From: an uncultured Gammaproteobacteria bacterium
Lineage (GTDB): Bacteria; Pseudomonadota; Gammaproteobacteria; JBBQDK01
Direction: 5' to 3'
Assembly: GCA_963778665.1 (NCBI GenBank)
Contig: CAVZVG010000005.1
Coordinates: 205,805-269,804 of the forward strand
Length of the DNA: 64,000 nucleotides
Shown here: positions 1 through 64,000 of the stretch, one piece after another
How the letters are laid out: the number at the start of each line of letters is the position of its first letter
Numbering within the stretch: position 1 is the first letter of the stretch
The notes under the pieces: generated by a model
What the model was told of the DNA's origin: nothing
The model's input: the letters and a program-made list of their open reading frames with translations, nothing else
Database searches by the model: none
Translations under genes and position numbers: made by a program

Positions 1-702
1 ACGCTGAAGAAGATCATCGACGCGAATCCGGACCGCATTGCGGTGTACAACTACGCCCACCTGCCCACCCTGTTCAAGCCGCAGCGGCGCATCGACGAGG
101 CCGACCTGCCCAGCCCCGACACCAAGCTCGACATTCTCGGGCTGACCATCATGCGGCTCACCGATGCCGGCTATGTGTACATCGGCATGGATCACTTCGC
201 CAAGCCCGACGACGAGCTGGCCATAGCGCAGCGCCGCGGCCGCCTGCAGCGGAATTTCCAGGGCTATTCCACCCACGCCGATGCCGACCTGATCGCCATG
301 GGTGTCTCGGCCATCAGCAAGATCGGCCCCACCTACAGCCAGAATTACCGCGATCTCGACAATTACTACCAAAAGCTCGACACGGGTTCGCTGCCGATCA
401 TGCGCGGCCTCGAACTCACCCAGGACGATCTGCTGCGCCAATGCATCATCAATTCCCTGATGTGCCACTTCGAACTGTTCATGGAACCGGTCGAGATCGC
501 GTTTCTCATCAGCTTCGAAAACTACTTCGCGCCCGAACTGGAAGAACTCAAACAGCTGGAAGATGAAGGACTGCTGACGCTCGGTGACCGCTGGCTCAGC
601 GTGACACCGAAAGGCCGGCTGCTGATCCGCAACATCTGCATGGTATTCGACAAGTACCTGCGTGCCGACAGCAACAACAAGCGTTATTCACGGGTGATAT
701 GA
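1..702 (+). CDS. hemN: Oxygen-independent coproporphyrinogen III oxidase HemN, C-terminal part; the 5' end lies upstream of the window
   Basis: Frame-1 translation from nt 1 (..DRIAVYNYAHLPTLFKPQRRID..) matches the HemN C-terminal region. The ORF track shows 43..702 only because it begins at an internal GTG. Stop TGA at 700-702 overlaps the next gene's ATG. Confidence 0.85.
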   Translation, partial: TLKKIIDANPDRIAVYNYAHLPTLFKPQRRIDEADLPSPDTKLDILGLTIMRLTDAGYVYIGMDHFAKPDDELAIAQRRGRLQRNFQGYSTHADADLIAMGVSAISKIGPTYSQNYRDLDNYYQKLDTGSLPIMRGLELTQDDLLRQCIINSLMCHFELFMEPVEIAFLISFENYFAPELEELKQLEDEGLLTLGDRWLSVTPKGRLLIRNICMVFDKYLRADSNNKRYSRVI

Positions 703-1232
703 CCGCCCGACCGCTTCCGCCAGCGCTGCCCGAATGGCCGCTCACCGTGCTGTTGCGCACGCTGCCGGACAATGTGCATGTCGAGATCCTGGCCAGACTG
801 TTCAACCATCTGCTGCGCGGCCAGAGCATGGCCGAGCGCCTGCCGGAACTGAACGGCAAGCGCATCTGCCTGACATTCACCGACACCCGCAGCGTCCTGC
901 ACTTTCGTATCGAAGGAGGCGGTTTCCGGCGCCAACCCGCCGTTGCCCGCGACAACCGCGCCTGGGACGTGCGCATCAGCGGCACGTTGCATGATTTCCT
1001 GCTGCTGGCGACGCGCCGCGAAGACCCCGACACACTGTTCTTCAACAGACGCCTCGACATCGAAGGCGACACCGAGACAGGCCTGTACGTGAAGAACCTG
1101 CTCGATGCGCTGGACTACGATTTACAGGCTCACCTCGATGCCGTGCTGGGTGCGCGATTCGGCCGGTTGGCCGGCGACGCACTGCGACGCAGCGGTGCCG
1201 AACGCCTGCTGTCCGCGCTTCGGTTGGCGTGA
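699..1232 (+). CDS. ubiT: SCP2 sterol-carrier-domain protein, UbiT-like accessory factor for O2-independent ubiquinone biosynthesis
   Basis: 177-aa ORF with an SCP2-like fold signature. ATG overlaps the hemN stop (ATGA). Neighbours are ubiU/ubiV homologues, as at the E. coli yhbT-yhbUV locus. Confidence 0.65.
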   Translation: MTARPLPPALPEWPLTVLLRTLPDNVHVEILARLFNHLLRGQSMAERLPELNGKRICLTFTDTRSVLHFRIEGGGFRRQPAVARDNRAWDVRISGTLHDFLLLATRREDPDTLFFNRRLDIEGDTETGLYVKNLLDALDYDLQAHLDAVLGARFGRLAGDALRRSGAERLLSALRLA

Positions 1233-1314
1233 TCTCTCTTGGTTTGACCCGCGAAAAAGCAAAATTGGTGTAGCGGGAATGGCTCCGGACGTAGAACGTA
1301 AAACGTAGTAAAAC

Positions 1315-1449
1315 GTAGCCTGGGTTGAGCGACAGCGACAAAACCCGAGGGTTTGTGAAGTTCATAAATGAACTTCACCCGCGGGTGAAGCCATTCGGCT
1401 GTCCAAAATACCTCTGGTGATTTTGTCGCTGCGCTCAACCCAGGCTACA
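1315..1449. repeat. Composite REP/MITE-like palindromic element
   Basis: Outer arms are GTAGCCTGGGTTGAGCG...CGCTCAACCCAGGCTAC; an inner palindrome GTGAAGTTCAT-AAATGAACTTCAC sits between them. It lies in the ubiT/ubiV convergent intergenic space. The same outer arm recurs at ~10.35, 20.65, 20.78 and 63.0 kb, with a diverged arm at 30.95 kb. Confidence 0.7.
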
Positions 1450-1464
1450 TTGCTGAAAGCTGTC

Positions 1465-2361
1465 CTACCTTACCTCACCCTGCCACAGCATGCCGGGCTC
1501 GCCATACCAATAACCGTTGCAGACAGCCGCGTTGAGACAGGCGGCACTGCGCTGTTCCGCCTCGCGCGCCGTCATTGATCCGTCGACCGCGGCGCGGAAC
1601 AGCGCGACGATCTCCTGCATGCCCGACGCCTGCGGTGACAGGCGCAGCACATCGACATTCATTGCCTGCAGTTCGTCCACGGCACCCAGCAGGTTGCAGA
1701 TGCCGCCCGACTGGACCTGAATGCCGTTCAGTGTGAACAGATGCTCGCCCTCGCGGGTATCCATCACCATGCCATCGCTATAATCGGCGCAGCGCAATTG
1801 GCAATCGTCCTTGGGCAGATTGTGCGCGCGCGCCGTGAAACAGCGCGCCGAGAACGCCAGCGGCAACCGGCCGAAGGCGAAGACCTCCGTCTCCAGCCCC
1901 GCCGGTCGCGCCTGTTGCAGTTGCGCGAGTGTGTCGCGCGACAACTCCACCGGCGGCACCCAACGCCGCGCGCCGAGATCGGCAAGCAGTTCGAGCGTCG
2001 CCGCGTTGTAGCTGTTGATGTGCGGACCGGCCACGAACGGCACGCGACCGGCCAGCAGTTGCACGGCACCGATGTCATTGGCCTCGACCCAGAAGCGGCC
2101 GTTATCGACGATGCGCTGCAAGGTCAGCAGCTCGGACTCCGCCTCCAGCAAGGCCAGACTGCTCAATATCACCTGCTTGCCGGCCGCATTCAGTCGTTCG
2201 GCGATCTCCAGCCAATCGGTCAGACGCAGGGCACGGCGCTTGGCACAAACCGTCTCGCCGAGATAGACGCAATCGAGCGGCCAGTCTGTGACGGCCGAAT
2301 AGAAATCGAAGACCGTCTCGCGCGACCAGAAATACAGCAAAGGACCCAGCGAAAGTTTCAT
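1465..2361 (-). CDS. ubiV: U32-family peptidase-like protein UbiV (YhbV homologue)
   Basis: The translation from the ATG (MKLSLGPLLYFW..) aligns with E. coli UbiV (MKYSLGPVLYYW..). Its start overlaps the ubiU stop (ATGA). The ORF track starts 2 codons earlier at a GTG. Confidence 0.8.
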   Translation of the reverse strand: MKLSLGPLLYFWSRETVFDFYSAVTDWPLDCVYLGETVCAKRRALRLTDWLEIAERLNAAGKQVILSSLALLEAESELLTLQRIVDNGRFWVEANDIGAVQLLAGRVPFVAGPHINSYNAATLELLADLGARRWVPPVELSRDTLAQLQQARPAGLETEVFAFGRLPLAFSARCFTARAHNLPKDDCQLRCADYSDGMVMDTREGEHLFTLNGIQVQSGGICNLLGAVDELQAMNVDVLRLSPQASGMQEIVALFRAAVDGSMTAREAEQRSAACLNAAVCNGYWYGEPGMLWQGEVR

Positions 2362-3374
2362 TGCCACGGCCTGTGATACGCACCCAGGGTTGTGGTGCGT
2401 CCTTCAGCGACTTTGTCGAGTTGCATCTGCCAGTCGCGACGTACCGCGAAATGCGTTGGATCGGCCTGACAGGCATCGAGCGCTTCGCGCAGCACTCGCG
2501 TGACCTGTGCGATATACGCCGGACTGCGCTGCCGGCCTTCGACCTTGATCGCGGCGACACCGGCCCGATACAGCTCCGGCAGCATCTCCAGCACATTGAG
2601 ACTGGTGGGTTCTTCCAGCGCATAGAAGGTCTGGCCGCCGACAGCGAAGCGACCCTTGCACAAGGTCGGATAACCGGCGTTTTCATCGGCGGCGTACTGG
2701 TCGATGAGCACGCCGTTGAGACGCGCGCGCCGCCCGAAGCCACCCTCTTCCCAACGCACCGCCTTGGCCGGCGAACAGACGCCACAGGTATTGGGCGATT
2801 CGCCGGTGACGTAGGAAGACAAGGCACAGCGTCCTTCCACCATCACGCAGAGACTGCCGAAACCGAACACCTCCACTTCCGCCGAGGAATTTTCGATGAC
2901 ATGCCGGACCTGCGACAAGGACAGCACGCGCGGCAATACCACGCGCTGTACATTGAAGCGCTCACGGTAGAATGCGATGGCCGGATGATTGGTTGCCGAA
3001 GCCTGCACCGACAGATGCAGGCGCAACTGCGGATGGGTGCGCGCGGCATAGCGCAACAGACCGGGATCCGCCATGATTACAGCATCGATGCCCAGTTGCG
3101 CGGCGCTGTCGACCGCCTGCGTCCAGGTCGCCCAGCGCGCGGGTTGCGGATAGGTATTGATGGCCATGAAGACCTTGCGTCCGGCGGCATGCGCATAGTC
3201 CAGTCCGGCACGCGCCTCCTTGAGATCGAAATTCAGACCGGGAAAATTCCGCGCATTGGTGCCGTCGCGCAGACCGATGTAAACACAGTCCGCGCCATGA
3301 TCGACGGCGGCGCGCAAGGCCGGCAGACTCCCGGCCGGACAGACCAGTTCCATGCGCGCATTCATTGCAGACAT
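2358..3374 (-). CDS. ubiU: U32-family peptidase-like protein UbiU (YhbU homologue)
   Basis: About 338 aa from the internal Met (MNARMELVCPAGSLPAL..), with the conserved Cys pattern (CALSSY...CGVCSP). The ORF track extends to 3452, but that N-terminal extension has no homology. Confidence 0.8.
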   Translation of the reverse strand: MSAMNARMELVCPAGSLPALRAAVDHGADCVYIGLRDGTNARNFPGLNFDLKEARAGLDYAHAAGRKVFMAINTYPQPARWATWTQAVDSAAQLGIDAVIMADPGLLRYAARTHPQLRLHLSVQASATNHPAIAFYRERFNVQRVVLPRVLSLSQVRHVIENSSAEVEVFGFGSLCVMVEGRCALSSYVTGESPNTCGVCSPAKAVRWEEGGFGRRARLNGVLIDQYAADENAGYPTLCKGRFAVGGQTFYALEEPTSLNVLEMLPELYRAGVAAIKVEGRQRSPAYIAQVTRVLREALDACQADPTHFAVRRDWQMQLDKVAEGRTTTLGAYHRPWQ

Positions 3375-3452
3375 GTACAGTGGTCCTGCTGCGCACCCTG
3401 ATAAGTGCCGCGACGCCGCAGCTCCTGTTCGATCCCGTTCAACACACGCCAT

Positions 3453-4298
3453 TTATACCGACACCAGTCCGGTGCCAGCAGCAGCGCCGGCCGATGCGCT
3501 CCCGGTGAGGCGATGAAACACCACCACAGGCGGCGTCATCTCGATGAGATCGGCGGCAACCTGAATGTAGTCGTTGAAGCTCCAGGCGCGATACTCGTCG
3601 CGTCGCCATTCATTGGCGAGCTGCGTGCCCTTCACGACATGCAAGGGATGCAGCTTCAGACCCTCCACACCCAGATTCAGCAGGCGCGCCAGCGTGACGC
3701 GCGCATGCCAGGCCTGTTCGCCCGGCAGTCCGACGATCATGTGCGCGCACACCGGCAGGCCGCGCGCATGGGCGCGGCGCACCGCGTCCTCATACTCGGC
3801 AAAGCCATGACCTCGATTGATACGCGCCAAGGATCTGTCAAAGCTCGATTGCACACCCAGCTCCAGCCAGATCTCGTAACCTTGCGCCCGATACTCCGCC
3901 AGCAGATCCAACACCGCATCCGGGACGCAATCCGGACGCGTGCCGATCGCAAGACCGATCACACCGTCCTGCGCCAGCGCCTCGTCGTACAATTCCCGCA
4001 AGCGCATTGGACTGTCATAGGTGTTGGTATAGGCCTGGAAGTAAGCGAGGAACAATTTTGCCCGGGTACGCTTGGCAATGACGCGCCTGCCGGCGTCGAT
4101 CTGCCGTGCAAGCGGCACCGGTTGCCGGCCGTTGGGACTGAAGGAACTGTTATTGCAGTAGGTGCAACCGCCCCTGCCTTTGCTGCCATCGCGGTTCGGA
4201 CAGGTGAAGCCGACATCGAGCGCCAGCTTGTGTACACGCTCGCCGTAACGGCGCAGCAGATCCTGACCCAGAGTGTTTACCACGGCGGGGAGGTTCAT
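3453..4298 (-). CDS. yhcC: Radical SAM protein, YhcC / TIGR01212 family
   Basis: From MNLPAVVNTLGQDLLRRYGERVHKLALDVGFTCPNRDGSKGRGGCTYCN the protein is collinear with E. coli YhcC (..DLTRRYGQKVHKLTLHGGFSCPNRDGTIGRGGCTFCN..). It sits immediately upstream of ubiU on the same strand, 78 nt gap. Confidence 0.8.
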   Translation of the reverse strand: MNLPAVVNTLGQDLLRRYGERVHKLALDVGFTCPNRDGSKGRGGCTYCNNSSFSPNGRQPVPLARQIDAGRRVIAKRTRAKLFLAYFQAYTNTYDSPMRLRELYDEALAQDGVIGLAIGTRPDCVPDAVLDLLAEYRAQGYEIWLELGVQSSFDRSLARINRGHGFAEYEDAVRRAHARGLPVCAHMIVGLPGEQAWHARVTLARLLNLGVEGLKLHPLHVVKGTQLANEWRRDEYRAWSFNDYIQVAADLIEMTPPVVVFHRLTGSASAGAAAGTGLVSV

Positions 4299-4531
4299 CT
4301 TCGACGGAATCCGACTGTGCCGCGATGCATTACAGGCGTCCGCCAAAACACATCTTTTCCGTAGAAACGCCGAGGACGCGGAGAATATGAATGTTGCTTT
4401 TGATAGCTATGCGCCCTCTGCGGAAGATGCTCATAATCATAGGTGCATACTTGGCCCTGGATTGAGACAAATTCCAATATCAACGAACTCATGAGAAGAT
4501 GGATTTATGCCGTGTCCGTGCGCATGACACA

Positions 4532-4545
4532 TTGATGTGGATCAA
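4532..4545. promoter_or_regulatory. Perfect FNR-consensus box TTGATGTGGATCAA
   Basis: TTGAT-N4-ATCAA palindrome in the yhcC-ubiUV / NMO-family divergent intergenic region, about 70 nt upstream of the likely ATG at 4609. Confidence 0.5.
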
Positions 4546-4608
4546 TCCCATCACACACAGTTGCCGTATCATCTTTCGATTCCAAGAGTGCCCGAGATTC
4601 CGCCCGCA

Positions 4609-5778
4609 ATGATTCATACCTCCCTGCCGCCACTGCTGATCCGTGGACGACGTCTGTTGCCGATCATCCAGGGCGGCATGGGCGTGGGCATCTCCGCGCA
4701 TCAATTGGCAGGCGCCGTCGCCAGGGAAGGTGCCATCGGCACTATCGCCAGCGTCGACCTGCGCCGCCTGCATCCCGATCTGATGGCGCGCACGCGCAGG
4801 ACCTTCGACCACGATGCACTGGCACAGACAAATATAGAGGCATTGGATCGCGAGGTGCGCGCGGCGCGCGAGATCGCCGGCAAGGACGGCTTCCTCGCCG
4901 TGAACGTGATGCGCGCGGTCTCCAACTATGCCGAACTGATCGTGCAGGCCTGCAAGAGCGGCGCGAACGCCATCATCATGGGCGCCGGTCTGCCCATGGA
5001 CCTGCCGGAACTGACGGCCGACTACCCCGATGTCGCACTGATCCCTATTCTGTCCGAAGAGCGCGGCGTACGCGCCGTGTTGAAAAAGTGGTTGCGCAAG
5101 GGTCGCGCGCCGGACGCCATCGTCATCGAACACCCGCGTTACGCCGGCGGCCACCTGGGCGCGACGCGCATCGAGGAAGTCGACGATCCCAAGTTCGATT
5201 TCAAACGCGTGCTGGTGGAAATCCGCGCGGTCCTTGCACAACTCGGTGAGTCGATCGAGAAAATTCCGCTGCTGCCCGCCGGCGGCATCAATTCCTTCGG
5301 CAAGCTGCGCGAACTGTTCGATCTCGGCGCCAGCGGCGCACAGATCGGCACACCGTTCGCGGTCACGACAGAATGCGATGCCCACCCGAACTTCAAAAAG
5401 GTGCTGGCCGACGCCGGACCCGCCGACATCGTCACCTTCATGAGCGCCGCCGGCCTGCCGGCACGCGCCGTGCTGACACCCTGGTTGCAGCGTTACCTCG
5501 CCAAGGAAACGCGCCTGCGCGCCGCGGCCACACCGGGCTGCGGCAACTGCCCGAGCAAACTGGAATGCCTGACACACTGCGGCTTCAAGGACGGCAATCC
5601 CGCCGCCGGTCAATTCTGCATCGAGGCCCAGCTCGCCGCCGCGCAACGCGGCAACATCCACAGCGGCCTGTTCTTCCGCGGCTCCGAATCGCTGCCCTTC
5701 GGCACCGATATCCGCAGCGTGCGCGAACTGCTCGAATTCCTGTTGACCGGCATGAGGCCCGCATCAACCGCGGTCTAG
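4609..5778 (+). CDS. Nitronate monooxygenase / FabK-like NAD(P)H flavin oxidoreductase family protein with a C-terminal Cys cluster
   Basis: PIIQGGMGVGIS FMN-binding motif and a C-terminal CGNCPSKLECLTHCGF. The ORF track starts at 4537, but that would place the FNR box inside the gene, so the Met at 4609 is preferred. Confidence 0.65.
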   Translation: MIHTSLPPLLIRGRRLLPIIQGGMGVGISAHQLAGAVAREGAIGTIASVDLRRLHPDLMARTRRTFDHDALAQTNIEALDREVRAAREIAGKDGFLAVNVMRAVSNYAELIVQACKSGANAIIMGAGLPMDLPELTADYPDVALIPILSEERGVRAVLKKWLRKGRAPDAIVIEHPRYAGGHLGATRIEEVDDPKFDFKRVLVEIRAVLAQLGESIEKIPLLPAGGINSFGKLRELFDLGASGAQIGTPFAVTTECDAHPNFKKVLADAGPADIVTFMSAAGLPARAVLTPWLQRYLAKETRLRAAATPGCGNCPSKLECLTHCGFKDGNPAAGQFCIEAQLAAAQRGNIHSGLFFRGSESLPFGTDIRSVRELLEFLLTGMRPASTAV

Positions 5779-6409
5779 ACACCCTGTTCGGATGTACTGT
5801 TTGGTGGAATCAGAGTCACCGGATCCGATGGCGTATCCGATAGGAAATTGTAACTTCTCTCATTGCCAGACTCCGACCAGCCCGCGACATAAAGCAAGCT
5901 GATCGAGACCATGTGAACGGCAGCTTTTGACTGAAAAGCCGACGCATGGAACGATAGACTTTGACCCACTCCGGTCGTTCAGTCATTCCTTACAATCCCG
6001 GCTGCTAACAGACGTGAAACGGCCCAAATCGAGGCTTACACATTGTACTTCGTGAAATATTACGCGACGCGGATAAGTAAATTATCCAGCGGCGTGTCAG
6101 ATAACCCGACAACCAGGCAGCAACGGTGTTTCTGCAACATATACCCACGGTCCAGTCACTTTCCTGCCCTGCACGTATCCAGTGCTGTCAGTATATTTAA
6201 CATCATCACCACGCATCCATTCTGCTGAAAATTGCCGCGAATAATTCATCACCAAAAAAACAGTGCATTAGATGCCTGCGCCACCTGGCTGGAATGAATC
6301 TTGCCCGTAGTTATAAAAATAAGCGGTCCATGAATCGACGCAGACCGGCGGCCTCCTGAATAGAACTGGGATTGAGCCAACGACAAAGGTTTTTTACGGA
6401 GAACGTCAC

Positions 6410-7061
6410 ATGAAACGATTTCGGTTAACCAGTGCTGTCTGTGCCGCTGTTTTCGGTTTTATCACGTTGCCATCCCATGCCGCATTAGTAGCTCGGGACC
6501 TGGATGGTAACCTGACCACCGCCGAGGCCTATTACGATACTATCGCGGACCTGACTTGGCTGGCGGATGCCAATGCGGCGGGAACGACCATGAACTGGGC
6601 TGATGCCAACGCCTGGGCGGCCAGTCTCGACATCAATGGCGTCACCGGCTGGCGGCTACCCTCCTCGTTAAATTCTGATGGTTCCGGTCCCTGTGGCCCA
6701 TCCTTCTACTGCACCGACAGCGAGATGGGAAACCTGTTCCATAGCGTATTGGGTGGTACAGCGGGTTATTCGATCACCACAACCCATAACAGCAACTATG
6801 ACCTGTTTTCCAACGTCCAGTCCAGACTGGTATTGGTCTGCCATGGAGTACGCGCCCAATCCTCCTCGCGACGCGTGGGTCTTCAACTTCATTGGTGGCG
6901 GCATCCAGAGCGCTAGTATTAAGACCGCTAGCTACTATGCGTGGGCTATACAGTCAGGCGATGTCGGCGCGGCCGTTGTACCGGTACCCGCCGCGTTCTG
7001 GTTGTTCGGCAGTGGTTTGTTGGGGCTGATTGGAGCCTCCTCGCGAAAGCAAGCAGCCTGA
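6410..7061 (+). CDS. DUF1566 (Lcl-like) domain protein with a PEP-CTERM sorting signal, interrupted by an apparent +1 frameshift near 6820
   Basis: Signal peptide MKRFRLTSAVCAAVFGFITLPSHA, then ..GWRLPS.. (frame of 6410) continuing as DWYWSAMEY..AWAIQSGDV plus VPVPAAFWLFGSGLLGLIGASSRKQAA (frame of 6678). The shift falls in a GTCCAGTCCAG direct repeat. GC is lower than the flanks. Confidence 0.55.
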
Positions 7062-7619
7062 TCAAATTCATACATGAACGGCACTTCGGAGCCGTTCTCC
7101 TTTACGCGGGAATGTCGCATTCTGGCCGAACTGTGCCAGTCGTGTTTTTAGGCTGAACGGCCTATTTCGACCCAACCCCGCCGTTCAGGCTGGCGCAATA
7201 ACTCGCCGTCAATTTTCCCGACTCGGTCATTCGAGCTGGGACATGAAACCTCCATCAGGGGCCCTAAGGTTGTATTCTGGACGTGCTATCGAGAAGCTGG
7301 GCACGCAAGAACCGGTAGCTGGTGCCATGGAATGAAATAACAAGCCGATATTAATCCTCAAACAGTCATGCTTCATTTGGAAAATAATTTAGGCTTCGTA
7401 GTGGGAGTTCACGTTGTTGATTTGACTATCGGCAAAAGTGATAGGGAGCTCAATTGATCCGTTTGCAACGGAGCTTTTAAGCCCCCCATCAGTAGTTAGC
7501 TTATATAATTAAGTGTCTTCTAGAAATATGAACTTGACTATTGTGGGCAAGTTTCAGATTGGCCTCTTGTTTATTATGGTAGTGAGAGGGTAACTTTGAA
7601 AGCGATAAACACAATATGG

Positions 7620-8263
7620 ATTTCCACTGCGCCACGTACTGGTTCTATGTCGGCTTTTCAATGTGGCACGAGAAATTCTTCGGACCGTAGGACTTCAAGT
7701 TGAACCTGAGGTTACACTGCAAAGTGATGAGGATATGTTTCGGCAAGCTACTCAGTTTGCATCTGCCTCGCATGATCCAACCAAGGTATGGGTGCTGAAG
7801 GTTCATAAGATCCTTAGGCCGGATCTTCATCGATCGAAAGTGATTACCACGACCGGGATCCGCGCGATGTGCTAGTGTCTTCAAGGAATTTATGAAGACC
7901 AGTTTTGACGAGTCACTCGGTTGCGCCAGATCGGTAGTACACTATACCGAAACTTATAAGGACTATGACCCCAGTTACCTCATGCTAGTAGTTTACAATG
8001 ATATTGAGACGCGCCCGGTAGAATTAATACTGGAGATTGCGGAGTTTCTTGAGGTTCAGGTCAGTGAAATTAATGCCAGGAAAATAGCTCTGAAGTACTC
8101 ACGAGAAAAAGTCAAGAGCCTCATCGAAAAATCCAACAAGTCGCTGGCCAAGAAGCTTGCTAGAGAAAGAAACCAATCGACCACAGCGATATGGTTTACA
8201 TTTCCGATCCTAATTTCCGTGCTTTTGATCGCAAGCAGGCTTTCAAACCGGGAATGTCTATAA
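7620..8263 (+). pseudogene. Decayed sulfotransferase-family gene remnant with multiple frameshifts
   Basis: Motif fragments sit in three frames: KVWVLKVHKILRPDL, RDPRDVLVS at ~7858 (the classic sulfotransferase 3'-PB motif), and a C-terminal YDPSYLMLVVYNDIETRPVELILEIAEFLEV. The region is AT-rich. Confidence 0.5.
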
Positions 8264-8716
8264 ACGAAAAACCGGGGACTGGAAAACGTATTGTCCAAAA
8301 TTGAACAGCAACAATTGAATGATGAATTTGGCAATTGGTTGAAAATGTTTGGTTACCTGGAATAACGCAGCTTAGCAGTGCGTAGTGAGCAGGGGTTGAA
8401 TCGATTTGCAGCTGGACAGGCACTTTGCATTCTCCCCAAAAAAGGCGAATGCCATTTAAACTGTCAGTCGACAGCTCGAGAAGGGCGCATAGCAATCATT
8501 AAAAAAATAGCTCAAGCCGGCGCAAAAACACGCGCGGCTTAGCATTGCTTTACGAATTACCGATTATGGGGTCACGAATGTCAGATAATATCGGTTCACG
8601 ACTGGCAAGTTATGGCCGGATTCGGCCAATGAGAATCCCGATTTGCACAGAGAATCCATGTCCGATATTGAGTGGATTTAGCATAAAGTGACAACGGTCT
8701 CAGGATCTATCAAAGA

Positions 8717-9733
8717 TCAACAAATCCGCGGCAGCGGATCATCTTCCAGTTCTTCGAGGAGACGCTGGCCGCCGAGTTCTGTCTCCAACACCACGTGCGC
8801 GCGACCGGTCTGCAGCGTGCCGATGATGGCTGCCTCCGCGCATGGCGTCAGCGTTTGCAGCGCTGCCAGCGCGGCCGTCGCATGCGCGGCATCGACCACG
8901 GCCAGCACCCGGCCTTCGCAGGCGAGGTACAGCGGGTCGTAGCCGAGCATCTCGCAGACCGAGCGCACCGGATCGCGCACCGGAATCGCGGCGCCGTCGA
9001 GATGCACGCCGAGCTGGGTGGCGCGACAGATTTCATTGGCCACGGTGGCCAGACCGCCACGGGTCGGATCGCGCATGAAGCGCAGGCCAGGCACGGTCAG
9101 CAAGGCCTGCGCGATCGGCAGCACACTGGCGGCATCCGATTGCAGATCACCGCGCAAACCGAACTGCTCGCGCGCCAGCATCACCGCCGTGCCGTGATCG
9201 CCCACCGGTCCGCTGATCAGCAGCCGGTCGCCGGCCTGAATGGTGGACATGCCGAGCCGCACCGACGTGTTGCGTACACCGATGCCGGTGGTGGCGAAGT
9301 AAACACCGCCGCCCTCCCCGCGCCGCAGCACCTTGGTATCGCCCGCGACAATCTGCACTCCGGATTCGCGCGCGGCGCGCGCCATGCTGATCACGATGCG
9401 CTCCAGCAGCGCGACCTCCAGACCTTCCTCGATGAATGCGTTCAAGGTGAGATAGCGCGGGATCGCGCCGGAGACCGCCAGGTCATTCACCGTGCCGTGC
9501 ACCGCCAGACTGCCGATGTCGCCGCCGGGAAACTCCAGCGGCTGCACGGTGAAGCCATCGGTGGTCACGACCATTTCGCCGGCGTCCGCCCAGGGTACCG
9601 TGGCCGCGTCGACGTCGGTCGACAACAGGGGATTGGCCAGATGACGCGCGAACAACTCTTCGATCAGCTCGCGCATGAAGCGTCCGCCGTTGCCATGGGC
9701 CAGTGAGATATGGGTATCCTGCATGTTCGTCAT
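8717..9733 (-). CDS. hypE: [NiFe] hydrogenase maturation protein HypE (carbamoyl dehydratase)
   Basis: MTNMQDTHISLAHGNGG.. N-terminus and C-terminal ..PRIC are HypE hallmarks; about 338 aa. Confidence 0.85.
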   Translation of the reverse strand: MTNMQDTHISLAHGNGGRFMRELIEELFARHLANPLLSTDVDAATVPWADAGEMVVTTDGFTVQPLEFPGGDIGSLAVHGTVNDLAVSGAIPRYLTLNAFIEEGLEVALLERIVISMARAARESGVQIVAGDTKVLRRGEGGGVYFATTGIGVRNTSVRLGMSTIQAGDRLLISGPVGDHGTAVMLAREQFGLRGDLQSDAASVLPIAQALLTVPGLRFMRDPTRGGLATVANEICRATQLGVHLDGAAIPVRDPVRSVCEMLGYDPLYLACEGRVLAVVDAAHATAALAALQTLTPCAEAAIIGTLQTGRAHVVLETELGGQRLLEELEDDPLPRIC

Positions 9734-9925
9734 GAGTCGTCCTGAGTCGATGTCCTGTCGACAGTTTACACGGAATCGCCGCATTCACAGCCCGGTTCAT
9801 CGCTGGTCACGACGGAATTTCCTGATATGATGCGCGGGGCCGGAATTCATGCGGTCTTGCAATCACGGCAGCCGTTAACGGCACGACCGTTTCCGGATAA
9901 CGACGATAATATTTGGAGAATCGCC

Positions 9926-10303
9926 ATGGCGAAAAAGATGCTCATCATGATGACCAGCGGCCCCGATACGCCGACCCGCCTCGCCACACCCTTTCATCAG
10001 GCCATGACCGCCACCGCGCTGGATGCCGAAGAAGTGGTGGTGGTATTCACCATGGAAGGCACCCGGCTGCTGAAAAAAGGCGTGGCCGAGAATGTCTTCG
10101 CCAAGCAGGGTTCCGGTCACAGCGTGCTCGAAGCGATACAGACCTGCAAGGAGTGCGGCATCAAATTCTACGTCTGCCCGTCCTCGCTGGAAATGCACGA
10201 CCTGACGCTCGACGACTGCATTCCGGAACTGGATGGCGGCATGGGTGCCGCCGGCTATGCGGCGATGGGCATGCAGGATGATGTGGTGGTGTTCTGTTAT
10301 TGA
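9926..10303 (+). CDS. DsrE/DsrF-like sulfur-relay / peroxiredoxin-like family protein
   Basis: 125 aa from MAKKMLIMMTSGPDTPTRLATPFHQA..; conserved Cys in ..KECGIKFYVCPSS... RBS GGAGA 7 nt upstream. Divergent from hypE. Confidence 0.6.
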   Translation: MAKKMLIMMTSGPDTPTRLATPFHQAMTATALDAEEVVVVFTMEGTRLLKKGVAENVFAKQGSGHSVLEAIQTCKECGIKFYVCPSSLEMHDLTLDDCIPELDGGMGAAGYAAMGMQDDVVVFCY

Positions 10304-10320
10304 GCACCGAGATGTATAGC

Positions 10321-10404
10321 GCTTACTCAAGCCCTTACTCAAGAATGTAGCCTGGGTTGAGCGCAGTGAAACCCGGGTTTCGCTATCGCTCAACCCAGGC
10401 TACA
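10321..10404. repeat. REP/MITE-like element, family A, full copy
   Basis: CTCAAGCCCTTACTCAAGAATGTAGCCTGGGTTGAGCGCAGTGAAACCCGGGTTTCGCTATCGCTCAACCCAGGCTAC, about 95% identical to 20761-20836. It lies between the convergent dsrE-like and pseudouridine-synthase genes and overlaps the synthase's last codons. Confidence 0.7.
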
Positions 10405-11169
10405 TAGGCCCCGCACCTCATCTGCCGTCAGCTCGCGCGTCTGCCCCTTGGGCAATTCGCCCAGCAGCACCGGTCCGATGGCAACGCGCAGCAGCCGCAA
10501 CACCGGTCTGTCGACGCTCGCCAGCATGCGCCGGATCTGGCGGTTTCTGCCTTCCTCCAGCGTGATCTCCAACCAGCAGTTCTTCGTACCGTGACGCAGC
10601 ATGGTCACGCCGGCCTGGCGGGTGACCACGCCATCCTCCAGGCGCACACCGGCACGCAGTTGTTCGAGCAGAGTTTCATCGGCCTGTCCGCCGATCTGCA
10701 CGTGATAGACCTTGGCGACATGCGTATCGGGATCGAGAATACGCTGCGCCCAGCGCGTATCGTTGGTAAACAGCAGCAGGCCCTCACTGGCCTTGTCCAA
10801 ACGTCCGACCGGCGCGAGCCACTGATCCTGCACATCCGTCAGACACTCGTAGACGGTGCCGCGTCCCTGTTCATCGCGCGCGGTCGTCACCAGTCCGCGC
10901 GGTTTGTTGAGCACCAGATAGCGTTTCCGCACGGCAGCGACCGACTGGCCGTCGACAGCGATCTTATCGTTCGACATGTCGACACGCTGATCGGGATTGC
11001 GCACCGACACACCATTCACGGCAACCCGCCCCGCCACGATCCAGGTCGCGGCGACCGTACGCGAAGCCAGGCCCGTCTTGGAAAGCGCCCTGGCCAGACT
11101 CACGGCAGCCTCACGCCGCGGCGCGACCGCCTGCCTGTTACTGCGTTCCGATGTGATTTTGCGCGACAT
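10390..11169 (-). CDS. Pseudouridine synthase, RsuA/RluB/RluE family, with an N-terminal S4 domain
   Basis: 259 aa. S4 domain LASRTVAATWIVAGRVAVNG. Catalytic region ..YLVLNKPRGLVTT..GRLDKASEGLLLFTND.. with the Asp in RLD. Confidence 0.8.
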   Translation of the reverse strand: MSRKITSERSNRQAVAPRREAAVSLARALSKTGLASRTVAATWIVAGRVAVNGVSVRNPDQRVDMSNDKIAVDGQSVAAVRKRYLVLNKPRGLVTTARDEQGRGTVYECLTDVQDQWLAPVGRLDKASEGLLLFTNDTRWAQRILDPDTHVAKVYHVQIGGQADETLLEQLRAGVRLEDGVVTRQAGVTMLRHGTKNCWLEITLEEGRNRQIRRMLASVDRPVLRLLRVAIGPVLLGELPKGQTRELTADEVRGLCSLG

Positions 11170-11215
11170 GCGGCAACCCCGGGTAGACTCGGACAGCGGC
11201 GAAGACCGGCTTCAG

Positions 11216-11242
11216 AAAAAAAAGGCGCGCCGAAGCGCGCCT
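11216..11242 (-). terminator. Rho-independent terminator on the minus strand (AAGGCGCGC-TTCG-GCGCGCCTT then T8)
   Basis: GC hairpin followed by a U-run when read on the minus strand, downstream of the degraded gene at 11.3-13.6 kb. Confidence 0.5.
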
Positions 11243-11279
11243 TGGTGGAGCTATGTTAAAAATTACTGAATGACACCAT

Positions 11280-13563
11280 GGATGACCTTAGGTGCATCGG
11301 TGACAGTGGGTTGATGCCGAGGTAATCGACATCGGTAGAGTCGCTCGGGTCGTGCAGATCGGCAGCGGAAGGCAGCGTGAGCGTGTGATGGGTTGCGAAG
11401 GCTCGTCGTAGCGCGCATGCCACCTTGCCAAACGCAGTTCCTGATCAAGCGCCTTGACGATGAGCGGTGTGCTGGTGCCCGGCAAGCTCATGGTGGCGCC
11501 GTCGGGGATGGAGAACTCGGGCACATAGCGCGCACCGGGGATGCCGCAATCCGCTGGGACTGTTGTCTGTCGGATCCACGCAATAGCCCCCGGATGCCGT
11601 TCAGATTACCGAAGCCGTTGAACTGCAGCTGGATGGTCTTGCCCGCCCAGCTGCCGTAAGCCGCGCCCGCTGGGCACGGTGTAAGCAACGGTTCTCCGGC
11701 GGATCGAACTGCACCACGCTGCTGTCGCTGGTCTTGGTCAACCACAAGGACTGGTTCCACTGGTTGGGACCGGTTTGCCAGGTATAGTAGACAGTAGGAT
11801 TGCCGGGTTCACATACGGCTCCCGCCATTGGGGCAACCAGTGGTCGGAAGTGCCGTATCGAACAGTCTGCCGCTCATTGGATCACCATTCTGATACATGG
11901 CCGGTGAACAGTGCCGGTATCAGTGACATACCGCTAAGGCAGTACTGTTTTGCTTTAGACCACCGCTGTCGAAGCTGTATGTCACCGAAACGGTGCCTGA
12001 ATTCCACTGGGTCGCGGGGTCGCAGTGGTTATCGCTATTGATTACCGAATGGTGAGTTGCTGCCAGTGAAAGCCGTCAAGCGATGAAGCGGTGGGGCAAT
12101 TACTCAAGCAATACAGTGCCGTGGGAGCATTGGCATGTCCGGGAATAACGTCCGACTGAGTATAAGTAATTAGACAGCGTCAGTACCGGCATGCGCCGAT
12201 CCGGTGGGCGGAATATTGATGTTACCGCCAAAGGAATCGGACCAGCCGGAAATCGGCGAATAGTCGAATGCCACCGCTATTCACGGTCGCCACCGGGCTG
12301 ATCGACGTTCAGCACACAGACCATTGTTCCCGCAGGTTTGGGTGCCAATAACAACGAACTGGCTATGGCTGGTGGTTGTCCCATTGCATCTGCCAGTTAC
12401 CTGAAACCTGTCACGACGGAATCACTGGTCTTACCAGTGAGGTCACCCCAGAAGGAAAAGGGGATACCGTCCATTGCAGCAAGCGTCTGTTGAGTTCTGC
12501 GTCCACTTGGTCAGCTTGCCGCTGCTCTTAGAGAGGGTATAGGTGCTGGTATTACCGGGACGCTGATCGGTAATGGCCACGCCGGACAAGGGCCGTCGGC
12601 AAAGCTATTCAGATCCAGCCCCTGGAAATTGACGCCCCAATAACTGGCATAACCGCAATAGGTACTGCCGTTGTAGCTAGCCTGAACCGGAAAGCCGGGA
12701 TGGGCCTGATCCACGCGGGTGCCGTCGTTGGCATTGTAGATGCCGTAACGCCATACCGATTTCGAGGCAGCGGCCTTGGAGCGGTCGAAGCAGACATCGT
12801 TGGTGCCGTCGTTACGTCGAAACACACCGGCGGGGAAACTCGCCTCGCTGGAGTCATAGGCGAAGTTGAACGTCTGCGACCGGAGGTTCATGGTGTTTTG
12901 ATCCAGCGTATTCATGATCCCCGAAGCGGCGCTGGTGGAAGTCGCCGTCATGGCGAGCGAATTTTGGCTCGAATTAGCACCGGTCTCCAGATAGCTGACA
13001 TCCGCCCCGTTGGCGTCTATGAAGCCGTTGAACATGGTGGTCGGTGAACACCGGAGGATCTTGCCGATGTAGTCCAAACGAAACTGGCCGTAGGGAGGCG
13101 CATCGGTCGGCGACTGGATCGCGGTGGCATGAACATAGATATCGATTGGGTTGCCCCTCCTCCGTCATGGACATCCATATCTTGCCGATCATGGGATCGC
13201 TATTACTGGCGCGCGTCGACATCCACCACCGCGTTCATATAATCGGGAGCGGCGGTGGCGCCGGAGGAACCGCCGAGTGGAATTGCTGCGCACTCGATTG
13301 GCTCTTGCTGTCGCACTTGTTCTTGTCGACGAGGGCGATGTAGGCACCTTTGTTAACCATATCCGCCGGCTTCATGGCATCCATGATGCACAGCACCATA
13401 TTGAGGCTGGAAATGCCGTCCGACGTGGCGTCCTGCACATAAGAATTCTGGGGATCACGACATAAGGCGAATCGGAGGGCAATACCGCCCAAGTGGTGAG
13501 CGGCGTGGCACCGATCATCGCCAGAAAAAGTACCGACATGAGTTTCAGTGACTTTGAGTTCAT
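11280..13563 (-). pseudogene. Heavily degraded gene for a large secreted protein; ancestral function unknown
   Basis: A signal peptide MNSKSLKLMSVLFLAMIGATPLTTWA at ~13563 is followed by 2.3 kb with no frame open for more than 190 codons. Protein-like segments (..YNGSTYCGYASYWGVNFQGLDLNSF..) sit in at least four frames. GC is intermediate. Confidence 0.45.
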
Positions 13564-14080
13564 GGCTGAATCCTGATTAGTTAGCGGTGACACAGAAACC
13601 GAAGCCGTTGTAGACACTCGCGGCTATCTCGTCGCATTGCCACTCGAGCTGGGCACCGCCACCACCGCCACCACAGGCGGTGAGCGCAAGCAAGACAAGC
13701 AACAGACACTGTTACTTTCAGAAATTTCATGACTGACCTCCATATAGCCAGCGGAGAAAGCCCGGGGCGATTGAAGTCGAGTAAACGAATCTCGAGAGAG
13801 AGAGGGGCGGTCGTGACGTGTATGCGCGTTCGGACCAGATCCTGCTCGTCCCGCTGTTAGCGGCAAAACATTGTCCTCACTTTAGGACCGCGAAAGAGAG
13901 AGGCGCATCGGACCTGGCATATCTGTGATCAATTCCTCAGCAAAAGCCTGCAACTACAGACCAGAATCACTGCATCTCAACCGTCCAGACACAGCCGGTA
14001 ATGACCACAGAGGGTGTTATGGCCGAGACCAGATCTAAACAGAGGACGAGTACGAATGGCCGACAGTCAGGAGCCAGCAC

Positions 14081-14205
14081 ATGAGCGCCGCAATGCGCTA
14101 TTCCATGCAATTATCGCTGGGCGGCGAAGGCGCCTGGGTACGCGGCGAGGAAGCCATCATGGGCACACAGCATCTGGGTCGAGCTGTGGGCGGAGGATCT
14201 GCAGT
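14081..14205 (+). pseudogene. Duplicated 5' fragment of apbE (about 42 codons, 1-nt indel); gene remnant
   Basis: ATGAGCGCCGCAATGCGCTATTCCATGCAATTATCGCTGGGCGGCGAAGGCGCCTGGGTACGCGGCGAGGAAGCCATCATGGGCAC.. is about 85% identical to apbE nt 19655-19775. It has its own AGGAG RBS, and the similarity ends at ~14205. Confidence 0.6.
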
Positions 14206-14285
14206 GTGTGGCGGTTGACAGGAAACGGAATCAGCGACACGCCTGATGTTTATTCAGCGGGCGTGTGCGATACACGACAAATACA

Positions 14286-14756
14286 TCACTGAGCTGCATC
14301 ATGTTCAGGGCTATCACCCGACGGATGGCCCCTCTCATCTCCTTCTTTATCACCACCCTTATACCCAGGGTTGTCTTTTCCGGAATTGCCCCTGAACTGC
14401 GGCCTGTCTTTGCTGGAATCACCGCCCATGTGGTCGATATCGCTTCTCGACCCATGACCATACCCGGAGCCGAATACCGTGCTCTCGAGGGTTTTGCTGC
14501 CGCCGCCATACATTGACGGGCCTTGATGGCCTCGCTCGCTGATGATGTAGCTTTCGCTGCCCCGGTCATGCGCCCCTTTCCTGCCGTGCTCGCCTGCGCC
14601 ATGGCCGCCGCCAATCTCGTCACGACTGCCGTTCTCCGCGTACGCCGGCATGATCAGATTGAAACCGTCCGGGTGATTCGCTACAGCGGACTCCAGCAGG
14701 GCATAAATTCCGACAGCGAAGGGTGTAGTAATAAGTACTTTCAGATATCTCGACAT
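14286..14756 (-). CDS. Secreted His/Gly-rich low-complexity protein; possible periplasmic metal-binding protein
   Basis: 156 aa from MSRYLKVLITTPFAVGIYALLESAVA (signal peptide) with GGGAGA RBS. The mature part has GHG/HG/GYGHG motifs (..GGGHGAGEHGRKGAHDRGSE..GYGHGSRSDIDHMGGD..). Confidence 0.5.
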   Translation of the reverse strand: MSRYLKVLITTPFAVGIYALLESAVANHPDGFNLIMPAYAENGSRDEIGGGHGAGEHGRKGAHDRGSESYIISERGHQGPSMYGGGSKTLESTVFGSGYGHGSRSDIDHMGGDSSKDRPQFRGNSGKDNPGYKGGDKEGDERGHPSGDSPEHDAAQ

Positions 14757-15003
14757 GACATTTCTCCCTGTCCTATCAAGATAAAAATATAGACCATGGC
14801 ACCGTAAATTGTTGATGAACTGTACAGCCACTTTTTTCAACAGCTTGTCGAATGACACGCAAAGTAACGGTACAAGTATCTGAGGAAGCGCCAGATATGC
14901 CGGCCGGTCCCGCCCAACGAAGATACAGCAAAGCACCGATCGCGACCTGACTGGATTCCCGTTTTCGAGGGCACGACTCGTTCAGAGGATAGTTACCGCA
15001 ATA

Positions 15004-15036
15004 AAAAAGGGCGCGCTTGCTGCAAGCGCGCCCTTC
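15004..15036 (-). terminator. Rho-independent terminator on the minus strand (GGGCGCGCTTGCAGCAAGCGCGCCC then T6)
   Basis: Perfect GC stem followed by a U-run when read on the minus strand, 20 nt after the stop of the 15056-16186 gene. Confidence 0.55.
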
Positions 15037-15055
15037 CCGGCCCAACGATCAACGC

Positions 15056-16186
15056 TTAACGGACAGCGTTGTCGTGGACATACTCGATGACACGCAGGGC
15101 ATCATTGGCTGCCGCGGCGAAATCATCGGCACCGGCACTGGTTTGCACGGTTGGATCAACCCAGTCGGAACCGCTGAATACGGTGTCGTAAAGATTGACC
15201 GTTGCCTGATTGTAGGTAACACCGTCCGACTGCAATACCAGCACGGTGGCGGTAGCATCCTTGTAGGTGGCTTCGCGGTCATAATCGAAGGTGGCGAAGT
15301 CATAATATGACGTCGGCACTCCATTCGTGACCGTGTTCACTCCGATGAAGTTATTGAGATACACCACCGTGTCGACATTGATGGTGCTGGTCTTGTCGGC
15401 CGCCGCCGCCAGCAGGGATGCCGCCGACAGATTGGCCGGCAACAGCGCCTTGACGTCGGCCGGCAAGGTATCGGTCATGACCGCCTTGTACAGCGCCAGG
15501 TTTTCCAGCGGCGAGTCGATGGTAGAGCCGTCCACGACCACGCGTCCCGCCGCATCGAGCGTGATGGCGGCATCCGTGGTCTTGATCTTGGTGAGCGCCT
15601 CATCCAGCGAGTGCGTCAACACTTTCGACGGTGCCCGCGCGACGCTCAGACGACTGAAGGTCACTTCCTGTGTCAACGAGGCATCGATGGGCGCACCCTC
15701 CTCGTCCAAGGGAACAAGATTGCCCTCGGCATCGATCGGCTGCACATACTTTCCATCCTTGAGAATCGGCTCGCCATTGGCGTCACGCAGGATGACCCAC
15801 AGATCGCCGTACAGATCGCCTTTCGTGGTGCCGCTGCCTGCAGGCTGACCACCGCCGCCGGTCTTGCCACCTTTAACCCCCGCCCAGATGGGGCGGTCGG
15901 AATCGCTTTCATCACCCGGTCCGCCCTGACCCTTCATCATGACGTCCTTCTGTCCTTTGCCGCTGCCATGCGTGGTGCCATGGTCACCCGTGGTCCCTTT
16001 TTGCATATTGCCGGAGCCCTTGTTACCACTGCCGCCCGAACCGTCTTCGGCTGCCTGCGCCGAGGCGATCAGATCGAAACTGCCGGTCGAAAAATGCGCT
16101 GTAAACTCGGGCGCCACCAATGTCGCCACCGCTGCAAACCCACCCACCACGACGATACGTTTCAGATTGTATTTAACCTTGCTCAT
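15056..16186 (-). CDS. Secreted hypothetical protein with a Gly/Ser/Thr-rich linker
   Basis: ATG at 16186 (MSKVKYNLKRIVVVGGFAAVATLVAPEFTA) with GAGGTGA RBS 6 nt upstream. The ORF-track extension begins at a TTG. GC-rich codon usage and a terminator downstream. Confidence 0.6.
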   Translation of the reverse strand: MSKVKYNLKRIVVVGGFAAVATLVAPEFTAHFSTGSFDLIASAQAAEDGSGGSGNKGSGNMQKGTTGDHGTTHGSGKGQKDVMMKGQGGPGDESDSDRPIWAGVKGGKTGGGGQPAGSGTTKGDLYGDLWVILRDANGEPILKDGKYVQPIDAEGNLVPLDEEGAPIDASLTQEVTFSRLSVARAPSKVLTHSLDEALTKIKTTDAAITLDAAGRVVVDGSTIDSPLENLALYKAVMTDTLPADVKALLPANLSAASLLAAAADKTSTINVDTVVYLNNFIGVNTVTNGVPTSYYDFATFDYDREATYKDATATVLVLQSDGVTYNQATVNLYDTVFSGSDWVDPTVQTSAGADDFAAAANDALRVIEYVHDNAVR

Positions 16187-16358
16187 GACACTCACCTCAT
16201 TCTTCAATTACATGATTCTTGCGTTGCAAGAATAATATCTTTTTGTACTTGAACATTTGTTGACGAGCATCAAGCACAATGCCTTTTCACACTTGCAAGC
16301 AGGCAAATAAAGCACTCTCGTGTGGCGCGAGAGGACTGTTACCATCCATGATTCGAAA

Positions 16359-19032
16359 CTAGAAACGCATGCCCAATCCCAGGCTAAACAGGTTTTCCCT
16401 GTTCTTGAAGTTGGACGTATCGCTGTTGGCCTGCGTCGTGGTGAAGCCATACGCGTTGTAGTCGGTCACCGAGTAATCCAGACGAACGAACAGATTGCGA
16501 CTCAGCGGCACTTCCGCACCGAGCCCCACGCGCATTCCGTTGAGCGTGTCATCGCGATCCACCCAGGTGGCGCTATTGTTGCCCTTGTTGTAGATGGTAT
16601 TGAACCGGGTACGTACCGGCCCGCCGCGCACATAGAGCAGGGAGCCATTCTCCAATACATAGCCCAGACGCAAGCTGGCACCGTAACTGTTCTTCAGCTC
16701 GACGCTGAAAGTCCCGTCCACCTGAACCGCCGCCGGCGTCGCGATCATTGCTCCAATCCACACGCCCCGAACCGGCAGCCAATTCCAGACCCGCATAAAA
16801 GCGCTTGAAGGTCGTGCCGTAACCGGTAAAGAAGCCCCACACACTCCCCATCTTGCCGAAATCCCCGGTATAGGGACAGTTGCTGCAGCCTGAACCACCG
16901 CTATCGTTTTGGATGGCGTCAAGCCTGGTGGTGGCGGCAGCCTGGCCCACCTGCGCACCTGCATAGAAACCATCGACACTGGAGGCATCCACTTGCGGTG
17001 TGTTCACACCATGACCACCGAAGTGCCAGCCCAGCCCCAAGCTGAACATGCCTGCATTGCTGTCCAGCTGGTCGACCGTGGTGCCGGTGTCGCCCTGCGA
17101 TGGTGCGCTGAATTCACCGTAGTGGATGAAACTGTAATCCATGCGCACGAACAGATGGCTGCTGGCCGGAATGTCCACACCTACGCCAAAACGTCTGCCA
17201 GTCAGACTCTGATCCTGATCGAAGGCGCCGGTGGCGGCGAATTTATTTTCCGTGTCGTAGCTGTGGAAGTCGGTATGCGCCAGGCCATACTGTCCGAACA
17301 GCAAGCCGCCCGGCAACGCATAACCCAGGCGCAAGCTCAAACCGTAGCCGGCATTCTCTGCCAGCGACATGGTGCGGGCGTCGGCTTTGTCTTTCGTATG
17401 GAACCAGCCTGCCGCGCTGTTCTGCGATTCCAGTTCCAGACCGTAATACCAGCGGTTCCACATCCGTCCATAGCCGGCGAACAATCCATAGCTGTTGCCG
17501 CCTGCCTTGCCCATGTCCATTTCATCGGTGCCGCCGGAGGTTCGACTGCTGAACACTTCCGTCGTCAGAACCTCGACGCCGGTCCGGGCGCCGACATAGA
17601 AACCCGAGTAATCCGCCAGCGGCGCAGCAGTAAACTCATCGGAACCGGATCGAAAAATCGCGGGTAACACACGCCCGGGCCTGTAGCCCACACTGAACAG
17701 GATCTGGTTGTCGGCATAATCGAATCTGCTTTGGCTGCCATTGCCGTTGCTCAGCGCATCGGTGGCATTCGAATTGCGCATCGTGTGACGATAATCGGCC
17801 CCCAGAAATACATCCCTGCGTACGTAATAGCGTGCACCGAAGCCGGCATCGAGAAAATTCTCGGTGCGGTCGATGCCCTGGAATTGGCTGCGCGACAGTC
17901 CAAGACGGGCATTCAGGCTGAGATCCCGACTCAGGTCCTTGTCGACGCGCGCACCGACCGTGGTATCGAGATAGCTGGATGCACCACTGATGGTAGTTTC
18001 GTTCAAGGTCCGGTCGATGAAGGCCGTGACATAGGTGGTGGGCGCAATGGCGAATTTGGCATCCGCACCGAAATAGGGCTTGCTGACATCCCGCATGGCA
18101 ATGTCGGAATAATCCTGCAGGAGGTGACCGACATAGGCCTCGGCTTTGTTGCCGCCGCCGTAATCGGCGCTCACGCCTGTCGCAATTCGATAGCCATCGG
18201 AATTGCGGCCGCTCGTACCCAGGTCATATCGACGGGTATCGGTCGCCGCCTGCATAAACACATCGTACTTGGGTGCGACTTTGAAGCTGATGCGCCCGCC
18301 TGCCGAATAAAGCTTGCGGTCGCGGTCGTCCATCCTGATGACGCCGCCCCCGCTGGCCGGTACGTTATCGAAATTCAGATGTTCAAAGGTGGTGCCGACC
18401 CGCAAAGCCACTCTGTCAACCTGATGAAAAACGCCCAGGTGAGCCTTGGTCTCCCAGAACAAGGTCGGCTCCAAACCCACGCGCGCGGGATCTTCCAGAC
18501 TGGAACGATCCTCGTGGTTGCGGCTGATACCGGCCCCGGCATAGACATTGGTCCGTTGTGAAATATCGTAGCGTCCCTGGGACTCGAACCAGTAATCCGC
18601 CACATTTTCCGTGGTCCGGGATTGGTAGCGGTCGACATCGGCGCCGGTCCAGAAGTTCAGGCTGTGACGCGTCCAATCGGATTTGACGGCCAGTGTCGGG
18701 GACATGACGGTGACCCAATCCCTGACTTCATCGGTACGGGCGGCATAGATATTGTCGTCATACAGTTCCGACAGGGTGAATTCGGGAATGAACCGGAACG
18801 TGCCCACCGAATAACCCTCTTTACCGGGTTTCGCTTCAGGCCGGGGACTCGATTTCGCCGGGTCCACTGCAAGAGCGGGGAGCGGCGACGGGGCGGGATG
18901 CTGACTGCCGCGTGATGATTGCTCACCGTCTCCTTGCGTCTGCACCGGCGTGATAGCCGGCTGTTCCGCAAGTGTCCACAACGGGTAAATGATAGCCAGA
19001 CCAACAACAACTGCCAGGTACCGCTTAAACAC
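16359..19032 (-). CDS. Large outer-membrane protein (N-terminal ~480-aa domain plus two OmpA-like beta-barrel domains), interrupted by an apparent frameshift near 16730
   Basis: GTG start (MFKRYLAVVVGLAIIYPLWTLA) with AGGAGA RBS 6 nt upstream. Two OMP_b-brl-like repeats; the second continues in the frame of ORF 16359..16988 and ends ..NLFSLGLGMRF (OMP C-terminal Phe). The shift lies in a GCCGGCGGCGG run. Confidence 0.6.
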
Positions 19033-19654
19033 AACATCTCTCCTCACCTGAAACGCAGGCACAAAAAAGCCCGGACCGGGACGAATCCTGTGTCCGGGCG
19101 AATCTCACTTTGCTTTCACTAGCGTTTCAACTAGGAAAACGACTTATTATAACCAAACTTCACACAGCGAACGTGACCGCCCCCGCAGGTCGGACGTGAC
19201 CGACCACTCAACTCAAGAGATGCGTTTTGAACGTAAAAATGCACTTCGATGAATAATAAACATCATATCAATGTTCTATTGAACAATGAAGACCTGGACT
19301 AAAATCCTGAGTGACACTGACAAAAAAGTTCTGTCGATGATGATAAATGCCAGACTGCCAAAGTTGAATTTGACATCAGCTGCAACACACAAACATCTGA
19401 CCTCATCAGGCAATGCGAAGTGTTTTTTTCGCTGGCAAACCGGCCGGGGGCACACCGGACATGAACCATGAGTCGACTATACCCTGCAAATGCACTGTGA
19501 CCTGATTCGCAGTCCACTCGCGTATACCCGACTAGAATCATCCACAATAACCGAATCCGTCCGGCTGCCGTCGGGAATGCTGCGAGAGGCGCCATGAACG
19601 GGAATGGAGTTGCACAATGCAGTACCCATACAGCAAAAAACCGGGGGTCGCCTT

Positions 19655-20614
19655 ATGAGCGCCGCGATGCACTATTCCATGAAACTATCGCTGGGCAGCG
19701 AAGGCGCCTGGGTGCGCGGCGAGGAGGCCATCATGGGCACGCGGATCTGGGTCGAGCTGTGGGCGGATGACCGGCAGGACGGGGCCGCGGCCGTGTCCGC
19801 CGTGATGGACGAGATGCACCACATCAACCATTTGATGAGCCCGTTTCGACCCGACAGCGAGTTGTCGCGCATCAACACGCTGGCAGCGCAGGCGCCGGTG
19901 GCGGTCGGCGATGAATTGTTTCATGTCATCGAGCGCAGCCTGGAATTCTCGCGCCTGACGGACGGCGTCTTCGATGTCACCTTCTCCAGCGTCGGCAATC
20001 TGTACGACTACCGCAACGGCGTGCACCCGACCGAAAAACAGATCGAGGATGCATTACCGGGCGTGAATTACCGTCATGTCATTCTGAATCACGCGGCACA
20101 TACGGTGCGCTTCGAACGGCCCGGCATGCGCATCGATCTCGGCGGCATCGCCAAGGGCTATGCGGTCGAAAAGGCCGCCGCCATGCTGCACCGACGCGGC
20201 ATCCGCCACGCCCTGGTCACGGCGGGCGGCGACAGTCGGGTGCTCGGCGATCACCGCGGCCGCCCCTGGATGGTCGGTATCCGCGACCCGCGCAACAGCG
20301 AACGCGAAGTGGCGATGCTGCCGCTCAGCGATACCGCCATATCGACCTCCGGTGATTATGAACGCTTCTTCGAAGCGGACGGCGTACGCCATCACCACAT
20401 CCTCGATCCCAAGACCGGCAAATCCCCCGGCGAAATTCACAGCGTGACGATCATCGGACCGGACGGCATGACGACCGAAGGCATCTCGACCAGCGTCTTC
20501 ATTATGGGTGTGCGCCGCGGCATGGCACTGGTGAATTCATTGCCGGGCATCGCGGCAGTGATTGTCGACAAGGACGGCATGCTGCATTACAGCAAGGCCT
20601 TACAGCCTGCCTAG
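19655..20614 (+). CDS. apbE: FAD:protein FMN transferase ApbE; no signal peptide evident
   Basis: ..EEAIMGTRIWVELW..; DLGGIAKGYAVE; ISTSGDYERFFEADGVRHHHILDPKTG motifs. Start taken at MSAAM because the duplicated fragment begins at this ATG; the ORF track starts 17 codons earlier. Confidence 0.8.
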   Translation: MSAAMHYSMKLSLGSEGAWVRGEEAIMGTRIWVELWADDRQDGAAAVSAVMDEMHHINHLMSPFRPDSELSRINTLAAQAPVAVGDELFHVIERSLEFSRLTDGVFDVTFSSVGNLYDYRNGVHPTEKQIEDALPGVNYRHVILNHAAHTVRFERPGMRIDLGGIAKGYAVEKAAAMLHRRGIRHALVTAGGDSRVLGDHRGRPWMVGIRDPRNSEREVAMLPLSDTAISTSGDYERFFEADGVRHHHILDPKTGKSPGEIHSVTIIGPDGMTTEGISTSVFIMGVRRGMALVNSLPGIAAVIVDKDGMLHYSKALQPA

Positions 20615-20621
20615 AGACAAG

Positions 20622-20715
20622 CCTGGATTGATTGTCGGCCGCAGAGGCAGCAGTGAAACCCGGGTTTCGCTATCGCTCAACCCAGGCTACGTCCTGGATT
20701 GATTGTCGGCCGCAG
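20622..20715. repeat. Half-copy of REP family A (48 bp) flanked by a perfect 23-bp direct repeat CCTGGATTGATTGTCGGCCGCAG
   Basis: Direct repeat at 20622-20644 and 20693-20715 brackets CAGTGAAACCCGGGTTTCGCTATCGCTCAACCCAGGCTAC, 8 nt after the apbE stop. Confidence 0.6.
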
Positions 20716-20760
20716 GGTAAGTTCATTTTATCAATCGCACAAAATAGAATGGCACTGACT

Positions 20761-20836
20761 CAAGCCCTTACCCAAGAATGTAGCCTGGGTTGAACGCAGT
20801 GAAACCCGGGTTTCGCTATCGCTCAACCCAGGCTAC
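20761..20836. repeat. REP/MITE-like element, family A, full copy
   Basis: Near-identical to 10321-10404. Lies in the apbE / DUF3570 convergent intergenic region, 7 nt from the DUF3570 stop. Confidence 0.7.
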
Positions 20837-20842
20837 GTCATC

Positions 20843-21997
20843 CTAAAACCATATCGACAGATACACCTGCACGACATCGGCCGAGAATCCATACAGCGGT
20901 TCCTGACCCGGCGTGCCGCCTTGCGTGACATCGCGGAAATCCCGATAGGAAAACAGCATGTGGTTGTAGGCCATGTTCAAGGTGCTCTTGTTGATGGCCT
21001 TCCATCCAGGGCGCGTGAAGTCGTAACTCAAGCCCATGCCGAAACTCTGCGAACTGAAACTGCTGAGTTCCTTGTCGCGGGCCAGGTAGTTCTGCGCATC
21101 CAGGTACGGGAACAGATCGCTGTAGAAATCGGCCTTGCCCTGGGTGTAATACCGGTAACTGACATCGAGGATCCATTTGTCATGCAGCGGTTGTTTGTAG
21201 CCGATCTCCGCGGTGTGTGCCTTGACGCCCCAGGTGTCGGTATAGTAACGGTACTGTCCCTGCAGCCTGGCGCGATACGGCAGGTAATAGCGCGCGGTGA
21301 CAGCCAGGGCATTGCTGGTGTGGGTCTTGGGGTAGCGTTCCGGCTCGTAGCTGTAACCCTTGCCGCTGCTTGAATCGAGATAGCGCACCGATCGATACGG
21401 GTTATTGAGAAAGCCCTGATCGGTGACCAGTTCGTAACTCGTATCTATCAGCAGATCCTTGGTCAGCACCTGCGACAGTCCCAGCGTGTAGTTCTGGCGA
21501 TCGAGACTGGCGGAGAACGACGGCTGGCCGTTCTTGCCGACGGTGTCCCAACCCCGCGAGTAGCCCATCGATACCGTGGTCATATCGCCGAACAGGCTCT
21601 GGGTCAGGTCGAGGTTGGCGGTGTTGGCTTTGTAATCGCTTTCCGTACTGTTGGTGTAGCCCATGTTGAACGTGGTTTTGGCGTGCAGGTAGCCGAGACT
21701 GATATTTCCCTGGGTGCGCTGTTCGGAATAGGGGCTGGCGGTCGATACCACATCGATGGACGCACTGCTGACCGTGTCGACATAGTAGTTGCCGCTCACA
21801 TCGGCATTCTGCCCGATATGCTTCAGCACCAGCACCGATGGACCGCTGACGGTTACCCCGCCGCCGGAGTAGGAATGATACAAGGCATCGGCACGCTGAT
21901 CCGGCAGCACATCCGCGCCGGCCGGCAGGTGTTCGAGCAACAGACCGACGGCGATCAGCGGCCAGGTCGATTTAATTGCAGCCACAACCACCTCCAT
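20843..21997 (-). CDS. DUF3570-family outer-membrane beta-barrel protein
   Basis: C-terminal ..VQVYLSIWF (aromatic OMP terminus) and alternating beta-strand pattern. The Met at 21997 gives signal peptide MEVVVAAIKSTWPLIAVGLLLEHLPAGA; the ORF track allows an ATG at 22042. Partner of DUF4266, TlpA and ApbE. Confidence 0.6.
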   Translation of the reverse strand: MEVVVAAIKSTWPLIAVGLLLEHLPAGADVLPDQRADALYHSYSGGGVTVSGPSVLVLKHIGQNADVSGNYYVDTVSSASIDVVSTASPYSEQRTQGNISLGYLHAKTTFNMGYTNSTESDYKANTANLDLTQSLFGDMTTVSMGYSRGWDTVGKNGQPSFSASLDRQNYTLGLSQVLTKDLLIDTSYELVTDQGFLNNPYRSVRYLDSSSGKGYSYEPERYPKTHTSNALAVTARYYLPYRARLQGQYRYYTDTWGVKAHTAEIGYKQPLHDKWILDVSYRYYTQGKADFYSDLFPYLDAQNYLARDKELSSFSSQSFGMGLSYDFTRPGWKAINKSTLNMAYNHMLFSYRDFRDVTQGGTPGQEPLYGFSADVVQVYLSIWF

Positions 21998-22196
21998 GCC
22001 CGCCGTCGGCGCCGCGCGCGCCTTCACGCGCTTCGTGCACATGATTGAGATAAGCGGTCGACACCGGATTCGGGTCGGCGCTCATGATCGGGTCCGCCAG
22101 GTGGGCGCGCTCATATGGCTTGACCCACGGCTGGATATTGCCGCAGGCCGTGAGCATCAGGCCGAGCAATATCACCAAATGTGTTCGCAATGGCAT
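21972..22196 (-). CDS. DUF4266-family small lipoprotein
   Basis: MPLRTHLVILLGLMLTAC lipobox; ..PWVKPYERAHLADPIMS..; C-terminal GGGCGCN is typical of DUF4266. ATG sits 3 nt after the tlpA stop. Confidence 0.65.
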   Translation of the reverse strand: MPLRTHLVILLGLMLTACGNIQPWVKPYERAHLADPIMSADPNPVSTAYLNHVHEAREGARGADGGHGGGCGCN

Positions 22197-22198
22197 GA

Positions 22199-22705
22199 TC
22201 ACTCCCGCAACAGTTCGCTGACCTGCTGTTGATAGGTCTGCTCATAACCCGGCATATAACCCTGATGCAGATAGCGCACCTTGCCGTTGCGATCCACCAG
22301 CACGGTACTGGGCATGGCTTCGAGATTGTAGAGTTTGCTGACGACGCTCTGCGGATCGAACAGCACCGGAAAATGCACCGGATGCTCTTTCAGCAATGCC
22401 TGCGCCGCAGTCGTATCCTGCTCGACGTTGACACCGAGAATGGTGAAGCCGAGCTTCTGATAGCGCTGATAAAGCTCATCGAGCAACGGCATCTCCTGAC
22501 GACAAGGCCCGCACCAGGAGGCCCAGAAGTTGACCAGCACCACCTGACCGCGCAACTCGCTGAGCTTGAGATTCTCGCCACTCAGGCTCTTGAGTGTGAA
22601 ATCGGGTGCCGGTGGCGACGGCACAGAAGCCATCGCGCTGCTTACACACGCGGCCAGCAACACTGCACGCAAGGTGCGCGGAAGGAATCGAAAGCGTCTA
22701 TTCAT
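22199..22705 (-). CDS. TlpA-family periplasmic thiol:disulfide oxidoreductase
   Basis: WASWCGPC active site, signal peptide MNRRFRFLPRTLRAVLLAACVSSAMA, GGAG RBS. Confidence 0.8.
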   Translation of the reverse strand: MNRRFRFLPRTLRAVLLAACVSSAMASVPSPPAPDFTLKSLSGENLKLSELRGQVVLVNFWASWCGPCRQEMPLLDELYQRYQKLGFTILGVNVEQDTTAAQALLKEHPVHFPVLFDPQSVVSKLYNLEAMPSTVLVDRNGKVRYLHQGYMPGYEQTYQQQVSELLRE

Positions 22706-22754
22706 AATATTCTCCACATAGAGCACATGACAAAATGGATCTTGCGCTGCACTA

Positions 22755-22780
22755 TCACCCCCTCTCCCGGAGGGAGAGGG
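22755..22780. repeat. Family B GC-rich hairpin repeat (CCCTCTCCC-GGA-GGGAGAGGG)
   Basis: Same core as at 32635-32754 and 38570-38608. Lies in the tlpA / OMP-gene intergenic space. Confidence 0.55.
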
Positions 22781-22818
22781 AACTTACATTTTGAGCGACA
22801 TCCAAACGAGACCTACAC

Positions 22819-23478
22819 TCAGAAAAACACCGTCATGCCGCCGGTGAATTCCAGATTGTGCGTGGTCTTGCTGGTGCCGAGCAGATCGCTGCTGAAGACG
22901 TGATCGCGTACGTCCGCGTGCAAGGCCAGCCAGTCCGTGGCGAGCAGGCGGTAACCGGTGCCGAAGTTCACCGTGAAGCGGCTGTCGTTGGCGAATTTGG
23001 TGCTGCCGACACCGGCGATCACGTAGAGTGCCGAATTGAAGGCGTGCTTGCTGCCGATGAAGGCCTCGCCCGGCAGCAGGTTGTACCCCAGGGAGATGTT
23101 GTAATAGCTGTAGACACGTTCGGCATCGGTAAGCACACGGGCCGATCCGCTGAGCGTTTCGTAACTGGTCTTGCCGACGGTGCTGCGGCCGTAGGCGCCT
23201 TCGGCGAAGAAGTCCTCGGTGATGTGATAGGCACCGCGCAGGCCGTAGACCGGGTTCGAGCCGAAGTCTTCGACGCTGAGCACGCCGGCATAGGCACCCA
23301 GCTCGAAGTCGGCACTGTCGATATGCGGCGTCGTGATCGTACGCCGCGAAATACCGGGGTCGATGATCGGCTCATCCTGATCATCCGCGGCGAATGTCGC
23401 CGCGCTGCCGAGCGTCACGCAGGCCAGCAGCGCCGCGCCGAATCGCTTCAGAAAAATACCGTGCAGCCAATTTTCCAT
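22819..23478 (-). CDS. Outer-membrane beta-barrel protein (OmpA-like 8-strand barrel family)
   Basis: Signal peptide MENWLHGIFLKRFGAALLACVTLGSAATFA; C-terminal ..EFTGGMTVFF. Overlaps the upstream gene's stop by 31 nt. Confidence 0.6.
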   Translation of the reverse strand: MENWLHGIFLKRFGAALLACVTLGSAATFAADDQDEPIIDPGISRRTITTPHIDSADFELGAYAGVLSVEDFGSNPVYGLRGAYHITEDFFAEGAYGRSTVGKTSYETLSGSARVLTDAERVYSYYNISLGYNLLPGEAFIGSKHAFNSALYVIAGVGSTKFANDSRFTVNFGTGYRLLATDWLALHADVRDHVFSSDLLGTSKTTHNLEFTGGMTVFF

Positions 23479-24185
23479 TCGTTGATCCCCTGATTGCTGT
23501 CTCTGTTTTGATAGACGACATAATTGTTGTACTCGGCGCGCAGCAACAGGCGGCGCGCCAGATAGGTACGCACGCCGACACCGACGTGAGTGGTGCCGTC
23601 CGAGCGGTTCTGACTCTGTACCAGCGTGACCTGCGGGTCGGTTCGTATCACACCGCTGCCCAGCGCGAAGAACGGTGACACGCGCCATTCCGGGAACGGC
23701 TGCGCCACCAGGTTCACATTCAGCATCAGACTATCGGAATATGTCCCCAACACCTGCGACAGAGACAATTCCGTCGCCAGTGTCGGCGTGAAGGCATAAC
23801 CGCCGTAGGCAGTGATCACATGCGCGCCACCGAAACTGCCGCCCAGCACGCCCAGTTCCCAGCGCCGCCGGTTGTAGTCGTCACGGCTCGCATCCGCGAG
23901 GCGCAAGGGCTGACCGGCGGCAAGTTGCGTCTGCTCGATCTGCTTGCGTGTCACCCAACCCTGCTTGCCGCGTGCGGTGCGCACCTTGAACCAGTCGGTC
24001 TTGCGCAGCAGTATCTCTATCCATTCACCCCGCTCCGCCACATAGAAAATCGGATAGCCGCGTCCCGGTCCGGTATGCAGTTCGACATATGGTGCACGCA
24101 CCTCGACACGCAACGCTTCCTTGCCCTGCGCGAGCGGCACAACCAACCAGGCCAGCAACAGCCAGATGAGTACAGGCTTGCGCAC
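23448..24185 (-). CDS. SH3-domain plus outer-membrane beta-barrel fusion protein
   Basis: Bacterial SH3-like segment (ALRVEVRAPYVELHTGPGRGYPIFYVAERGEWIEILLRKTDWFKVRTARGKQGWV) then a barrel ending ..KIGCTVFF. A GTG start overlapping the upstream TAG (TAGTG) gives signal peptide MRKPVLIWLLLAWLVVPLAQG; the alternative ATG is at 24242. Confidence 0.6.
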   Translation of the reverse strand: MRKPVLIWLLLAWLVVPLAQGKEALRVEVRAPYVELHTGPGRGYPIFYVAERGEWIEILLRKTDWFKVRTARGKQGWVTRKQIEQTQLAAGQPLRLADASRDDYNRRRWELGVLGGSFGGAHVITAYGGYAFTPTLATELSLSQVLGTYSDSLMLNVNLVAQPFPEWRVSPFFALGSGVIRTDPQVTLVQSQNRSDGTTHVGVGVRTYLARRLLLRAEYNNYVVYQNRDSNQGINEWKIGCTVFF

Positions 24186-26818
24186 TAGTTGAGCGGCGCC
24201 GCAAACGGGTCGTTGTAATACTGCGCGCCGATGTCCAGCCATTCGGATATCAGGCGCAGTTCCGCCGGATTCAGCCAGCCCGCGTGCGTGCCGCCGCTGG
24301 CGAACTCGGCGAAGAAGCGACTCGAAGCGCGCGCCCCCGCCGTCGACATCGCAGGCGTCACCGGCACGGTGACCATGATCGGGATCGGCTGGTTGTTCAC
24401 ATCCAGCACCTGGTTGCCATTGGCATCGAGCAGGAACAGTGGATTGCCGTTGGCATCGGTGGCCTGGACCAGTTGATCCTGTAGCACGCCACCGACAAGT
24501 TCCTGCGCGTTGTCGGCGGCCAGCAACTCCTGGTAGGACTTCAGACGATCCGCCTGTTGGTCGGACTGACCGTCACTGAGATCAAGCTGCGCGGCGGGTA
24601 CCTGCGCCGCGCCGTTCAAATCCACATTGTTGTGACAATTGGTGCAGGTGTGATTGGCGATTTCCACCCCGTTGCCGTCCAGCACCGGACGAGGCGTACT
24701 CCAGAGCGGATGGATGTGCTGCGGATAATGTATGACGATGCGGCACAGGCTGTTCCACAGGATCTGGCAATTGGGCGTGGTCGGCGCGGGCGTGGTCAGG
24801 TCGCTATAGCGATAGCTGAAGTCGGCATCCTTGGCACGCAGCGCCGGATCGGTCCAGACATCGTCGAAGTTGATCTCGACGCTGGGCAGCAGTGCATTCG
24901 GTGTGAGGCGTGTGCGCGTCTCGGCCATGGTCTCGCCGTAATCGGCGAACATGGCAGGATCCGTGTCGGGGAAAGGCAGTCCGGTGGTGGGCGCGCCGGC
25001 ATTGATCGAGGTCGCGACGGCATCGGCCCGACCGTGCGCGGGCGGTGTCGCGGCACCGGTGTTGTGCTGATGGCAGCCGCTGCAGGTCTGCGTTTCGCCG
25101 GCACGCAGCTGCAGCCAGTTCGAGTGCCGCGCACCGATGCGCCGACCTTCGCTGTCGAGCACTTCGAGTTCGAAGGCGACATTGGCAGGCACTTCGATCT
25201 TCACCGAGCCGTCGGGTTCGATAGGCGCATAACCCAGTATCTCGCGCATCGACTGCTGACTGCTGGCGCCGAAGGCCGTGGCCTTGAAATCGCGCACCGT
25301 CTTATCCGGTATGCTGACGGCCTTCACCAGGCGCAGGAAACGCGCCGGACGCTGCGCCGCCGTGGTCTTGGCGGGATCGGCAAGATCGGCGAGTGATGTG
25401 ATGTTGGCGGCAGACGTGCAGTCACTGAGGAAGCAACCATTGAACGTGCCGGTGCCGAAATCGTAGACACTGCGGATATCCAGCACGCCGACGTTGTCCG
25501 CTATCAGACCCGCGTCGAGACCATTGCCGGCGATGCCGTCATACAACAGCGTCGGTCGCGGGCGCGGTTGCGCGACGATCACATCGGTATAGATCACGCC
25601 TTCCTGCGGCGCGACCACCGGCAGTTGCGTATCGCCGGCACGGTTATAAATGAAGATGCCATACAGTGGCGGCGCTTCCTGGACGTTTTGCGCGGCGAGA
25701 CCTTGCGCGGTGCAGGGCACGATATTGCCGTTTTCGATCAGACGACAGGCACTCCAGCTGACCAGCATGCGATCGGAGCCATCCCAGAGCGGATCGGCGG
25801 CACTGTATCGTCCGCCGGGCGAGGGACCGACGGCGGTCTGCACCGCATTGACTATCGCGCGGGTCTGCGCGGGCCCTGTCAGCACGTTCCGGCTCGTCCA
25901 GACCGGTCTATCGTTGTCGACATAGTCGGTCGTATCGATGAGCGTCAGATCGCCGCCCTGGTCGGTGCCGGTGAAGGGACGCGTGATCGTCAACAGGCGA
26001 CCGTCGGGATAAAGCCGCGGACGCAGGAACTGCACCGTATCGCCGGCACTGCCGGTGGCATGGCTGTGAGCGCCGTACAGCACCTGCATGTCCGTGCCAT
26101 CCGGGCGCACAGTATAGAGATTCATGGCATTGCTGGTGCCCATGTGATCCCAGCGGCTGAACAGCACCCGACCGTCACTGAGCAGCGTGGGATCGAGATC
26201 ATTGCTCTGGTTGAACGTGATCTGATGCATGTCGCTGCCGTCGCCGTTCATGACATGCAGTACCAGCGCCGCTTGCTGACGGTTTTCGTTCAGGGCGGCG
26301 AACTGCGGCTTGCCTTCATCGAGCAGTACGGCGCGTGACTGCCGTTGGCGCGTGGATGAAAAAACGATACGCCCATCGGCGAGGTAATGCGGCGCGACAT
26401 CATCGCCTTCTTTGGCGATGATGTCGGAGCTGATCAGACGGTGCAGTTGCCGGCTGACAGTATCGTACTCCCAGATATTCCATTTGGTCTGATCGGCGGG
26501 AGTCGCGCCGGTTATTTCCGGTTCGTGCAGCGCGAACAGCAGCGTCTTGCCGTCGTACGAGGCAGTGACATCCTTCACATCGCCAAGTCCTTGCGTCACG
26601 GTCGCGGTGACATTGCGCTCCGCCGCGCTGGGTGACGCGTAATCGCGATAATACAGATCGCCGCCGGGCGACATGGCCAGGGGATCGCGCGCATCTTCCT
26701 GTTGATCTGCTATCAAAGGACGCTTCACATAGGCAATGCCGACATCGGCGACGATCGGATCGGGCGCCTGACTGCCGCCACCGCAGCCGGTGAGATGCAA
26801 CAACAGACACGCCAACAT
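24185..26818 (-). CDS. Lipoprotein with a TolB/WD40-like beta-propeller region and two c-type haem-binding motifs
   Basis: Lipobox MLACLLLHLTGC. PD40-like repeats (..GRIVFSSTRQRQSRA.., ..GRVLFSRWDHMG..). CSGCHQHN and CTNCHNNV CxxCH motifs. 877 aa. Confidence 0.65.
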   Translation of the reverse strand: MLACLLLHLTGCGGGSQAPDPIVADVGIAYVKRPLIADQQEDARDPLAMSPGGDLYYRDYASPSAAERNVTATVTQGLGDVKDVTASYDGKTLLFALHEPEITGATPADQTKWNIWEYDTVSRQLHRLISSDIIAKEGDDVAPHYLADGRIVFSSTRQRQSRAVLLDEGKPQFAALNENRQQAALVLHVMNGDGSDMHQITFNQSNDLDPTLLSDGRVLFSRWDHMGTSNAMNLYTVRPDGTDMQVLYGAHSHATGSAGDTVQFLRPRLYPDGRLLTITRPFTGTDQGGDLTLIDTTDYVDNDRPVWTSRNVLTGPAQTRAIVNAVQTAVGPSPGGRYSAADPLWDGSDRMLVSWSACRLIENGNIVPCTAQGLAAQNVQEAPPLYGIFIYNRAGDTQLPVVAPQEGVIYTDVIVAQPRPRPTLLYDGIAGNGLDAGLIADNVGVLDIRSVYDFGTGTFNGCFLSDCTSAANITSLADLADPAKTTAAQRPARFLRLVKAVSIPDKTVRDFKATAFGASSQQSMREILGYAPIEPDGSVKIEVPANVAFELEVLDSEGRRIGARHSNWLQLRAGETQTCSGCHQHNTGAATPPAHGRADAVATSINAGAPTTGLPFPDTDPAMFADYGETMAETRTRLTPNALLPSVEINFDDVWTDPALRAKDADFSYRYSDLTTPAPTTPNCQILWNSLCRIVIHYPQHIHPLWSTPRPVLDGNGVEIANHTCTNCHNNVDLNGAAQVPAAQLDLSDGQSDQQADRLKSYQELLAADNAQELVGGVLQDQLVQATDANGNPLFLLDANGNQVLDVNNQPIPIMVTVPVTPAMSTAGARASSRFFAEFASGGTHAGWLNPAELRLISEWLDIGAQYYNDPFAAPLN

Positions 26819-27159
26819 GCCGCGCAGAACGTGGCAGGGCGTGGTCGATCCGTTGGCAGTGACATTCAGAATACGCACCTACACACATCCATCCATTGTC
26901 TGTCGCTGGGATTGCATTATCGTTTGACAGTGATTTCACGATCTGACGACGTGATCACAAAAATGTCAGGAAAAGTTTGCAGAATGGTCACCACAGAGTC
27001 GGGCAACATGCAGGGACGGAAAAGATGCCGGTTATCGGGGACAGCATTGATGATGACACACCGATCTGTGCAGGACGCGCAACAACACTCTATGCGATGT
27101 CCGGATCGACAGACCGCAACCGGCACTCAAACGACAGGCAACAGAAGGGGAAACAGCCA

Positions 27160-28377
27160 ATGACGGTCAGCGTGAAACATCGCGATTCAACGCGGTTGCG
27201 TCTGGTGATCCGGGCTTTGCTCGCAGGCTGCCTGCTTCTCGGCGTCACCGACGCGGCCATGGCCGGCGCCCGCGAACAGGCCAAGCGTCTGCATGACCGG
27301 CTCACCGGCGTACCGCCGAGCGCCACGGTATTGGATACGATGCAGGCGGACATCAGCGGTGGCGATCCATTATCGGCCGCCTATCTGGCCATGGACAACA
27401 GTGCCTTTTACAACGTGACGCTGAAGGACTTCGTCACGCCCTGGACCAATCGCGATCAGACCGTGTTCGCGCCGCTCAACGACTACACCGCCACCGTGAT
27501 CGGCATGGTGCGCGACGATGTGGACTTCAGGAAAGTGCTGTACGACGACATCCTCTATGTCGGCGCGGGCAACCTCGGCCTGCCGGCCTATGCCATGACC
27601 AACAACGATCTTTATGACGCCATGGAAACACAGGGCATCGATCTCAAAACCAATCTGGTCGCCACCACGCAATCGGCCAAGACCGATCTGCCGGCGGCTG
27701 CCACCGCCGGCATCATGACCACGCGCGCCGCCGCACAGGCCTTCTTCATTGCCGGCACCAACCGCGCCATGCTGCGCTTCACTTTCATCAATTACCTCTG
27801 CACCGATCTGGAACAGTTGAAGGACATAACCCGTTCGCCGGACCGCATCCGTCAGGATGTTTCGCGCAGTCCGGGCGGCGACAGCCGGATCTTTCTCAAC
27901 TCCTGCGTCGGTTGCCATGCCGGCATGGACCCGATGGCGCAGGCCTATGCCTATTACAACTACGACGCCCCCAGCGCACGACTGGTCTACAACGGCGTAT
28001 CGGCCATCGACCCCAGCACCGGCACGCGCGTGCAGGCCAAGTACCATATCAACTCGGATAATTTCAAATACGGCTACGTGACGCCCGACGATCGCTGGGA
28101 CAACTACTGGCGCAGCGGCCCCGACGCCCTGCTCGGCTGGGACAGCACGCTGCCCGGCGGCGGCAATGGCGCGAAATCCCTGGGGCAGGAATTGGCGAAC
28201 ACCGAGGCCTTCGCGCAATGCCAGGTCAAGAAGGTCTTCAAGACCGTCTGCCTGCGACCGCCGGGCAACGCGGCCGATCGCAATCAGATCGACACCATGG
28301 TCACCTCGTTCAAATCGAACGGCTATCACTTGAAACGCACGTTCGCCGAGGCGGCCGTGTATTGCATGGGTGATTGA
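27160..28377 (+). CDS. Secreted mono-haem cytochrome c-type protein of unknown family; possibly a planctomycete-type PSCyt-like domain
   Basis: Signal peptide MTVSVKHRDSTRLRLVIRALLAGCLLLGVTDAAMA; single CVGCH motif; 406 aa. RBS AAGGGG. Divergent from the beta-propeller gene. Confidence 0.6.
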   Translation: MTVSVKHRDSTRLRLVIRALLAGCLLLGVTDAAMAGAREQAKRLHDRLTGVPPSATVLDTMQADISGGDPLSAAYLAMDNSAFYNVTLKDFVTPWTNRDQTVFAPLNDYTATVIGMVRDDVDFRKVLYDDILYVGAGNLGLPAYAMTNNDLYDAMETQGIDLKTNLVATTQSAKTDLPAAATAGIMTTRAAAQAFFIAGTNRAMLRFTFINYLCTDLEQLKDITRSPDRIRQDVSRSPGGDSRIFLNSCVGCHAGMDPMAQAYAYYNYDAPSARLVYNGVSAIDPSTGTRVQAKYHINSDNFKYGYVTPDDRWDNYWRSGPDALLGWDSTLPGGGNGAKSLGQELANTEAFAQCQVKKVFKTVCLRPPGNAADRNQIDTMVTSFKSNGYHLKRTFAEAAVYCMGD

Positions 28378-28433
28378 GTGTCATTGCCAAGACATGGACA
28401 CACGGCGTCCGCTACAGACTGTGGAGAGGCATC

Positions 28434-30928
28434 ATGAACGACACGCGCAAGTCGGTTGTTGCTATGCATAACATGTCGCCTCATCGCGGTACGGCCTGGA
28501 CATACTTGCTGGCGGCACTTGTGCTGCTCGGCCTGTCGGGTTGCGGTGGCGGCAGCACCACGCAGAACCCCAACACCAGCGGCCCGCAGGCGCTGGACTA
28601 TACGGGGCCGGCGGCAAGCACGGCCGATGTGCAGGCCTTCAAACTCAATGTCTGGGACAATCTGCGCGCGACCAACCGCTGCGGCGCCTGTCACGGTGCC
28701 GGCGGCCAGGCACCCAACTTCGTGCGTCAGGACGATGTCAATCTGGCCTATGCCGCGGCGAACCCGCTGGTCGATCTGAGCTCGCCGGCCGATTCGCGCA
28801 TGGTGGTCAAGGTATCCGGCGGTCACAACTGCTGGCTGGCGAGTTCCGCGGCGTGCGGCGCGGTGCTCACCGCCTACATCAGCGCCTGGGCCGGTGGTTC
28901 GGTCGGCGGTCCTGCCCAGCAGATTCAACTGGTGGCGCCACCGATCAAGGATGCCGGCGCCAGCAAATCCTTCCCGGCCGATCCCAGCCTGTTCGCCAGC
29001 ACGGTGCATCCTCTGCTCATGGCACATTGCGCCGGCTGTCACACCGATACCTCGGCGACACCGCAGGCGCCGTTCTTCGCGGTCAGCGATGCCGCGAGCG
29101 CGTATGACGCCGTGACATCCAGTCACAAGATCGATCTGGACACACCGGCCAATTCACGGCTGGTCGTGCGTCTGCGCGACGAGTTTCACAACTGCTGGAG
29201 CGATTGCCAGAGCAATGCCGACGAGATGCTCGCCGCGATCACCAGCTTTGCCAACGGCGTACCGGTCACCGCGGTCGATCCGTCGCTGGTGATCAGCAAG
29301 GCCCTGAAGCTGACCGACGGCATCATCGCCAGCGGCGGCAGCCGCAACGTCGCCAATGTCATCGCGCTGTACGAATTCAAGACCGGCACGGGCAGCACCG
29401 CCTACGACACCAGCGGCGTGGAACCGGCACTGAATCTGACATTGTGCGGCGACGTCGGCTGGGTGAACGGCTGGGGCATCGATATCCGCAACGGCAAGGC
29501 ACAGGGCACGACCGCGGCGAGCAGCAAGCTCAGCAAACTGATCAAGGCCACCGGCGAATACACGATCGAAGCCTGGGTGGTGCCGGCCAATGTCACGCAG
29601 GAAGGACCGGCGCGCATCATCAGCTATTCGGGCGGCACCACGACGCGTAACTTCACGCTCGGACAGACGCTCTACAACTACGATTTTCTGCAACGCAGCA
29701 GCAACTCCGACGGCAACGGCGAACCGGCTTTGTCGACCGCCGATGCCGCGGAACGCCTGCAGGCCACGCAGCAGCATGTGGTCGTGACCTATACCCGACG
29801 CAAGGCCGGCGCATCTACGTCAATGGCGTGGATACCGGCGATCAGGATCCGCTGGCCGGCGGCAGCCTGGCGGACTGGGACGACAGTTTCGCCTTCGTGC
29901 TCGGCAACGAAGTCTCCGGCGACCGTCTCTGGCAAGGCAAGCTGCGCATGGTGGCGATTCACAACCGCGCCCTGACGCCGGAGCAGATCCTGCAGAATTA
30001 CAAGGCCGGCGTCGGCGAGAAATACTATCTGCTGTTCGATGTCAGCGCGCTGGTAAACCTGCCGCAGAGCTACATCATGTTCGAGGTCAGTCAATTCGAC
30101 AACTACAGCTATCTGTTCCTCAAGCCGACCTTCATCAGTCTCGATCCCAGCGTCACGCCCGGCAACATCCCGCTGCGCGGCCTGCGTATCGGCATCAACG
30201 GCAAACTGGCCAAGGTCGGCCAGAGCTACAGCGAGCTCGATACCGCAATCACCGCCGCACAATACAGCAGCAGCGGGCAGCTGTTGTCGGACCTCGGCGC
30301 GGTGATCGCCAGCGAGAAAGGCGCCGATGCGGACGAGTTCTTCCTGGACTTCGAGTCACTCAACGGTCACGACAACGTCATCACGGAACCCGCGCCGCTG
30401 CAACCGCCGCCGCCTGCCGACAGCGCGCCGGTCGCCGACATCGGTGTGCGCACCTTCGACGCGATCAACGCGACCATGGCGGCACTGACCGGCGTCAGCC
30501 CGAACGAAAGCAACGTGAAGACCACCTTCGACACCATCAAGCAGCAACTGCCCACAGTGACGAACATCGAAGGCTTCGTGTCCGCGCATCAGGTCGCGGT
30601 CGCCCAGCTGGCCATCGAGTATTGCAACGCGCTCGGCGATGACACCACGTTGCGCGCCGCTTACTTCCCGTCACTGGACTTCAGCGCGAGTGCCGCCAGC
30701 GCGTTTGCCGACAGCACCGGTCGCAACCTGCTCATCGATCCCCTGCTGAGCCGGATGCTGGGCAGCAACATCGCCACGCAACCCGACAGCACGGCGGTGC
30801 GTACCGAACTCGACAACCTGATCGTGAAACTCACGCCGTGCACCGGGTCGTGCGGTACTCGTACAGTCACGATCACCAAGGCGGCCTGCGCGGCGACCCT
30901 GGGCAGCGCCGCGATGCTGGTGCAATGA
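28434..30928 (+). CDS. Lipoprotein with two CxxCH motifs, a LamG (concanavalin-like) domain and a C-terminal domain; apparent frameshift near 29810
   Basis: Lipobox LLGLSGC. CGACHGAGG and CAGCHTDTS. The LamG domain (..EAWVVPANVTQEGPARIISYSGG..YTRRKAG) continues in the next frame as RIYVNGVDTGDQDP..WQGKLRMVAIHNRALTPEQI. The shift lies in a GGCCGGCGC run. Combined product is about 830 aa. Confidence 0.6.
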
Positions 30929-30946
30929 GCACTGTTATATCCAATG

Positions 30947-30980
30947 TAGGTTGGGCTGAGCGCAGCGAAGCCCAACAACC
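30947..30980. repeat. Diverged REP-like palindrome GTAGGTTGGGCTGAGCGCAGCGAAGCCCAACAACC
   Basis: Inverted repeat GTTGGGCT/AGCCCAAC, 19 nt after the stop of the LamG lipoprotein gene; variant of family A. Confidence 0.5.
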
Positions 30981-31001
30981 GTGGCACACGAGGAAATACT
31001 T

Positions 31002-32605
31002 ATGGTGAGCAAACGCAGACCCCTGTTGCCGGACGAGCCCTTGCTGCACGCGCATCACAAGCGCCCCGTCACGCGCCGCGATTTTCTGGCGCAGGGCTTG
31101 CGGGCTGGCATCGGCATGGCTACTCGCGCCATCGATCTTCGGCCTGTTCGCCGATCCGCGCGCCGCGCAGGCCGCGCTGTCATCGGACCTGCAGGCCTTG
31201 AAGACATCCTGCGGTATCGCCGTGGCGGGCGCCGGCAAGATTCCGTTCATCTGTTTCGATCTGGCCGGCGGCGGCAACATCTCCGGCTCCAATGTACTGG
31301 TCGGCAAGCAAGGCGGTCAGCTGGATTTTCTCAGCACGGCCGGCTACAGCAAGCTGGGCCTGCCCGGCGACATGGTGCCGTCCATCGTCAATCCACTCAC
31401 CGCCAGCAATGATTTCATCGACAGCAGTCTGGGGCTCGCGTTTCATTCCGACAGTGCCTTTGCGCGCGGCATACTGGAACGCGTCTCGCCGGGCACGGCC
31501 GCGAACATCAACGGCGCGGTGCTGCCGGCGCGCTCCGACAACGACACCAGCAACAATCCCCACAACCCCATGTACGGCATCAACAAGGCCGGCGCCGACG
31601 GTGAACTGCTGACATTGATCGGTTCGCAGAACTCCGATTCGGGCGGCAACTCGATGGCACCGGCCGACATGATCAATCCCAAGGTACGGCCCACCAAGAT
31701 CGACCGGCCCAGCGATGTCACCGGCCTGGTCGATACCGGCAAGCTGGTCGGCTTGTTGAGCCAGCAGGATGCCGTCGCGGTCATGGAATCCATCGAGCGC
31801 ATCAGCGCCATGAAACTCGGCAAGGTCGATACCAAGATCAGCGACCGATGCGGTGGTGAAGGATCTGGTGCAATGCGGTTACGTGAAGTCCGCCGATCTG
31901 GTGGACCGTTACGGCGATCCCGACGACACTCAATCCTTCCATCGATGCCCGCATCGTCGGCAGCAGTGGCATCTTCACGCAGGCCGAGTTCGACGGCGAC
32001 AGCCGAATTCCGCAAAACCGCCTCGATCATGAAACTGGTGACCAATGGCTTCGCCGGCGCCGGCACCGTCAGCATGGGCGGCTTCGACTATCACACCGGC
32101 GACCGCTCCACCGGCGAACTGCGCGATCTTGCGCGCCGGTCGCTGCATCGGCGCCTGCCTGGAATACGCGGCACGCGTCGGCGTACCGCTGATGGTCTAT
32201 GTGTTCAGCGACGGTTCACTGGCCAGCAACGGCATGGTCGATAACTCCGTCGATGGCCGCGGCAAGGGCGTGTGGACCGGCGACAACTCCGATACCGCCG
32301 CGTCGTTCTTTCTGGTGTACAACCCCACGGGCCGGCCGACATTGCTCGGCGGCACGTCGAGCGCCAGGCCATGCATCAGCAGATCGGCTGGTTCCGCAGC
32401 CGACGGTTCGGTGGAAACCGCCAGCAGCCCCGCGGCCAACAACGTCAACCTGCTCGCCGAAACCGTCGTACTGAATTACATGGCACTGCACGGCGAACAG
32501 GGCAACTTCGCCAGCCTGTTCCCCGGCAACGGTCTGGGCAGCCCTACTCTCCTGGACAGCCTTACCGCCTTTCAACCCATCGTCAACGGGACTATCGGAG
32601 CATGA
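31002..32605 (+). pseudogene. DUF1501-like (sulfatase-superfamily) Tat-secreted protein gene, broken by three or more frameshifts
   Basis: Twin-arginine signal MVSKRRPLLPDEPLLHAHHKRPVTRRDFLAQGLRAGIGMA with GAGGAAA RBS. DUF1501-like blocks (..IPFICFDLAGGGNISGSNVLVG.., ..MGGFDYHTGDRSTGEL..) are spread over three frames (ORFs 30981.., 31198.., 32045..). Confidence 0.5.
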
Positions 32606-32634
32606 GTATATTTTTAGGAATGGCACGACTGTTT

Positions 32635-32754
32635 TCTCCCTCTCCCTTGAGGGAGAGGGTTGGGGTGAGGGGGATAAATGGCGCCTGTATCGATTTTCGC
32701 GCCAGACTCCACACCCCCTCACCCTGGCCCTCTCCCCCGAAGGGGGCGAGGGGA
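32635..32754. repeat. Family B composite palindromic element (about 120 bp)
   Basis: CTCCCTCTCCC-TTGA-GGGAGAGGG, TTGGGGTGAGGGGG ... CCCCCTCACCC, CCCTCTCCCCC-GAAG-GGGGCGAGGG; nested inverted repeats. A spurious minus-strand ORF (32216..32722) runs through it. Confidence 0.55.
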
Positions 32755-32766
32755 TTTTCTTCTTTG

Positions 32767-33276
32767 ATGGCGTGGGCGATTGTCAGTCTGCTGCTTCTGT
32801 TACCCGTGTCCGTGTCTGCCGCCGACACACCCGCCGCCATCGACGAACAAGTGCAATCCCTGAAATCGGAAGTGCTGAACCTGAACCGCGATCTGTTCGT
32901 GCTGGAGGAGGAACTGCTGTATCCGTCCAGCACCCAGGTGGCGGTATTCCTGTCGCTGGATGTCGGCACCTTCTTCAAGTTCGATTCGGCGCAAGTCAAG
33001 ATCGACGACAAGATCGTCGCCAACTATCTGTACACCGCGCGTGAACTGGAGGCCTTGCGCCGTGGCGGCGTGCATCGCATCTACATGGGCAACCTGAGCA
33101 GCGGCAAACATGAGCTGGTGGCCTTGTTCACCGGTCAGGGGCCCAATCAGCGCGATTACCGGCGCGGCGCCACACTCAACTTCGACAAGAGCGTCGGTCC
33201 GAAATACATCGAACTGAAGATCGTCGACAAGGAAGGCAAGCAGCAGCCGGATTTCCAGATCAGGGAATGGGAATAG
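32767..33276 (+). CDS. Secreted coiled-coil hypothetical protein; possibly DUF3450-like TonB-system accessory
   Basis: Signal peptide MAWAIVSLLLLLPVSVSA; heptad-like IDEQVQSLKSEVLNLNRDLFVLEEELL. Its stop overlaps the next gene's ATG. Confidence 0.5.
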   Translation: MAWAIVSLLLLLPVSVSAADTPAAIDEQVQSLKSEVLNLNRDLFVLEEELLYPSSTQVAVFLSLDVGTFFKFDSAQVKIDDKIVANYLYTARELEALRRGGVHRIYMGNLSSGKHELVALFTGQGPNQRDYRRGATLNFDKSVGPKYIELKIVDKEGKQQPDFQIREWE

Positions 33277-35150
33277 TGCGGCGGAAATTTCGACTCCGCG
33301 CCGACTGTCTGCTGTACCTCGCACTGACGCTACTCGGCGGGACGGCTGCAGCAGCGGACCAGGCCCCGCCCCGTCAGGTCCTCGACCTGCACTACGGCGA
33401 GGTGCTGTTCTATTTCTATCAGGGCGATTATTTCGACGCGATCACCCGTGCCTTGAGCGCACAGCAACAACGGCAAGTCCCGCACCACCAGCAGGACACG
33501 GCCCTGCTGACCGGTGGCATGGAACTGTCTTACGGCATGGATCGCGCGGCACAAAAGGCATTCGACGACCTGCTCGATGCCAAGGTCGCCGAGCCGGTGC
33601 GCAACCGCGCCTGGTTCTATCTCGCCAAGCTGAGTTACCAGCGCGACAATCTTGCCCAGGCGCAGCAAGCCTTGGCACACATCGATGGCGCACTGCCCGA
33701 ATCGATTGCACCGCAACAATCCTTGCTGCGCGCCCAGGTACTGATGGCGCAGGGACACTATGATCAGGCCGCCGCCTTGCTGGATGGCTGGAAGGGGCCG
33801 ACCGACTGGCAGGCCTATGCACGCTTCAATCTCGGCGTGGCCCTGCTGCGCAGCGGCAAAGCCGCGCAGGGTGAGCGACAGCTCGATACAGTCGGTCAAC
33901 TGAGCAGCGACAGCGAAGAACTGCTGGCCTTGCGCGACAAGGCCAACCTGGCGCTGGGTTATACCTTGTTGCAACAAAAAGACGCCGCGCGCGCCCGGCA
34001 ATACCTGGAACGCGTGCGCTTGCAGGGCCCGTTTTCCAATCAGGCCCTGCTGGCCTTCGGCTGGGCGGCGTCCGCACAAGGCCAGCAGCAACAGGCGCTG
34101 GTGCCCTGGCAGGAATTGAGCGGGCGCACCGTCATCGACAGCGCGGTGCAGGAGGGACTGCTCGCGGTGCCCTATGCCTACGCGCAATTGCAGGCCTACC
34201 CTGCCGCGGCGCAGCACTATCAGCAGGCCATCAGTGCTTATGAAAACGAGATGCGCAATCTCGATGCCGCGATCGCCACGATCCGGCAGGGTAAACTGCT
34301 CGACACCATGCTCGGCACCGCACAGGACACTGCCGACATGGGTTGGTCATGGCGCGCCGCGCCGCCACCGCAGACGACGGAGACACAGTATCTCTGGCAA
34401 CTGCTGGCCGGTCATGAATTTCAGGCGGCCCTGAAAAACTACCGCGATCTGCGGTTTCTGCAACACAATCTGACGCACTGGTCGACCAGCATCGATGCCT
34501 ATCAGGATATGCTGAACGGCCGCGAAGCGCGCTATCGGCAACAACTGCCGCAGGTCCGCGCACGCATGCAGTCACTGGACCTGAATGCTCTGATCACGCA
34601 ACGCGACGCGCTGGCTGCACGCCTGGCAGACAGCGAACGCGACCGCAATACCCTGGCACTCGCAACCCGGCAGGAACTCGACTGGCAGGCGCGGATGACG
34701 CGCATCGCGCAACGCCTCGATCGCCTGGACAACACGCCGGAAACCGCCGCATTGCGCGAGCGTCTGCGGATCTTGCAAGGTGTGCGGATCTGGCGCCAGA
34801 ACGCCGATTACAGCGCACGTCTCTGGCAGGCGCGTCAATCACTGCGCAGTCTCGACGCCGCCATCGCCACATTGCGGCAACGCTGGGCCTCACTGCAAAC
34901 CGCGCAACAGCAGGCCCCGCACGGCTTCGAGGGGTACGCGCAACGCATCACCGCGCTGCGTGCGCGCATCGCCGCATTACAACCGCGCATCGCCGCCGCC
35001 AGCGCCGCGCAGTCCCGGCAATTGCAGACACTGGCAATAACGGCACTGGAAGGCCATAAGAAACATCTGGCGGAATATCGTGTGCAGGCCCAACTGGCAC
35101 TGGCACAGATCTATGATCGCGCCAGCAGCGCACCCGGAGCGACACCATGA
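33267..35150 (+). CDS. Secreted TPR-repeat protein
   Basis: 627 aa, signal peptide, multiple TPR-like Ala/Leu/Gln-rich helical repeats. Overlaps both neighbours, so translationally coupled. Confidence 0.6.
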   Translation: MGIVRRKFRLRADCLLYLALTLLGGTAAAADQAPPRQVLDLHYGEVLFYFYQGDYFDAITRALSAQQQRQVPHHQQDTALLTGGMELSYGMDRAAQKAFDDLLDAKVAEPVRNRAWFYLAKLSYQRDNLAQAQQALAHIDGALPESIAPQQSLLRAQVLMAQGHYDQAAALLDGWKGPTDWQAYARFNLGVALLRSGKAAQGERQLDTVGQLSSDSEELLALRDKANLALGYTLLQQKDAARARQYLERVRLQGPFSNQALLAFGWAASAQGQQQQALVPWQELSGRTVIDSAVQEGLLAVPYAYAQLQAYPAAAQHYQQAISAYENEMRNLDAAIATIRQGKLLDTMLGTAQDTADMGWSWRAAPPPQTTETQYLWQLLAGHEFQAALKNYRDLRFLQHNLTHWSTSIDAYQDMLNGREARYRQQLPQVRARMQSLDLNALITQRDALAARLADSERDRNTLALATRQELDWQARMTRIAQRLDRLDNTPETAALRERLRILQGVRIWRQNADYSARLWQARQSLRSLDAAIATLRQRWASLQTAQQQAPHGFEGYAQRITALRARIAALQPRIAAASAAQSRQLQTLAITALEGHKKHLAEYRVQAQLALAQIYDRASSAPGATP

Positions 35151-37943
35151 AGCACCATGCCGGCCTATGGGCCTGTCTGATGCTGCCCTTGGCGGCCTGC
35201 TCGGTGCTGGACAAACCCGATGCGCCGACGCTCAGGTCCCTGGAATCGCGTCACATCGATGTGACCCGTGACACCACACTGTCCGCGACACGCGGACAGG
35301 CTCAGCAGGCGTATCAGGCGTTCCTCAAGGCGGCGCCGGACAGCGCGCAGCGTGGTGAGGCCTTGCGGCGGCTGGCGGACATCACACTCGAAGACGGTAG
35401 CACCCCGGATGCACAACCGGCCGTGGCGAACGCCTCCGGCACAAGCGCGGATGCCGACCACGCCGTGACGGCGATTCATTTGTACGAACAGGTGCTGGCC
35501 GTCAAACCGGATGCCCCGGACAATGACCGTGTGCTGTATCAGCTGGCGCGCGCCTATGAACAGAGCGGTCGTCTGCCCGATACGCTGCGCACACTGGAGC
35601 GCCTGGTGGCGGACTACCCGGCTTCCTCCTATCGTGCCGAGGCGCAGTTCCGGCGCGGCGAGATTCTGTTCGTGCAGAAACAGTATGCGGCGGCGCAACA
35701 AGCCTATCAGGCCGTGCTCGATGCCGGCGCGGGGCCATTCTATTCCCGCGCACTGTACAAACGCGGCTGGGCCTGTTTCAAACTGTCCGACAATGACGGT
35801 GCGCTCGATTCCTTTCTGGCCTTTCTCGATCACACGCTGGGGAAAGGTCAGGCACCCGCCGCGCTGTCGCGCGGCGAACAGGAATTGCTGGAAGATACGC
35901 TGCGCGCGGTGAGCCTGACACTGTCTTACGAGGAACGTCCGCAGGCTATCGCCGAACTGTTCGCCCGCAAGGGCACGCGGCCTTATGAATACCTGGTATA
36001 CCAGCACCTCGGCGATCTCTATCTCGGCAAGGAGCGTTACACCGATGCGGCGTCGATCTATCACGACTATGCCATCGGCCACGACAGCGATGCGCGCGCG
36101 CCGCAGTTTCAGATCCAGGCCATCGACGCCTATCGCAAGGGCAAGCTGAATGCACTGGTACTGGCCGGCAAACAGGAATATGTGCAGCATTACGCGCTGG
36201 ACGGCGCCTGGTGGCGAACCCGCAAACCCGAATCACAACCGGCGGCGCTGAATTATCTGCAGGAGAGTCTGGTGGATCTCGCCGCGTATTATCATGCGCA
36301 GGCGCAGAGCAAACATGACAATGCCGATTATCAGCAGGCGGCGCAGTGGTACCGCCAGTTCCTGAATGAGCTTCCCCAAGGATGCACGCGCGCCGCATTT
36401 GAATTTCCTGCTCGCGGAGTTGCTCAACGAGACACATCAATATCCGCAGGCGGTGCAGGAATATCTGCATACCGCCTATGACTACGGTGATCATCCGCAG
36501 GCCGCCGAGGCGGGCTACGCGGCACTGCTCGCCGCGCGCCAGTATCGCACGCAGTTGAATGGCGCGGCGCGCGCGCAATGGGATCGGGACAGCATCGACA
36601 TGGCACTGCGCTTCGCCGACCATTTCCCCAAACACCCGCAGGCGGCCGCCGTGCAGAGCAAGGCCGCCGAAGAACTGTACGCGGCGCATGACCTGTCGCG
36701 CGCCGCGACCACGGCGCAGGCCGTGCTGGCACGCACGCCGGCGGCGGATGCCGCACTGCGCCGCACCGCCTCGATCGTGCTCGGCCACGTGCAGTTCGAG
36801 CATGGCGCGTTCGCCGAGGCCGAGAGTGCCTATCGGAATGCCCTGGCATTGACGGCAGCGAGCGATCCGGAACGCGCCACCCTCACGGCACGACTCGCCG
36901 CCACGCTCTACAAGCAAGGCGCTCAACTGCGCAGCAGCGGCAAACCGGTCGAGGCGGCAGCCAAACTGCTGACCGTCGCGCAGATAGCACCCGGCAGCGC
37001 AACGGCTGCCAGCGCCGATTACGATGCCGCGGCCGCGCTGCTGGAAGCACACGACTGGAACGGTGCGGCACGGGTATTGGAACATTTCCGCAAAACCTAT
37101 CCGAAGCATCCCTTGCAAGGCGAAGTCACGCGCAAACTGGCGGCGGCATACAGCGCGTCCGGGCAAGCGGGGCGCGCGGCGATCGAACTGGAAACGGTGA
37201 GTCGCACCGCGCCGGATGCGCAATTGCAGCAACAGGCCCTCTGGGAGGCAGCACAGATGTACGAAAAGGCGCAACAACCCGAGCAGGCGGCCAGCGCTTA
37301 CCGCCAATACCTGCAACGCTTCCCGAAACCGCTGACCCAGCGGCTGGAAGCACACCGCTGGCTGGCGCAGCGCGCCGCGAAATCAGGCGATACGGTACAG
37401 CAACGGCATTGGCTGCAGGCATTGATCGATGCCGAGCGTGCCGGTGGCACGGAGCGCAGCGACACCACCGCACGCTACGCCGCCCTCGCCGCCCTGACCC
37501 TGGCACAGCCGGCGCAGGCCGAATACACGCATATCGCCCTGAAGGCGCCGCTGAGCAGGAACCTGAAACGCAAGAAGGACGCGATGCAGACGGCACTGAA
37601 GGCCTATGAAACCGCCGCGCAATACGGTGTCGCGGAAGTGACGACACAGGCGACCTATGCCATCGCCGAGCTGTATCGCGATTTCGGCCGCGCGCTCATG
37701 GAATCCGAGCGTCCCGCCAATCTGTCGGCGCTGGAGCGTGCGCAATACGACGCGCTGGTGGAAGAACAGGCCTTCCCGTTCGAGGAGAAGTCCATCGCCA
37801 TTCACGAAACCAATGTTAAACGTACGACCGAAGGTGTCTATGATCAATGGGTACAAAAGAGCTTCACACGGCTGGCCGAACTGGTACCGGCAAAATATGG
37901 CAGGCAGGAACACGGTGCGGAGGCGGTCGATGCATTACCGTAA
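35147..37943 (+). CDS. TPR-repeat lipoprotein (about 930 aa), interrupted by an apparent frameshift near 36375 in a CCCC run
   Basis: Lipobox MLPLAACS. The frame of 35147 ends in garbage after ..WYRQFLNEL; protein-like sequence resumes in the frame of 36366 (..KDARAPHLNFLLAELLNETHQYPQAVQEY..). Confidence 0.6.
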
Positions 37944-38523
37944 TCTGATCGGCGCGATGATCGCCGCGCTCTGGCTGGCCGGCTGCGCGACAACACCGGC
38001 GCCTCGACAGACGCCAAATACCGGTATGGCGCGTCCCGCCGACCCGCAATTCGATCAGGCGTTGGGACTGATGCACACCCGGCATTATTCCCAAGCCATC
38101 CCGCTGCTGGAAGCCGTATCAAGATCGCAGCCGGACCTGCAGCTGGTCGAATTGAACCTGGCCATCGCGCAGGCCCGCAGCGGTCACGACGCGCAGGCCG
38201 AACCCTTGTTGCGGCAGGTGCTGGCGCAGAATCCCGCCAATGCCGTGGCCTGGAATGAACTGGGCATGTTGCAACGACGCGCGGGACATTTCGATAAGGC
38301 ACGCCTGGCCTATGAGCAGGCGCTCTCCACGAACGCTTCCTATGCCGACGCGGAACTCAATCTGGCGATTCTCTATGACCTGTACCTGCAACAACCGGCA
38401 CAGGCCATACCGCACTACCGGCGCTATCAGTCGCTGGCCGCGACGCCCGACAAGCGCGTCACTTTGTGGATCGCGGAGCTGAGCAAGACGATGCCGGTGG
38501 CGAAGGGAGATAAGCAACCATGA
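37930..38523 (+). CDS. Small TPR-repeat lipoprotein
   Basis: MHYRNLIGAMIAALWLAGC lipobox; TPR-like repeats (..AVAWNELGMLQRRAGHFDKARLAYEQAL..). The ATG is embedded in the upstream gene's 3' end. Confidence 0.6.
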   Translation: MHYRNLIGAMIAALWLAGCATTPAPRQTPNTGMARPADPQFDQALGLMHTRHYSQAIPLLEAVSRSQPDLQLVELNLAIAQARSGHDAQAEPLLRQVLAQNPANAVAWNELGMLQRRAGHFDKARLAYEQALSTNASYADAELNLAILYDLYLQQPAQAIPHYRRYQSLAATPDKRVTLWIAELSKTMPVAKGDKQP

Positions 38524-38569
38524 ACAGAGCGATTCTCGGAGCAACCAACCTGAATCTTGCAAACCACTG

Positions 38570-38608
38570 TCACTCCCTCTCCCTCCGGGAGAGGGTTGGG
38601 GAGAGGGG
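38570..38608. repeat. Family B hairpin repeat (CCCTCTCCC-TCC-GGGAGAGGG plus TTGGGGAGAGGGG)
   Basis: Same core as 22755 and 32635. Lies between the TPR lipoprotein and the small secreted-protein gene. Confidence 0.5.
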
Positions 38609-38630
38609 ACTCTTTCTGTTAGGTGCTCTT

Positions 38631-38891
38631 GTGCGTTGTCTGTCGGTCGGTCTGTTGCTGTGCGGAAGTTCCGTGCATGCCGAACAGAATCTCGATCTGC
38701 AAGGCGCGACCATCACCGGCAATCGCGAATTGCCCAAGGTGTTGTACATCGTGCCGTGGAAGCAACCCGATCCGGCCGATCTCGGTGCCGGTGCCGGTCC
38801 GAACATGATGGATGAAGTGCTGGCGCCGGTGGATCGCGATGTGTTCAAGCGCCAACTGCAATATTACGACGCACTTCACAGTCGGCGGTAA
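38631..38891 (+). CDS. Small secreted hypothetical protein (about 86 aa)
   Basis: GTG start giving MRCLSVGLLLCGSSVHA signal peptide. The ORF-track extension to 38520 would read through repeat B. Precedes exbB. Confidence 0.4.
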   Translation: MRCLSVGLLLCGSSVHAEQNLDLQGATITGNRELPKVLYIVPWKQPDPADLGAGAGPNMMDEVLAPVDRDVFKRQLQYYDALHSRR

Positions 38892-38930
38892 TTCCCGCTG
38901 CTACTGTCTGCCTGACTACAAGGGGGGCTT

Positions 38931-39581
38931 ATGGAAACTTTCAATGTGATCGTGCGGTTCTTTCAGGCCGGCGGCGTGTTCATGTATCCGATCGTGGCCG
39001 TCATGACGCTGGGGGTGGCCATCACCATCGAACGCTTCATCTGCCTGGGCCGGGTGCGCAGCGCCAACCGCAAGGCCTGGAAAGACCTGCAGCCGGTCCT
39101 GGCGCGCGGCGATTACCGGCAGGCCACGGCGATGACCGCCGAGTCGGATGCCGTCATCAGCAAGGTGCTGAACTACGGACTCAGCCGCATCGGCAGCACC
39201 AACCGTCGCGACGATATCGAGATGGCGATGGAGGAAGGTCTCCTGGAAGTGGTGCCGACACTGGAGAAGCGCACGCACTATCTGGCGACCTTCGCCAATG
39301 TCGCCACACTGATGGGACTGCTGGGCACGATCGCGGGATTGATTCAGGCGTTCACGTCGGTGGCGAACGCCAGTGCGGCGGAGAAGGCCGACGCACTGTC
39401 GGCGGCGATCTCGGTGGCCATGAACTGCACCGCCTTCGGCTTGCTGGTGGCCATTCCGCTGGTGCTGATCTATTCCGTGTTGCAGAGCAAGACCACGGAA
39501 CTGGTCGACGGCCTGGAGATGGCCGTCGTCAAATCCGTGAACTCGCTCATGCAGCGTGACCCTGTCGAGACCGCCGCGTAA
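38931..39581 (+). CDS. exbB: MotA/TolQ/ExbB proton-channel protein
   Basis: 216 aa, three TM segments, ..TFANVATLMGLLGTIAGLIQAF.. family signature. Confidence 0.85.
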   Translation: METFNVIVRFFQAGGVFMYPIVAVMTLGVAITIERFICLGRVRSANRKAWKDLQPVLARGDYRQATAMTAESDAVISKVLNYGLSRIGSTNRRDDIEMAMEEGLLEVVPTLEKRTHYLATFANVATLMGLLGTIAGLIQAFTSVANASAAEKADALSAAISVAMNCTAFGLLVAIPLVLIYSVLQSKTTELVDGLEMAVVKSVNSLMQRDPVETAA

Positions 39582-40111
39582 TGGCCCGACACATGCTACG
39601 CCATCATAAACGGGCGCGGCACGAGACCGAACTGAACCTGGTGCCGTTGATCGATATCTTCACGGTGCTGGTGTTCTTCCTGCTGGTCACCGCGGTGTTC
39701 TCCCGCACCACGGTCCTGGGCCTGCATCTGCCGGAACGATCCAGTGCCGCGGCGCCGCCCGATCATCAGCCGCATATCGAAGTGGTGGTGCGGCGCGGCG
39801 GCCTCGAGGCGGGCGACCGTGGCAACGAATCGATGCAGACCCTCGCGAACCGCGATTCAGGTTACGACCTGCAGGGCTTGTCGGCATTGCTGCAACAGCT
39901 CAAGGCGCGCTACCCGCAGAACCGGGCGGTGACGGTCCTGGTCGAACCGGATATTTCCTACGATCAGTTGGTGCAGGTCATGGATGCGGTGCGGACGAGC
40001 CGCGCAGCGGCGACCGCCGACACGGCGGCGACAAGCATCGAGTTGTTTCCCGACATCTCGATAGGCGATGCACCGGTGATACCGGTGGTGGCGCTCGGGC
40101 AAGGGAGCTGA
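39581..40111 (+). CDS. exbD: ExbD/TolR biopolymer transport protein
   Basis: ..ELNLVPLIDIFTVLVFFLL.. N-terminal TM signature; 176 aa. Confidence 0.8.
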   Translation: MARHMLRHHKRARHETELNLVPLIDIFTVLVFFLLVTAVFSRTTVLGLHLPERSSAAAPPDHQPHIEVVVRRGGLEAGDRGNESMQTLANRDSGYDLQGLSALLQQLKARYPQNRAVTVLVEPDISYDQLVQVMDAVRTSRAAATADTAATSIELFPDISIGDAPVIPVVALGQGS

Positions 40112-40114
40112 GGC

Positions 40115-40603
40115 ATGAAGATCTCACGTCGCGCGCTGCGCATGCAGCGCCATCATCAACGCAACAAGCGCCGGGTCGATCTCAATCTCATTCCGCTGAT
40201 CGACGTGTTCACGGTGCTGGTATTTTTCCTGCTGGTCCACCCCAACGATGGCGCGATGCTGCCCACCGCGCAGAGATTGCATCTCCCGGAGTCGGTGGCC
40301 GAAGCCAACCCGCACCGCACCCTGGTGATCACCGTGACGGATCATGACATCCTGCTGCAAGGGAAAACCGTCGCACCGGTCGCCGGCGTGTTGAGCGATG
40401 CGGCGGAAAATATCTCGGCACTGCAGACAGCGCTTGAGAGCAGCGCCGAACCGCAGGCCGACGAGCCTGCCCCTGCCGCAACGGAAATCACCATCATGGC
40501 CGACCGGGCCATCCCGTACCGACTGCTGAAGAAGGTGATGCTGAGCTGCTCACAGGCGCATTTCCGGCAGATCTCCCTGGCGGTTACGCAGAAGGTCATC
40601 TAG
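40115..40603 (+). CDS. exbD: ExbD/TolR biopolymer transport protein, second paralogue
   Basis: ..VDLNLIPLIDVFTVLVFFLL..; 162 aa. Confidence 0.8.
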   Translation: MKISRRALRMQRHHQRNKRRVDLNLIPLIDVFTVLVFFLLVHPNDGAMLPTAQRLHLPESVAEANPHRTLVITVTDHDILLQGKTVAPVAGVLSDAAENISALQTALESSAEPQADEPAPAATEITIMADRAIPYRLLKKVMLSCSQAHFRQISLAVTQKVI

Positions 40604-40604
40604 C

Positions 40605-41579
40605 GTGAGCGCGGCTCTGATCGACAGTTCGGGTTTGTTGTGGGCGGATGCGGAAGAAGACGAACGCCGCTTCCGTCGCATCCTGTTCAAGGTTGCCGCG
40701 ATCTTCACGGTATTGTCGGTCGTGATGCCCTGGTTGCCGGTACCGGATCTGCTCGAGCAGCATTTGCCGCCGCTGCCACCACCGCAGGTCCGCCTGATAC
40801 TGCCGCCGCAACCGCCCGCACCGGCGCCGCATCCGGTACCGGCGCGGATCACGCCGGCACCGCAGATCGCCAAGCCCAGGCCGCAACCGGTCGTCAAGCC
40901 CGCACCGGCGAAGCGGGTCAAGACCGTCGTGGCGGCGGCGCCGCGTCCGGTCGAGGATGCACGTGCCGCACGCGCCAAGGCACAGCGATCCGGCGTGCTC
41001 GCCTTCTCGAATGCCCTGGCGGATCTGCGCGACCAGTCGGTCGATTCGAGCGTCCGCACCCGCACACGCCACAGCGGTGCAGGCAGTGCGGCCGCAGCGG
41101 TGGAACGCTCGCTGATCACGTCGGACCTCAGCCGCGGCAGTGGCGGCATCAACACGGCGTCATTGAGCCGCGACACCGGCGGCGGCAGACTGGCGGGACA
41201 CACGACAACGCGGGTGCGAAGCACGCTGGGTTCCAGTGGCGGCGTAGCGGCGGCAGACACCGAGAGCACTACCGGCGGCAGTCGCAATGCCGGCCGCAGC
41301 GTCGAAGAAATCCAGACCATATTCGATCGCAACAAAGGCGCCATCTACGCCATCTACAATCGCGCCCTGCGCAGCGATCCGACCTTGCAGGGCAAGGTGG
41401 TCCTGAAGCTGACCATCATGCCGTCGGGTCGGGTCAGCGCCTGCCGGGTGGTGTCGAGCGATCTGCATGCCGCCGATCTGGAGAGCAAACTCACCGGACG
41501 GATACTGCTGTTCGATTTCGGCGCCAAGGACGTCGGCGAATTGACGATCACCTACCCGCTGGATTTTCTGCCGGCTTGA
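40605..41579 (+). CDS. tonB: TonB-family energy transducer
   Basis: N-terminal TM, Pro-rich spacer (PPLPPPQVRLILPPQPPAPAPHPVPA..), C-terminal TonB domain (..YAIYNRALRSDPTLQGKVVLKLTIMPSGRV..). GTG start. Confidence 0.7.
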   Translation: MSAALIDSSGLLWADAEEDERRFRRILFKVAAIFTVLSVVMPWLPVPDLLEQHLPPLPPPQVRLILPPQPPAPAPHPVPARITPAPQIAKPRPQPVVKPAPAKRVKTVVAAAPRPVEDARAARAKAQRSGVLAFSNALADLRDQSVDSSVRTRTRHSGAGSAAAAVERSLITSDLSRGSGGINTASLSRDTGGGRLAGHTTTRVRSTLGSSGGVAAADTESTTGGSRNAGRSVEEIQTIFDRNKGAIYAIYNRALRSDPTLQGKVVLKLTIMPSGRVSACRVVSSDLHAADLESKLTGRILLFDFGAKDVGELTITYPLDFLPA

Positions 41580-41868
41580 TAGGGTATCTGCTGCGGGATT
41601 TGCCGGACTCACGCGCCCGGCCTGTCTAGTGATACTCAAGTCGTGGTCTGATTAATATTGTACGTCTTGAATCAGCTCAATACCGGTCGTAGATTCTGTG
41701 CTCGAGCCGCGAATCCAACCGTCAACTCCCGGCCAAAACTTACGGTCGCAGACCGCTAAAATATGCCATTCGCTACATCAACAACGGACATTCGCCGGGT
41801 AGGGCAAAGAGCGGCCCGGTGCCGACGAACGTTCCATGGACTTCACTATAAATGGCGTTTAACCTTCT

Positions 41869-42619
41869 TTACTTAGGCAGTTCTTTCTCTTTCCTGCGAC
41901 TTGCCACGAAACCCAGCAGTCCAAGACCTGAAATCAGCATCGCGTAGGATCCGGGTACTGGGACAGTATCTGTGAAATTCGCCACGAAAGTCATATCTCT
42001 TCCTCCCTGGGACGGATCTCCGGCTACTACATTTGCTATATACCAGTCAGTCGAGAGTGACAGCGGATCGCTGAACGAAGGATCGTTAAGAAAAACCATC
42101 GTTCCGCCAGCATAGGGATCAATACCTCCGGCATTGTAGCCAGCGCCATATGGCTCGAGGAAGTACGCTGGGTCCGTGACTCCCCCGCCCACAGTCATAT
42201 AAGCGACATATTCATTCCCTGCCGCCAGGCTAAGGTTGATGTCAGAGGCGGTGTAGGCTGAGGCGCTCAAGGGAGAGCCGGCTAAAACTCCGCTGGCGAT
42301 GTTCACCAAAGTGGAATAAAGCGCTGGCCCCAACGGCCTTAGTCCCGTCCCAGGATGCAACCACAAACTCGACATTGCCACCAACGGGCCCCCCGGGACA
42401 TAAAACGTCCAATCGGTGCAGTGTTGCCGCCCGGTGCTACGAACGTTTGCCCCATAGTTGCCACACCAATTGCCGTACCAAAGAAGGTGAAAGTCTGATT
42501 TTCAATAGGGTTTTGAATGGTGCTCGCACCAGCAGGAACGGCCGTCACCAGTCCCCAAAGCATCGCTGCCCCCAGTGCTGCCGGAGCGAATAACCTAACG
42601 ATACATTGTCTTCATAGTT
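41869..42619 (-). pseudogene. PEP-CTERM sorting-domain protein gene with two or more apparent frameshifts
   Basis: C-terminal ..VPVPGSYAMLISGLGLLGFVASRRKEK is a PEP-CTERM motif. The N-terminal segment lies in another frame (ORF 42339..42563). A further upstream frame gives MKTMYR followed by a stop one base out of frame from LFAPAALGAAMLWGLVTAVPAGA, a typical signal peptide. Confidence 0.5.
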
Positions 42620-43317
42620 ACCCCCCCTCGTGTCAGTAACGTATCGTTCCCATCGAATCCATATATTTTGTCAGCTGATGTTGTGCCAATGAGCGCGTCA
42701 TCACCGATAGTTCCATTGATTGCGGCAGCAGTTGTCGTAGTACTCATGAGAATGACGTGAAACATTCATGGCACAGATCCTCCGTAAAAAAACCGTTATT
42801 GTCGGTTCGATCCCGAGAACACCGCTCTGCGTCGGCTCTGCCCTCTTCGCTACGCACAGCAATATTCATTCCGGACCGAGTAAGCAGGTTCCTAAGGTAT
42901 TGTAGGTATTGTTTTTTGAAATGGCAGATTTCTGGCAGTTTTCAACAGACGGGCTGCAGCAATGAGGGTGTTAACTATGCTGACAGCACCGGATTTGTGC
43001 AGGACCGAAAAGTGACTGAACCGTGGGAATAAACAACGAAATTTCCGTGGCCGATCTGTTGTCGAGATATTTGACGCGAGAACCGTGAAATTTACATTTA
43101 GAGTTTTCAGCATTACTCAGCAAAGCGTAAAGAGGAATGTCGTAGTTGGGTCGGACTAAGCCGGATGAAAACTGCCGCGTCATCCGTCGACTTTACAGCC
43201 AAAAGCTGCCATTCGCATATCCTTGATCAGGTTGACTTAAGGCCACCAGGGAAATTACGACTCCGTTACCATCAACAACGGAGAACCGTGGTTTGTCGCC
43301 ATTCTCCGCGCATGAAA

Positions 43318-46300
43318 TCACGGCTGCGGCGCTTTCGATACATTTCCTGCCGCATTGCCCACCACGGCCGCACCGCCCTGCTCTTCCGCAAACAGCGGCT
43401 GCAGAGTCGGCGCCAGCACCTTCAGCACCTGCACCGGCAAGGCACTCGTGAATTTGTAGTCCGCGGCGGCATCGCCTTTGACGAAAGCGGTGACGGTGCC
43501 GAAGAACCGGGAACCGATCATGAACACGAACGTGGCCGTGCGGCTGACGACTTTGTCATCGATCAGATGCCCGCCCGGACCGAATATTTCGCGGCGATTG
43601 TCGCCGGTGCCGGTCTTGCCGCCGACGGCGATGATCTGGCCGTCTTTGCCGACGAAGGGATGGCCGAGGCGGCGCGCGGTGCCCTGCTCCACCACGCCGA
43701 TGATGGCACGGCGCGCGACGGCTGCGACTTGCGGATCGAGAACCTGTTCACCCTCGCTGTCAGGGCGCGCCAGATCCGCTTCATACGGTGTGCCCGTCGC
43801 GAAGTGATAATCGGTGAAACGCACCGTCGGCAGACGACGGCCGTTGTTGACCAGGATCCCCATCAGTTCGGCCAGCGCCGCCGGGCGGTCCGCGGAACTG
43901 CCGATCGCCGTGGCATACGAAGGCACCAGTGAGTCGAAGGGATAGCCGAGTCGTTTCCAGGCCTGATGTATCTCGGCGAAGGCCTCGATTTCCAGCAGGG
44001 TACGGATGCGGATGTCCTGTTTGTTTTTCCGGCGCGTCTTGAACAGCCAGCTGTACACGGCCTGACGCTGCGCGGCGCTCGCCTCGATGACTTCGGAGAT
44101 GCCGGCGCCAGGATGCTGATGCAGATAGCCGATCAACCATAATTCCAGAGGATGCACTCGGGCGATGTAGCCGCGATCCTGCAGGTCGAATTTGTCCGGT
44201 GAATATTTGCGGTACAGGGCATCGATCTCGGCCTGGTCCAGCGACTGCGTATCGATATGGCTGTAGACGAACCGCGCGACCTCTTCGCTATCGGCCTGCG
44301 GCAGCACCGAACGGTAAATCGTCACCAACCGGACCGGTGTGACGTGCAGATCCTGCAGCAACAGGTCCAGGGACTGCTGCACATCCTTGCCCTGATACCT
44401 GGCGTAGAAGCGTCGCAGGAATACTTTGCCTTCTCGGTCGGCGAAGCGCTGCAGATAGACCTGACGGAGCGGATCGTCGGGATTTTCCAGCTCCCGCGCC
44501 ACCCCTCCGGGCTTGTAGATGTAATGGTAGACGATATCGCGCATCAGACGGATGAAGACCAGATTCACCGAGTCATGCAGCGCATCCTCGACCGACAATA
44601 CCTTGTTGTTGTCCTCGGCCTTGAAGTTGACGAAGTTGTGCGCGCCGCCGCCGGTGAAAAAGGTTTCCGCGGGCGAGGCGGAATAACGTCGTTCCATGGC
44701 CGCATCGAGTGCCGTCGTCAGTGTATGGTCGGTCGTCGTCCGCAGATAACCGATCATCCAGCGTGTGATGTTGTCACGTGGATCGGGCTGCTGGTCGCGC
44801 AATTCCTGCTGTGACATCGGCGCGTATTGCCTGTAAAGATCGGAAACTATCTCCAGGTAATGCACCAGCGTGCGCAGCTTGGCGGTGGAACCCAGATCCA
44901 GCTTGACGCCCTCGTTGATGTCGAGCGGCTGGTCGTAATTGTCGGTCTGAACGCGCAGCAGATTGCCTTCCGCGCCGCGTTCATACAGCGTGAAGCTGTA
45001 GATCACCCGGCTCAGGTCGTCACCCGGACCGAACAGACGCATGCCGGTCAGACCGGCGCTGTCGATGAACGCGGGCTCACGCAAACGGCGCAGCAGATCG
45101 GTGACCTTATGCTGCAGGCCGACGTTCAGCGTGCTCTGCACGGTGAGGTCGAGCCGGTCGAGATCGTACAGGCTGTTGATGCCGAGATCCTGACTCAACC
45201 GGGTGCGCAGCGTGGTGGCGCTCTTGCGCATGGCGAAGGGTTGATCGTCGACCGGCGGCGAACGCCGCAGCTCGATGTGCGCCGCCAGCGCCGCATCGCG
45301 CAACGCCGGTGTGATGACCTTGGCGCCGGCCAGCAGCCGCAGGTAGCTGTCGGTCAGTGATTGCAGTGACGCATAACCTTTCGACAGATAATAGGAGGGC
45401 CGGCGATGCGCGATCAGCAGACTGAGCGCTTCGCGATAGGCGCGCCCCGCCGCAGCGGAGACCGCGCCACCGCGCTGTATCGCGCCGGCACGCAGCAGCC
45501 TGTTGAAGGTCTCGAAGTCGGTACCGAACCAGGCCTCCACGCCGTCGCCGTAACCGTTGATCTCGCCATAACCGCGCGCCGCGGCCAGCGGCACGGTGTT
45601 GAGATAATCGCGCACGATGTTCTTGCGCACCGGCAAGGTATCAGGCCCATGCCGATAGGCACGCAGCGAGGCACTCACCATCTGGCGGAGCTTTTCCGTG
45701 GCATTGCCGGTGATGCCGTCCGGCGAATGCCGGAACTTTTCCAATTGTGTCGCCAGCGTGCTGCCGCCCGCGGCATTGCGGTCGGGATCGATGAACTGCA
45801 TGGCCTTGTCGTAGACCGCCTTGCCGATCCGTTCCCATTCCAGAGCCGGATTCTGCTGCGGATCGTCGGCGTCCAGCAGCGTGCGGTTTTCGATGAACAA
45901 CAGGGTATCGACGATGACCGGCGGGATGTCTTCGAAGCGTGCATAGATCTTGCGCGGGAACAGTCTTGTGACCAGATTTTGTTCCCGGCTGCCGAGCACG
46001 CGCAGTCCGGCCTGATCCTTCTCATCGTAGGTGGCGAACAGGCCGAGCCCCATGAGATCGAGGAGTGCCGGCGACATGCGCGCCTGTTCGGTCACCCGGT
46101 AACCGGCGCCGCGCAGGCGCGCGATGAGCTGCGGCAGCCTTACATAACCGAAACGCCGGTCGTACGGTCCGGTGACCGGATAACGGACCTGCGATGTAGG
46201 TCCCGCGCCCAACTTGAAGCTGAGCTGCGCGGCATACTGCGGCAGATACTCGGCCTGCAGACGCGCGTTCTGCATTTCGTCATAGGCCAATCCCGCCAGT

Positions 46301-46380
46301 GCAAGAGCGATGATCAGCAACGGCCCGTAGATAAGCAGACGTTCTACCGTGCGCAGCAGATACCATGCGGGCGACCTCAC
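43318..46380 (-). CDS. Large (1020 aa) PBP1-like protein with a GT51 transglycosylase domain and a C-terminal KTG-containing transpeptidase-like domain
   Basis: N-terminal TM; ..DTLLFIENRTLL.. and ..AAGGSTLATQLEKF.. glycosyltransferase-51 motifs; ..GGKTGTGDN.. near the C-terminus. Confidence 0.7.
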   Translation of the reverse strand: MRSPAWYLLRTVERLLIYGPLLIIALALAGLAYDEMQNARLQAEYLPQYAAQLSFKLGAGPTSQVRYPVTGPYDRRFGYVRLPQLIARLRGAGYRVTEQARMSPALLDLMGLGLFATYDEKDQAGLRVLGSREQNLVTRLFPRKIYARFEDIPPVIVDTLLFIENRTLLDADDPQQNPALEWERIGKAVYDKAMQFIDPDRNAAGGSTLATQLEKFRHSPDGITGNATEKLRQMVSASLRAYRHGPDTLPVRKNIVRDYLNTVPLAAARGYGEINGYGDGVEAWFGTDFETFNRLLRAGAIQRGGAVSAAAGRAYREALSLLIAHRRPSYYLSKGYASLQSLTDSYLRLLAGAKVITPALRDAALAAHIELRRSPPVDDQPFAMRKSATTLRTRLSQDLGINSLYDLDRLDLTVQSTLNVGLQHKVTDLLRRLREPAFIDSAGLTGMRLFGPGDDLSRVIYSFTLYERGAEGNLLRVQTDNYDQPLDINEGVKLDLGSTAKLRTLVHYLEIVSDLYRQYAPMSQQELRDQQPDPRDNITRWMIGYLRTTTDHTLTTALDAAMERRYSASPAETFFTGGGAHNFVNFKAEDNNKVLSVEDALHDSVNLVFIRLMRDIVYHYIYKPGGVARELENPDDPLRQVYLQRFADREGKVFLRRFYARYQGKDVQQSLDLLLQDLHVTPVRLVTIYRSVLPQADSEEVARFVYSHIDTQSLDQAEIDALYRKYSPDKFDLQDRGYIARVHPLELWLIGYLHQHPGAGISEVIEASAAQRQAVYSWLFKTRRKNKQDIRIRTLLEIEAFAEIHQAWKRLGYPFDSLVPSYATAIGSSADRPAALAELMGILVNNGRRLPTVRFTDYHFATGTPYEADLARPDSEGEQVLDPQVAAVARRAIIGVVEQGTARRLGHPFVGKDGQIIAVGGKTGTGDNRREIFGPGGHLIDDKVVSRTATFVFMIGSRFFGTVTAFVKGDAAADYKFTSALPVQVLKVLAPTLQPLFAEEQGGAAVVGNAAGNVSKAPQP

Positions 46381-46476
46381 TGTCCCACTATCCTTTTACA
46401 CGGCATACTTGTCAGGATGGCACATTGTTCGCGATCGATGATGACCTCGCATGAGAGTAGCACAACCCCGCCGACG

Positions 46477-47424
46477 TCATTCGGCTTGCACGAGTGACGC
46501 TGCGGTAACAGCCCGTCCTTCCTGATTATCGGCCGTGACGAGAGGGGCACGCCGCCGCTCCAGCAAGCGGCCACCCCATTGGTGCGCGACCAGACCGGCG
46601 AGAATCAGCGCCGTACCGAGCCAGATTCGCGGGGCGATGTGTTCACCGTTCAGGGTCTGACCCAGCCCCAAGGCAATCACCGGTGTGACCAGCGTGATCA
46701 AGACCGCGCGACTGGCTGCCACCTGCTTCAATAAATAATAGAACAACACGAAGCCGACCACCGAACCCATCAGGCTCAGATAAAGAATGGAGAAGCCGGC
46801 GCGCGCCGTCAGATGACCGGGCGCATGACCGTCCAGTACCAGCCAGACCAGCAGGTACAAGGGCGCCGCGACCAGCAGGCCGCCGCCGGTCACCGCCAAC
46901 GCCGGCACACCGGCACCGATGCGCTTCACCCAGACAGTGCTGATCGAGTGCAGCAGTACCGACAGCAGCACGCCAAGCATACCCGATACCGCCACGTGTT
47001 TATCCACCAGCCCCTGGCCGAAAATCAGCAGCAGTCCGCCGAAGCCCAGCAGCATGCCGACGCTGCGGGCCGGCGAGAAGGCGCGCTCCTGCAGCCAGAG
47101 CGCGGCCAGCAGTCCGGTCACCATGGGCGTCAGTCCGTACAACACCGAGATCAGGCCCGAGGGAATGAACTGTGCACTCCAATAGACGCAGGACATGGCG
47201 CCGAAGATGCCGAGCCCCGCGGCGAGATAGGTATGCAGTGCCGCGCGATCGCGCCGCAGCGGCACACTGAACAGACCCATGAAGGCCAGGCAGAACAGCG
47301 CGCCCAGCCACATGCGCGCGGCGACGCCGAACAGGAAGCCGCCACCTTCACTGCTCCACTGAATCGCGAGCGGCGTCGTCGACCAGATCAGGATCACGCC
47401 CAGAAACGCTGCCGGCACTGACAT
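46477..47424 (-). CDS. DMT-superfamily (EamA-like) transporter
   Basis: Ten predicted TM helices with duplicated EamA halves. GAGGAG RBS 6 nt upstream of ATG (MSVPAAFLGVILIW..). Confidence 0.75.
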   Translation of the reverse strand: MSVPAAFLGVILIWSTTPLAIQWSSEGGGFLFGVAARMWLGALFCLAFMGLFSVPLRRDRAALHTYLAAGLGIFGAMSCVYWSAQFIPSGLISVLYGLTPMVTGLLAALWLQERAFSPARSVGMLLGFGGLLLIFGQGLVDKHVAVSGMLGVLLSVLLHSISTVWVKRIGAGVPALAVTGGGLLVAAPLYLLVWLVLDGHAPGHLTARAGFSILYLSLMGSVVGFVLFYYLLKQVAASRAVLITLVTPVIALGLGQTLNGEHIAPRIWLGTALILAGLVAHQWGGRLLERRRAPLVTADNQEGRAVTAASLVQAE

Positions 47425-47862
47425 CACTGTCTCCTCAATCGCAAGGCTAAAAACTAAAAAGGCCACAGATCTTGCGAATCTGTGGCCTGGGAAATCCGGA
47501 ATGTGCGGTGCTTAGCTAAGCAGTCAACTCGTCTCCCCCAGGCGCGTTATCGCGCGACGCAGCCATACGGCGCGTGCGACGCGAATAATGCATTTGGAGG
47601 CGTGATGCGAAGACATGATCGTAGTCTCTCCCGGATGCGCCGCCGCTGTCAAGACAGATGGCACAAGTCGGAGTTTCGGTCTTCGTCGTGGGACAGTTCG
47701 TCGATATGAGCGAGCGGTTAGAGACCGCATCGACATCCCGCGCCGCTTTCTGCGCAAAATCCCAACCCGGGACTCAACTTTCCCCGCAGACTGCCGATAG
47801 GCTGGCCAAGCCTTCCCGAAAGGTATTGTTCACTCCCTCTCCGATTTGCCCAGGACGATCCG

Positions 47863-48060
47863 ATGGACATATCCAGTGCCAGCACCACAAACGGCCTTGT
47901 CGCCGGAACCACAACCGACAACCCTGTCAGCGTCGTCATGCTGAAAAAGGCGATGCAGATCGAACAGCAGACCGCAAAGGCGCTCATCGACAGCCTGCCG
48001 CAACCCCCAGCGATCGATCCGAATTCCTCGCTGGGTCGCAATATCGATGTGAAGGCTTGA
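47863..48060 (+). CDS. yjfB: YjfB-family putative motility protein
   Basis: MDISSASTTNGLVAGTTTDNPVSVVMLKKAMQIEQQTAKALIDSLPQ..LGRNIDVKA is collinear with E. coli YjfB (MDISSVASS..VALLKKAQDL..LGQNVDIRV). Confidence 0.55.
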   Translation: MDISSASTTNGLVAGTTTDNPVSVVMLKKAMQIEQQTAKALIDSLPQPPAIDPNSSLGRNIDVKA

Positions 48061-48342
48061 ACCTAACCTGCATTGTTGCGGTCCATCCCTTGTCGGGAAT
48101 CCAATAGCGACCGCACTTCCTAGTAAAAAGTGTTACCGCCGTCCCAGCAACGAACCTGGGCTTGTGGGACTCTGTGTTGATTCCCAAACACAATCGACCC
48201 ACTTATCATCTACCGGACTCTTTAGATATCCGCAAGGTTTTCAGCACGCGAGGAGCCACCTGGATGCGGCCTTGTTCATCAATCCTCGATTGGTACAATT
48301 TCGTCATCCTGCGCAAACTGAAGACCGGGAGAAACCCCAACG

Positions 48343-48615
48343 ATGTTTACACTGCCATCCATGTGGAATCTGATCATCTCCACCATCGTCTTCTTCATCG
48401 CTGTTCGCTATATCCGCCGTTATCTGGATGACAATGGACTCCCCAAAGGAGTGACCCGCGGCTTGCTGGTGTTTGTCGTCGCTACGTTGGTGTCATGCGG
48501 CGCGGGAGATGTTGTGGACTGGACACAGCACAAAATCGAAGGGACACCGCCACCGGCACAAACCTCGGATGATTTGACGCAACTGCTGAAGGAGCTTGGC
48601 AAGGCGCAACCCTGA
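48343..48615 (+). CDS. Small two-TM membrane protein, hypothetical
   Basis: 90-aa ORF with two hydrophobic helices (IISTIVFFIAV, LLVFVVATLVS) in otherwise gene-free space. Weak support. Confidence 0.35.
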   Translation: MFTLPSMWNLIISTIVFFIAVRYIRRYLDDNGLPKGVTRGLLVFVVATLVSCGAGDVVDWTQHKIEGTPPPAQTSDDLTQLLKELGKAQP

Positions 48616-48771
48616 CAATGCTTTCTCCGCCATATCACTCTCAGTGACCATACCAAACCACCGCGCGTTGACCCTGTCAGGATGCGCGCCTAAGATGTAC
48701 GCGGCATTACTGATACGCCACTCGGCGACAGTTCGTAATCACAACCACTTAACAATGCCAAGGAGCCCAAC

Positions 48772-49377
48772 ATGAATATATTCAGCCGTCTGTCACTCGC
48801 CGTGCTGCTGTGCGGCACATCGCTGGCCATGGCCGATGAACTCACCATCACTATGCACGCGGTCGACGCCAAGGGTATCGGCGCATCCATCGGCACGATC
48901 CTCGCCGCCGACAGTAAAAACGGTCTGGTCCTCACGCCGCAATTGACCGGTCTCACTCCCGGCTTGCACGGCTTTCATGTCCACCAGAATCCGGATTGCG
49001 CGCCCGGCATGAAGGACGGCCAGATGGTTGCGGCATTTTCCGCCGGCGGGCATTTCGATCCTGCCAAGACCGGCAAGCATGAAGGCCCGATGGGGAACGG
49101 ACACCTCGGCGATCTGCCCGCGCTGAATGTCGGCGCCGATGGCAAGGCGACGCAGCCCGTCACCGCCCCGCGCCTGAAGGTCGCCGACCTGCACGGCCGT
49201 TCCTTGATGATTCATGCCGGTGCCGATAATTATTCCGATAAACCCAAACCACTCGGCGGCGGCGGAGCGCGCGTCGCCTGCGGAGTGGTGGACGGCAAGA
49301 TGAACATCGGATTCGGCCCGACTTGGAGCGCATCATCGCCATGGACCGTGTTCCAGGAACACGGTCCTGAAGGATGA
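48772..49377 (+). CDS. sodC: Periplasmic Cu/Zn superoxide dismutase
   Basis: Signal peptide; GFHVHQNPDC, GGHFDP, GNGHLGDLP, GGGGARVACGV motifs. It has about 25 extra C-terminal residues beyond the usual ACGVI terminus. Confidence 0.85.
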   Translation: MNIFSRLSLAVLLCGTSLAMADELTITMHAVDAKGIGASIGTILAADSKNGLVLTPQLTGLTPGLHGFHVHQNPDCAPGMKDGQMVAAFSAGGHFDPAKTGKHEGPMGNGHLGDLPALNVGADGKATQPVTAPRLKVADLHGRSLMIHAGADNYSDKPKPLGGGGARVACGVVDGKMNIGFGPTWSASSPWTVFQEHGPEG

Positions 49378-49498
49378 ACCGGGGAAGCGACTGCAGATGG
49401 ATATGTACGCGGGGACATCACGCCGGAGAACTGCACCTGCCTTGCCCGTTCACGACCGGCGAAAAACGCACAGGAAATACCTTGATGTTCCCTGACTG

Positions 49499-50602
49499 AT
49501 GCCAAGGCTGACCGACACAGTGATCATCGGTGGTGGTCTGAGCGGGACTTATCTCGCGCACCGATTGTCGCGGATGAATCATGATTTCCTGCTGATCGAG
49601 GCGCGGGATCGTCTGGGTGGGCGTATATTGTCGCAAGCGCCCGAACATCGATCCTCAAATGACGCCTCTGCGCGCTTCGATCTGGGACCGGCGTGGGTCT
49701 GGCCACCATTTCAGCCGTTGATAAGTCGCTTGATCGATGAACTGGCCATCCCTCTCTTTCCGCAATACACCGAGGGCGCGCTGCTCTATGAAGCCGCCGA
49801 CGGCTCGGGACCGCAGCGCTACAGTAGCCCATCGGCACACGCGCAATCCTATCGTGTAACGGGTGGCGCGATGACCATTATCGAAGGACTCGCTGCATCC
49901 ATTGCCCCGGATTCCCTGTCGCTGGGCACAAACGCCCTCCGTGTCAGCCGGCATGCCGCGGGCGTCACCGTGGACACGATCGATGCGCAAGGAAAGCCGC
50001 AATCGATACGCGCGCAACACGTGGTGTTGGCCATGCCGCCGCGGTTGATGGAACGCATGGCATTCGTTCCCGCCCTGCCTGACACGGTACGCCATCATTG
50101 GCTCGCCACACCCACCTGGATGGCGGGCCACGCGAAAGTCATCGCGCTCTATGCAACGCCCTTCTGGCGCGAACAGGGTCTGTCAGGCGAGGCATTCAGT
50201 CAGCGCGGCCCCTTGGCGGAGATTCATGATGCGTCACCTGTGTCCGGCGGTCCGTATGCCTTGTTTGGATTTGCGGGGATCAATGCTGCCATGCGCCGGG
50301 AGCTTGGCATACAGGAGCTTTCCCGACGGATCCTGGAGCAACTTCAGCGCCTATTCGGGGAGCAGGCATCTCAGCCTGTGGAGTTGTTGATCAAAGACTG
50401 GAGTGATGACGAGTTGACTGCAACCGAATCAGACCGGGCGCCTCTGATGCATCATCCCGAGTATGGATTTACACAATCGGAACGCACCCTCTGGGAGGGG
50501 AGCATGCTGCTTGCCGGCTCGGAGTCCGCGGTATTGAGCGGCGGCTATCTGGAAGGCGCCCTCGAGGCATCAGATGAGGTGTTGAACCGCCTTTCGGTAT
50601 GA
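49499..50602 (+). CDS. FAD-dependent amine-oxidase-like oxidoreductase
   Basis: N-terminal dinucleotide-binding motif VIIGGGLSGTYLA..LLIEARDRLGGR; 367 aa. Confidence 0.7.
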   Translation: MPRLTDTVIIGGGLSGTYLAHRLSRMNHDFLLIEARDRLGGRILSQAPEHRSSNDASARFDLGPAWVWPPFQPLISRLIDELAIPLFPQYTEGALLYEAADGSGPQRYSSPSAHAQSYRVTGGAMTIIEGLAASIAPDSLSLGTNALRVSRHAAGVTVDTIDAQGKPQSIRAQHVVLAMPPRLMERMAFVPALPDTVRHHWLATPTWMAGHAKVIALYATPFWREQGLSGEAFSQRGPLAEIHDASPVSGGPYALFGFAGINAAMRRELGIQELSRRILEQLQRLFGEQASQPVELLIKDWSDDELTATESDRAPLMHHPEYGFTQSERTLWEGSMLLAGSESAVLSGGYLEGALEASDEVLNRLSV

Positions 50603-50676
50603 GAAGACCGAAGGACTGATACCAAGGAACTACCAAGGAACCTCTTGACAGGATTCCGCGCCCCGACTTTCCCATA

Positions 50677-51060
50677 TCAGGCCGACCGCCACACAGCGAT
50701 TGCCAACAGTAACCACGCCGCAAGAAAGGCCAGTCCGCCGATCGGCGTGATCGCACCCAGCCAGCGCACACCGCTGATCGCCAGCACATAAAGGCTGCCC
50801 GAGAACAGTACGATACCCGCCAGCATCAACCAACCGGAACTGCGTAGCAACACCGAATCAGGCAACTGCGCGGCGATGACCCCCACCAGCATCAAGCCCA
50901 GTGCGTGATAAAAGTGATACTGGTTGCCGGTGTGATACACCGACATCATATCGGCGGCGAGACGCGTTTTTAGCGCATGCGCGCCGAATGCACCCAGCAG
51001 TACGGCAAGAAATGCGTTGAGTGCACCCAGAATGAGAAATATTCTTGCGCCGTGCGACAT
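50677..51060 (-). CDS. DUF423 (YgdD/TMEM256-like) membrane protein
   Basis: 127 aa from MSHGARIFLILGALNAFLAVLLGAFGAH..; four TM helices. Confidence 0.6.
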   Translation of the reverse strand: MSHGARIFLILGALNAFLAVLLGAFGAHALKTRLAADMMSVYHTGNQYHFYHALGLMLVGVIAAQLPDSVLLRSSGWLMLAGIVLFSGSLYVLAISGVRWLGAITPIGGLAFLAAWLLLAIAVWRSA

Positions 51061-51248
51061 GCATCGTACCCCTGCAGTATGTATTTCGGTGCCGCACATC
51101 GGCCCCGCGTGCAGAGGAACATTAACAGTTTCGGAAGCCAGGTTCCATGGCAGGCGTGTGTCTGCGTGATGCAATCGCGACACCGGGTCGGGTACCTGTC
51201 GCACTCATCAGGCATGGTAATGATGCGATAATCGTTCGGCGGTTCCGC

Positions 51249-53579
51249 CTATGGAATTCCAGACGTATGCGCCTCATCCCTGTTCATCACTTCGATGACC
51301 TGACCGAAACTGATACCGGCATCGTTGCACGGCAGCGCTGCAGGGAGATGCACCTCGAAACCGTTCGCCTGCAGCAGCGTAATGGCAAGCTCGGTGAGCA
51401 CACGATTCTGAAACACGCCGCCGGCCAAACCGACGGCGAATAGGCCGTGCAATTCGCGCACAGCCAGGGCCTGATCGAGCAGCGCCTGTGCCAGACTGGC
51501 ATGGAAGCCCGCGGCACGCTCGCCGACAGTGCGCCGTTCATCCGACAAATAAGGCAACAGCGGCGCCCAGTCGCTACACAACACACCGTCGGCATCCGGT
51601 GTCTGCGGTAGCGACACCGGCGCGGCGCCAGGTTCAGAGTGCGCTGCGGCAATCGCCTCCAGCAGCATCGGCCCCTGTCCTTCGTAACTGGCCGATTCGA
51701 TCAGGCCCAACAGCGCACTCGCGGCATCGAACAGACGACCGACCGCGCTGGTCGCGGGTGCATTGATGCGCTTGATCCAGGCCTGCCGCACCAACTCGAT
51801 GTCGGCAATGGTGCCTTGCCAGCTTGATTCACTTTCCCAGCACAAGGCTGCCGCGGAACGCCAGGGTTCACGACCCGCGCGTTCACCACCCGGCAGATGA
51901 AACGGCCGGAAGCTTGCCACACGCCGCCAATGTCCGGGGGCGCCGAGCAAGGCCTCACCACCCCACAGACTGCCGTCGGCGCCGTAACCCACGCCATCCC
52001 AGGTGAATATCAGCCAGTCCGGCACCTCGGGAAATTCGCCTGCCAATGCACTGGCATGCGCGTGATGATGCAGAACTGTCTGCACGGGCAGCGCGCCGCG
52101 CTTCGCCCAACGTGTGCTGGCATAGCCCGGATGCGCATCGCAGACAATGCGCATTGCGCTGATCTGATACAGATCCTGCAGATCACGGATCACCTGCTCG
52201 AACACTGCCAGACTGCGCGGCGCATCGAGATCGCCGATGTGCGGCGAAATCACGACCCGGTTCTCCCAGGCCAGCGCGATGGTGTTTTTCATGTGCCCGC
52301 CGACAGCCAACAGTGGCTGCACAAGCGTGTGCGGCAGCGTCAACTCAAGCGGCGCGCTGCCACGACCGAGCCGCAATGGCCGCGCCTGACCGGCAATGAT
52401 GCGATACACCGGATCATCCGCCGGACGCGCGATCGTGCGGTTGTGATGCAGGAAGGACTCGGCGACGTGCGGCAGGCGCGCCTCCACCTCGGCATTGTCG
52501 GTCAGCACCGGTTCGCCGCTGATGTTGGCCGAGGTCGCGACCAATGGTGCACCGAAGTCTTCCAGCAACAGATGATGCAGCGGACTGTACGGCAGAAACG
52601 CGCCGACCTCGTTGAGACCCGGGGCGATGGCAGGCGCCAAGACCGATAGGGAGCGGCGTTGTACGAGTACGATGGGGCGCATCGGATCGCAGAGCAGTTG
52701 CGCCTGCAGGGCATCGGGCCGCAGAGACTCCCGCACCGCATCGAGACCGTCGACACCACGCCAGGGAAACATGACGGCCAGCGGTTTGTGCGGACGCGGC
52801 TTGCGGGCGCGCAAACGCAGCACGGCCGTTTCGTTACTTGCATCGCACATCAGATGATAGCCACCGATGCCTTTCACAGCGACGATGCAGCCGCTGCGCA
52901 AGGCCGCGACCGCGGCGGCCAGTGCGTCCGTCGTTTCCACGATCAACGCCCCATCCGCCGTCCGATATTGCAGGGATGGGCCGCAACGCGGACAGGCCAC
53001 CGGTTCGGCATGGAAACGCCGGTCGAGCGGGTTTTCATACTCCGCGCGGCACGCCGCGCAGAGCGTGAAACCGGCCAGTGTGGTATTGGGCCTGTCGTAG
53101 GGCAGTCGCGTGATCAGCGTATAACGCGGACCGCACTGCGTGCAGTTGATGAATGGATAACGATAGCGGCGATCGCGCGGATCGCGCAGTTCACGCAGGC
53201 AATCGTCGCAGGCGAAATAATCGGGTGGAACGTGAATGCGGGCCGGCAGATCACCGCGGCTGGCCTCGATGTTGAATGCCGCGAAGCCCTGTTTCGACAC
53301 GACTGTACTGGACAGGATGCGCGGTCGCGCCAGAGGCGGAGCCTCCTGCAACAGCGCGGCCTCGAATGCCTCCAGCGCCGGCGCCGCACCCTCGACGTGA
53401 ATCTCGACCTGGCCCGCAAGGTTCTGCACCCGGCCTTTCAGGCCATGCCATTGTGCCAACCGGTAGACGAACGGACGGAAGCCCACGCCCTGTACGCGGC
53501 CGTCGAGCAGCAAGCAGCGCGCGCCGACAGCGGAATCGACCACCGCCTCATCAGGCATTGCCGGCGGACGTTCATCCAT
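51249..53579 (-). CDS. hypF: Carbamoyltransferase HypF
   Basis: Acylphosphatase domain (RVQGVGFRPFVYRLA), two Zn-finger CxxC pairs, YrdC-like and Kae1-like domains; 776 aa. Confidence 0.9.
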   Translation of the reverse strand: MDERPPAMPDEAVVDSAVGARCLLLDGRVQGVGFRPFVYRLAQWHGLKGRVQNLAGQVEIHVEGAAPALEAFEAALLQEAPPLARPRILSSTVVSKQGFAAFNIEASRGDLPARIHVPPDYFACDDCLRELRDPRDRRYRYPFINCTQCGPRYTLITRLPYDRPNTTLAGFTLCAACRAEYENPLDRRFHAEPVACPRCGPSLQYRTADGALIVETTDALAAAVAALRSGCIVAVKGIGGYHLMCDASNETAVLRLRARKPRPHKPLAVMFPWRGVDGLDAVRESLRPDALQAQLLCDPMRPIVLVQRRSLSVLAPAIAPGLNEVGAFLPYSPLHHLLLEDFGAPLVATSANISGEPVLTDNAEVEARLPHVAESFLHHNRTIARPADDPVYRIIAGQARPLRLGRGSAPLELTLPHTLVQPLLAVGGHMKNTIALAWENRVVISPHIGDLDAPRSLAVFEQVIRDLQDLYQISAMRIVCDAHPGYASTRWAKRGALPVQTVLHHHAHASALAGEFPEVPDWLIFTWDGVGYGADGSLWGGEALLGAPGHWRRVASFRPFHLPGGERAGREPWRSAAALCWESESSWQGTIADIELVRQAWIKRINAPATSAVGRLFDAASALLGLIESASYEGQGPMLLEAIAAAHSEPGAAPVSLPQTPDADGVLCSDWAPLLPYLSDERRTVGERAAGFHASLAQALLDQALAVRELHGLFAVGLAGGVFQNRVLTELAITLLQANGFEVHLPAALPCNDAGISFGQVIEVMNRDEAHTSGIP

Positions 53580-53592
53580 GGGAAATGCGCTC

Positions 53593-53614
53593 TTGTTTCA
53601 TAGTGTGGAAACAA
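53593..53614. promoter_or_regulatory. Palindrome TTGTTTC-N8-GAAACAA immediately upstream of hypF; candidate regulator site
   Basis: 22-bp perfect inverted repeat in the 268-nt hypD/hypF gap, about 15 nt from the hypF start codon. Confidence 0.3.
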
Positions 53615-53847
53615 CCATGAAAAACTCCGCTCATGTGTTACTGCACCGATCAGAGTCATTACATGGAACAGCCTTCCTCACGCGCCGTCCTGCACAGGAC
53701 TCAAGTGACGAGATTGTTTTGAGCGGGTACTCAAGCCGCACGGAGGACAGCGGAGCCTGGGTGAAATACTGTCTGCATGACTTATCCCGGCTCCCGAATG
53801 CGGCATCAACGCACTGGCAGAACGCGGCAACGGCGCGTGTCCGATCG

Positions 53848-54963
53848 TCACTCGACCGGGGCCGTGTCCGGCCGCGCCTCGCGTACGCCGCTGGCCCACC
53901 AGATACGGCAGGCCCCCTCATCGGATACCATGCACGGACCGATCGGATGACGCGGGTGACAGGCGCGACCGAACAGACGGCATTGGTCGGGATAAATCTT
54001 ACCCAGCACGACCTTGGCGCAATCGCAGCCCGGCGGCATCTCGCCGATACGTTTGCGTGTCGGATCGTCATGCGCGGGCAACTGCAGCCGGGCATCGTGC
54101 TGCGCGAACGCCGGCTTGAGCGCGAATCCCGAGGCGGGAATCATGCCTACGCCACGCCAGTTGGCGGCGACGACATCCAAGGCCGAATCGAGACACTCCC
54201 TTGCTTTGACATTGCCGCCGGGCCGCACCACTTCGGGGTAGCAGTTGTCGAGAAAGCGCTCGCCTTCGATGAGTTGGCGCAAGGTGGAGTACATGGCCGC
54301 GAGCAGTGTTTCGGGCGCGAAACCGGCGATGGCGGATGGAATGCGATGTTTCTCGACCACGAACCGCCATTCTTCCGGGCCCATGATCGTGGCGACATGA
54401 CCCGGCGCGACCAGGGCGTCGAAACCCGGCGTGTCGGAATCGAGCAGCATGGCCACCGCCGGCCAGGTGAGGCGGCCGGAGAGCAGCACCAGCAGATTGT
54501 CCGGTATGCCTTCCATCAGCATGCCGGCGACCGGTGCGGTGGTGGTTTCGAAGCCGGCGGCGAAGAACACCACCGTGCGTGACGGTTCCGCCCGCGCGAT
54601 GCGCACCGCCTCGCTTGGCGAGGCGATCGGCCGCACATCCGCACCCGCCGCCTTGGCCTCTTCCAGCGAACGGATATCACCTTTCGGCACATTGACCGGC
54701 ACGCGCAGCATGTCGCCGAACGCCACCAGGATCAGGTCTTCCTTGAGCGCCAGCTGGATGGCTTCGTAGACATCCTCTTCAGGACAGACGCACACCGGAC
54801 AACCCGGACCGGGTATGAGCTCGATATTCTTGGGCAAGGCACCGCGCAAGCCGGCCATGGAAATGGCGCGCTCATGACCGCCGCACACGTTCATGATTCG
54901 CACCTTGTCCGGCAAGGGCAGTTGGCGGATCTTTTTCAGCCAGTCCTGGGCACTCAGCTGCAT
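53848..54963 (-). CDS. hypD: Hydrogenase maturation factor HypD
   Basis: CGGHE, GPGCPVC, CPVC.., ..FETT.. motifs; 371 aa. Confidence 0.9.
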   Translation of the reverse strand: MQLSAQDWLKKIRQLPLPDKVRIMNVCGGHERAISMAGLRGALPKNIELIPGPGCPVCVCPEEDVYEAIQLALKEDLILVAFGDMLRVPVNVPKGDIRSLEEAKAAGADVRPIASPSEAVRIARAEPSRTVVFFAAGFETTTAPVAGMLMEGIPDNLLVLLSGRLTWPAVAMLLDSDTPGFDALVAPGHVATIMGPEEWRFVVEKHRIPSAIAGFAPETLLAAMYSTLRQLIEGERFLDNCYPEVVRPGGNVKARECLDSALDVVAANWRGVGMIPASGFALKPAFAQHDARLQLPAHDDPTRKRIGEMPPGCDCAKVVLGKIYPDQCRLFGRACHPRHPIGPCMVSDEGACRIWWASGVREARPDTAPVE

Positions 54964-55097
54964 TGGATTTCTCCCGCCTTCAGCGAAGCAAAAGATCAGT
55001 GACGATCAAGCGCGGCAAAACGCATTGTGAAAATGCATAAAGTGCCGGACTTTGCGCGTTGCCGCGCCTTGTGTTGTGGCCATGCCGCAGTGCGCAT

Positions 55098-55883
55098 TCA
55101 CAATATCTGGGAATCGCGCCGCTTGTGCACATGCCCGGCGACACCCTCACCCGCGTGCCGCAGTTCATCGCCGGCGCGCAAGGCAGCGACATGCTTGCGC
55201 AGCCAATTGGTCCAACCGTCCATGTCCAGACTCTTCTTTGCGGACAAGGCGATGACCGGCGCATCGCTGGCCAGGTTGCGCATATGTGCTTTGACCCGAT
55301 CGATGGAGAAGTCATCCATGTACGGCATGAGGTCGGTCTTGGTCACCAGCACGGCATCCGCGGCACGGAACATGACCGGATACTTGACCGGCTTGTCGTC
55401 GCCTTCCGTGACTGACAGCAGGATGACGTTCAGGTGCTGACCGAGATCGAAGCTGGCCGGACAGACCAGGTTGCCGACATTCTCGATAAAAAGGATATCC
55501 GCATTGTCGAGTGTCATGTGGTGGAGTGCATCGTGCACCATATGCGCATCGAGATGGCAGGCCGTGCCCGTGCTGATCTGATGGGCGGGCACGCCCTTGG
55601 CACGAATGCGCTCGGCATCGTTTTCGGTTTCCAGATCGCCTTCGATGACGGCGATGCTGAATTCATCTTTCAGGGCATCGATGCTCGCTTCGAGCAAGGC
55701 GGTCTTGCCGGCGCCGGGCGAGGACATGAGATTGATGACCAGCAGGTCGTGCTCATTGAAGTGCGCACGGTTGTGCGCGGCCTGATGGTTGTTCTCGGAC
55801 AGCAGCCCCTCCAGCACTTCGACGCTATGCGGATTTTCGGTCTTGTGCTGCTCGGTAACGTTGCAACCGCAGGTATCGCACAT
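55098..55883 (-). CDS. hypB: Hydrogenase nickel incorporation GTPase HypB
   Basis: N-terminal MCDTCGC metal site; P-loop SSPGAGKT; 261 aa. Confidence 0.85.
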   Translation of the reverse strand: MCDTCGCNVTEQHKTENPHSVEVLEGLLSENNHQAAHNRAHFNEHDLLVINLMSSPGAGKTALLEASIDALKDEFSIAVIEGDLETENDAERIRAKGVPAHQISTGTACHLDAHMVHDALHHMTLDNADILFIENVGNLVCPASFDLGQHLNVILLSVTEGDDKPVKYPVMFRAADAVLVTKTDLMPYMDDFSIDRVKAHMRNLASDAPVIALSAKKSLDMDGWTNWLRKHVAALRAGDELRHAGEGVAGHVHKRRDSQIL

Positions 55884-55906
55884 GTTCACATCCTCTCGCA
55901 GTCACT

Positions 55907-56251
55907 TCAGATCAGTAATTCGACACTTGCCAACAACAACTCGTCGCCGCTGACGAGTCGCGTATGCCAGTCGCCGCAGGCACCGCACAACAACCTGTTC
56001 GGCGCGGCCTCCGTCTCTTCGCCGCATTGGTCACAGCTTACCCGAACCGGCAGACACTCGACGATCAGCTTCGCCTCGGCGGCTACCGTGCCGGCGCGCG
56101 CCACCGGGAAGGCATGTTGCAACAGTTCCGGTTCCACACCGGACAACGGTCCGATACGAATCGTGATACTCGTTACGCCATGCGCCTGACGCTGCGCCGC
56201 GATCGCCTCGACCTGCTGCAGCATGCCCTGACAGACCGACAACTCATGCAC
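55907..56251 (-). CDS. hypA: Hydrogenase nickel insertion protein HypA
   Basis: MHELSVCQGML N-terminus; CDQCG...CGACG zinc motif; 114 aa. Confidence 0.85.
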   Translation of the reverse strand: MHELSVCQGMLQQVEAIAAQRQAHGVTSITIRIGPLSGVEPELLQHAFPVARAGTVAAEAKLIVECLPVRVSCDQCGEETEAAPNRLLCGACGDWHTRLVSGDELLLASVELLI

Positions 56252-56486
56252 CGTTGACGGCCGCCTCCGCTGCCAGCATCTCGTCGTACACCTCCCAGGC
56301 CGAGCGCGCTTCCTGCTCGGTCATCTTCTGGATTGCGTAGCCGACATGCACCATGACGAAATCGCCCGGCGCGATGGCTTCACCCTGCATAAGGAACAGA
56401 TTGACATCGCGCTCCACGCCCTTGGCGTTGCAACGCGCCAGAAAACCATCGATGGCGGAAATCTGCATGGGTATGCCGAGACACAT
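56244..56486 (-). CDS. hypC: Hydrogenase assembly chaperone HypC/HupF
   Basis: MCLGIPMQI N-terminus (essential Cys2); 80 aa; overlaps the hypA start by 8 nt. Confidence 0.85.
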   Translation of the reverse strand: MCLGIPMQISAIDGFLARCNAKGVERDVNLFLMQGEAIAPGDFVMVHVGYAIQKMTEQEARSAWEVYDEMLAAEAAVNGA

Positions 56487-56654
56487 GTCGGAATGCTCCT
56501 GTTCGTTGTTGGCGCGGCGCCTGCGGTCGTCTGGTCTACACTTAATGGGGCTGGAACCCGAGCCGGTGAATCACTCGCCCTCAGTATAGGTCCGGAATTC
56601 GACTAAAGCATATCGGTGTCGGCTGAAATAAGGATATAAAAGATTGCACTCGCT

Positions 56655-56668
56655 TGACTTATGTCAAA
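56655..56668. promoter_or_regulatory. FNR/FixK-type box TTGACTTATGTCAA in the hyp / hyn divergent promoter region
   Basis: TTGAC-N4-GTCAA perfect palindrome, about 170 nt from hypC and about 100 nt from the protease gene start. Confidence 0.45.
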
Positions 56669-56766
56669 AATGTCATCTGCAATCATTTTACGATGCACGT
56701 AGGCAGATTCAAATCCACGCCACCCGCAAGCAAGGACTTCTCAATAGTCACAATCTTGGCAAGGTA

Positions 56767-57252
56767 ATGGACTTCATAAAAATGACCAACAAAACCCTGA
56801 TACTCGGCCTGGGCAACACCCTTCTCGCTGACGAGGGCATCGGAATACACGCACTGAATGCCTTGCGATTGCAACCATCCGATTTTACCGACATCGAATA
56901 TCTGGATGGCGGCACACTCAGCTTCACCCTGGCCGGCCCCATCGAAGACGCCGACCAATTGATTGTCATCGACGCCGCCCAACTGCATGCGACACCGGGC
57001 ACGGTACAGGTCTTCGTCGGCGAAGACATGGACAGCTATCTTGGCAGCAACAACAAGCGCAGCGTTCATGAAGTCGGCCTGATCGATCTGATGGTCATCG
57101 CCCATCTCACCGACCGCTTGCCGAAACGCCGCGCGCTGATCGGCATACAACCCGAAATTGTCGACTGGGGCGACAGCCCGACCGCACCGGTGGCGGCAGC
57201 CATTCCCAAAGTCTGCGATCTGGCGCGCGACCTTATCAGGAGCTGGCAATGA
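56767..57252 (+). CDS. hupD: [NiFe] hydrogenase maturation endopeptidase (HupD/HyaD/HoxM family)
   Basis: ..TLILGLGNTLLADEGIGIHAL.. and ..HEVGL..; start at the Met of MDFIKMTNK (alternative 56782). Confidence 0.8.
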   Translation: MDFIKMTNKTLILGLGNTLLADEGIGIHALNALRLQPSDFTDIEYLDGGTLSFTLAGPIEDADQLIVIDAAQLHATPGTVQVFVGEDMDSYLGSNNKRSVHEVGLIDLMVIAHLTDRLPKRRALIGIQPEIVDWGDSPTAPVAAAIPKVCDLARDLIRSWQ

Positions 57253-57689
57253 CACGTCTGCAAGACATCGGCATCGAAGTCCGCAACGAACCGACTGAAG
57301 GCCTCGGCGCCGGCGTCAACGCCATACTCTATGAACTGACCGGCATGCTGGAAACCCTGCTCGAGGAAGGTCGCGGCAATGCCATCGACCTGCGCGGCCT
57401 GCCGCTGGCGCCCGGCGAATATGAACAACTGCGCGCCACGCTCGGCGAGGGTGAAGTCAGCGCCGAGGTCGACGCGCTGGGGCCGACCAGAATCCGCGAG
57501 ACCGCGATCCACGGCGTGTGGTGGGTCACGCATTACAACGCACAGGACCAGGTGCTGGCCGAGTTCCTGGAAGTGACCGACGTGCCGCAACTGCTCAAGA
57601 CCGAGCGGGATGACATCCGCGAGGGACTGGATCTGCTGAATGAACGCCTGGCATCTCTCGATGCGACAGGCGCGGATGAAGATTGTTGA
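57249..57689 (+). CDS. Short HupH/HyaF-family hydrogenase accessory protein (single HupH_C-like domain)
   Basis: ..IDLRGLPLAPGEYEQLRATLGEGEVSAEV..IRETAIHGVWWV.. resembles the HupH C-terminal domain. 146 aa versus about 280 aa for canonical HupH. Start overlaps the protease stop. Confidence 0.55.
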   Translation: MTRLQDIGIEVRNEPTEGLGAGVNAILYELTGMLETLLEEGRGNAIDLRGLPLAPGEYEQLRATLGEGEVSAEVDALGPTRIRETAIHGVWWVTHYNAQDQVLAEFLEVTDVPQLLKTERDDIREGLDLLNERLASLDATGADEDC

Positions 57690-57716
57690 ATCGCTGCTGA
57701 CAACAGGAGACCTTCG

Positions 57717-58802
57717 ATGTCTACCGATATGAGTCTGCTTGAAACACTGCGTCGCCAGGGCGTGTCGCGGCGTTCCTTTCTGAAGTTCTGCGCGGCTACC
57801 GCTTCCCTGATGGCATTGCCGCCGACCATGGTCAGCGCGGTCGCCGAAGCGCTCGCCAAGGCCAAGCGGCCGTCGGTGATCTGGCTGTCGTTCCAGGAAT
57901 GCACCGGCTGCACGGAATCGCTGACGCGCTCGCACACACCGACGGTGGAAAACCTGATCTTCAACGCGATCTCACTCGATTACCATCACACCCTGATGGC
58001 CGCCTCCGGCACGGCTGCCGAAGCGGCGCGCGAATCCGCGATGAAGGAGTTCTACGGCAAGTACCTGTTGATCGTCGACGGCTCCATTCCGCTCAAGGAC
58101 GACGGCGTCTATTCAACCATCGCCGGTCGCACCAACCTCGACTTGCTGCACGAAGTCGCCAAAGGCGCTGCGGCGATCGTGTCGGTGGGTACCTGCGCCG
58201 CCTTCGGCGGGATTCCGCACGCCAACCCGAATCCGACCGGCGCGGTGGCCGTGTCCGACATCATCAAGGACAAGCCCATCATCAACGTGCCGGGCTGCCC
58301 GCCGATTCCGGTGGTCATCACCGGCGTGCTGGTGCACTACCTGACCTTCGGCACGATTCCCGACCTGGATGACAAGGGCCGCCCCTTATCGTTCTTCGGC
58401 GATTCCATTCACGATCGCTGCTACCGCCGGCCGTTCTACGACCAGGGCAAGTTCGCGAAAAGCTTCGACGACGAAGGCGCGCGCAACGGCTGGTGCCTGT
58501 ACGAACTCGGCTGCAAGGGTCCGACCACGCACAATGCCTGCGCCACGGTGAAATGGAATGGTGGCGTCAGCTTCCCGATCGAGTCCGGTCACGGCTGCCT
58601 GGGCTGTTCGGAACCGGATTTCTGGGACGCCGGCAGTTTCTACACGGCCCTGTCCATGTCTGCGGAACCCACCAAGGTCGTTGCCGCCGCGGCGGGCATC
58701 GGCGCGGTCGCCGGTGTCGCGGTCGCCGTCGCCAACCGGTTCAAGAAGGGGGGCGCGAAGTCGGCACATAAAACCACCACTCTGGACGATCTGGAGAAAT
58801 GA
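57717..58802 (+). CDS. hynS: [NiFe] hydrogenase small subunit, Tat-dependent, with C-terminal membrane anchor
   Basis: RRSFLKFCAATASLMALP Tat signal; FeS-cluster Cys ligands (..ECTGCTES.., ..GTCA..GCPP.., ..CLYELGCKGP.., ..GCLGC..); hydrophobic C-tail. Confidence 0.9.
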   Translation: MSTDMSLLETLRRQGVSRRSFLKFCAATASLMALPPTMVSAVAEALAKAKRPSVIWLSFQECTGCTESLTRSHTPTVENLIFNAISLDYHHTLMAASGTAAEAARESAMKEFYGKYLLIVDGSIPLKDDGVYSTIAGRTNLDLLHEVAKGAAAIVSVGTCAAFGGIPHANPNPTGAVAVSDIIKDKPIINVPGCPPIPVVITGVLVHYLTFGTIPDLDDKGRPLSFFGDSIHDRCYRRPFYDQGKFAKSFDDEGARNGWCLYELGCKGPTTHNACATVKWNGGVSFPIESGHGCLGCSEPDFWDAGSFYTALSMSAEPTKVVAAAAGIGAVAGVAVAVANRFKKGGAKSAHKTTTLDDLEK

Positions 58803-58803
58803 C

Positions 58804-59463
58804 ATGAACGACATTCAATTCCTGACCTGGGTACGCGGTCCCGGTCTGAACATCGCCATCGCCATTTTTCTGGTCGGCGTGGTCTGGCGTCTGGTGGAAA
58901 TCTACAGTCTGGGTCGGAAAAAAGATCTGTCCGCGCCGCGGCATGCAGCGGGCGCTTCCGGTTTGCATACGGTATTCCGCCGTTCGCTGCCACCGCCGGG
59001 CATGCTGAAACGCTCACCCGTCAGCTACGTCGGCGGCTATATCTTCCATATCGGCCTGGCCATCATCGTGTTCCTGTTCGCACCGCACATCAAACTGATC
59101 CAGAGCCTGATCGGTATTTCCTGGCCGGCGCTGCCGTCCCAGTTGGTGGACATGACGGCCGTCGTGACCCTGGCGACCATGGTGATCGTGCTGGCGGACC
59201 GCATCAGCAAACCCGTCAAGCGCTACCTGTCCACTTTCGAAGATTACTTTACCTGGACGATGACATTCCTGCCGGTGTTGACCGGCTATATGGCGGTAAA
59301 ACACATACTGGTGCCCTACACCACCATGCTGGCACTGCATATCCTCAGCGTGGAAATCCTGCTGGTGATCCTGCCCTTCACTAAATTGTTCCATGCCTTC
59401 ACGCTGTTTGGCTCGCGCTGGTACAACGGCCACGCCAACGCGCACAAAGGAGTCTCGGTATGA
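58804..59463 (+). CDS. isp1: Isp1: NarI/DsrM/HdrE-like b-type cytochrome membrane subunit of an Isp-type hydrogenase
   Basis: 219 aa from MNDIQFLTWV..; five TM helices with conserved His (..HIGLAII.., ..HILSVEIL.., ..FHAFTLF..). Confidence 0.75.
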   Translation: MNDIQFLTWVRGPGLNIAIAIFLVGVVWRLVEIYSLGRKKDLSAPRHAAGASGLHTVFRRSLPPPGMLKRSPVSYVGGYIFHIGLAIIVFLFAPHIKLIQSLIGISWPALPSQLVDMTAVVTLATMVIVLADRISKPVKRYLSTFEDYFTWTMTFLPVLTGYMAVKHILVPYTTMLALHILSVEILLVILPFTKLFHAFTLFGSRWYNGHANAHKGVSV

Positions 59464-60722
59464 GCGCATCATTGGAAAAAGGCGTCCAGGTCCTGAAAGA
59501 GATGATCGACGCACCTATCGCCAGCTATTTCAGCAGTTGCGTGCATTGCGGCCTGTGTGCCGAGGCCTGCCTGTTCTATACGGAAACCGGCGACCCCAAG
59601 TACACGCCCATCCACAAGCTGGAGCCCATGCGCCGCATCTACAAACAGGAATACACCCTGCTCGGCCGGCTCGGCAAAATGCTCGGCCTTTCCAAACCCG
59701 TGACCGACGCCGAACTGGAAGAGTGGAAGGAGCTGGTCTACAACAGTTGCACCTTGTGCGCCCGCTGCTCGCTGGTCTGCCCGGTGGGCAACGACATCGT
59801 CTACATGGTGCGCAAATTCCGCGAAGGTATGGCCGTCTCCGGTCATGCGCCGGAGGGTCTGATCGGCGCGGTGACACGTACGGTCGAGATCGGCAGCCCG
59901 ATGGGCGTGAAGCTGCCCGCCGTGCAAGCCCAGATGAAACATCTGAAGGAAGATGAAGGTCTGGAAGCCCCCATGGACGTACAGGGTGCCGAATACATGG
60001 TGCTGCTGTCCTCCATGGAGGTCATCAATTTTCCGGAATACCTGGGCGCCATCGCCAAGATCATGAAACAGGCCGGCAAGACCTGGACACTCTGTTCCAC
60101 CGCCTTCGAGGCCACCAACGCAGGCATTCAGATCGGCAACGCCGATCTGGCCAAGCTGATCGTTTCACGCATCGTGGACGGTGCCGAACGCCTCAAGGTC
60201 AAGACGGTCATCAGTCCCGAGTGCGGTCACGCCTACACGGCCTTGCGTTGGGACGGTGCCAATCTCATCGGCCGGCCCTTTACCTTCAAAGTGCTACACA
60301 TCCTCGAAGTCCTGGAGGAATTCCGCATCCAGGGTCTGCTCAAGACCGAAGGCTTCGAAACCTCGAGAGTCACCTTCCACGATCCCTGCCAATTGGTTCG
60401 TCGCGGCGGCGTTATCGAGCCCCAGCGCAATCTGCTGAACATGGTCGCCAAGGACTTCGTGGAGATGGATGACCCGGGCAAGTACAACTGGTGTTGCGGT
60501 GGTGGTGGCGGTGCCAGCGCCATCGAAGAAGGCGAGGAACTGCGCCTGCAAGTCTTCACACGCAAGAAAGCCCAGTTGGATAAGACCGGCGCCAAGACTC
60601 TGGTCACCGCCTGCGCCAACTGCCGCATCGTTCTGGAAGAGGGTCTGGAGCATTACAAAATGGATATCCCGGTGGTCGGCCTGACGGAAACGATTGCCGC
60701 ACATCTGGTCCAGGACAAATAG
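59460..60722 (+). CDS. isp2: Isp2: HdrD/DsrK-like Fe-S protein with CCG domains
   Basis: CVHCGLCAEAC and CTLCARCSLVCP ferredoxin motifs; two CCG-like Cys-rich domains (..DPCQ.., ..NWCCGGGGG.., ..ACANC..). Confidence 0.8.
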   Translation: MSASLEKGVQVLKEMIDAPIASYFSSCVHCGLCAEACLFYTETGDPKYTPIHKLEPMRRIYKQEYTLLGRLGKMLGLSKPVTDAELEEWKELVYNSCTLCARCSLVCPVGNDIVYMVRKFREGMAVSGHAPEGLIGAVTRTVEIGSPMGVKLPAVQAQMKHLKEDEGLEAPMDVQGAEYMVLLSSMEVINFPEYLGAIAKIMKQAGKTWTLCSTAFEATNAGIQIGNADLAKLIVSRIVDGAERLKVKTVISPECGHAYTALRWDGANLIGRPFTFKVLHILEVLEEFRIQGLLKTEGFETSRVTFHDPCQLVRRGGVIEPQRNLLNMVAKDFVEMDDPGKYNWCCGGGGGASAIEEGEELRLQVFTRKKAQLDKTGAKTLVTACANCRIVLEEGLEHYKMDIPVVGLTETIAAHLVQDK

Positions 60723-60745
60723 CGAACTAGAGGAGCACACAGGAC

Positions 60746-61192
60746 ATGGCTATCAGTAACGACAGTGAATTCAAGACCGCATTGGATACTCTTTCGGCCG
60801 CCAGACAGCGCCTGTTGGCCGCCCTGTTCACCGAACGTGTTTTGTATCTGTGCAACGACGTTCGGGTGGCCGGCGCGATCAGTGCGGCAAAACGGCCGGA
60901 CATCACCGATGTGGAACTGTCCGCCCTGCATCAGGCCGTCAAGACCGTCAGCATCGAAAGTTATACCCAGTGCGGCCACGAGACGGACTGGATGGCGCAG
61001 GCCGGGCACTTTGTCGCCAAGGCCGCCATGGCCTGCATGCAGCCCGCCGGGCCCGGCACCAATCTGGCCTGGGACGCGGCGATGGCCAGCCGCGTGGCGC
61101 GCACTTGCGAAGCCATCACTTCTGGCCAGGGTACAGCGAACAGCGAAGCCGAAACCCAGTACCGTCTATCGGAAGAGTATTTGAAACAATAG
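60746..61192 (+). CDS. Hypothetical 148-aa cytoplasmic protein with 4 Cys, inserted between isp2 and hynL
   Basis: Good RBS (AGAGGAG), ATG start, host-like codon usage, tight spacing to isp2 (24 nt) and hynL (38 nt). No recognisable family. Confidence 0.55.
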   Translation: MAISNDSEFKTALDTLSAARQRLLAALFTERVLYLCNDVRVAGAISAAKRPDITDVELSALHQAVKTVSIESYTQCGHETDWMAQAGHFVAKAAMACMQPAGPGTNLAWDAAMASRVARTCEAITSGQGTANSEAETQYRLSEEYLKQ

Positions 61193-61229
61193 CACCTTCT
61201 GCCCAAGACCCCCATAAAGGAAGCCGAAC

Positions 61230-62990
61230 ATGAGCGCACAAACCGTCGTCGTCGATCCCATCACCCGCATCGAGGGCCATCTGCGCATCGAGGCCGAAAC
61301 CGATGACAGTGGCACCATCACCCACGCCTCCAGCGCCGGCACCATGGTGCGCGGCATCGAATTGATCCTGCGCGGCCGCGACCCGCGCGATGCCTGGGCA
61401 TTCGCGCAGCGTATCTGCGGCGTCTGCACGCTGGTGCACGGTCTCGCCTCGGTGCGTTCCGTCGAGGACGCGTTGAAATACGAGATCCCGCCCAACGCGC
61501 AGCTGATCCGCAATCTCATGATCGGCGCGCAATACATCCACGACCATGTGATGCATTTCTATCACCTGCATGCGCTGGATTGGGTGGACGTGGTCTCGGC
61601 GCTGAAGGCCGATCCCAAGGCGACCTCGGACCTCGCGCAATCGATCAGCAATTACCCGAAGTCCTCGCCCGGCTATTTCGCCGACATGCGCAAGAAGCTC
61701 CAGAACTTCGTCGAGGCCGGCCAGCTCGGTATTTTCGCCAACGGCTACTGGGGTCATCCCGCCTACAAGCTGCCGCCGGAAGCGAATCTGATGGCGGTCG
61801 CGCATTACCTCGAGGCACTGGCCTGGCAGCGTGATGTCGCGCAGTTGCACACCATCTTCGGCGGCAAGAACCCGCATCCGAATTTCCTGGTCGGCGGTTC
61901 ACCGGCCGCGATCAGCGTTCATCCCGGTAACGTGGGCCAGAACAATGGCGGTGGCGCGGGCGCCACCGCGGTCAACATGGTCGGCCTGCAGAGAGTCAAG
62001 GAGATCATCGGGCAGATGAGTGATTTCGTCGATCAGGTGTATGTACCGGATACGCTCGCCATCGCCGGCTTCTACAAAGACTGGGCCACGCAGGGCGAAG
62101 GCATCGGCAACTTCATGACCTACGGCGATCTGCCGTCGAAAAGCATGGCCGATCCGTCCAGTTTCCTGATCCCGCGCGGTGTGATTCTCGATCGCGATCT
62201 GTCCACCATCCATCCGATCGATCTCAACGCCGACGACGAAATCCAGGAATATGTCGCGCACTCCTGGTACGACTACAGCGTCGGCAAGGACAAAGGCCTG
62301 CACCCCTACAAGGGCGAAACCAACCTGAACTACACCGGTCCGAAGCCGCCGTACGAGCATCTGGAAACCGACAAGAGCTACTCGTGGCTGAAATCGCCAC
62401 GCTGGAAAGGCAAGGCCGTCGAAGTCGGACCGCTGGCGCGCGTGCTGATGCTGTACGCCACAGGCCATGAACAGACCAAGGAACTGGTGAACATGACACT
62501 CAGCAAACTCGACGTGCCTGTGCAGGCGTTGTACTCCACGCTCGGCCGTACCGCCGCGCGCACGCTCGAAACCAAGATCATGGCCGATGCCATGATGGGC
62601 TGGTACACCGATCTCATGACCAACATCAAGGCCGGCGATCTCAAGACCCACAACGAGAAACTCTGGGATCCGTCCACCTGGCCCAAGACCGCCAAGGGCG
62701 TCGGCTACATGGAAGCCCCGCGTGGCGCGCTGGCGCACTGGATCGTCATCAAGGATGCAAAGATCGACAACTACCAGGCTGTCGTGCCCAGCACCTGGAA
62801 CGCCGGCCCGCGCGACCCCATGGGGCAGGACGGACCCTACGAAGCCGCGTTGAAGGGCACCAAACTGTATGACGCCAAACAACCTATCGAGATCCTGCGC
62901 ACCATCCACAGCTTCGATCCCTGCATCGCCTGCGCGGTGCACGTGACCGACCCGGAGGGCGAGGAACTGGTCAAGGTGAAGGTCAGATAA
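61230..62990 (+). CDS. hynL: [NiFe] hydrogenase large subunit
   Basis: N-terminal RICGVCTLVH and C-terminal DPCIACAVH Ni-Fe ligand motifs; 586 aa. Confidence 0.9.
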   Translation: MSAQTVVVDPITRIEGHLRIEAETDDSGTITHASSAGTMVRGIELILRGRDPRDAWAFAQRICGVCTLVHGLASVRSVEDALKYEIPPNAQLIRNLMIGAQYIHDHVMHFYHLHALDWVDVVSALKADPKATSDLAQSISNYPKSSPGYFADMRKKLQNFVEAGQLGIFANGYWGHPAYKLPPEANLMAVAHYLEALAWQRDVAQLHTIFGGKNPHPNFLVGGSPAAISVHPGNVGQNNGGGAGATAVNMVGLQRVKEIIGQMSDFVDQVYVPDTLAIAGFYKDWATQGEGIGNFMTYGDLPSKSMADPSSFLIPRGVILDRDLSTIHPIDLNADDEIQEYVAHSWYDYSVGKDKGLHPYKGETNLNYTGPKPPYEHLETDKSYSWLKSPRWKGKAVEVGPLARVLMLYATGHEQTKELVNMTLSKLDVPVQALYSTLGRTAARTLETKIMADAMMGWYTDLMTNIKAGDLKTHNEKLWDPSTWPKTAKGVGYMEAPRGALAHWIVIKDAKIDNYQAVVPSTWNAGPRDPMGQDGPYEAALKGTKLYDAKQPIEILRTIHSFDPCIACAVHVTDPEGEELVKVKVR

Positions 62991-62995
62991 TCAAT

Positions 62996-63035
62996 GTAGC
63001 CTGGGTTGAGCGATAGCGAAACCCGGGTATTGCTG
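62996..63035. repeat. Partial REP family A copy (GTAGCCTGGGTTGAGCGATAGCGAAACCCGGGT..)
   Basis: Lies 6 nt after the hynL stop. The left arm plus loop are conserved; the right arm is diverged. Confidence 0.55.
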
Positions 63036-63062
63036 CACGACATCACTTAGCGAGGAGACGAC

Positions 63063-63653
63063 ATGAGCACGCGAGCAAGACAACAATTGATCATCGCCCT
63101 TTGCGCACTGGCCCTGCCACTCACCGCATCGGCACATATTCTCGGCATGCATGGCGCCGGCTTCATGCAAGGCCTGTTGCATCCACTCTCGGGACTCGAT
63201 CATCTGCTGGCCATGTTCGCGGTGGGACTCTGGGCCTCGCAACTCGGCGGTCGGGCGTTGTGGGCCGTTCCCCTGGCTTTTGTCGGCACCATGGTGCTGG
63301 GCGCCGTCCTCGGCATGACAGGTTATGCGCTGCCCTTTACCGAGACCGTCATCGTACTGTCGGTGCTGACGCTGGGCCTGATGATCAGCTTCGCGGTACG
63401 CCTGCCGACCGCTGTCGGCATGTTGCTGGTCGGCGTGTTCGCCCTGTTCCATGGCCATGCACACGGCACCGAACTGCTGCAGGCCTCGTCCGCGTCGGCT
63501 TATGCACTCGGCTTTGTCATCACGACCGCGGCTCTGCACGGTGTCGGCATTTTCGCCGGGCTCGGCCTGTCACGGATCGAGTCGCGGCAATTGGTACGCG
63601 CCGGCGGTGTCGCCATCGCGATGACAGGACTGGCACTGTTGCTGAACATCTAG
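63063..63653 (+). CDS. hupE: HupE/UreJ-family nickel/cobalt transporter
   Basis: Signal peptide; conserved HILGMHGAG and ..FHGHAHG.. His-rich motifs; six TM helices. Confidence 0.8.
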   Translation: MSTRARQQLIIALCALALPLTASAHILGMHGAGFMQGLLHPLSGLDHLLAMFAVGLWASQLGGRALWAVPLAFVGTMVLGAVLGMTGYALPFTETVIVLSVLTLGLMISFAVRLPTAVGMLLVGVFALFHGHAHGTELLQASSASAYALGFVITTAALHGVGIFAGLGLSRIESRQLVRAGGVAIAMTGLALLLNI

Positions 63654-63683
63654 AAACACACCCCTATCCTCCGCTGTCTTTCA

Positions 63684-63708
63684 CGCCCCGCTCTGCGGGG
63701 CGTTTTTT
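63684..63708 (+). terminator. Rho-independent terminator (CGCCCCG-CTCTG-CGGGGCG then T6)
   Basis: Perfect 7-bp GC stem followed by TTTTTT, 30 nt after the hupE stop. Confidence 0.7.
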
Positions 63709-63927
63709 ATCGCCGCCTCTGTTTTTCACGGGCATGACGACATTGGCTTTCCCCGATAACAGCATGGTGATTCGGGCAATGCGCCACGCAGCAGACCGGC
63801 CTGATACGTCGGTAAACTCCCTCATCGATGCATACCTGCACTGACATCGACACACTGACTACAGTACTATGTGCGCGCATCACCGATTCGCGTCCATTTT
63901 CCCAACGATCGATAAAAGGCAGCTCTC

Positions 63928-64000
63928 ATGTCGGATAACGCACAGGTCTTCAGTTCCACGGGGCTCGGCGCGCAGGCCAATAATCGACCGAGCGAGCCCT
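63928..64000 (+). CDS. 5' end of an unidentified gene (MSDNAQVFSSTGLGAQANNRPSEP..), truncated by the window edge
   Basis: ATG preceded by AAAAGGCAG; only 24 codons visible. Confidence 0.25.
   Translation, partial: MSDNAQVFSSTGLGAQANNRPSEP

Follow-up and report, generated by a model that had tools for sequence, protein, structure and literature searches.

A yhcC/mnmL-type radical SAM gene joined to ubiU-ubiV beside a perfect FNR box: probably part of an island of oxygen-independent enzymes in an uncultured gammaproteobacterium

What does a radical SAM enzyme of the YhcC family (TIGR01212) do when its gene directly precedes ubiU and ubiV? The question is raised by a 64-kb stretch of DNA from an uncultured gammaproteobacterium (the window hereafter). 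A first-pass annotation of the window took the tight linkage as a sign that YhcC acts in anaerobic quinone or tetrapyrrole metabolism. As that annotation rightly remarked, the genes are unlinked in E. coli, where ubiU (at 3,301,485) and yhcC (at 3,353,121) lie about 50 kb apart. Our analysis indicates that the radical SAM gene before ubiU-ubiV most likely encodes the MnmL/YhcC tRNA enzyme and not a new quinone enzyme.

All genes named by the first-pass annotation were recovered by profile matches at their annotated positions, with UbiT, UbiU, UbiV and the TIGR01212 protein scored against curated equivalog cut-offs. The set comprises the 3' end of hemN, ubiT, ubiV, ubiU and the radical SAM gene, together with a unique perfect FNR box. 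HemN is the oxygen-independent coproporphyrinogen III oxidase. The window edge truncates its gene to 233 codons (positions 1-702, plus strand; Pfam HemN_C), whose product scores 318 bits against TIGR00538 over profile positions 223-454. The hemN stop overlaps the start of ubiT as ATGA (699-702), and two relatives (L081 and L083) encode a HemN of 468 amino acids with the same 4-nt overlap and an fnr gene beyond hemN. The ubiT gene (699-1232, plus strand) encodes an accessory protein with an SCP2 domain that serves in anaerobic ubiquinone synthesis (NF047962, 125 bits vs. a cut-off of 47; Pfam SCP2). Both [4Fe-4S] subunits of the O2-independent hydroxylase belong to the U32 family and are encoded on the minus strand, i.e., ubiV at 1465-2361 (NF047965, 412 bits vs. 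275) and ubiU at 2358-3374 (NF047963, 561 bits vs. 440), joined by an ATGA stop/start overlap at 2358-2361. UbiV is 45% identical to its E. coli counterpart and keeps the equivalents of C39, C180, C193 and C197; UbiU is 58% identical and keeps those of C169, C176, C193 and C232. Candidate ubiU starts are found at 3374, 3365 and 3353, and the product is annotated as 338 amino acids in relatives. The convergent spacer between ubiT and ubiV holds a palindromic REP/MITE-like repeat (1316-1447), recognized by its recurring termini (TAGCCTGGGTTGAGCG; nine copies in the window vs. 0.43 expected) and by the folding of the spacer (-101 kcal/mol, z = -8.2); the repeat may act as a bidirectional terminator. 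The same spacer measures just 61 nt in L081.

As encoded, yhcC/mnmL occupies 3453-4298 on the minus strand, scores 338 bits against TIGR01212 (cut-off 180) and matches Pfam Radical_SAM and part of Radical_SAM_C. Its start at 4298 (MNLPAVV) agrees with the N-termini of homologues. A frameshift at residue 270 is followed by 11 wrong residues and a TAA stop. DNA alignment to three relatives (L081, L082 and L083) reveals a single extra base at 3487-3488 (CC on the plus strand, where the relatives have C), the minus strand reading GGCCGGCGC in the window vs. GGCC-GCGC in the relatives. The +1 frame reads on through ALLLAPDWCRYKWRVLNGIEQELRRRGTYQG to the conserved family C-terminus (CLQ and stop), as an intact segment of 41 codons plus TGA (3362-3486) with the stop at 3362-3364, within the ubiU start region. 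Alignment to 14 homologues shows that this segment keeps the invariant P276, W278, C279, K282, W283, R295-G297 and Q300-G301. Repair yields a protein of 311 amino acids, equal to the closest homologues, raises the TIGR01212 score to 384 bits and extends the profile coverage from positions 2-265 to 2-299 of 302. The minus-strand unit yhcC-ubiU-ubiV described by the first-pass annotation thus stands, while the 78-nt gap that it reported between yhcC and ubiU is an artefact of the 1-nt insertion, as the true yhcC stop overlaps the ubiU start.

The insertion reflects either a mistake in the assembly or an inactivation that happened very recently. In the latter case, yhcC would be a pseudogene that has lost its last 41 residues, a real 78-nt untranslated gap would uncouple ubiU from it and the operon would work as ubiUV only. 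The extra base is absent from all three relatives, the lost segment includes K282 (which corresponds to R279 of the RNA-binding cleft proposed for the E. coli enzyme), and ubiU could be translated on its own from the ATG at 3374, which an AGGA precedes by about 9-12 nt. Nonetheless, we hold inactivation to be rather unlikely. The 41 out-of-frame codons contain neither a stop nor a further indel and retain every invariant residue, so any inactivation must be extremely recent. Moreover, a frameshift also splits a second gene within 3.5 kb (Lcl_C/PEP-CTERM; 6410-6916 and 6678-7061), suggesting an indel-prone assembly.

The perfect palindromic box reported by the first-pass annotation at 4532-4545 (TTGATGTGGATCAA) is genuine, being the sole perfect TTGAT-N4-ATCAA in the 64 kb (0.05 expected by chance). 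L081 (TTGATGTACATCAA) and L083 (TTGATCCACATCAA) have retained it in the equivalent place. Its location suggests that it serves two divergent promoters, one for yhcC-ubiUV and one for a gene of the NMO family on the plus strand. Towards yhcC, a candidate -10 hexamer (CATAAA, 4504-4509, minus strand) lies 22 nt from the box, in a motif (CGGCATAAA) conserved in L081, L082 and L083, and would place the transcription start near 4497. On the other side, a second candidate hexamer, TATCAT (4567-4572, plus strand), lies 21 nt from the box, is likewise kept in relatives and predicts a start near 4580. The distance from the box to the NMO gene ATG at 4609 is 63 nt (centre at -70), that to the yhcC ATG 234 nt (centre at about -240). 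Comparison with relatives traces the longer distance to a leader insertion of ~110 nt in the window; in L081, only about 90 nt separate the box (4553-4566) from the yhcC ATG downstream of it (gene start at 4653). Across genomes, about 22 kb of sequence upstream of yhcC contains eight perfect and about 11 one-mismatch boxes, against a background of 0.011 and 0.10 per kb, respectively; the perfect boxes occur in eight other genomes where about 0.25 would be expected. In many genomes without an NMO gene at this place, the box lies 70-150 nt upstream of yhcC, and an FNR-like box precedes E. coli yhcC by 75 nt. As a point against general control by FNR, no FNR box occurs within 300 nt in the Thiobacillus loci in which the NMO gene heads the operon. 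The fnr gene beside hemN in relatives (NF008365, 262 bits vs. 228) encodes a CX2CX5C motif and an ETVSR recognition helix, and the hemN/fnr spacer also holds an FNR box.

The divergent gene (4609-5778, plus strand; Pfam NMO, 120 bits) encodes an FMN protein with a C-terminal four-cysteine motif and is the divergent neighbour in L081-L083 as well. Its best solved relative is FabX of H. pylori (7e1q, E = 2e-49, nearly full length), an FMN/[4Fe-4S] decanoyl-ACP dehydrogenase/isomerase (PDB 7E1Q; PMC8626469). The product has aligned equivalents of FabX C300, C304, C308, C320 and His182 and is probably an O2-independent enzyme for unsaturated fatty acids.

The yhcC-ubiU-ubiV order is not confined to the window. 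In a survey of 80 loci, which represent the nearest relatives of the query and therefore form a phylogenetically biased sample, 52 out of 74 informative species-level genomes have the three genes side by side on one strand, and 55 have them no more than 3 kb apart. The possibility that the adjacency exists in this genome only can thus be set aside. All carriers are beta- or gammaproteobacteria, mostly sulfur oxidisers, including Chromatiales, Thiohalophilus, Sedimenticolaceae, Woeseiaceae, Thiodiazotropha, Acidiferrobacterales and Thioglobus as well as Thiobacillus, Sulfuricella, Gallionella, Methylotenera and Nitrosomonadales, with YhcC identities of 52-71%. In five Thiobacillus loci (L029, L037-L039 and L050), the NMO gene comes first in an nmo-yhcC-ubiU-ubiV order, followed by ubiT where the contig extends. 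The enterics, Vibrio and Aeromonas in the survey possess yhcC with no ubiU nearby. In the literature, we found the adjacency only in the supplementary table of a 2023 preprint, where it is not discussed. That table scores two cluster-bearing species, Thioploca ingrica and Sulfuricella denitrificans, as lacking MnmC, so the role as an MnmC backup that applies in E. coli is not literally transferable to them.

Does this linkage make YhcC, and perhaps the FabX-like flavoprotein, a lineage-specific part of ubiquinone or haem synthesis without O2? YhcC would then assist UbiUV or HemN by donating or withdrawing electrons or by altering a substrate, instead of or besides acting on tRNA. A coupled gene order retained across two proteobacterial classes is more than co-regulation normally produces and hints at functional coupling; the Thiobacillus operons and the MnmC-negative carriers point the same way. 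In addition, our literature search retrieved no report of anaerobic UQ in a yhcC mutant, nor any paper with both yhcC and ubiU. Still, we regard such a role, and with it the proposal of the first-pass annotation, as very unlikely. The repaired YhcC belongs to the same NCBIfam equivalog as E. coli YhcC and is 49% identical to it over 298 amino acids, with the radical SAM cysteine C33 conserved and conservative replacements of the two cleft residues, K21 (R21) and R279 (K282). E. coli YhcC is MnmL, an anaerobic cmnm5s2U-to-nm5s2U tRNA demodifying enzyme according to genetics and in vitro assays, which is activated by FNR and required anaerobically (bioRxiv 10.64898/2026.05.18.725915). In aerobic E. 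coli, it is inactive even if over-expressed (same preprint, Fig. S4 legend), while aerobically expressed UbiUV, whose genes are also under FNR activation in this species, yields UQ8 (PMC10470549). Hence, UbiUV with UbiT suffices for O2-independent hydroxylation there and does not need YhcC. Linked and unlinked YhcC sequences also interleave; no alignment column separates the two, and one linked YhcC shares 88% identity with an unlinked sequence from Gallionellaceae. Finally, hemN and ubiT overlap as well, and nobody takes them for one pathway. In this locus, close coupling between separate O2-independent pathways is thus the norm and no evidence of a common one.

Least credible, and in our view barely worth retaining, is that the adjacency is meaningless synteny inherited in one clade with a box serving the NMO gene only, as the shorter distance to that gene and the biased sample might suggest, given the many beta- and gammaproteobacterial groups involved, the boxes close to yhcC where the NMO gene is missing or the ~110-nt insertion is not present, and the conserved -10-like element facing yhcC.

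We therefore favour, as the likely explanation, an FNR/Anr-controlled island of O2-independent Fe-S biosynthetic enzymes from different pathways: HemN, UbiTUV, MnmL and the FabX-like protein. At low O2, a regulator of the FNR type, whose gene lies on the far side of hemN in close relatives, would bind at 4532-4545, about -41.5 from the starts of two divergent class II promoters, the leftward one driving mnmL(yhcC)-ubiU-ubiV and the rightward one the FabX-like gene. Judging by their E. coli counterparts, UbiU-UbiV would hydroxylate ubiquinone precursors together with UbiT, a lipid-binding protein, HemN would perform coproporphyrinogen oxidation and MnmL would strip the carboxymethyl group off cmnm5s2U34 of tRNA, all without O2. 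The island combines at least three unrelated pathways, and we infer that its genes have no pathway in common. They may be joined and translationally coupled because they share one regulatory need, their products being O2-labile and useful only at low O2. The first-pass annotation was right that yhcC belongs to the ubiU-ubiV transcription and translation unit and that the locus is anaerobic in theme. One oxygen-sensor site appears to have gathered around it several enzymes that can stand in when O2 is lacking, in ubiquinone and haem synthesis, in tRNA modification and probably in the formation of unsaturated fatty acids.

Compared with known systems, the window YhcC resembles E. coli MnmL (B. 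subtilis YtqA/MnmL) over its full length, as well as in its upstream FNR-type box and anaerobic context. However, E. coli yhcC is monocistronic and located beside arcB/gltB, whereas the window gene is frameshifted, heads an operon with ubiUV and has a predicted activity. The UbiTUV proteins pass the equivalog cut-offs with all eight cluster cysteines, and ubiU and ubiV are adjacent and, by prediction, FNR-controlled as in E. coli and P. aeruginosa (Pelosi 2019; Arias-Cartin 2023). The published architectures consider only ubiT, ubiU and ubiV (Pelosi 2019, Fig. 3C); here, ubiU follows a radical SAM gene to which it is translationally coupled, the coupling partner of ubiT is hemN, and the operon has its one FNR box in common with a divergent FabX-like gene. 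The latter shares the cluster cysteines and catalytic histidine of FabX, but its similarity is well under the >50% identity used for homologues in the FabX paper (PMC8626469). While the H. pylori enzyme uses O2 as electron acceptor, the window gene, of putative function, stands behind an FNR box. The neighbourhood further recalls that of anr-hemN, with an FNR-family regulator gene adjoining hemN in relatives and a box in the spacer. Its theme of O2-independent substitutes matches the Anr/FNR regulon of anaerobic replacements (HemN/HemF, NrdD/NrdAB, TrhP/TrhO) discussed in the 2026 preprint, with the difference that several substitutes are here physically merged into an island of about 6 kb with overlapping reading frames.

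The first-pass annotation had placed a set of O2-independent ubiquinone genes at the left end of the window, and profile matches together with the sequence itself locate all of them there. The window opens inside hemN (+ strand, ending at 702), so that the window edge leaves only the C-terminal 233 residues, which score 318 bits against TIGR00538 (cut-off 325). A full 468-aa hemN with Radical_SAM and HemN_C domains is found in the close relative loci L081 and L083. The next gene, ubiT (699–1232, +), encodes an SCP2 protein with 125 bits against NF047962 (cut-off 47); its start codon and the hemN stop codon overlap in an ATGA (699–702). On the minus strand, ubiU (2358–3374; NF047963, 561 bits, cut-off 440) and ubiV (1465–2361; NF047965, 412 bits, cut-off 275) are joined by an ATGA overlap as well (2358–2361). 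Both overlaps are seen in the sequence as first described. UbiU and UbiV are 58% and 45% identical to their E. coli counterparts, and the eight [4Fe-4S] cysteines that Pelosi et al. 2019 (PMC6747719) identified all have aligned equivalents (UbiU C169, C176, C193 and C232; UbiV C39, C180, C193 and C197). By their equivalog scores, these cysteines and the accompanying ubiT, the two proteins are the predicted O2-independent hydroxylase; the biochemistry of the UbiU-UbiV heterodimer and of the prephenate-dependent hydroxylation of ubiquinone precursors comes from the E. coli proteins only (PMC6747719, PMC10990095). The convergent ubiT/ubiV spacer carries one copy of a palindromic REP/MITE-like family with termini TAGCCTGGGTTGAGCG...CGCTCAACCCAGGCTA (1316–1447, 10348–10402, 20674–20689, 20781–20835 and 62997–63012), whose terminus matches number 9 in the window against 0.43 expected. 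This spacer folds at −101 kcal/mol (z = −8.2), and the copy is absent there in close relatives.

The radical SAM gene ahead of ubiU belongs to TIGR01212, which NCBIfam names "tRNA modification radical SAM protein MnmL/YtqA". The encoded protein shares 49% identity with E. coli YhcC across 298 residues and retains C33, C45 and C48 of the radical SAM cluster. C33 is essential in vivo in E. coli (10.64898/2026.05.18.725915) and invariant in 53 ubiUV-linked and 20 unlinked YhcC sequences. Where E. coli has K21 and R279, the window protein has R21 and K282, two replacements that follow the clade and not the linkage. More generally, an alignment of linked and unlinked YhcCs yielded no column, residue or clade that separates the two, and unlinked sequences nest among linked ones, with the unlinked L053 being 88% identical to the linked L061. 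In Data S5 of 10.1101/2023.12.21.572861, SSN group 4 contains E. coli YhcC as well as the YhcCs from the operons of Thiobacillus, Thioploca and Sulfuricella. By sequence, the window protein is thus placed in the E. coli YhcC subgroup and is not a diverged paralogue. In E. coli, the anaerobic conversion of cmnm5s2U to nm5s2U in tRNA requires YhcC, the purified reconstituted enzyme carries out this conversion in vitro, and the oxidase domain of MnmC needs O2 (10.64898/2026.05.18.725915). Only E. coli YhcC and, on genetic evidence, Bacillota MnmL are known to have MnmL activity (10.64898/2026.05.18.725915; 10.1101/2023.12.21.572861). The window protein is therefore probably MnmL as well, with a predicted role as the cmnm5s2U to nm5s2U enzyme of tRNA.

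As encoded, the radical SAM ORF (3453–4298, −) is incomplete. It reaches 338 bits against an equivalog cut-off of 180, but spans only positions 2–265 of the 302 in the profile, and its 281 residues end in 11 frameshifted ones. On this strand, the +1 frame continues into ALLLAPDWCRYKWRVLNGIEQELRRRGTYQGAQQDHCTCLQ followed by a stop, which is the conserved C-terminus of the TIGR01212 family. A DNA alignment with three relatives reveals one extra base in the window (GGCCGGCGC versus GGCC-GCGC on the coding strand; CC at 3487–3488 on the + strand). Deleting it in silico gives a 311-aa YhcC with 384 bits over profile positions 2–299, equal in length to its closest homologues, which are encoded on MAG contigs (88–89% identity, 100% coverage). 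The TGA of the repaired gene (3362–3364) falls within the ubiU start region, resulting in a 13-nt overlap if ubiU starts at ATG 3374, as annotated in the relatives, or in an ATGA overlap if it starts at ATG 3365. The 78-nt gap between yhcC and ubiU described earlier is consequently present as read, but it is an artefact of the extra base. Because the repaired stop overlaps the ubiU start, the ancestral state is three translationally coupled genes, yhcC-ubiU-ubiV.

The displaced 41 codons hold no stops and no further indels, and the invariant family positions, K282 included, are unchanged. A second gene is split 3.5 kb away, an Lcl_C/PEP-CTERM signal-peptide protein gene (+) in two frames, with Lcl_C positions 4–49 in ORF 6410–6916 and positions 66–116 plus the PEP-CTERM in ORF 6678–7061. 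This second frameshift so close to the first suggests either an indel-prone assembly or pseudogenisation. Given the intact codons and the nearby frameshifted gene, we favour an assembly error at 3487–3488. That yhcC is a real, recent pseudogene here is possible but rather improbable, and this question is separate from that of the pathway. If the insertion were real, the protein would be deprived of invariant residues including K282, which corresponds to E. coli R279 of the proposed RNA-binding cleft. Elsewhere, two ORFs in different frames (22819–23688 and 23448–24242, −) share about 240 nt and both match OMP_b-brl; they may represent one more frameshifted gene or a pair of neighbouring paralogues.

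In E. coli K-12, ubiU (3,301,485) and yhcC (3,353,121) are separated by about 50 kb and are unlinked, as the first reading had indicated. To map the spread of the linked order, a GTDB set with one genome per species was scanned with a YhcC alignment, and the best 80 loci (49–71% identity) were then searched with the window proteins. These 80 loci are the nearest relatives of the query rather than a random sample, and are biased accordingly. The adjacency proposed for a phylogenomic survey does recur: in 52 of the best 80 loci ubiU and then ubiV follow directly downstream of yhcC on the same strand, while three have ubiU within 3 kb of yhcC, 19 have yhcC without ubiU, and six lie on contigs that end too early to judge. 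At least 32 of the 80 also have ubiT nearby. Linked loci are found in the gammaproteobacterial Chromatiaceae, Thiohalophilus, Sedimenticolaceae, Woeseiaceae, Thiodiazotropha, Acidiferrobacterales and Thioglobus and in the betaproteobacterial Thiobacillus, Sulfuricella, Gallionella, Methylotenera, Nitrosomonadales and Hydrogenophilales; together they represent dozens of species of the two classes, most of which oxidise sulfur. Unlinked loci belong mainly to Enterobacterales, Vibrio/Photobacterium, Aeromonas, Motiliproteus and Aromatoleum. No YhcC-U32 fusion occurs among the best 120 YhcC homologues, all of which have 298–339 aa and radical SAM domains only. The window layout is reproduced in its two closest relatives, L081 (GCA_009712145.1) and L083, where an NMO-family gene (4609–5778, +, in the window) is divergent from yhcC (311 aa)-ubiU-ubiV, which converges on ubiT-hemN, followed by an fnr gene divergent from hemN. 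In five Thiobacillus loci the NMO gene instead heads the order nmo-yhcC-ubiU-ubiV-ubiT, which is also that of the T. denitrificans reference genome (Data S5, 10.1101/2023.12.21.572861). The cluster of T. denitrificans ATCC 25259 corresponds to Q3SGV2–Q3SGV5.

The same Data S5 lists the yhcC-ubiUV(-ubiT) adjacency, correctly annotated, for Thioploca, Sulfuricella and Thiobacillus, but the text of that preprint (10.1101/2023.12.21.572861) does not include it and cites gltB, gltD, arcB, ptsN and elbB as neighbours. In the 2026 preprint (10.64898/2026.05.18.725915), the neighbour named for Gammaproteobacteria is arcB, and ubiquinone does not come up at all. Combining yhcC with ubiU in a literature search retrieved no paper. 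The ubiTUV papers make no reference to yhcC, and neither they nor the 2026 preprint describe the adjacency. All gene families involved are known; new are the range of species that carry the operon, its translational coupling, the bidirectional FNR site that it shares, the FabX-like gene on the other side of that site and the frameshift in the window copy.

The region between yhcC and the NMO gene contains TTGATGTGGATCAA (4532–4545), the perfect FNR box reported before, which is the sole perfect TTGAT-N4-ATCAA in the 64-kb window (0.05 expected by chance). L081 (TTGATGTACATCAA) and L083 (TTGATCCACATCAA) keep it at the corresponding position, and the sequences on both flanks are conserved too. 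Two −10-like elements are conserved in the relatives, TATCAT (4567–4572) 21 nt to the right of the box and CATAAA (4509–4504, −) 22 nt to its left. We infer two divergent class II promoters, one for the NMO gene (ATG 4609) with a predicted start near 4580 and one for yhcC (ATG 4298) with a predicted start near 4497; the box centre would stand at about −41.5 in both. A sigma-70 consensus scan detected no promoter in the 4299–4608 spacer, which is uninformative since FNR class II promoters do not have a −35 element. The 300 nt upstream of yhcC in the other loci (about 22 kb) contain eight perfect and about 11 one-mismatch FNR boxes, most of them 70–150 nt before the ATG. At the background of the same loci (0.011 perfect and 0.10 one-mismatch boxes per kb), about 0.25 perfect boxes would be expected. 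E. coli yhcC itself carries TTGATCCAGGTCAT at −75 and is activated by FNR (10.64898/2026.05.18.725915).

The regulator gene beside hemN in L081 (9615–10376) and L083 (8092–8853) encodes a member of the Fnr subfamily (262 bits, cut-off 228), with CSNCSLRELC (CX2CX5C) and an ETVSR recognition helix. The hemN/fnr spacer has a perfect box in L083 and one with two mismatches in L081. The window itself contains no FNR-type regulator gene. By synteny, this gene would lie left of window position 1, divergent from hemN; the window begins inside hemN, so its own fnr position would fall outside the 64 kb. In the window, the yhcC leader is long because it holds about 110 nt (about 4300–4410) that L081 and L083 lack. 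This segment has no repeat elsewhere in the window and holds a short GCGTCC...GGACGC inverted repeat, and an Rfam scan of 1–6500 (E ≤ 1) returned only a chance snoRNA match and no riboswitch or sRNA in the leader. In the five Thiobacillus loci with the NMO gene first, no FNR box (≤2 mismatches) stands within 300 nt upstream of that gene, so regulation may differ there.

We consider it likely that FNR controls the locus as an island of O2-independent Fe-S enzymes that belong to unrelated pathways and are merged by one common regulatory need. The island would combine haem synthesis (HemN), ubiquinone synthesis (UbiTUV) and tRNA modification (MnmL), linked by the same demand at low O2 and not by a shared pathway. 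Coupling across pathways is normal at this locus, as hemN and ubiT are also joined by an ATGA overlap. The first-pass annotation had instead proposed a role of YhcC in anaerobic quinone or tetrapyrrole metabolism. The coupled yhcC-ubiU-ubiV order, conserved over two classes, is striking in this respect, and the operon-bearing Thioploca ingrica and Sulfuricella denitrificans are scored MnmC-negative, whereas Thiobacillus denitrificans, which also bears the operon, is scored MnmC-positive (Data S5, 10.1101/2023.12.21.572861). However, E. coli YhcC is a tRNA enzyme, and UbiUV is active without active YhcC. Expression of ubiUV from pBAD restores UQ8 in aerobic E. coli ubiIHF mutants, with UbiT and with O2 not being the oxygen donor (PMC10470549), while aerobic YhcC is inactive even when over-expressed (Fig. 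S4 legend, 10.64898/2026.05.18.725915). Conversely, YhcC acts alone in the tRNA reaction in vitro (10.64898/2026.05.18.725915). Since UbiUV works where YhcC is inactive and YhcC works alone, neither needs the other in E. coli, and a quinone or haem role of YhcC is judged improbable.

A true functional dependence behind the coupled (nmo-)yhcC-ubiU-ubiV genes is likewise improbable. YhcC and/or the FabX-like NMO protein would then be a lineage-specific UbiUV accessory, for instance a redox partner, or the electrons from the O2-free, net-oxidative reactions of MnmL, HemN and the FabX-like protein would go to the anaerobically made ubiquinone pool as the missing sink. If true, O2-independent hydroxylation and radical SAM oxidations would gain further components or an electron sink. 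Synteny without any regulatory or functional meaning is very unlikely. Under the shared low-O2 regulation that we prefer, the wiring of yhcC into an operon with ubiUV would be independent support for YhcC/MnmL as an enzyme of anaerobic life, and ubiUV operons could take in passengers from other pathways. It also calls for caution in annotation: even a translationally coupled gene order may mirror common oxygen regulation rather than a common pathway, and guilt-by-association would mislabel YhcC as a quinone enzyme.

Further features were observed in the window. A [NiFe]-hydrogenase locus comprises maturation genes, namely hypF (51249–53579), hypD (53848–54963) and a hypB-like gene (55098–55889), and then the small subunit (57717–58802), a CCG/4Fe-4S Isp-like protein (59460–60722) and the large subunit (61230–62990), with a further maturation gene, a distant hypE-like AIR-synthase-fold gene, at 8717–9784; it fits a hydrogen- and sulfur-oxidising lithotroph. 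An 897-aa ORF (24185–26878, −) combines a hydrazine-synthase-alpha middle domain (PF18582, 59 bits) with a PD40 beta-propeller repeat. Directly after the FabX-like gene, the stretch 6000–8000 has a low GC content (0.50 versus about 0.60–0.63 in its flanks) and few long ORFs. Synteny with L081 stops within this stretch, which may be a foreign insertion.

The divergent NMO-family gene (389 aa) may add a fourth low-O2 function to the island and is a candidate for FNR control. Its best solved relative, over nearly the full length, is H. pylori FabX (7e1q). When aligned to 7e1q and 9jsy, the protein has cysteines at the positions of the [4Fe-4S] ligands C300, C304, C308 and C320 and a GGH at the catalytic His182. 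FabX is an FMN/[4Fe-4S] decanoyl-ACP dehydrogenase/isomerase of unsaturated fatty acid synthesis (PMC8626469). A low-O2 function in unsaturated fatty acid synthesis or in redox metabolism could be considered for the window protein, judging from this similarity. The two match with 172 bits (E = 2e-49), whereas more than 50% identity is used for close homology in PMC8626469. They also differ in their relation to oxygen: O2, the only known acceptor of FabX (PMC8626469), is used by the H. pylori enzyme, whereas the FabX-like gene of the window stands behind an FNR box that it has in common with yhcC.

Follow-up and report, generated by a model that had tools for sequence, protein, structure and literature searches.

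We consider it highly probable that the repeats dispersed across the 64-kb stretch of DNA analyzed here (the window) are copies of one GTAG-type REP/REPIN family mobilized by a RAYT, some of them bearing an end of a MITE. Hairpin repeats of the REP kind are well known in bacteria, and the present family is a further member.

Anatomy of the repeat unit

The initial annotation had described a family of palindromic repeats at six sites, and both the family and the sites proved real: the 17-mer GTAGCCTGGGTTGAGCG gave 9 matches in the window at ≤3 mismatches, compared with 0.16 ± 0.42 expected from shuffles, and 0 of 100 shuffles gave 9 matches. The arms of the three doublets are inverted complements, as had been claimed, pairing at 17/17 positions for 1315-1331 vs. 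1432-1448, 17/17 for 10347-10363 vs. 10387-10403, and 16/17 for 20780-20796 vs. 20820-20836. The arms were thus correctly seen, but the true unit is not the 17-nt arm pair; it is a 31-32-nt REP comprising GTAG, an 8-bp stem (CCTGGGTT/AACCCGGG) and an 11-12-nt loop region, in which a 2-bp GC/GC mini-stem lies between tandem G-A/A-G mismatches and is closed by a 3-4-nt loop. Every hairpin is directly preceded by GTAG. A scan of the window for 8-bp stems preceded by GTAG returned 8 matches vs. 1.7 expected, one of them unrelated to the REP family, and gave 7 intact hairpin units, to which the 2 degenerate arms of a 134-bp element are additional; the scan revealed no REP copies beyond those already known.

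The window inventory comprises two tight head-to-head doublets, one wide 134-bp doublet and three units that are single or truncated. In most copies two REPs stand head to head with the GTAG tags outside, an arrangement like that of REPINs (PMC3116915), and each tight palindrome consists of two inverted REPs sharing a central CCCGGG. This 6-bp overlap differs from the usual spaced REPIN, a point against the main explanation; spaced doublets (16-20 nt) occur in relatives L083, L094, L125 and L132.

All GTAGCCTGGGTTGAGCG copies in the window are intergenic and lie at gene 3' ends, with four elements between convergent genes, in agreement with the original description, and two between co-directional genes. 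The nearest stop codon is 6-83 nt from the elements, none of which sits in a divergent promoter region. The placement of all copies just past stop codons does not hold wholly for 10347-10403, whose right arm is coding. The GTAG tag, the imperfect hairpin, the intergenic position and the occurrence as both single units and inverted doublets support the assignment to a REP-type family.

Stem pairing is kept despite two-sided sequence changes, both in the window (GTTGGGCT/AGCCCAAC) and outside it (CCCGGATT/AATCCGGG, CCCGGGAT/ATCCCGGG and GTTGGGGT/ACCCCAAC). Among units picked by the GTAG and loop motif only, mean stem pairing was 7.25 of 8 positions, compared with 6.53 ± 0.06 for shuffled partners, with 0 of 500 shuffles as high. 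Single units overall fold at -7.5 to -9.1 kcal/mol as ssDNA (z about -3.3), and as RNA the hairpins are strong, doublets reaching -47 kcal/mol and single units about -20 kcal/mol.

Individual copies in the window

The wide head-to-head doublet (134 bp, 1315-1448, unstranded), recognized from its sequence and motif matches, sits between a ubiT-like (SCP2) gene (699-1232, plus strand) and a convergent ubiV-like (U32 peptidase) gene (1465-2367, minus strand). Its outer arms (1315-1343 and 1420-1448) read GTAGCCTGGGTTGAGCG(A)CAGCGACAAAA and differ by one indel, and the 76-nt interior includes a perfect 11+2+11 palindrome (1355-1378), of which the window contains no second copy. The whole element folds at -51.1 kcal/mol as ssDNA (z -12.4), but neither arm alone forms the REP hairpin (z -1.2 and 0.0 as ssDNA): the left arm has a weak partial stem and the right arm has none, which counts against the main explanation.

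The two tight head-to-head doublets are each 57 bp and unstranded. The first (10347-10403; plus-strand REP 10347-10377, minus-strand REP 10403-10372) has as neighbors a dsrE-like gene (9827-10303, plus strand) and an rluB-like pseudouridine-synthase gene (10390-11169, minus strand), the last four codons (CSLG) and TGA of which come from its right arm; its fold energy is -26.4 kcal/mol as ssDNA (z -9.6) and -47.1 kcal/mol as RNA. The second (20780-20836) has a single mismatch between its arms (G to A at 20794) and a fold energy of -21.5 kcal/mol as ssDNA (z -7.7). The stop of a minus-strand DUF3570 gene (20843-22042) lies 7 nt beyond its end, and a plus-strand apbE-like gene (19604-20614) converges on it from the opposite side.

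Between apbE and this doublet, a minus-strand single REP unit at 20650-20690 (-7.9 kcal/mol as an ssDNA hairpin) equals the right 41 nt of the tight doublet, with the left outer 17-mer missing. Because 20650-20693 and 20796-20839 are identical at 44/44 positions, including 3 nt (GTC) outside the REP, this unit is probably a local copy of the adjacent doublet. An exact repeat search additionally detected a 23-bp perfect direct repeat around it (CCTGGATTGATTGTCGGCCGCAG, unstranded, 20622-20644 and 20693-20715; 2 exact copies in the window vs. 0 expected), which was found in none of the 186 loci compared and likely stems from local duplication.

At 30946-30977 on the plus strand, motif and scan matches revealed a single REP of a sister subfamily (GTAG-GTTGGGCT-GAGCGCAGCGA-AGCCCAAC), whose GTAG and loop are as in the family and in which three stem pairs are altered on both sides relative to CCTGGGTT/AACCCGGG. 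It begins 18 nt past the stop at 30928, with co-directional genes on either side, folds at -9.1 kcal/mol as ssDNA (z -3.2), and has a resembling unit in the flank of L136. The last element (62996-63035, plus strand) is a truncated doublet, with one REP (hairpin 62996-63027, -20.5 kcal/mol as RNA) followed by a second-arm remnant, and begins 6 nt past the stop of the [NiFe]-hydrogenase large-subunit gene hupL (61230-62990, plus strand), with hupE (63063-63653, plus strand) downstream. Earlier labeled "half" and "partial", the units at 20650-20690 and 62996-63035 are doublets minus one outer arm; each is about 40 nt long and has lost an outer 17-mer, yet retains one complete REP hairpin.

An extended unit shared with a MITE

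As first reported, the copies at 10.3 and 20.8 kb share an extended unit, with 94% identity over 88 nt between 10316-10403 and 20749-20836. This unit consists of the tight doublet together with a single terminal inverted repeat from a 110-123-bp MITE with IS4-like ends: the two copies share a longer sequence because both carry one end of this second miniature transposon. The extension itself (31 nt, one terminal inverted repeat and a short linker) is about 87% identical between them. On the plus strand at 10314-10346, recognized by matches to the terminal inverted repeat, it contains GTATAGCGCTTACTCAAG, a diverged version matching that of L011 (GAATGGCGCTTACTTGAG) at 14/18 positions, an internal 12-bp duplication (CTTACTCAAGCC/CTTACTCAAG) and the linker AAT. 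Its counterpart at 20747-20779, also on the plus strand, contains the terminal inverted repeat GAATGGCACTGACTCAAG (16/18 to GAATGGCACTTACTTAAG), a duplicated CCCTTACCCAAG and the linker AAT, and was the one match in a window search for the terminal repeat (2 mismatches, 0.01 expected). The same order of terminal repeat, short linker and doublet occurs in L011, L046, L141 and L166.

In related metagenomes, the MITE encloses the doublet between two terminal repeats and is flanked by 11-bp target duplications. An 18-20-bp terminal inverted repeat with 11-bp flanking repeats was present in 7/7 cases of complete MITEs, and complete 110-123-bp elements with 11-bp flanking duplications were found in L181 (11/11), L128 (11/11), L033 (10/11), L011, L046 and L160. 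The terminal repeat GAATGGCACTTACTTAAGCG is identical to the E. coli IS4 end TAATGCCAGTCAGTTAAGCA at 14/20 positions. IS4 target duplications are 11-13 bp long, and that of the E. coli K-12 IS4 copy examined is 12 bp. At the tight doublets of the window, we found neither a target duplication nor a second terminal repeat. The description "MITE-like" is apt in an unforeseen way, through the terminal repeat in the shared extension; the window copies lack the duplication and are one-ended remnants or derivatives of a MITE-REP composite. The same terminal repeats also enclose unrelated cargo, including other GTAG REP families (L160, L138, L168 and L175), indicating that MITE scaffold and REP are separable.

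Presence in relatives and association with RAYT genes

At three orthologous spacers, relatives at 83-86% identity have no element or a different one. In L110 (flanks about 83-86% identical), the spacer orthologous to 1315-1448 measures about 60 bp, without the element. L109, a strain contig 97.7% identical, has the doublet at 10347-10403, but L110 lacks it, with a 17-bp spacer occupying the site, and in L111 another GTAG palindrome fills the spacer. The apbE/DUF3570 site is empty in L111 (flanks 86% identical), since its spacer is 14 bp vs. 229 bp in the window. At the site orthologous to 62996-63035, L147 (83% identical over 935 nt) carries an element with the same truncation point and another loop variant. 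REP elements have thus been gained or lost since divergence from lineages at 83-86% identity. This bears out part of the earlier suggestion of recent mobility; the high identity of the REPs is itself no evidence that they were copied recently, because genomes of alpha-, beta- and gammaproteobacteria carry this 17-mer unchanged.

Copies of the family are numerous and widely scattered: at least 120 occurrences of the 17-mer lie in at least 108 genome stretches, 74 metagenome contigs hold tight doublets amid unrelated flanking sequence, and the REP arms counted came to 343 overall; conservation ends at GTAG, with flanking positions at ≤0.4 bit. The window itself contains no RAYT gene within its 64 kb, a point against the main explanation. 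In other genomes, L107 and L079 among them, the same REP flanks RAYT genes. In L107, the RAYT gene (4826-5353; NF047646, E 2e-59; E. coli TnpA-REP structure 4ER8, E 1.4e-50), whose HUH motif and catalytic tyrosine motif align with 4ER8, has a plus-strand REP on one side (start 4748) and a minus-strand REP on the other (start 5403, span 5370-5403). REPs also adjoin RAYT genes in L079 (Pseudomonas cuatrocienegasensis), L076, L093, L096 and L035, and in L156 a tight doublet interrupts a RAYT gene.

Proposed mechanism and alternative explanations

By analogy with E. coli, a RAYT (TnpA-REP, an HUH/Y1 enzyme) encoded elsewhere in the genome would bind the folded single-stranded REP, recognize the GTAG tag and mismatched stem, cleave at a nearby CT or CA dinucleotide and rejoin the strands; TnpA-REP binding and cleavage need GTAG and the mismatched stem, with the cut at CT 5' or 3' of the REP (PMC8266576). 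REPs would thereby be spread or rearranged in intergenic DNA without target-site duplications, copies would persist where harmless, namely at gene 3' ends, and in related bacteria the MITE enclosing the doublet would move with 11-bp target duplications. Once transcribed, the hairpins could shield the mRNA upstream against 3' exonucleases or dampen read-through. A further point against the main explanation is that neither the CCTGGATTGATTGTCGGCCGCAG direct repeat nor the one-ended MITE repeats would be expected from an IS200/IS605-type enzyme; other processes, such as local duplication, deletion or DDE transposition, also shaped these loci.

We regard it as unlikely that the doublets are simply cargo of a DDE-type MITE with IS4-like ends, spread by an IS4-family transposase rather than a RAYT, with the REP-like core as the central palindrome of the MITE. 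The complete elements with 11-bp duplications, the resemblance of their ends and duplication length to IS4, and the terminal repeat borne by each tight doublet of the window speak for such an origin, but a terminal repeat is lacking near most of the 74 metagenome doublets and almost every single unit, and only about 36 repeat-like matches occur among the 343 REP arms. The single repeat without target duplication at the window copies, the unrelated cargo inside the same terminal repeats, the presence of the same REP beside RAYT genes, and the failure to find an IS4-type transposase in the window or any compared locus likewise count against it. Less probable still is that the hairpins are host regulatory elements (terminators, mRNA stabilizers, or gyrase/IHF sites) under selection at 3' ends and repeated through function rather than mobility. 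Their proximity to stop codons (≤83 nt), avoidance of divergent promoter regions and strong RNA folds are compatible with this, as are the retention of the hupL/hupE unit in the 83%-identical relative and the reported effects of E. coli REPs on mRNA stability and termination (PMC3733652, PMC8266576). Orientation relative to the upstream gene varies, however, and the elements are dispensable at three sites, since these are empty in close relatives carrying the same flanking genes. The earlier proposal that the copies act as terminators was not supported: none of the copies is followed by a T/U tract, and the terminator-like sites called in 1-20000 all lie away from the REP copies, making a classical intrinsic-terminator role unlikely. 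Stabilization of mRNA is plausible by analogy with E. coli REPs, and the conserved hupL/hupE unit is the best candidate for mRNA protection or read-through attenuation; since function and mobility are compatible, regulation would at best add a layer to the RAYT-based explanation.

That the elements are other recombination sites (integron attC or site-specific recombinase targets) or structured small RNA genes is effectively refuted by the inverted core order and the RAYT association. The arms do hold GTTGAGC and GCTCAAC, which fit the attC core consensus GTTRRRY/RYYYAAC, but GTTRRRY precedes RYYYAAC on both strands, an order inverted relative to attC; single units are common, and no integrase or cassette array is present. 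For small RNAs, no Rfam family matched at gathering threshold anywhere in the window, and no tRNA or tmRNA gene was found.

Comparison with known systems

Likeness to the IS4 family and its MITE derivatives is limited to the composites in related metagenomes and the one-ended remnants in the window, which, unlike IS4-type elements, have neither second repeat nor duplication; the link consists of end similarity (14/20) and duplication length, with no transposase partner found. The repeats fit the definition of the GTAG super-family given by Di Nocera et al. 2013 (PMC3733652): a GTAG tail, a stem of 5-13 bp and a loop of 2-20 nt. That paper also describes predominating head-to-head dimers, some intragenic or overlapping copies and families common to distant taxa, all as seen here, together with dimers nested in longer palindromes, regularly so in Anabaena variabilis and Halothiobacillus neapolitanus. 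The text and supplements examined do not contain the exact consensus of the present family, nor do they characterize the enclosing palindromes as MITEs, as we do here (18-20-bp IS4-like terminal repeats and 11-bp duplications).

E. coli REP/BIME elements with TnpA-REP (RAYT; PDB 4ER8; PMC3479197, PMC8266576) similarly have GTAG directly 5' of an imperfect, mismatched hairpin, lie extragenically at gene 3' ends in inverted pairs, and, as in L107, have the RAYT gene between inverted REPs. Their stem and loop sequences differ from ours, with an AA/GC bulge in place of the tandem G-A/A-G mismatches, and linker motifs separate the REPs of BIMEs, whereas many doublets here are fused by the 6-bp overlap; the RAYT genes beside the present REP lie in other genomes. 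In Pseudomonas fluorescens SBW25 (PMC3116915, PMC3337134), the REPIN spacer is tens of nucleotides long, whereas the common form here has no spacer, with 16-20 nt in some relatives. As here, SBW25 REPINs are pairs of inverted REPs that recur together and fold into a single long hairpin, their distribution among relatives is patchy, and their single units are decayed doublets, comparable to 62996-63035 and 20650-20690 in the window.

A GTAG-tagged hairpin recurs at six intergenic sites

The initial annotation described a family of palindromes built on a 17-nt arm, GTAGCCTGGGTTGAGCG, and was essentially right about both the family and its coordinates. At up to 3 mismatches this arm has nine matches in the window, compared with 0.16 +/- 0.42 expected from 100 dinucleotide-preserving shuffles, none of which reached nine; the matches lie at 1315 (+), 1448 (-), 10347 (+), 10403 (-), 20690 (-), 20780 (+, 1 mismatch), 20836 (-), 30946 (+, 3 mismatches) and 62996 (+), placing nine arms at six intergenic sites in 64 kb. 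Paired matches are true inverted complements, as had been claimed. The arm pair, real as a motif, is not itself the repeated unit, since alignment of the window copies resolves a unit of 31-32 nt (hereafter REP) that reads, 5' to 3', GTAG, an 8-nt 5' stem (CCTGGGTT), a loop region of 11-12 nt (GAGCG(C/AT/AC)AG(C/T)GA) and an 8-nt 3' stem (AACCCGGG). As single-stranded DNA, the REP forms an 8-bp stem followed by tandem G-A/A-G mismatches, a 2-bp GC/GC mini-stem and a 3-4-nt loop, with a folding z-score of about -3.3 for single units. All nine arms begin with GTAG, and the stem starts directly after this tag in 7/7 intact units. An unbiased scan of the window for GTAG followed by an 8-bp stem returned eight matches against 1.7 expected, of which seven were family units, and revealed no copies beyond those known.

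The copies differ in how these units are combined. Two tight doublets (10347-10403 and 20780-20836, 57 bp each) consist of two inverted REPs with the GTAG tags outermost that overlap by 6 bp at a central CCCGGG, folding as single-stranded DNA at -26.4 and -21.5 kcal/mol (z -9.6 and -7.7, respectively) and as RNA at about -47 kcal/mol. Their similarity reaches beyond the palindrome, with 94% identity over 88 nt between 10316-10403 and 20749-20836, bearing out the proposal of an extended unit shared at these two sites. The sites labelled as half and partial copies (20650-20690, minus strand, and 62996-63035) are also real, but each comprises about 40 nt of a doublet without one outer 17-mer and includes one complete hairpin. 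The former is probably a local copy of the neighbouring doublet, as 20650-20693 is identical to 20796-20839 at 44/44 positions, including 3 nt past the REP. Perfect copies of a 23-bp direct repeat (20622-20644 and 20693-20715) flank it on either side. This repeat was found in none of the comparison loci fetched from other genomes and metagenomes (L-numbers below) and is unique to its locus; the left copy of this repeat faintly resembles a decayed REP 5' arm (AGCCTGGATTGATTG vs. AGCCTGGGTTGAGCG). The plus-strand copy at 30946-30977 keeps GTAG and the loop, and has a sister stem (GTTGGGCT/AGCCCAAC) in which three pairs are altered on both sides.

The remaining copy is a wide doublet (1315-1448) that forms a 134-nt hairpin with 29-nt outer arms and a 76-nt interior containing a separate perfect palindrome, folding as single-stranded DNA at -51 kcal/mol (z -12.4) with no individual REP-hairpin folding of its arms. 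This 134-bp element has no match in the plasmid collection. The arm variant GAGCGACAGCGACAAAA was not found in any fetched locus. Directly upstream of the first arm of the 134-bp element, three short tandem units containing CGTAG or CGTAA (cgtagaacgtaaaacgtagtaaaacgtagcc, 1290-1316) add GTAG motifs at 1291 and 1305.

We also observed repeats in the window that are unrelated to the REP family. A second palindromic family, built on CCCTCTCCC...GGGAGAGGG, occurs at 22760-22781, 38574-38595 and 32644-32743, with perfectly complementary 22-nt arms at 22760/38574 and a local 30-nt inverted pair at 32644/32714; similar motifs are present in the flanks of two fetched loci (L125 and L178). Separately, 5890-5948 and 43181-43239 form a 59-nt inverted pair that is 78% complementary across 37 kb.

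Stem pairing is maintained across genomes

The pattern search proposed along with the family showed that it extends well beyond the window: in a scan with one genome per species, the exact 17-mer GTAGCCTGGGTTGAGCG was present in at least 108 genome stretches. Among the matches listed, taxa include Pseudomonas, Phytopseudomonas, Stutzerimonas, Xanthobacteraceae and other Alphaproteobacteria, Casimicrobiaceae, Noviherbaspirillum, Gallionellaceae and many unclassified gammaproteobacterial MAGs, and nearly all of these 17-mers are followed by the common loop motif and a complementary 3' stem. Hundreds of REP copies were seen in other genomes and metagenomes, and the tight doublet was seen between unrelated flanking sequences in 74 metagenome contigs.

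For covariation analysis, we selected units by GTAG and the loop motif only (n = 260). In 65 of these the 5' stem differs from CCTGGGTT, and these variant-stem units pair at 7.25 of 8 positions, compared with 6.53 +/- 0.06 when partners are shuffled; 0/500 shuffles attained the observed pairing. Clear double changes include CCCGGATT/AATCCGGG, CCCGGGAT/ATCCCGGG and GTTGGGGT/ACCCCAAC. Conservation ends at GTAG, with at most 0.4 bit at flanking positions. The units fall within the dimensions of a REP (stem of 5-13 bp, loop of 2-20 nt), and their pairing is evolutionarily maintained.

Gene context and possible RNA-level roles

All REP sites in the window are intergenic and near stop codons, with one extending 14 nt into the 3' end of a coding sequence. 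Using Pfam labels of orthologs as gene names, the wide doublet (1315-1448) lies between convergent SCP2/ubiT-like and U32/ubiV-like genes, the first tight doublet (10347-10403) between convergent dsrE-like and pseudouridine-synthase genes, and the half copy and second tight doublet (20650-20690 and 20780-20836) between convergent apbE-like and DUF3570 genes. The sister-stem copy (30946-30977) separates two co-directional plus-strand genes, and the partial copy (62996-63035) separates co-directional genes for a [NiFe]-hydrogenase large subunit and hupE. The initial annotation had placed all copies downstream of stop codons, often between convergent genes; the copies are indeed near stops and four elements lie between convergent genes, but the 10.3-kb doublet, one of these four, is not wholly downstream of a stop: its right arm encodes the C-terminal residues CSLG of the pseudouridine synthase together with the TGA stop. 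A REP palindrome has here rewritten the last four codons and stop of a gene, and despite this doublet-encoded C-terminal end the protein equals its orthologs in length.

Two neighbouring features of these gene regions are recorded here. Upstream of the sister-stem copy, one Laminin_G_3 domain is divided between two overlapping ORFs, with profile positions 12-90 in 28374-29975 and 111-150 in 29828-30928, pointing to a frameshifted gene or to a sequencing error around 29830-29975. The 5' part of the apbE-like gene has a paralogous copy 5.6 kb upstream (14081-14204 vs. 19655-19777, in stretches of 86 and 33 nt that are 91-92% identical), and L111, a gammaproteobacterial MAG locus, matches the upstream copy at 88%.

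The copies had been proposed to act as terminators or mRNA stabilisers. We reject an intrinsic (Rho-independent) terminator, as the hairpins are followed by ATAGGCC, GTCATCC, ATTCTTG, TATTGCT or AACCGTG with no T tract at any copy, and none of the terminator-like sites called in 1-20000 coincides with a REP copy; a classical terminator role is accordingly unlikely. A role of the hairpin as a stabiliser or attenuator of host mRNA 3' ends is possible, with the conserved hupL-hupE unit as the best candidate. No known RNA family matched the window at gathering threshold, and no tRNA or tmRNA gene was found in it. An integron attC site, which requires R'' (RYYYAAC) at the 5' side, R' (GTTRRRY) at the 3' side and cassette arrays beside intI, was likewise rejected: the core-like heptamers stand in the opposite order on both strands, and the window contains neither a cassette array nor an integrase. 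For annotation, these palindromes should be masked or labelled REP/REPIN, rather than as genes, small RNAs or terminators.

REP sites differ between close relatives

Next, we compared the REP sites with the best-matching relatives, namely the strain contig L109, identical at 97.7% of positions across 2.5 kb, the MAG locus L111 at about 86% identity, and two loci at about 83%, L110 and L147. The 10.3-kb doublet is also present in L109, while the corresponding spacer in L110 measures 17 bp. L111 has another GTAG palindrome (8340-8406; GTAGGGTGCGCTTGCGCAC...) in the spacer that corresponds to window 10303-10390, so that different REP families occupy one intergenic site in related lineages. The apbE/DUF3570 spacer is 229 bp in the window vs. 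14 bp in L111, and the ubiT/ubiV spacer of L110 is without the 134-bp element. L147, by comparison, shares the hupL/hupE unit, which there is identical in position and truncation point and carries the other loop variant. Together, these spacers indicate that the family has been gained or lost at some sites since the lineages split and is old at another. Such differences make REP sites useful for telling strains apart, and the repeats are likely to break assemblies. Outside the REP sites, L109 1-170 jumps from window position ~11214 to 14257-14308, with ~3 kb of the window (11215-14256), of lower G+C (0.557), absent or rearranged in that strain.

The extended unit ends in the repeat of a MITE with IS4-like ends

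The 31-nt extension common to both tight doublets matches GAATGGCACTTACTTAAG(CG), at 16/18 positions in 20747-20764 and more weakly in 10314-10331. The sequence recurs in related MAGs and metagenome contigs as the terminal inverted repeat (GAATGGCACTTACTTAAGCG) of 110-123-bp miniature transposons (MITEs) that enclose a REP doublet, with complete examples in L181 (1375-1485), L011 (1581-1690), L033 (2737-2858), L046 (3389-3499) and L128. Direct repeats of 11 bp flank 7/7 complete MITEs, matching at 11/11 positions in L181 and L128 and at 8/11 or more in the rest. The same terminal repeats enclose other cargo at L160 (3934-4120 and 7510-7642), L138 (1069), L168 (2081) and L175 (50), for instance REPs of other GTAG families (GTAGGGTGG..., GTAGGATGGG...) or a palindrome of the CCACGGAAT type. 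Based on the 14/20 identity between the MITE repeat and the E. coli K-12 IS4 end, together with the 12-bp duplication at the K-12 IS4 copy, this scaffold probably derives from an IS4-family element. A tblastn search with E. coli InsG found no IS4-type transposase partner in the window or the 186 loci.

The MITE-like label given to the family holds insofar as the extension is a MITE terminal repeat, but the window copies have only one such repeat each (10314-10331 and 20747-20764), and no target-site duplication surrounds either unit: their flanks do not match, and the only direct repeat (23 bp) surrounds the half copy, not a repeat-delimited unit. Each 88-bp window unit has the MITE terminal repeat at one end and stops at the other exactly at the REP sequence GGCTAC. 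The majority of the 74 doublets from metagenomes are bare; one-ended units resembling the window copies are common. We read the window units as one-ended derivatives of the MITE composite, arising through deletion or an event at the REP boundary.

A more elaborate account, which we consider rather improbable, has REP doublets of this lineage spreading by two routes, the usual one through a REP-associated tyrosine transposase (RAYT, or TnpA-REP) and a second as central cargo of the MITE with IS4-like ends and its 11-bp duplications, with the 88-bp units as hybrid products instead of random deletions. Under it, the hybrids could arise, for instance, when a RAYT cuts a composite where the REP ends, and the palindromic centre of the MITE may be a preferred landing site for RAYT-mobilised hairpins, as one scaffold carries several different REP families. 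If such nesting of doublets is general, two unrelated transposition systems would be cooperating in the spread of one element. 

A 1.3-kb element in L128, which holds the one transposase located beside a composite, was considered as an autonomous parent of the MITE and rejected, as its junctions show an IS5-family insertion inside a MITE. The nested structure spans L128 929-2240, where an IS5-family element (946-2119, 1174 bp; NF033581, E 1e-107; ends GGAACCTCTGA... and ...CAGAGGTTCC; 4-bp TTAA duplication) sits in the left terminal repeat of a 123-bp MITE that carries a REP doublet and is flanked by the 11-bp duplication GGCTCAGCCCC.

RAYT association and comparison with known REP systems

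Family REPs lie beside RAYT genes in several loci that were fetched solely for containing the REP. In L107, family REPs stand on either side of the gene for a 176-aa RAYT (NF047646 REP_Tyr_transpos, E 2e-59; E. coli TnpA-REP structure 4ER8, E 1.4e-50), one on the plus strand from 4748 and one on the minus strand from 5403 (5370-5403); a second RAYT gene a short way upstream has a different GTAG palindrome on both sides. In L079, L093 and L035 the gap between a family REP and a RAYT gene is at most ~150 nt, and in L076 and L096 it is up to a few hundred nt. The arrangement of a RAYT flanked by cognate REPs that marks a REPtron is present in these six loci, while the 64-kb window contains no RAYT by a Y..NPV[RK]xG regular expression or by tblastn with three RAYTs. 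In L156, a RAYT homolog (416-954) is split by a tight doublet at 603-659 and its halves align in different frames; the repeat seems to have knocked out a copy of the transposase presumed to move it.

Taken together, the biology of the family appears best explained by RAYT-mediated spread of single-stranded hairpins; that a RAYT would move REPs in this form draws on the E. coli system and on the RAYT association in other genomes. In E. coli, TnpA-REP binding needs GTAG and a mismatched stem, and the enzyme cleaves at CT beside the hairpin (PMC8266576). The occurrence of an identical 17-mer in alpha-, beta- and gammaproteobacterial genomes, beside TnpA-REP homologs of the E. coli type, would make the family a convenient additional system for studies of RAYT hairpin recognition.

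The features described here agree with the published hallmarks of GTAG-type REPs and REPtrons (PMC3733652). The family consensus does not appear in the text and supplements of Di Nocera et al. 2013 available to us (PMC3733652). The inverted doublets correspond to the head-to-head dimers, or REPINs, described in earlier work (PMC3733652, PMC3116915): an inverted REP pair forms one long hairpin and recurs at unrelated loci, with two tight doublets and one wide doublet in the window. REPINs typically have a spacer of tens of nt, whereas the tight doublets here overlap by 6 bp; spaced doublets occur in relatives, and the interior of the 134-bp window element is 76 nt long. The family is real but unremarkable, belonging to the already-known class of GTAG REPs/REPINs; a modest twist is the nesting of its doublet in a MITE with IS4-like ends, for which the evidence comes mainly from beyond the window.

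Follow-up and report, generated by a model that had tools for sequence, protein, structure and literature searches.

A truncated apbE relic in the variable rlu–apbE slot is probably a scar of genome rearrangement

Results

Gene content of the rlu–apbE region

The window, by which we mean the whole 64,000-nt stretch of DNA that was analysed, carries an rlu-type pseudouridine synthase gene and an apbE gene in divergent orientation, spaced 8.3 kb apart (11215-19486). Between them lie the frame-broken geneX, then a relic of the apbE 5’ region, and then a cassette of three genes (Table 1). The apbE gene itself is intact, its product matching Pfam ApbE (PF02424) over profile positions 1-266 of 266 (E = 1e-83, 281 bits against a cut-off of 25.6), with 92% amino-acid identity to the orthologues of L001 and L002, the two closest genomes, whose flanks are about 86% identical to ours.

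Table 1. Features of the rlu–apbE region, in window coordinates
Feature	Coordinates	Strand	Basis or remark
rlu-type pseudouridine synthase gene, conserved left border of the slot	10390..11169	-	Pfam PseudoU_synth_2 and S4
GC-rich hairpin with T-run, terminator-like	11216..11241	-	sequence inspection; between geneX and rlu
geneX, secreted-protein gene of ~750 codons	11263..13563	-	three-frame translation; signal peptide MNSKSLKLMSVLFLAMIGATPLTTWA
Relic of the apbE upstream promoter/leader module	13922..14080	+	nhmmer profile and alignment
Copy A, relic of apbE codons 1-41	14081..14205	+	88.8% identical to 19655-19779; truncated at about 14205
Cassette 3’ flank, hairpin CACGCC...GGCGTG	14206..14285	-	sequence inspection; left end is the novel junction with the relic
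Cassette gene 3, His/Gly-rich secreted protein, 156 aa	14286..14756	-	tblastn
Cassette gene 2, 376 aa, uncharacterised family	15056..16186	-	disordered Gly-rich N-terminal half, folded C-terminal domain
Cassette gene 1, outer-membrane beta-barrel, ~900 aa, 2.7 kb	16359..19062	-	Pfam BBP2_2 (E = 1e-81) and OMP_b-brl
AT-richer stretch upstream of the OMP gene, where the lineage-specific segment ends on the right	19063..19486	.	GC 0.47-0.51
Live apbE upstream module (copy B)	19487..19654	+	blastn, shared with L001 and L002; nhmmer 19481-19653, E = 3e-49
Intact apbE (FAD:protein FMN transferase family)	19655..20614	+	Pfam ApbE; first 125 nt are copy B

GeneX is broken over at least four frames, with the signal peptide at its start, and tblastn with its homologues from L089 and L090 follows the frame shifts along 13510-11266; neither Pfam nor NCBIfam gave a match. 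The hairpin beyond its 3’ end looks like a terminator, and would putatively be that of geneX.

The three minus-strand genes of the cassette agree with the initial annotation, which had placed genes for a His/Gly-rich secreted protein, a Gly-rich secreted protein and a 2.7-kb outer-membrane protein (OMP) between two copies of the apbE 5’ end. The OMP gene has one frameshift between 16737 and 16706, where tblastn of the L081 and L084 OMPs switches frame (16711/16706), and two neighbouring proteins of L081 and L084, 148 and 149 aa long, span 14756-14289 at 36% identity. As a whole, the cassette is collinear with an operon in L081-L087, consisting of an OMP gene, a small ORF, a 367-aa gene and a 148-aa gene and conserved in Methylotenera-like bacteria, where a histidine kinase / response regulator pair comes next, whereas the cassette of the window is cut just after its last gene. 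Given such a collinear operon elsewhere, the suggestion that the enclosed genes may be an acquired, added cassette is a reasonable one. Codon usage, which had been proposed as a check, points to nothing unusual: GC3 of the cassette genes (0.61-0.77) falls largely within the window range of 0.74 +/- 0.07, and composition, in terms of codon usage and GC3, carries no signal of recent foreign origin. It follows that the event was not recent, or that the donor was of similar composition.

A variable slot between rlu and apbE

On the rlu side, blastn homology stops at 11188 for L001 and at 11214 for L002, resuming at 19481 and 19492. In L002 the slot is a 274-nt spacer, with rlu adjoining apbE, and in L001 it holds a 2.6-kb GGDEF/EAL gene. 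The fillings of the window, L001 and L002 have no detectable mutual similarity, and in all three homology restarts at the same point upstream of apbE, where the conserved apbE promoter module, starting about 160-170 nt upstream of the ATG, forms the right bound of the slot. The divergent rlu–apbE intergenic region is a variable slot in this clade, in which lineages differ in their minus-strand cargo, and geneX is the first cargo of the slot in the window. The lineage-specific segment, initially taken to be 5.4 kb, in fact measures 8.3 kb by blastn against L001 and L002 and includes the geneX region (11.2-13.9 kb). Nor is apbE directly preceded by the flank at 14 kb in these relatives, as had been proposed for comparison, its neighbour being rlu in L002 and the GGDEF/EAL gene in L001. 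Furthermore, the enclosed genes are absent from L001, L002 and 160 other apbE loci, and none of these 160 loci has a second apbE fragment.

Pfam and NCBIfam scans of the ORFs at 11.2-19.5 kb revealed no integrase, transposase or excisionase gene, a tRNA gene was likewise absent, and no inverted repeats were found at 14206/19486 or 11215/19486, the apbE fragment being the sole flanking direct repeat. Insertion of a transposon or IS was rejected, there being no transposase domain and no terminal inverted repeats.

A relic of the apbE promoter and 5’ end

Copies A and B are direct repeats in identical orientation, and MAFFT aligns them with 111 of 125 positions identical (88.8%). The repeat is therefore real, somewhat closer than the ~85% first reported, and clear of the two findings named beforehand as fatal to it, namely similarity below 60% or restriction to low-complexity sequence, which this is not. 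An ungapped repeat search finds 86 nt at 92% between the copies, and the L001 apbE as blastn query against the window also matches 14077-14204 (E = 4e-40). The longest identical run is the 23-nt block ATCTGGGTCGAGCTGTGGGCGGA at the 3’ end of both copies, with blocks of 11-16 nt elsewhere along the repeat, so that it does not stand out. Copy A has its own ribosome-binding site, as had been noted, with AGGAG 8 nt upstream of the ATG. It also has the reported 1-nt indel, a single extra A near 14169 relative to copy B; the indel is present in the window and absent from the second assembly that bears the relic (L088, see below). Since the extra A has no counterpart there, it is either late or a sequencing error.

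The translation of copy A keeps the clade-specific N-terminus MSAAM.YSM.LSLG.EGAWVRGEEAIMGT, and gives no Pfam match, covering only 41 of 319 codons and ending before most of the ApbE domain. As such, copy A is a gene fragment with homology at the DNA level only, which cannot encode the enzyme.

The homology had been thought limited to the first ~125 nt of apbE. Instead, it extends past the ATG for another ~160 nt upstream (13922-14080 against about 19494-19654), weaker but significant. This part is diverged, yet it keeps the conserved blocks TCTGTGA and GAC(C/T)AGAATCA along with the ribosome-binding site. An nhmmer profile restricted to the non-coding sequence that precedes B and its counterparts in L001 and L002 matches 13922-14042 (E = 2.4e-7), the next best match in the window having E = 0.8. 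The relic in total is a 284 bp promoter-plus-5’ module, located 5.4 kb upstream of the working apbE.

The same arrangement occurs in L088, a contig from a separately assembled metagenome whose left flank is 99-100% identical to that of the window. GeneX, the relic and the identical junction between relic and cassette are all present in this contig, which ends 75 nt past that junction. The block 13810-14233 is about 99% identical between the two relic-bearing strains, with 88-94% on both sides of it. The arrangement has persisted, and is common to a second assembled strain.

Copy A as a separate allele

Most differences between copies A and B are synonymous. Comparing copy A with B, L001 and L002 gives pN/pS values of 0.20, 0.24 and 0.17, respectively, with Fisher p-values from 0.004 (for B) down to 2e-5, compared to 0.06-0.20 among the live alleles, all these codon statistics resting on 12-19 substitutions per comparison. 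Its amino-acid changes, at positions 6 and 15, are at positions that also vary among live alleles. Between A and B, the coding part has a Jukes-Cantor distance of 0.12, and the part before the ATG one of 0.77. The latter is thus about six times more diverged, where neutral decay in place would be expected to give an upstream/coding ratio of 2 or less. With differences that are mainly synonymous and an upstream part that has diverged far beyond the coding part, copy A behaves as a fourth functional allele, one kept in working order in a different lineage. We read it, from these substitution patterns, as an allele from a sister lineage that once functioned and is now truncated to its 5’ end, and not as a decayed local duplicate.

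The pS between A and B, 0.26, lies among the values for between-species alleles in the clade (0.15-0.38). From A to L001 and L002, pS is 0.29 and 0.44 over these 41 codons only, similar to the whole-gene values of 0.35 and 0.37, while the first 41 codons of B are nearer to L001 (pS 0.15). What these patterns may say on polarity is a weak hint, coming from 41 codons.

The initial view of the repeat as a recombination footprint that displaced the original apbE 5’ end thus stands in part. A footprint of recombination it is, with the enclosed genes absent from the relatives, but copy A is not a duplicate of the gene’s own 5’ end. The window holds two slot fillings stacked in tandem: geneX, module A and apbE codons 1-41, followed by the cassette, module B and full-length apbE.

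Discussion

How then did one filling come to lie behind the other? We think it reasonably probable that two alternative fillings of this slot were brought together by a pair of crossovers, one homologous and one illegitimate, which left the relic behind. The recombining partners would have been related lineages whose slots carried different cargo, the first crossover being homologous and in the shared flank, and the second illegitimate, connecting position ~+125 of one apbE allele to the cassette 3’ end. What remained of that allele, its promoter and first 41 codons, would be a dead relic, with the other allele still intact. Such a process would be a case of homology-facilitated illegitimate recombination (HFIR), or of an unequal exchange equivalent to it. 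HFIR integrates DNA via one homologous and one illegitimate end (PMC3240628), and has been put forward to explain gene pieces displaced next to newly arriving modules in Rhs and T6SS arrays (PMC5361080). The crossovers are ones that we infer from the anatomy of the locus, where the insert is absent from L001 and L002, its left end is a single novel, out-of-register junction (apbE +125 to the cassette 3’ flank), and its right end runs in register into apbE. B and its flanks are uniformly 85-90% identical to L001 and L002, and no edge of a recombination tract can be seen rightward of the junction. Neither of the parental arrangements (rlu/geneX/intact A-type apbE and rlu/cassette/apbE) was found in genome and metagenome collections, which likewise contained no apbE relatives between 92% and 63% identity.

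Alternatively, a circle with the cassette and a 284-bp apbE promoter/5’ segment could have entered by a single homologous crossover inside that segment, in Campbell fashion, yielding direct repeats. Both copies are of equal extent, about -160 to +125, as this predicts, the longest identical run lies at the repeat 3’ end, and in E. coli incoming DNA that has circularised is known to integrate by single crossovers (PMC3240628). Nonetheless we regard this as unlikely. The left end of the repeat is a natural module border, found also in L001 and L002, which is explained more simply if the cassette already lay upstream of the donor apbE. A homology of ~52% upstream and 89% in the coding part makes a poor RecA substrate, and there are no replicon or mobilisation genes, the 376-aa gene having no plasmid match. 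Anatomically, this explanation differs from the HFIR-type exchange only in the topology of the incoming DNA.

A more far-reaching reading, which we consider quite unlikely, is that the apbE module (about -160 to +125) serves as a reusable homologous anchor, making the slot an integrase-free capture site for secreted and envelope genes; in a weaker variant, the relic would be retained for an antisense promoter into the cassette, or for a 45-53-aa peptide. If the anchor reading were true, new cargo would bring its own copy of the module, older fillings would stack upstream behind relics, and the locus would be the housekeeping-gene counterpart of the Rhs and T6SS displacement arrays.

Very unlikely is a site-specific island that inserted into the apbE 5’ end, brought a replacement 5’ end and later lost its integrase. 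Imperfect direct repeats do flank the insert, the target gene is intact through a substitute end, and the identical block at the repeat end could be a core site. However, the region contains neither an integrase or excisionase gene nor a transposase or tRNA gene, three envelope genes take up the 5.3-kb insert and leave no room for a recombinase, and there are no terminal inverted repeats. Moreover, the same three genes elsewhere form an ordinary chromosomal operon beside a two-component system rather than a mobile element, and the 160 other apbE loci without a second fragment (0/160) speak against such an island too.

As for a local tandem duplication of the apbE 5’ region, followed by entry of the cassette between the two copies and decay of the one upstream, the copies do share genome, orientation and extent, but we hold it to be highly improbable. 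Their differences are mainly synonymous (pN/pS 0.20, p = 0.004), and divergence is about sixfold higher in the non-coding part, against a maximum of about twofold if one copy decayed neutrally. Furthermore, a pS of 0.26 is at the level of species, while flank identity between the two relic-bearing strains is 99-100%.

Finally, a misjoin of two strain haplotypes during metagenome assembly is barely credible, for although the source is apparently a metagenome-assembled contig, single-base frame errors lie nearby (geneX, the OMP gene, the extra A in copy A) and L088 ends shortly after the junction, the join is out of register, from apbE +125 to the 3’ end of an unrelated gene, which is not expected of haplotype collapse, and the separately assembled L088 reproduces it together with the 75 nt beyond.

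Probably the product of an HFIR-type exchange, the relic is a real but ordinary scar of genome rearrangement, and it leaves the current understanding of recombination or of ApbE unchanged. It does offer a small, clean example of a variable slot gaining cargo without mobile-element machinery, dates the event relative to lineage divergence, and illustrates that a single genome can stack two alternative fillings of a slot, drawn from different lineages. Annotators should regard the predicted 45-aa ORF at 14081 as a gene fragment, 11.2-19.5 kb as accessory DNA, and the cassette as part of a widespread, uncharacterised envelope module.

Comparison with known systems

Phage 21 and the e14 element insert in icd and bring a substitute gene end, leaving duplicated gene ends at their attachment sites. 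Like these elements, the apbE locus has imperfect direct repeats of a gene end flanking an insert, with the target gene intact. However, the icd-type elements have an integrase and a defined, identical core, whereas the apbE locus is without an integrase or other mobility gene.

HFIR has been described in transformable Acinetobacter, Pseudomonas stutzeri and Streptococcus pneumoniae, and in E. coli conjugation (PMC3240628). As in its products, DNA has been added beside a homologous anchor, with one homologous and one novel, out-of-register junction, and with neither a recombinase gene nor terminal repeats. Those products were defined experimentally, with known donor and recipient, whereas the apbE locus is known from its sequence anatomy.

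The effector-immunity arrays of Rhs, CDI and T6SS systems (PMC5361080) differ in what is displaced: there, the 3’ ends of toxin genes are moved downstream and the orphan immunity genes stay useful, while here the 5’ end and promoter of a housekeeping flavin transferase are displaced upstream, as one relic with no evident selective value. The likeness lies in the incoming module, which arrives with its own piece of a conserved gene, while the resident piece survives as a truncated orphan with divergence at the level of alleles. Stacked arrays of this kind can afterwards pass from strain to strain through ordinary homologous recombination (PMC5361080), a further point of likeness to the apbE locus.

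An apbE relic that includes the upstream module

The opening 125 nt of the gene starting at 19655 recur, in the same orientation, at 14081-14205, which confirms the repeat reported in the initial annotation. An ungapped repeat search finds 86 nt at 92% identity between the relic (copy A) and the start of the live apbE (copy B), while a gapped alignment gives 111 identical positions out of 125 (88.8%), with one extra A in copy A near 14169. The repeat is not of low complexity, and the orthologous apbE of a relative (L001 which, with L002, is one of the two closest relatives' apbE loci) likewise matches copy A when used as query (E = 4e-40). Copy A carries an AGGAG 8 nt 5’ of its ATG and, past the extra base, runs out of frame until a stop codon, resulting in a 45-aa ORF (P0132).

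While the first ~125 nt of apbE were correctly recognized as repeated, the ATG is not the limit of the relic. An alignment of the regions 5’ of A, of B and of the two closest orthologues revealed blocks in common, and an nhmmer profile built solely from the 175 nt of non-coding sequence that precede B and its counterparts in L001 and L002 matches 13922-14042, immediately 5’ of copy A and in the expected order (E = 2.4e-7, against 0.8 for the second-best match in the 64-kb window). Therefore, the relic is a 284-bp unit (13922-14205) consisting of an apbE upstream module and codons 1-41. From their conservation, the shared upstream blocks have a putative promoter role; a promoter consensus scan around the relic gave no sites. 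Searching both upstream modules against Rfam returned nothing at gathering thresholds and just two chance-level matches at E <= 1; neither module contains an FMN riboswitch or any further known RNA element.

Features of the rlu-apbE region (window coordinates)
Feature	Position	Strand	Remarks
rlu, pseudouridine synthase gene	10390-11169	minus	left neighbour of the slot
Hairpin with T-run	11216-11241		end of geneX
geneX, secreted protein of ~750 aa	13563 down to 11263	minus	clear signal peptide; no family assignment
Cassette	14206-19486	minus	three genes, right of the relic
His/Gly-rich protein, 156 aa	14286-14756	minus	
376-aa protein gene	15056-16186	minus	
Outer-membrane beta-barrel protein (OMP), ~900 aa	16359-19062	minus	Pfam BBP2_2 and OMP_b-brl
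apbE, copy B at its start	19655-20614	+	intact; Pfam ApbE E = 1e-83 over the full profile
DUF3570 protein, TlpA/ResA-like thioredoxin and OMP_myx_plus barrel genes	20843-23688	minus	downstream of apbE

A variable slot between rlu and apbE

Our scan of relatives, with one genome per species, found two close ones, L001 and L002, both Gammaproteobacteria MAGs, in which ApbE is 92% and the flanking DNA ~86% identical to the window. A metagenome scan with ApbE, with a best match of 63% identity, added no close relatives. Exact-sequence look-ups of ApbE and the 376-aa cassette protein, using either start codon, and of P0001 matched no recorded protein. In L001 and L002 it is rlu, and not the 14-kb flank, that adjoins apbE. 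The divergent intergenic slot between the two genes holds just 274 nt up to the apbE upstream module in L002, an 881-aa sensor protein with GGDEF and EAL motifs (read from the translation) in L001, and 8.3 kb (11215-19486) in the window. These fillings have no detectable similarity to one another, and homology picks up again in all three at the same point, ~160-170 nt 5’ of the apbE start. The accessory segment is 8.3 kb long and composite, instead of the 5.4-kb segment initially delimited by the repeat. The cassette and geneX proteins are absent from 80 genome loci around apbE, and none of 160 genome and metagenome apbE loci has a second apbE fragment; the general reading of a recombination scar beside added genes holds.

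A search with the repaired 41-aa relic peptide matched only the relic's own ORF and P0133, which we rejected as a second relic. P0133 is encoded on two short metagenome contigs whose ends (L091 719-765 and L092 601-647) fold back on themselves and repeat the neighbouring apbE sequence in reverse complement, an assembly artefact that creates a false 51-aa truncated ApbE. Such ends call for caution whenever short-read assemblies are searched for gene fragments.

Both halves of the 8.3-kb segment consist of minus-strand cargo followed by a divergent apbE promoter module, the form of the one filling that L001 and L002 each have. The simplest interpretation is that the window stacks two fillings that were alternatives for one slot in two related lineages. 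This would take one homologous crossover in a shared flank, and one illegitimate crossover through which position +125 of one apbE allele was joined to the cassette's 3’ flank. We infer these crossovers from what is observed, namely the layout of the locus, the absence of the segment from relatives and a divergence of the relic like that between alleles. A single crossover with a circular intermediate predicts identical anatomy, and is a rather improbable alternative to such a pair.

The cassette as an envelope module

The 376-aa cassette protein has 884 scored homologues, the nearest 71% identical. Elsewhere, on contigs binned as Methylotenera and others, its gene always lies in the order OMP, small ORF, 367-aa gene, 148-aa His/Gly-rich gene, and a convergent histidine kinase / response regulator pair comes after that operon. 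The module in the window ends right after its last gene and a terminator-like hairpin, exactly at the relic's end. Its OMP gene has a single frameshift between 16737 and 16706, beside GGACGGGAC, which puts its final 115 codons, the closing ...GLGMRF strand among them, into a different frame. The shift reflects either an error of sequencing in the G-run or a real inactivation.

Composition was rejected as a sign of foreign origin. The codon-usage check proposed for the enclosed genes places cassette GC3 (0.61-0.77) and codon-usage distance largely inside the range of the window's other genes (0.74 +/- 0.07), so that this host-like composition gives no signal of recent foreign origin. That an integrase drove the segment in as an island is distinctly unlikely, as the segment has no integrase or other mobility gene, no tRNA gene and no inverted repeats. 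Elsewhere the cassette genes form an ordinary chromosomal operon, and a plasmid search with the 376-aa gene gave no match. As an uncharacterised, widespread envelope module, the cassette may merit more attention than the repeat itself.

The relic as an allele of another lineage

For the comparison of the 41 codons, the single extra base was removed from copy A; this base is absent in L088, a metagenome contig with the same relic. Copies A and B differ by 7 synonymous and 5 non-synonymous changes (pS 0.26, pN 0.05, pN/pS 0.20; Fisher p = 0.004). The pN/pS of A is 0.24 against L001 and 0.17 against L002, and among the three live alleles (B, L001, L002) it ranges from 0.06 to 0.20. Furthermore, two of the five replacements in A relative to B lie at positions 6 and 15, which are also variable among live alleles. 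By Jukes-Cantor distance, A and B are 0.12 apart over the coding sequence and 0.77 apart over the region 5’ of it (83 of 160 positions identical). Since neutral decay after a local duplication allows the upstream distance to be at most ~2 times the coding distance, the observed excess indicates that the divergence mostly preceded truncation. It therefore built up mostly with A in a working apbE, and as such in another lineage. The truncation came late, and the relic is a foreign or sister allele, not the duplicate of the neighbouring apbE that it was first taken for. Local duplication is very unlikely, being contradicted by the mainly synonymous changes and the far larger upstream divergence.

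It may be asked which end is the resident one. The pS of A is 0.29 to L001 and 0.44 to L002, close to what the entire gene gives for B (0.35 and 0.37), whereas the first 41 codons of B are nearer L001 (pS 0.15). This weakly hints that the resident end could be A, and that the cassette may have brought the 5’ end of B with it. Sliding-window identity revealed no recombination tract boundary.

The relic/cassette junction and geneX

L088 (8.4 kb, ENA analysis ERZ25039495), recovered via a geneX fragment, aligns end to end with 5959-14280 of the window and is 99-100% identical over 5959-10358. It contains geneX, the relic and, exactly as in the window, the relic/cassette junction; the contig stops 75 nt past this junction. 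Misassembly of this junction is extremely unlikely, because the join is out of register, which haplotype collapse would not yield, and because L088 shares it.

The geneX reading frame shifts at least four times, and is broken in all four assemblies that have the gene: the window, L088 (~700-3050), and the homologues L089 (9525-11918) and L090 (9389-11626). L088 matches the window at 99-100% identity in the flanks, but across geneX the identity per 100 nt drops to 62-91%, with ~45 small indels. We considered a diversity-generating retroelement and rejected it, as the substitution spectrum between the two has no adenine bias and a template repeat is absent. Either geneX is a strain-variable gene that is swapped by recombination and decaying, or mixed alleles were merged into a poor consensus of long reads. 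As a secreted-protein gene that differs strongly between otherwise near-identical strains and lacks an intact frame in all the assemblies, it may likewise merit more attention than the repeat.

Neighbouring features

A REP/MITE-like intergenic palindrome, GTAGCCTGGGTTGAGCG...CGCTCAACCCAGGCTAC, lies at 1315-1448, 10316-10406, 20650-20693, 20749-20839 and 62994-63036, with copies directly after rlu/DsrE and directly after apbE. Its arms have eight matches, where 0.02 are expected by chance, and the folded element reaches -42 kcal/mol (z = -6.4). The spacer with the post-apbE copies measures ~236 nt in the window, 160 nt in L002 and only ~24 nt in L001, so that at least L001 appears to be without them at this position. 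DUF3570 adjoins apbE in 36 of 80 related genome loci. A second variable segment, at ~5750-8700, is low in GC (0.44 at 8.0-8.7 kb) and has no blastn match in L002; its L088 counterpart has genes called Sulfotransfer_1 and Lcl_C.

Relation to known systems

The locus is a fresh instance of a well-known kind of event. The proposed pair of a homologous and an illegitimate crossover would agree with homology-facilitated illegitimate recombination (PMC3240628). The relic found here also has a parallel in the displacement model that has been proposed to account for orphan pieces of T6SS and Rhs arrays (PMC5361080).
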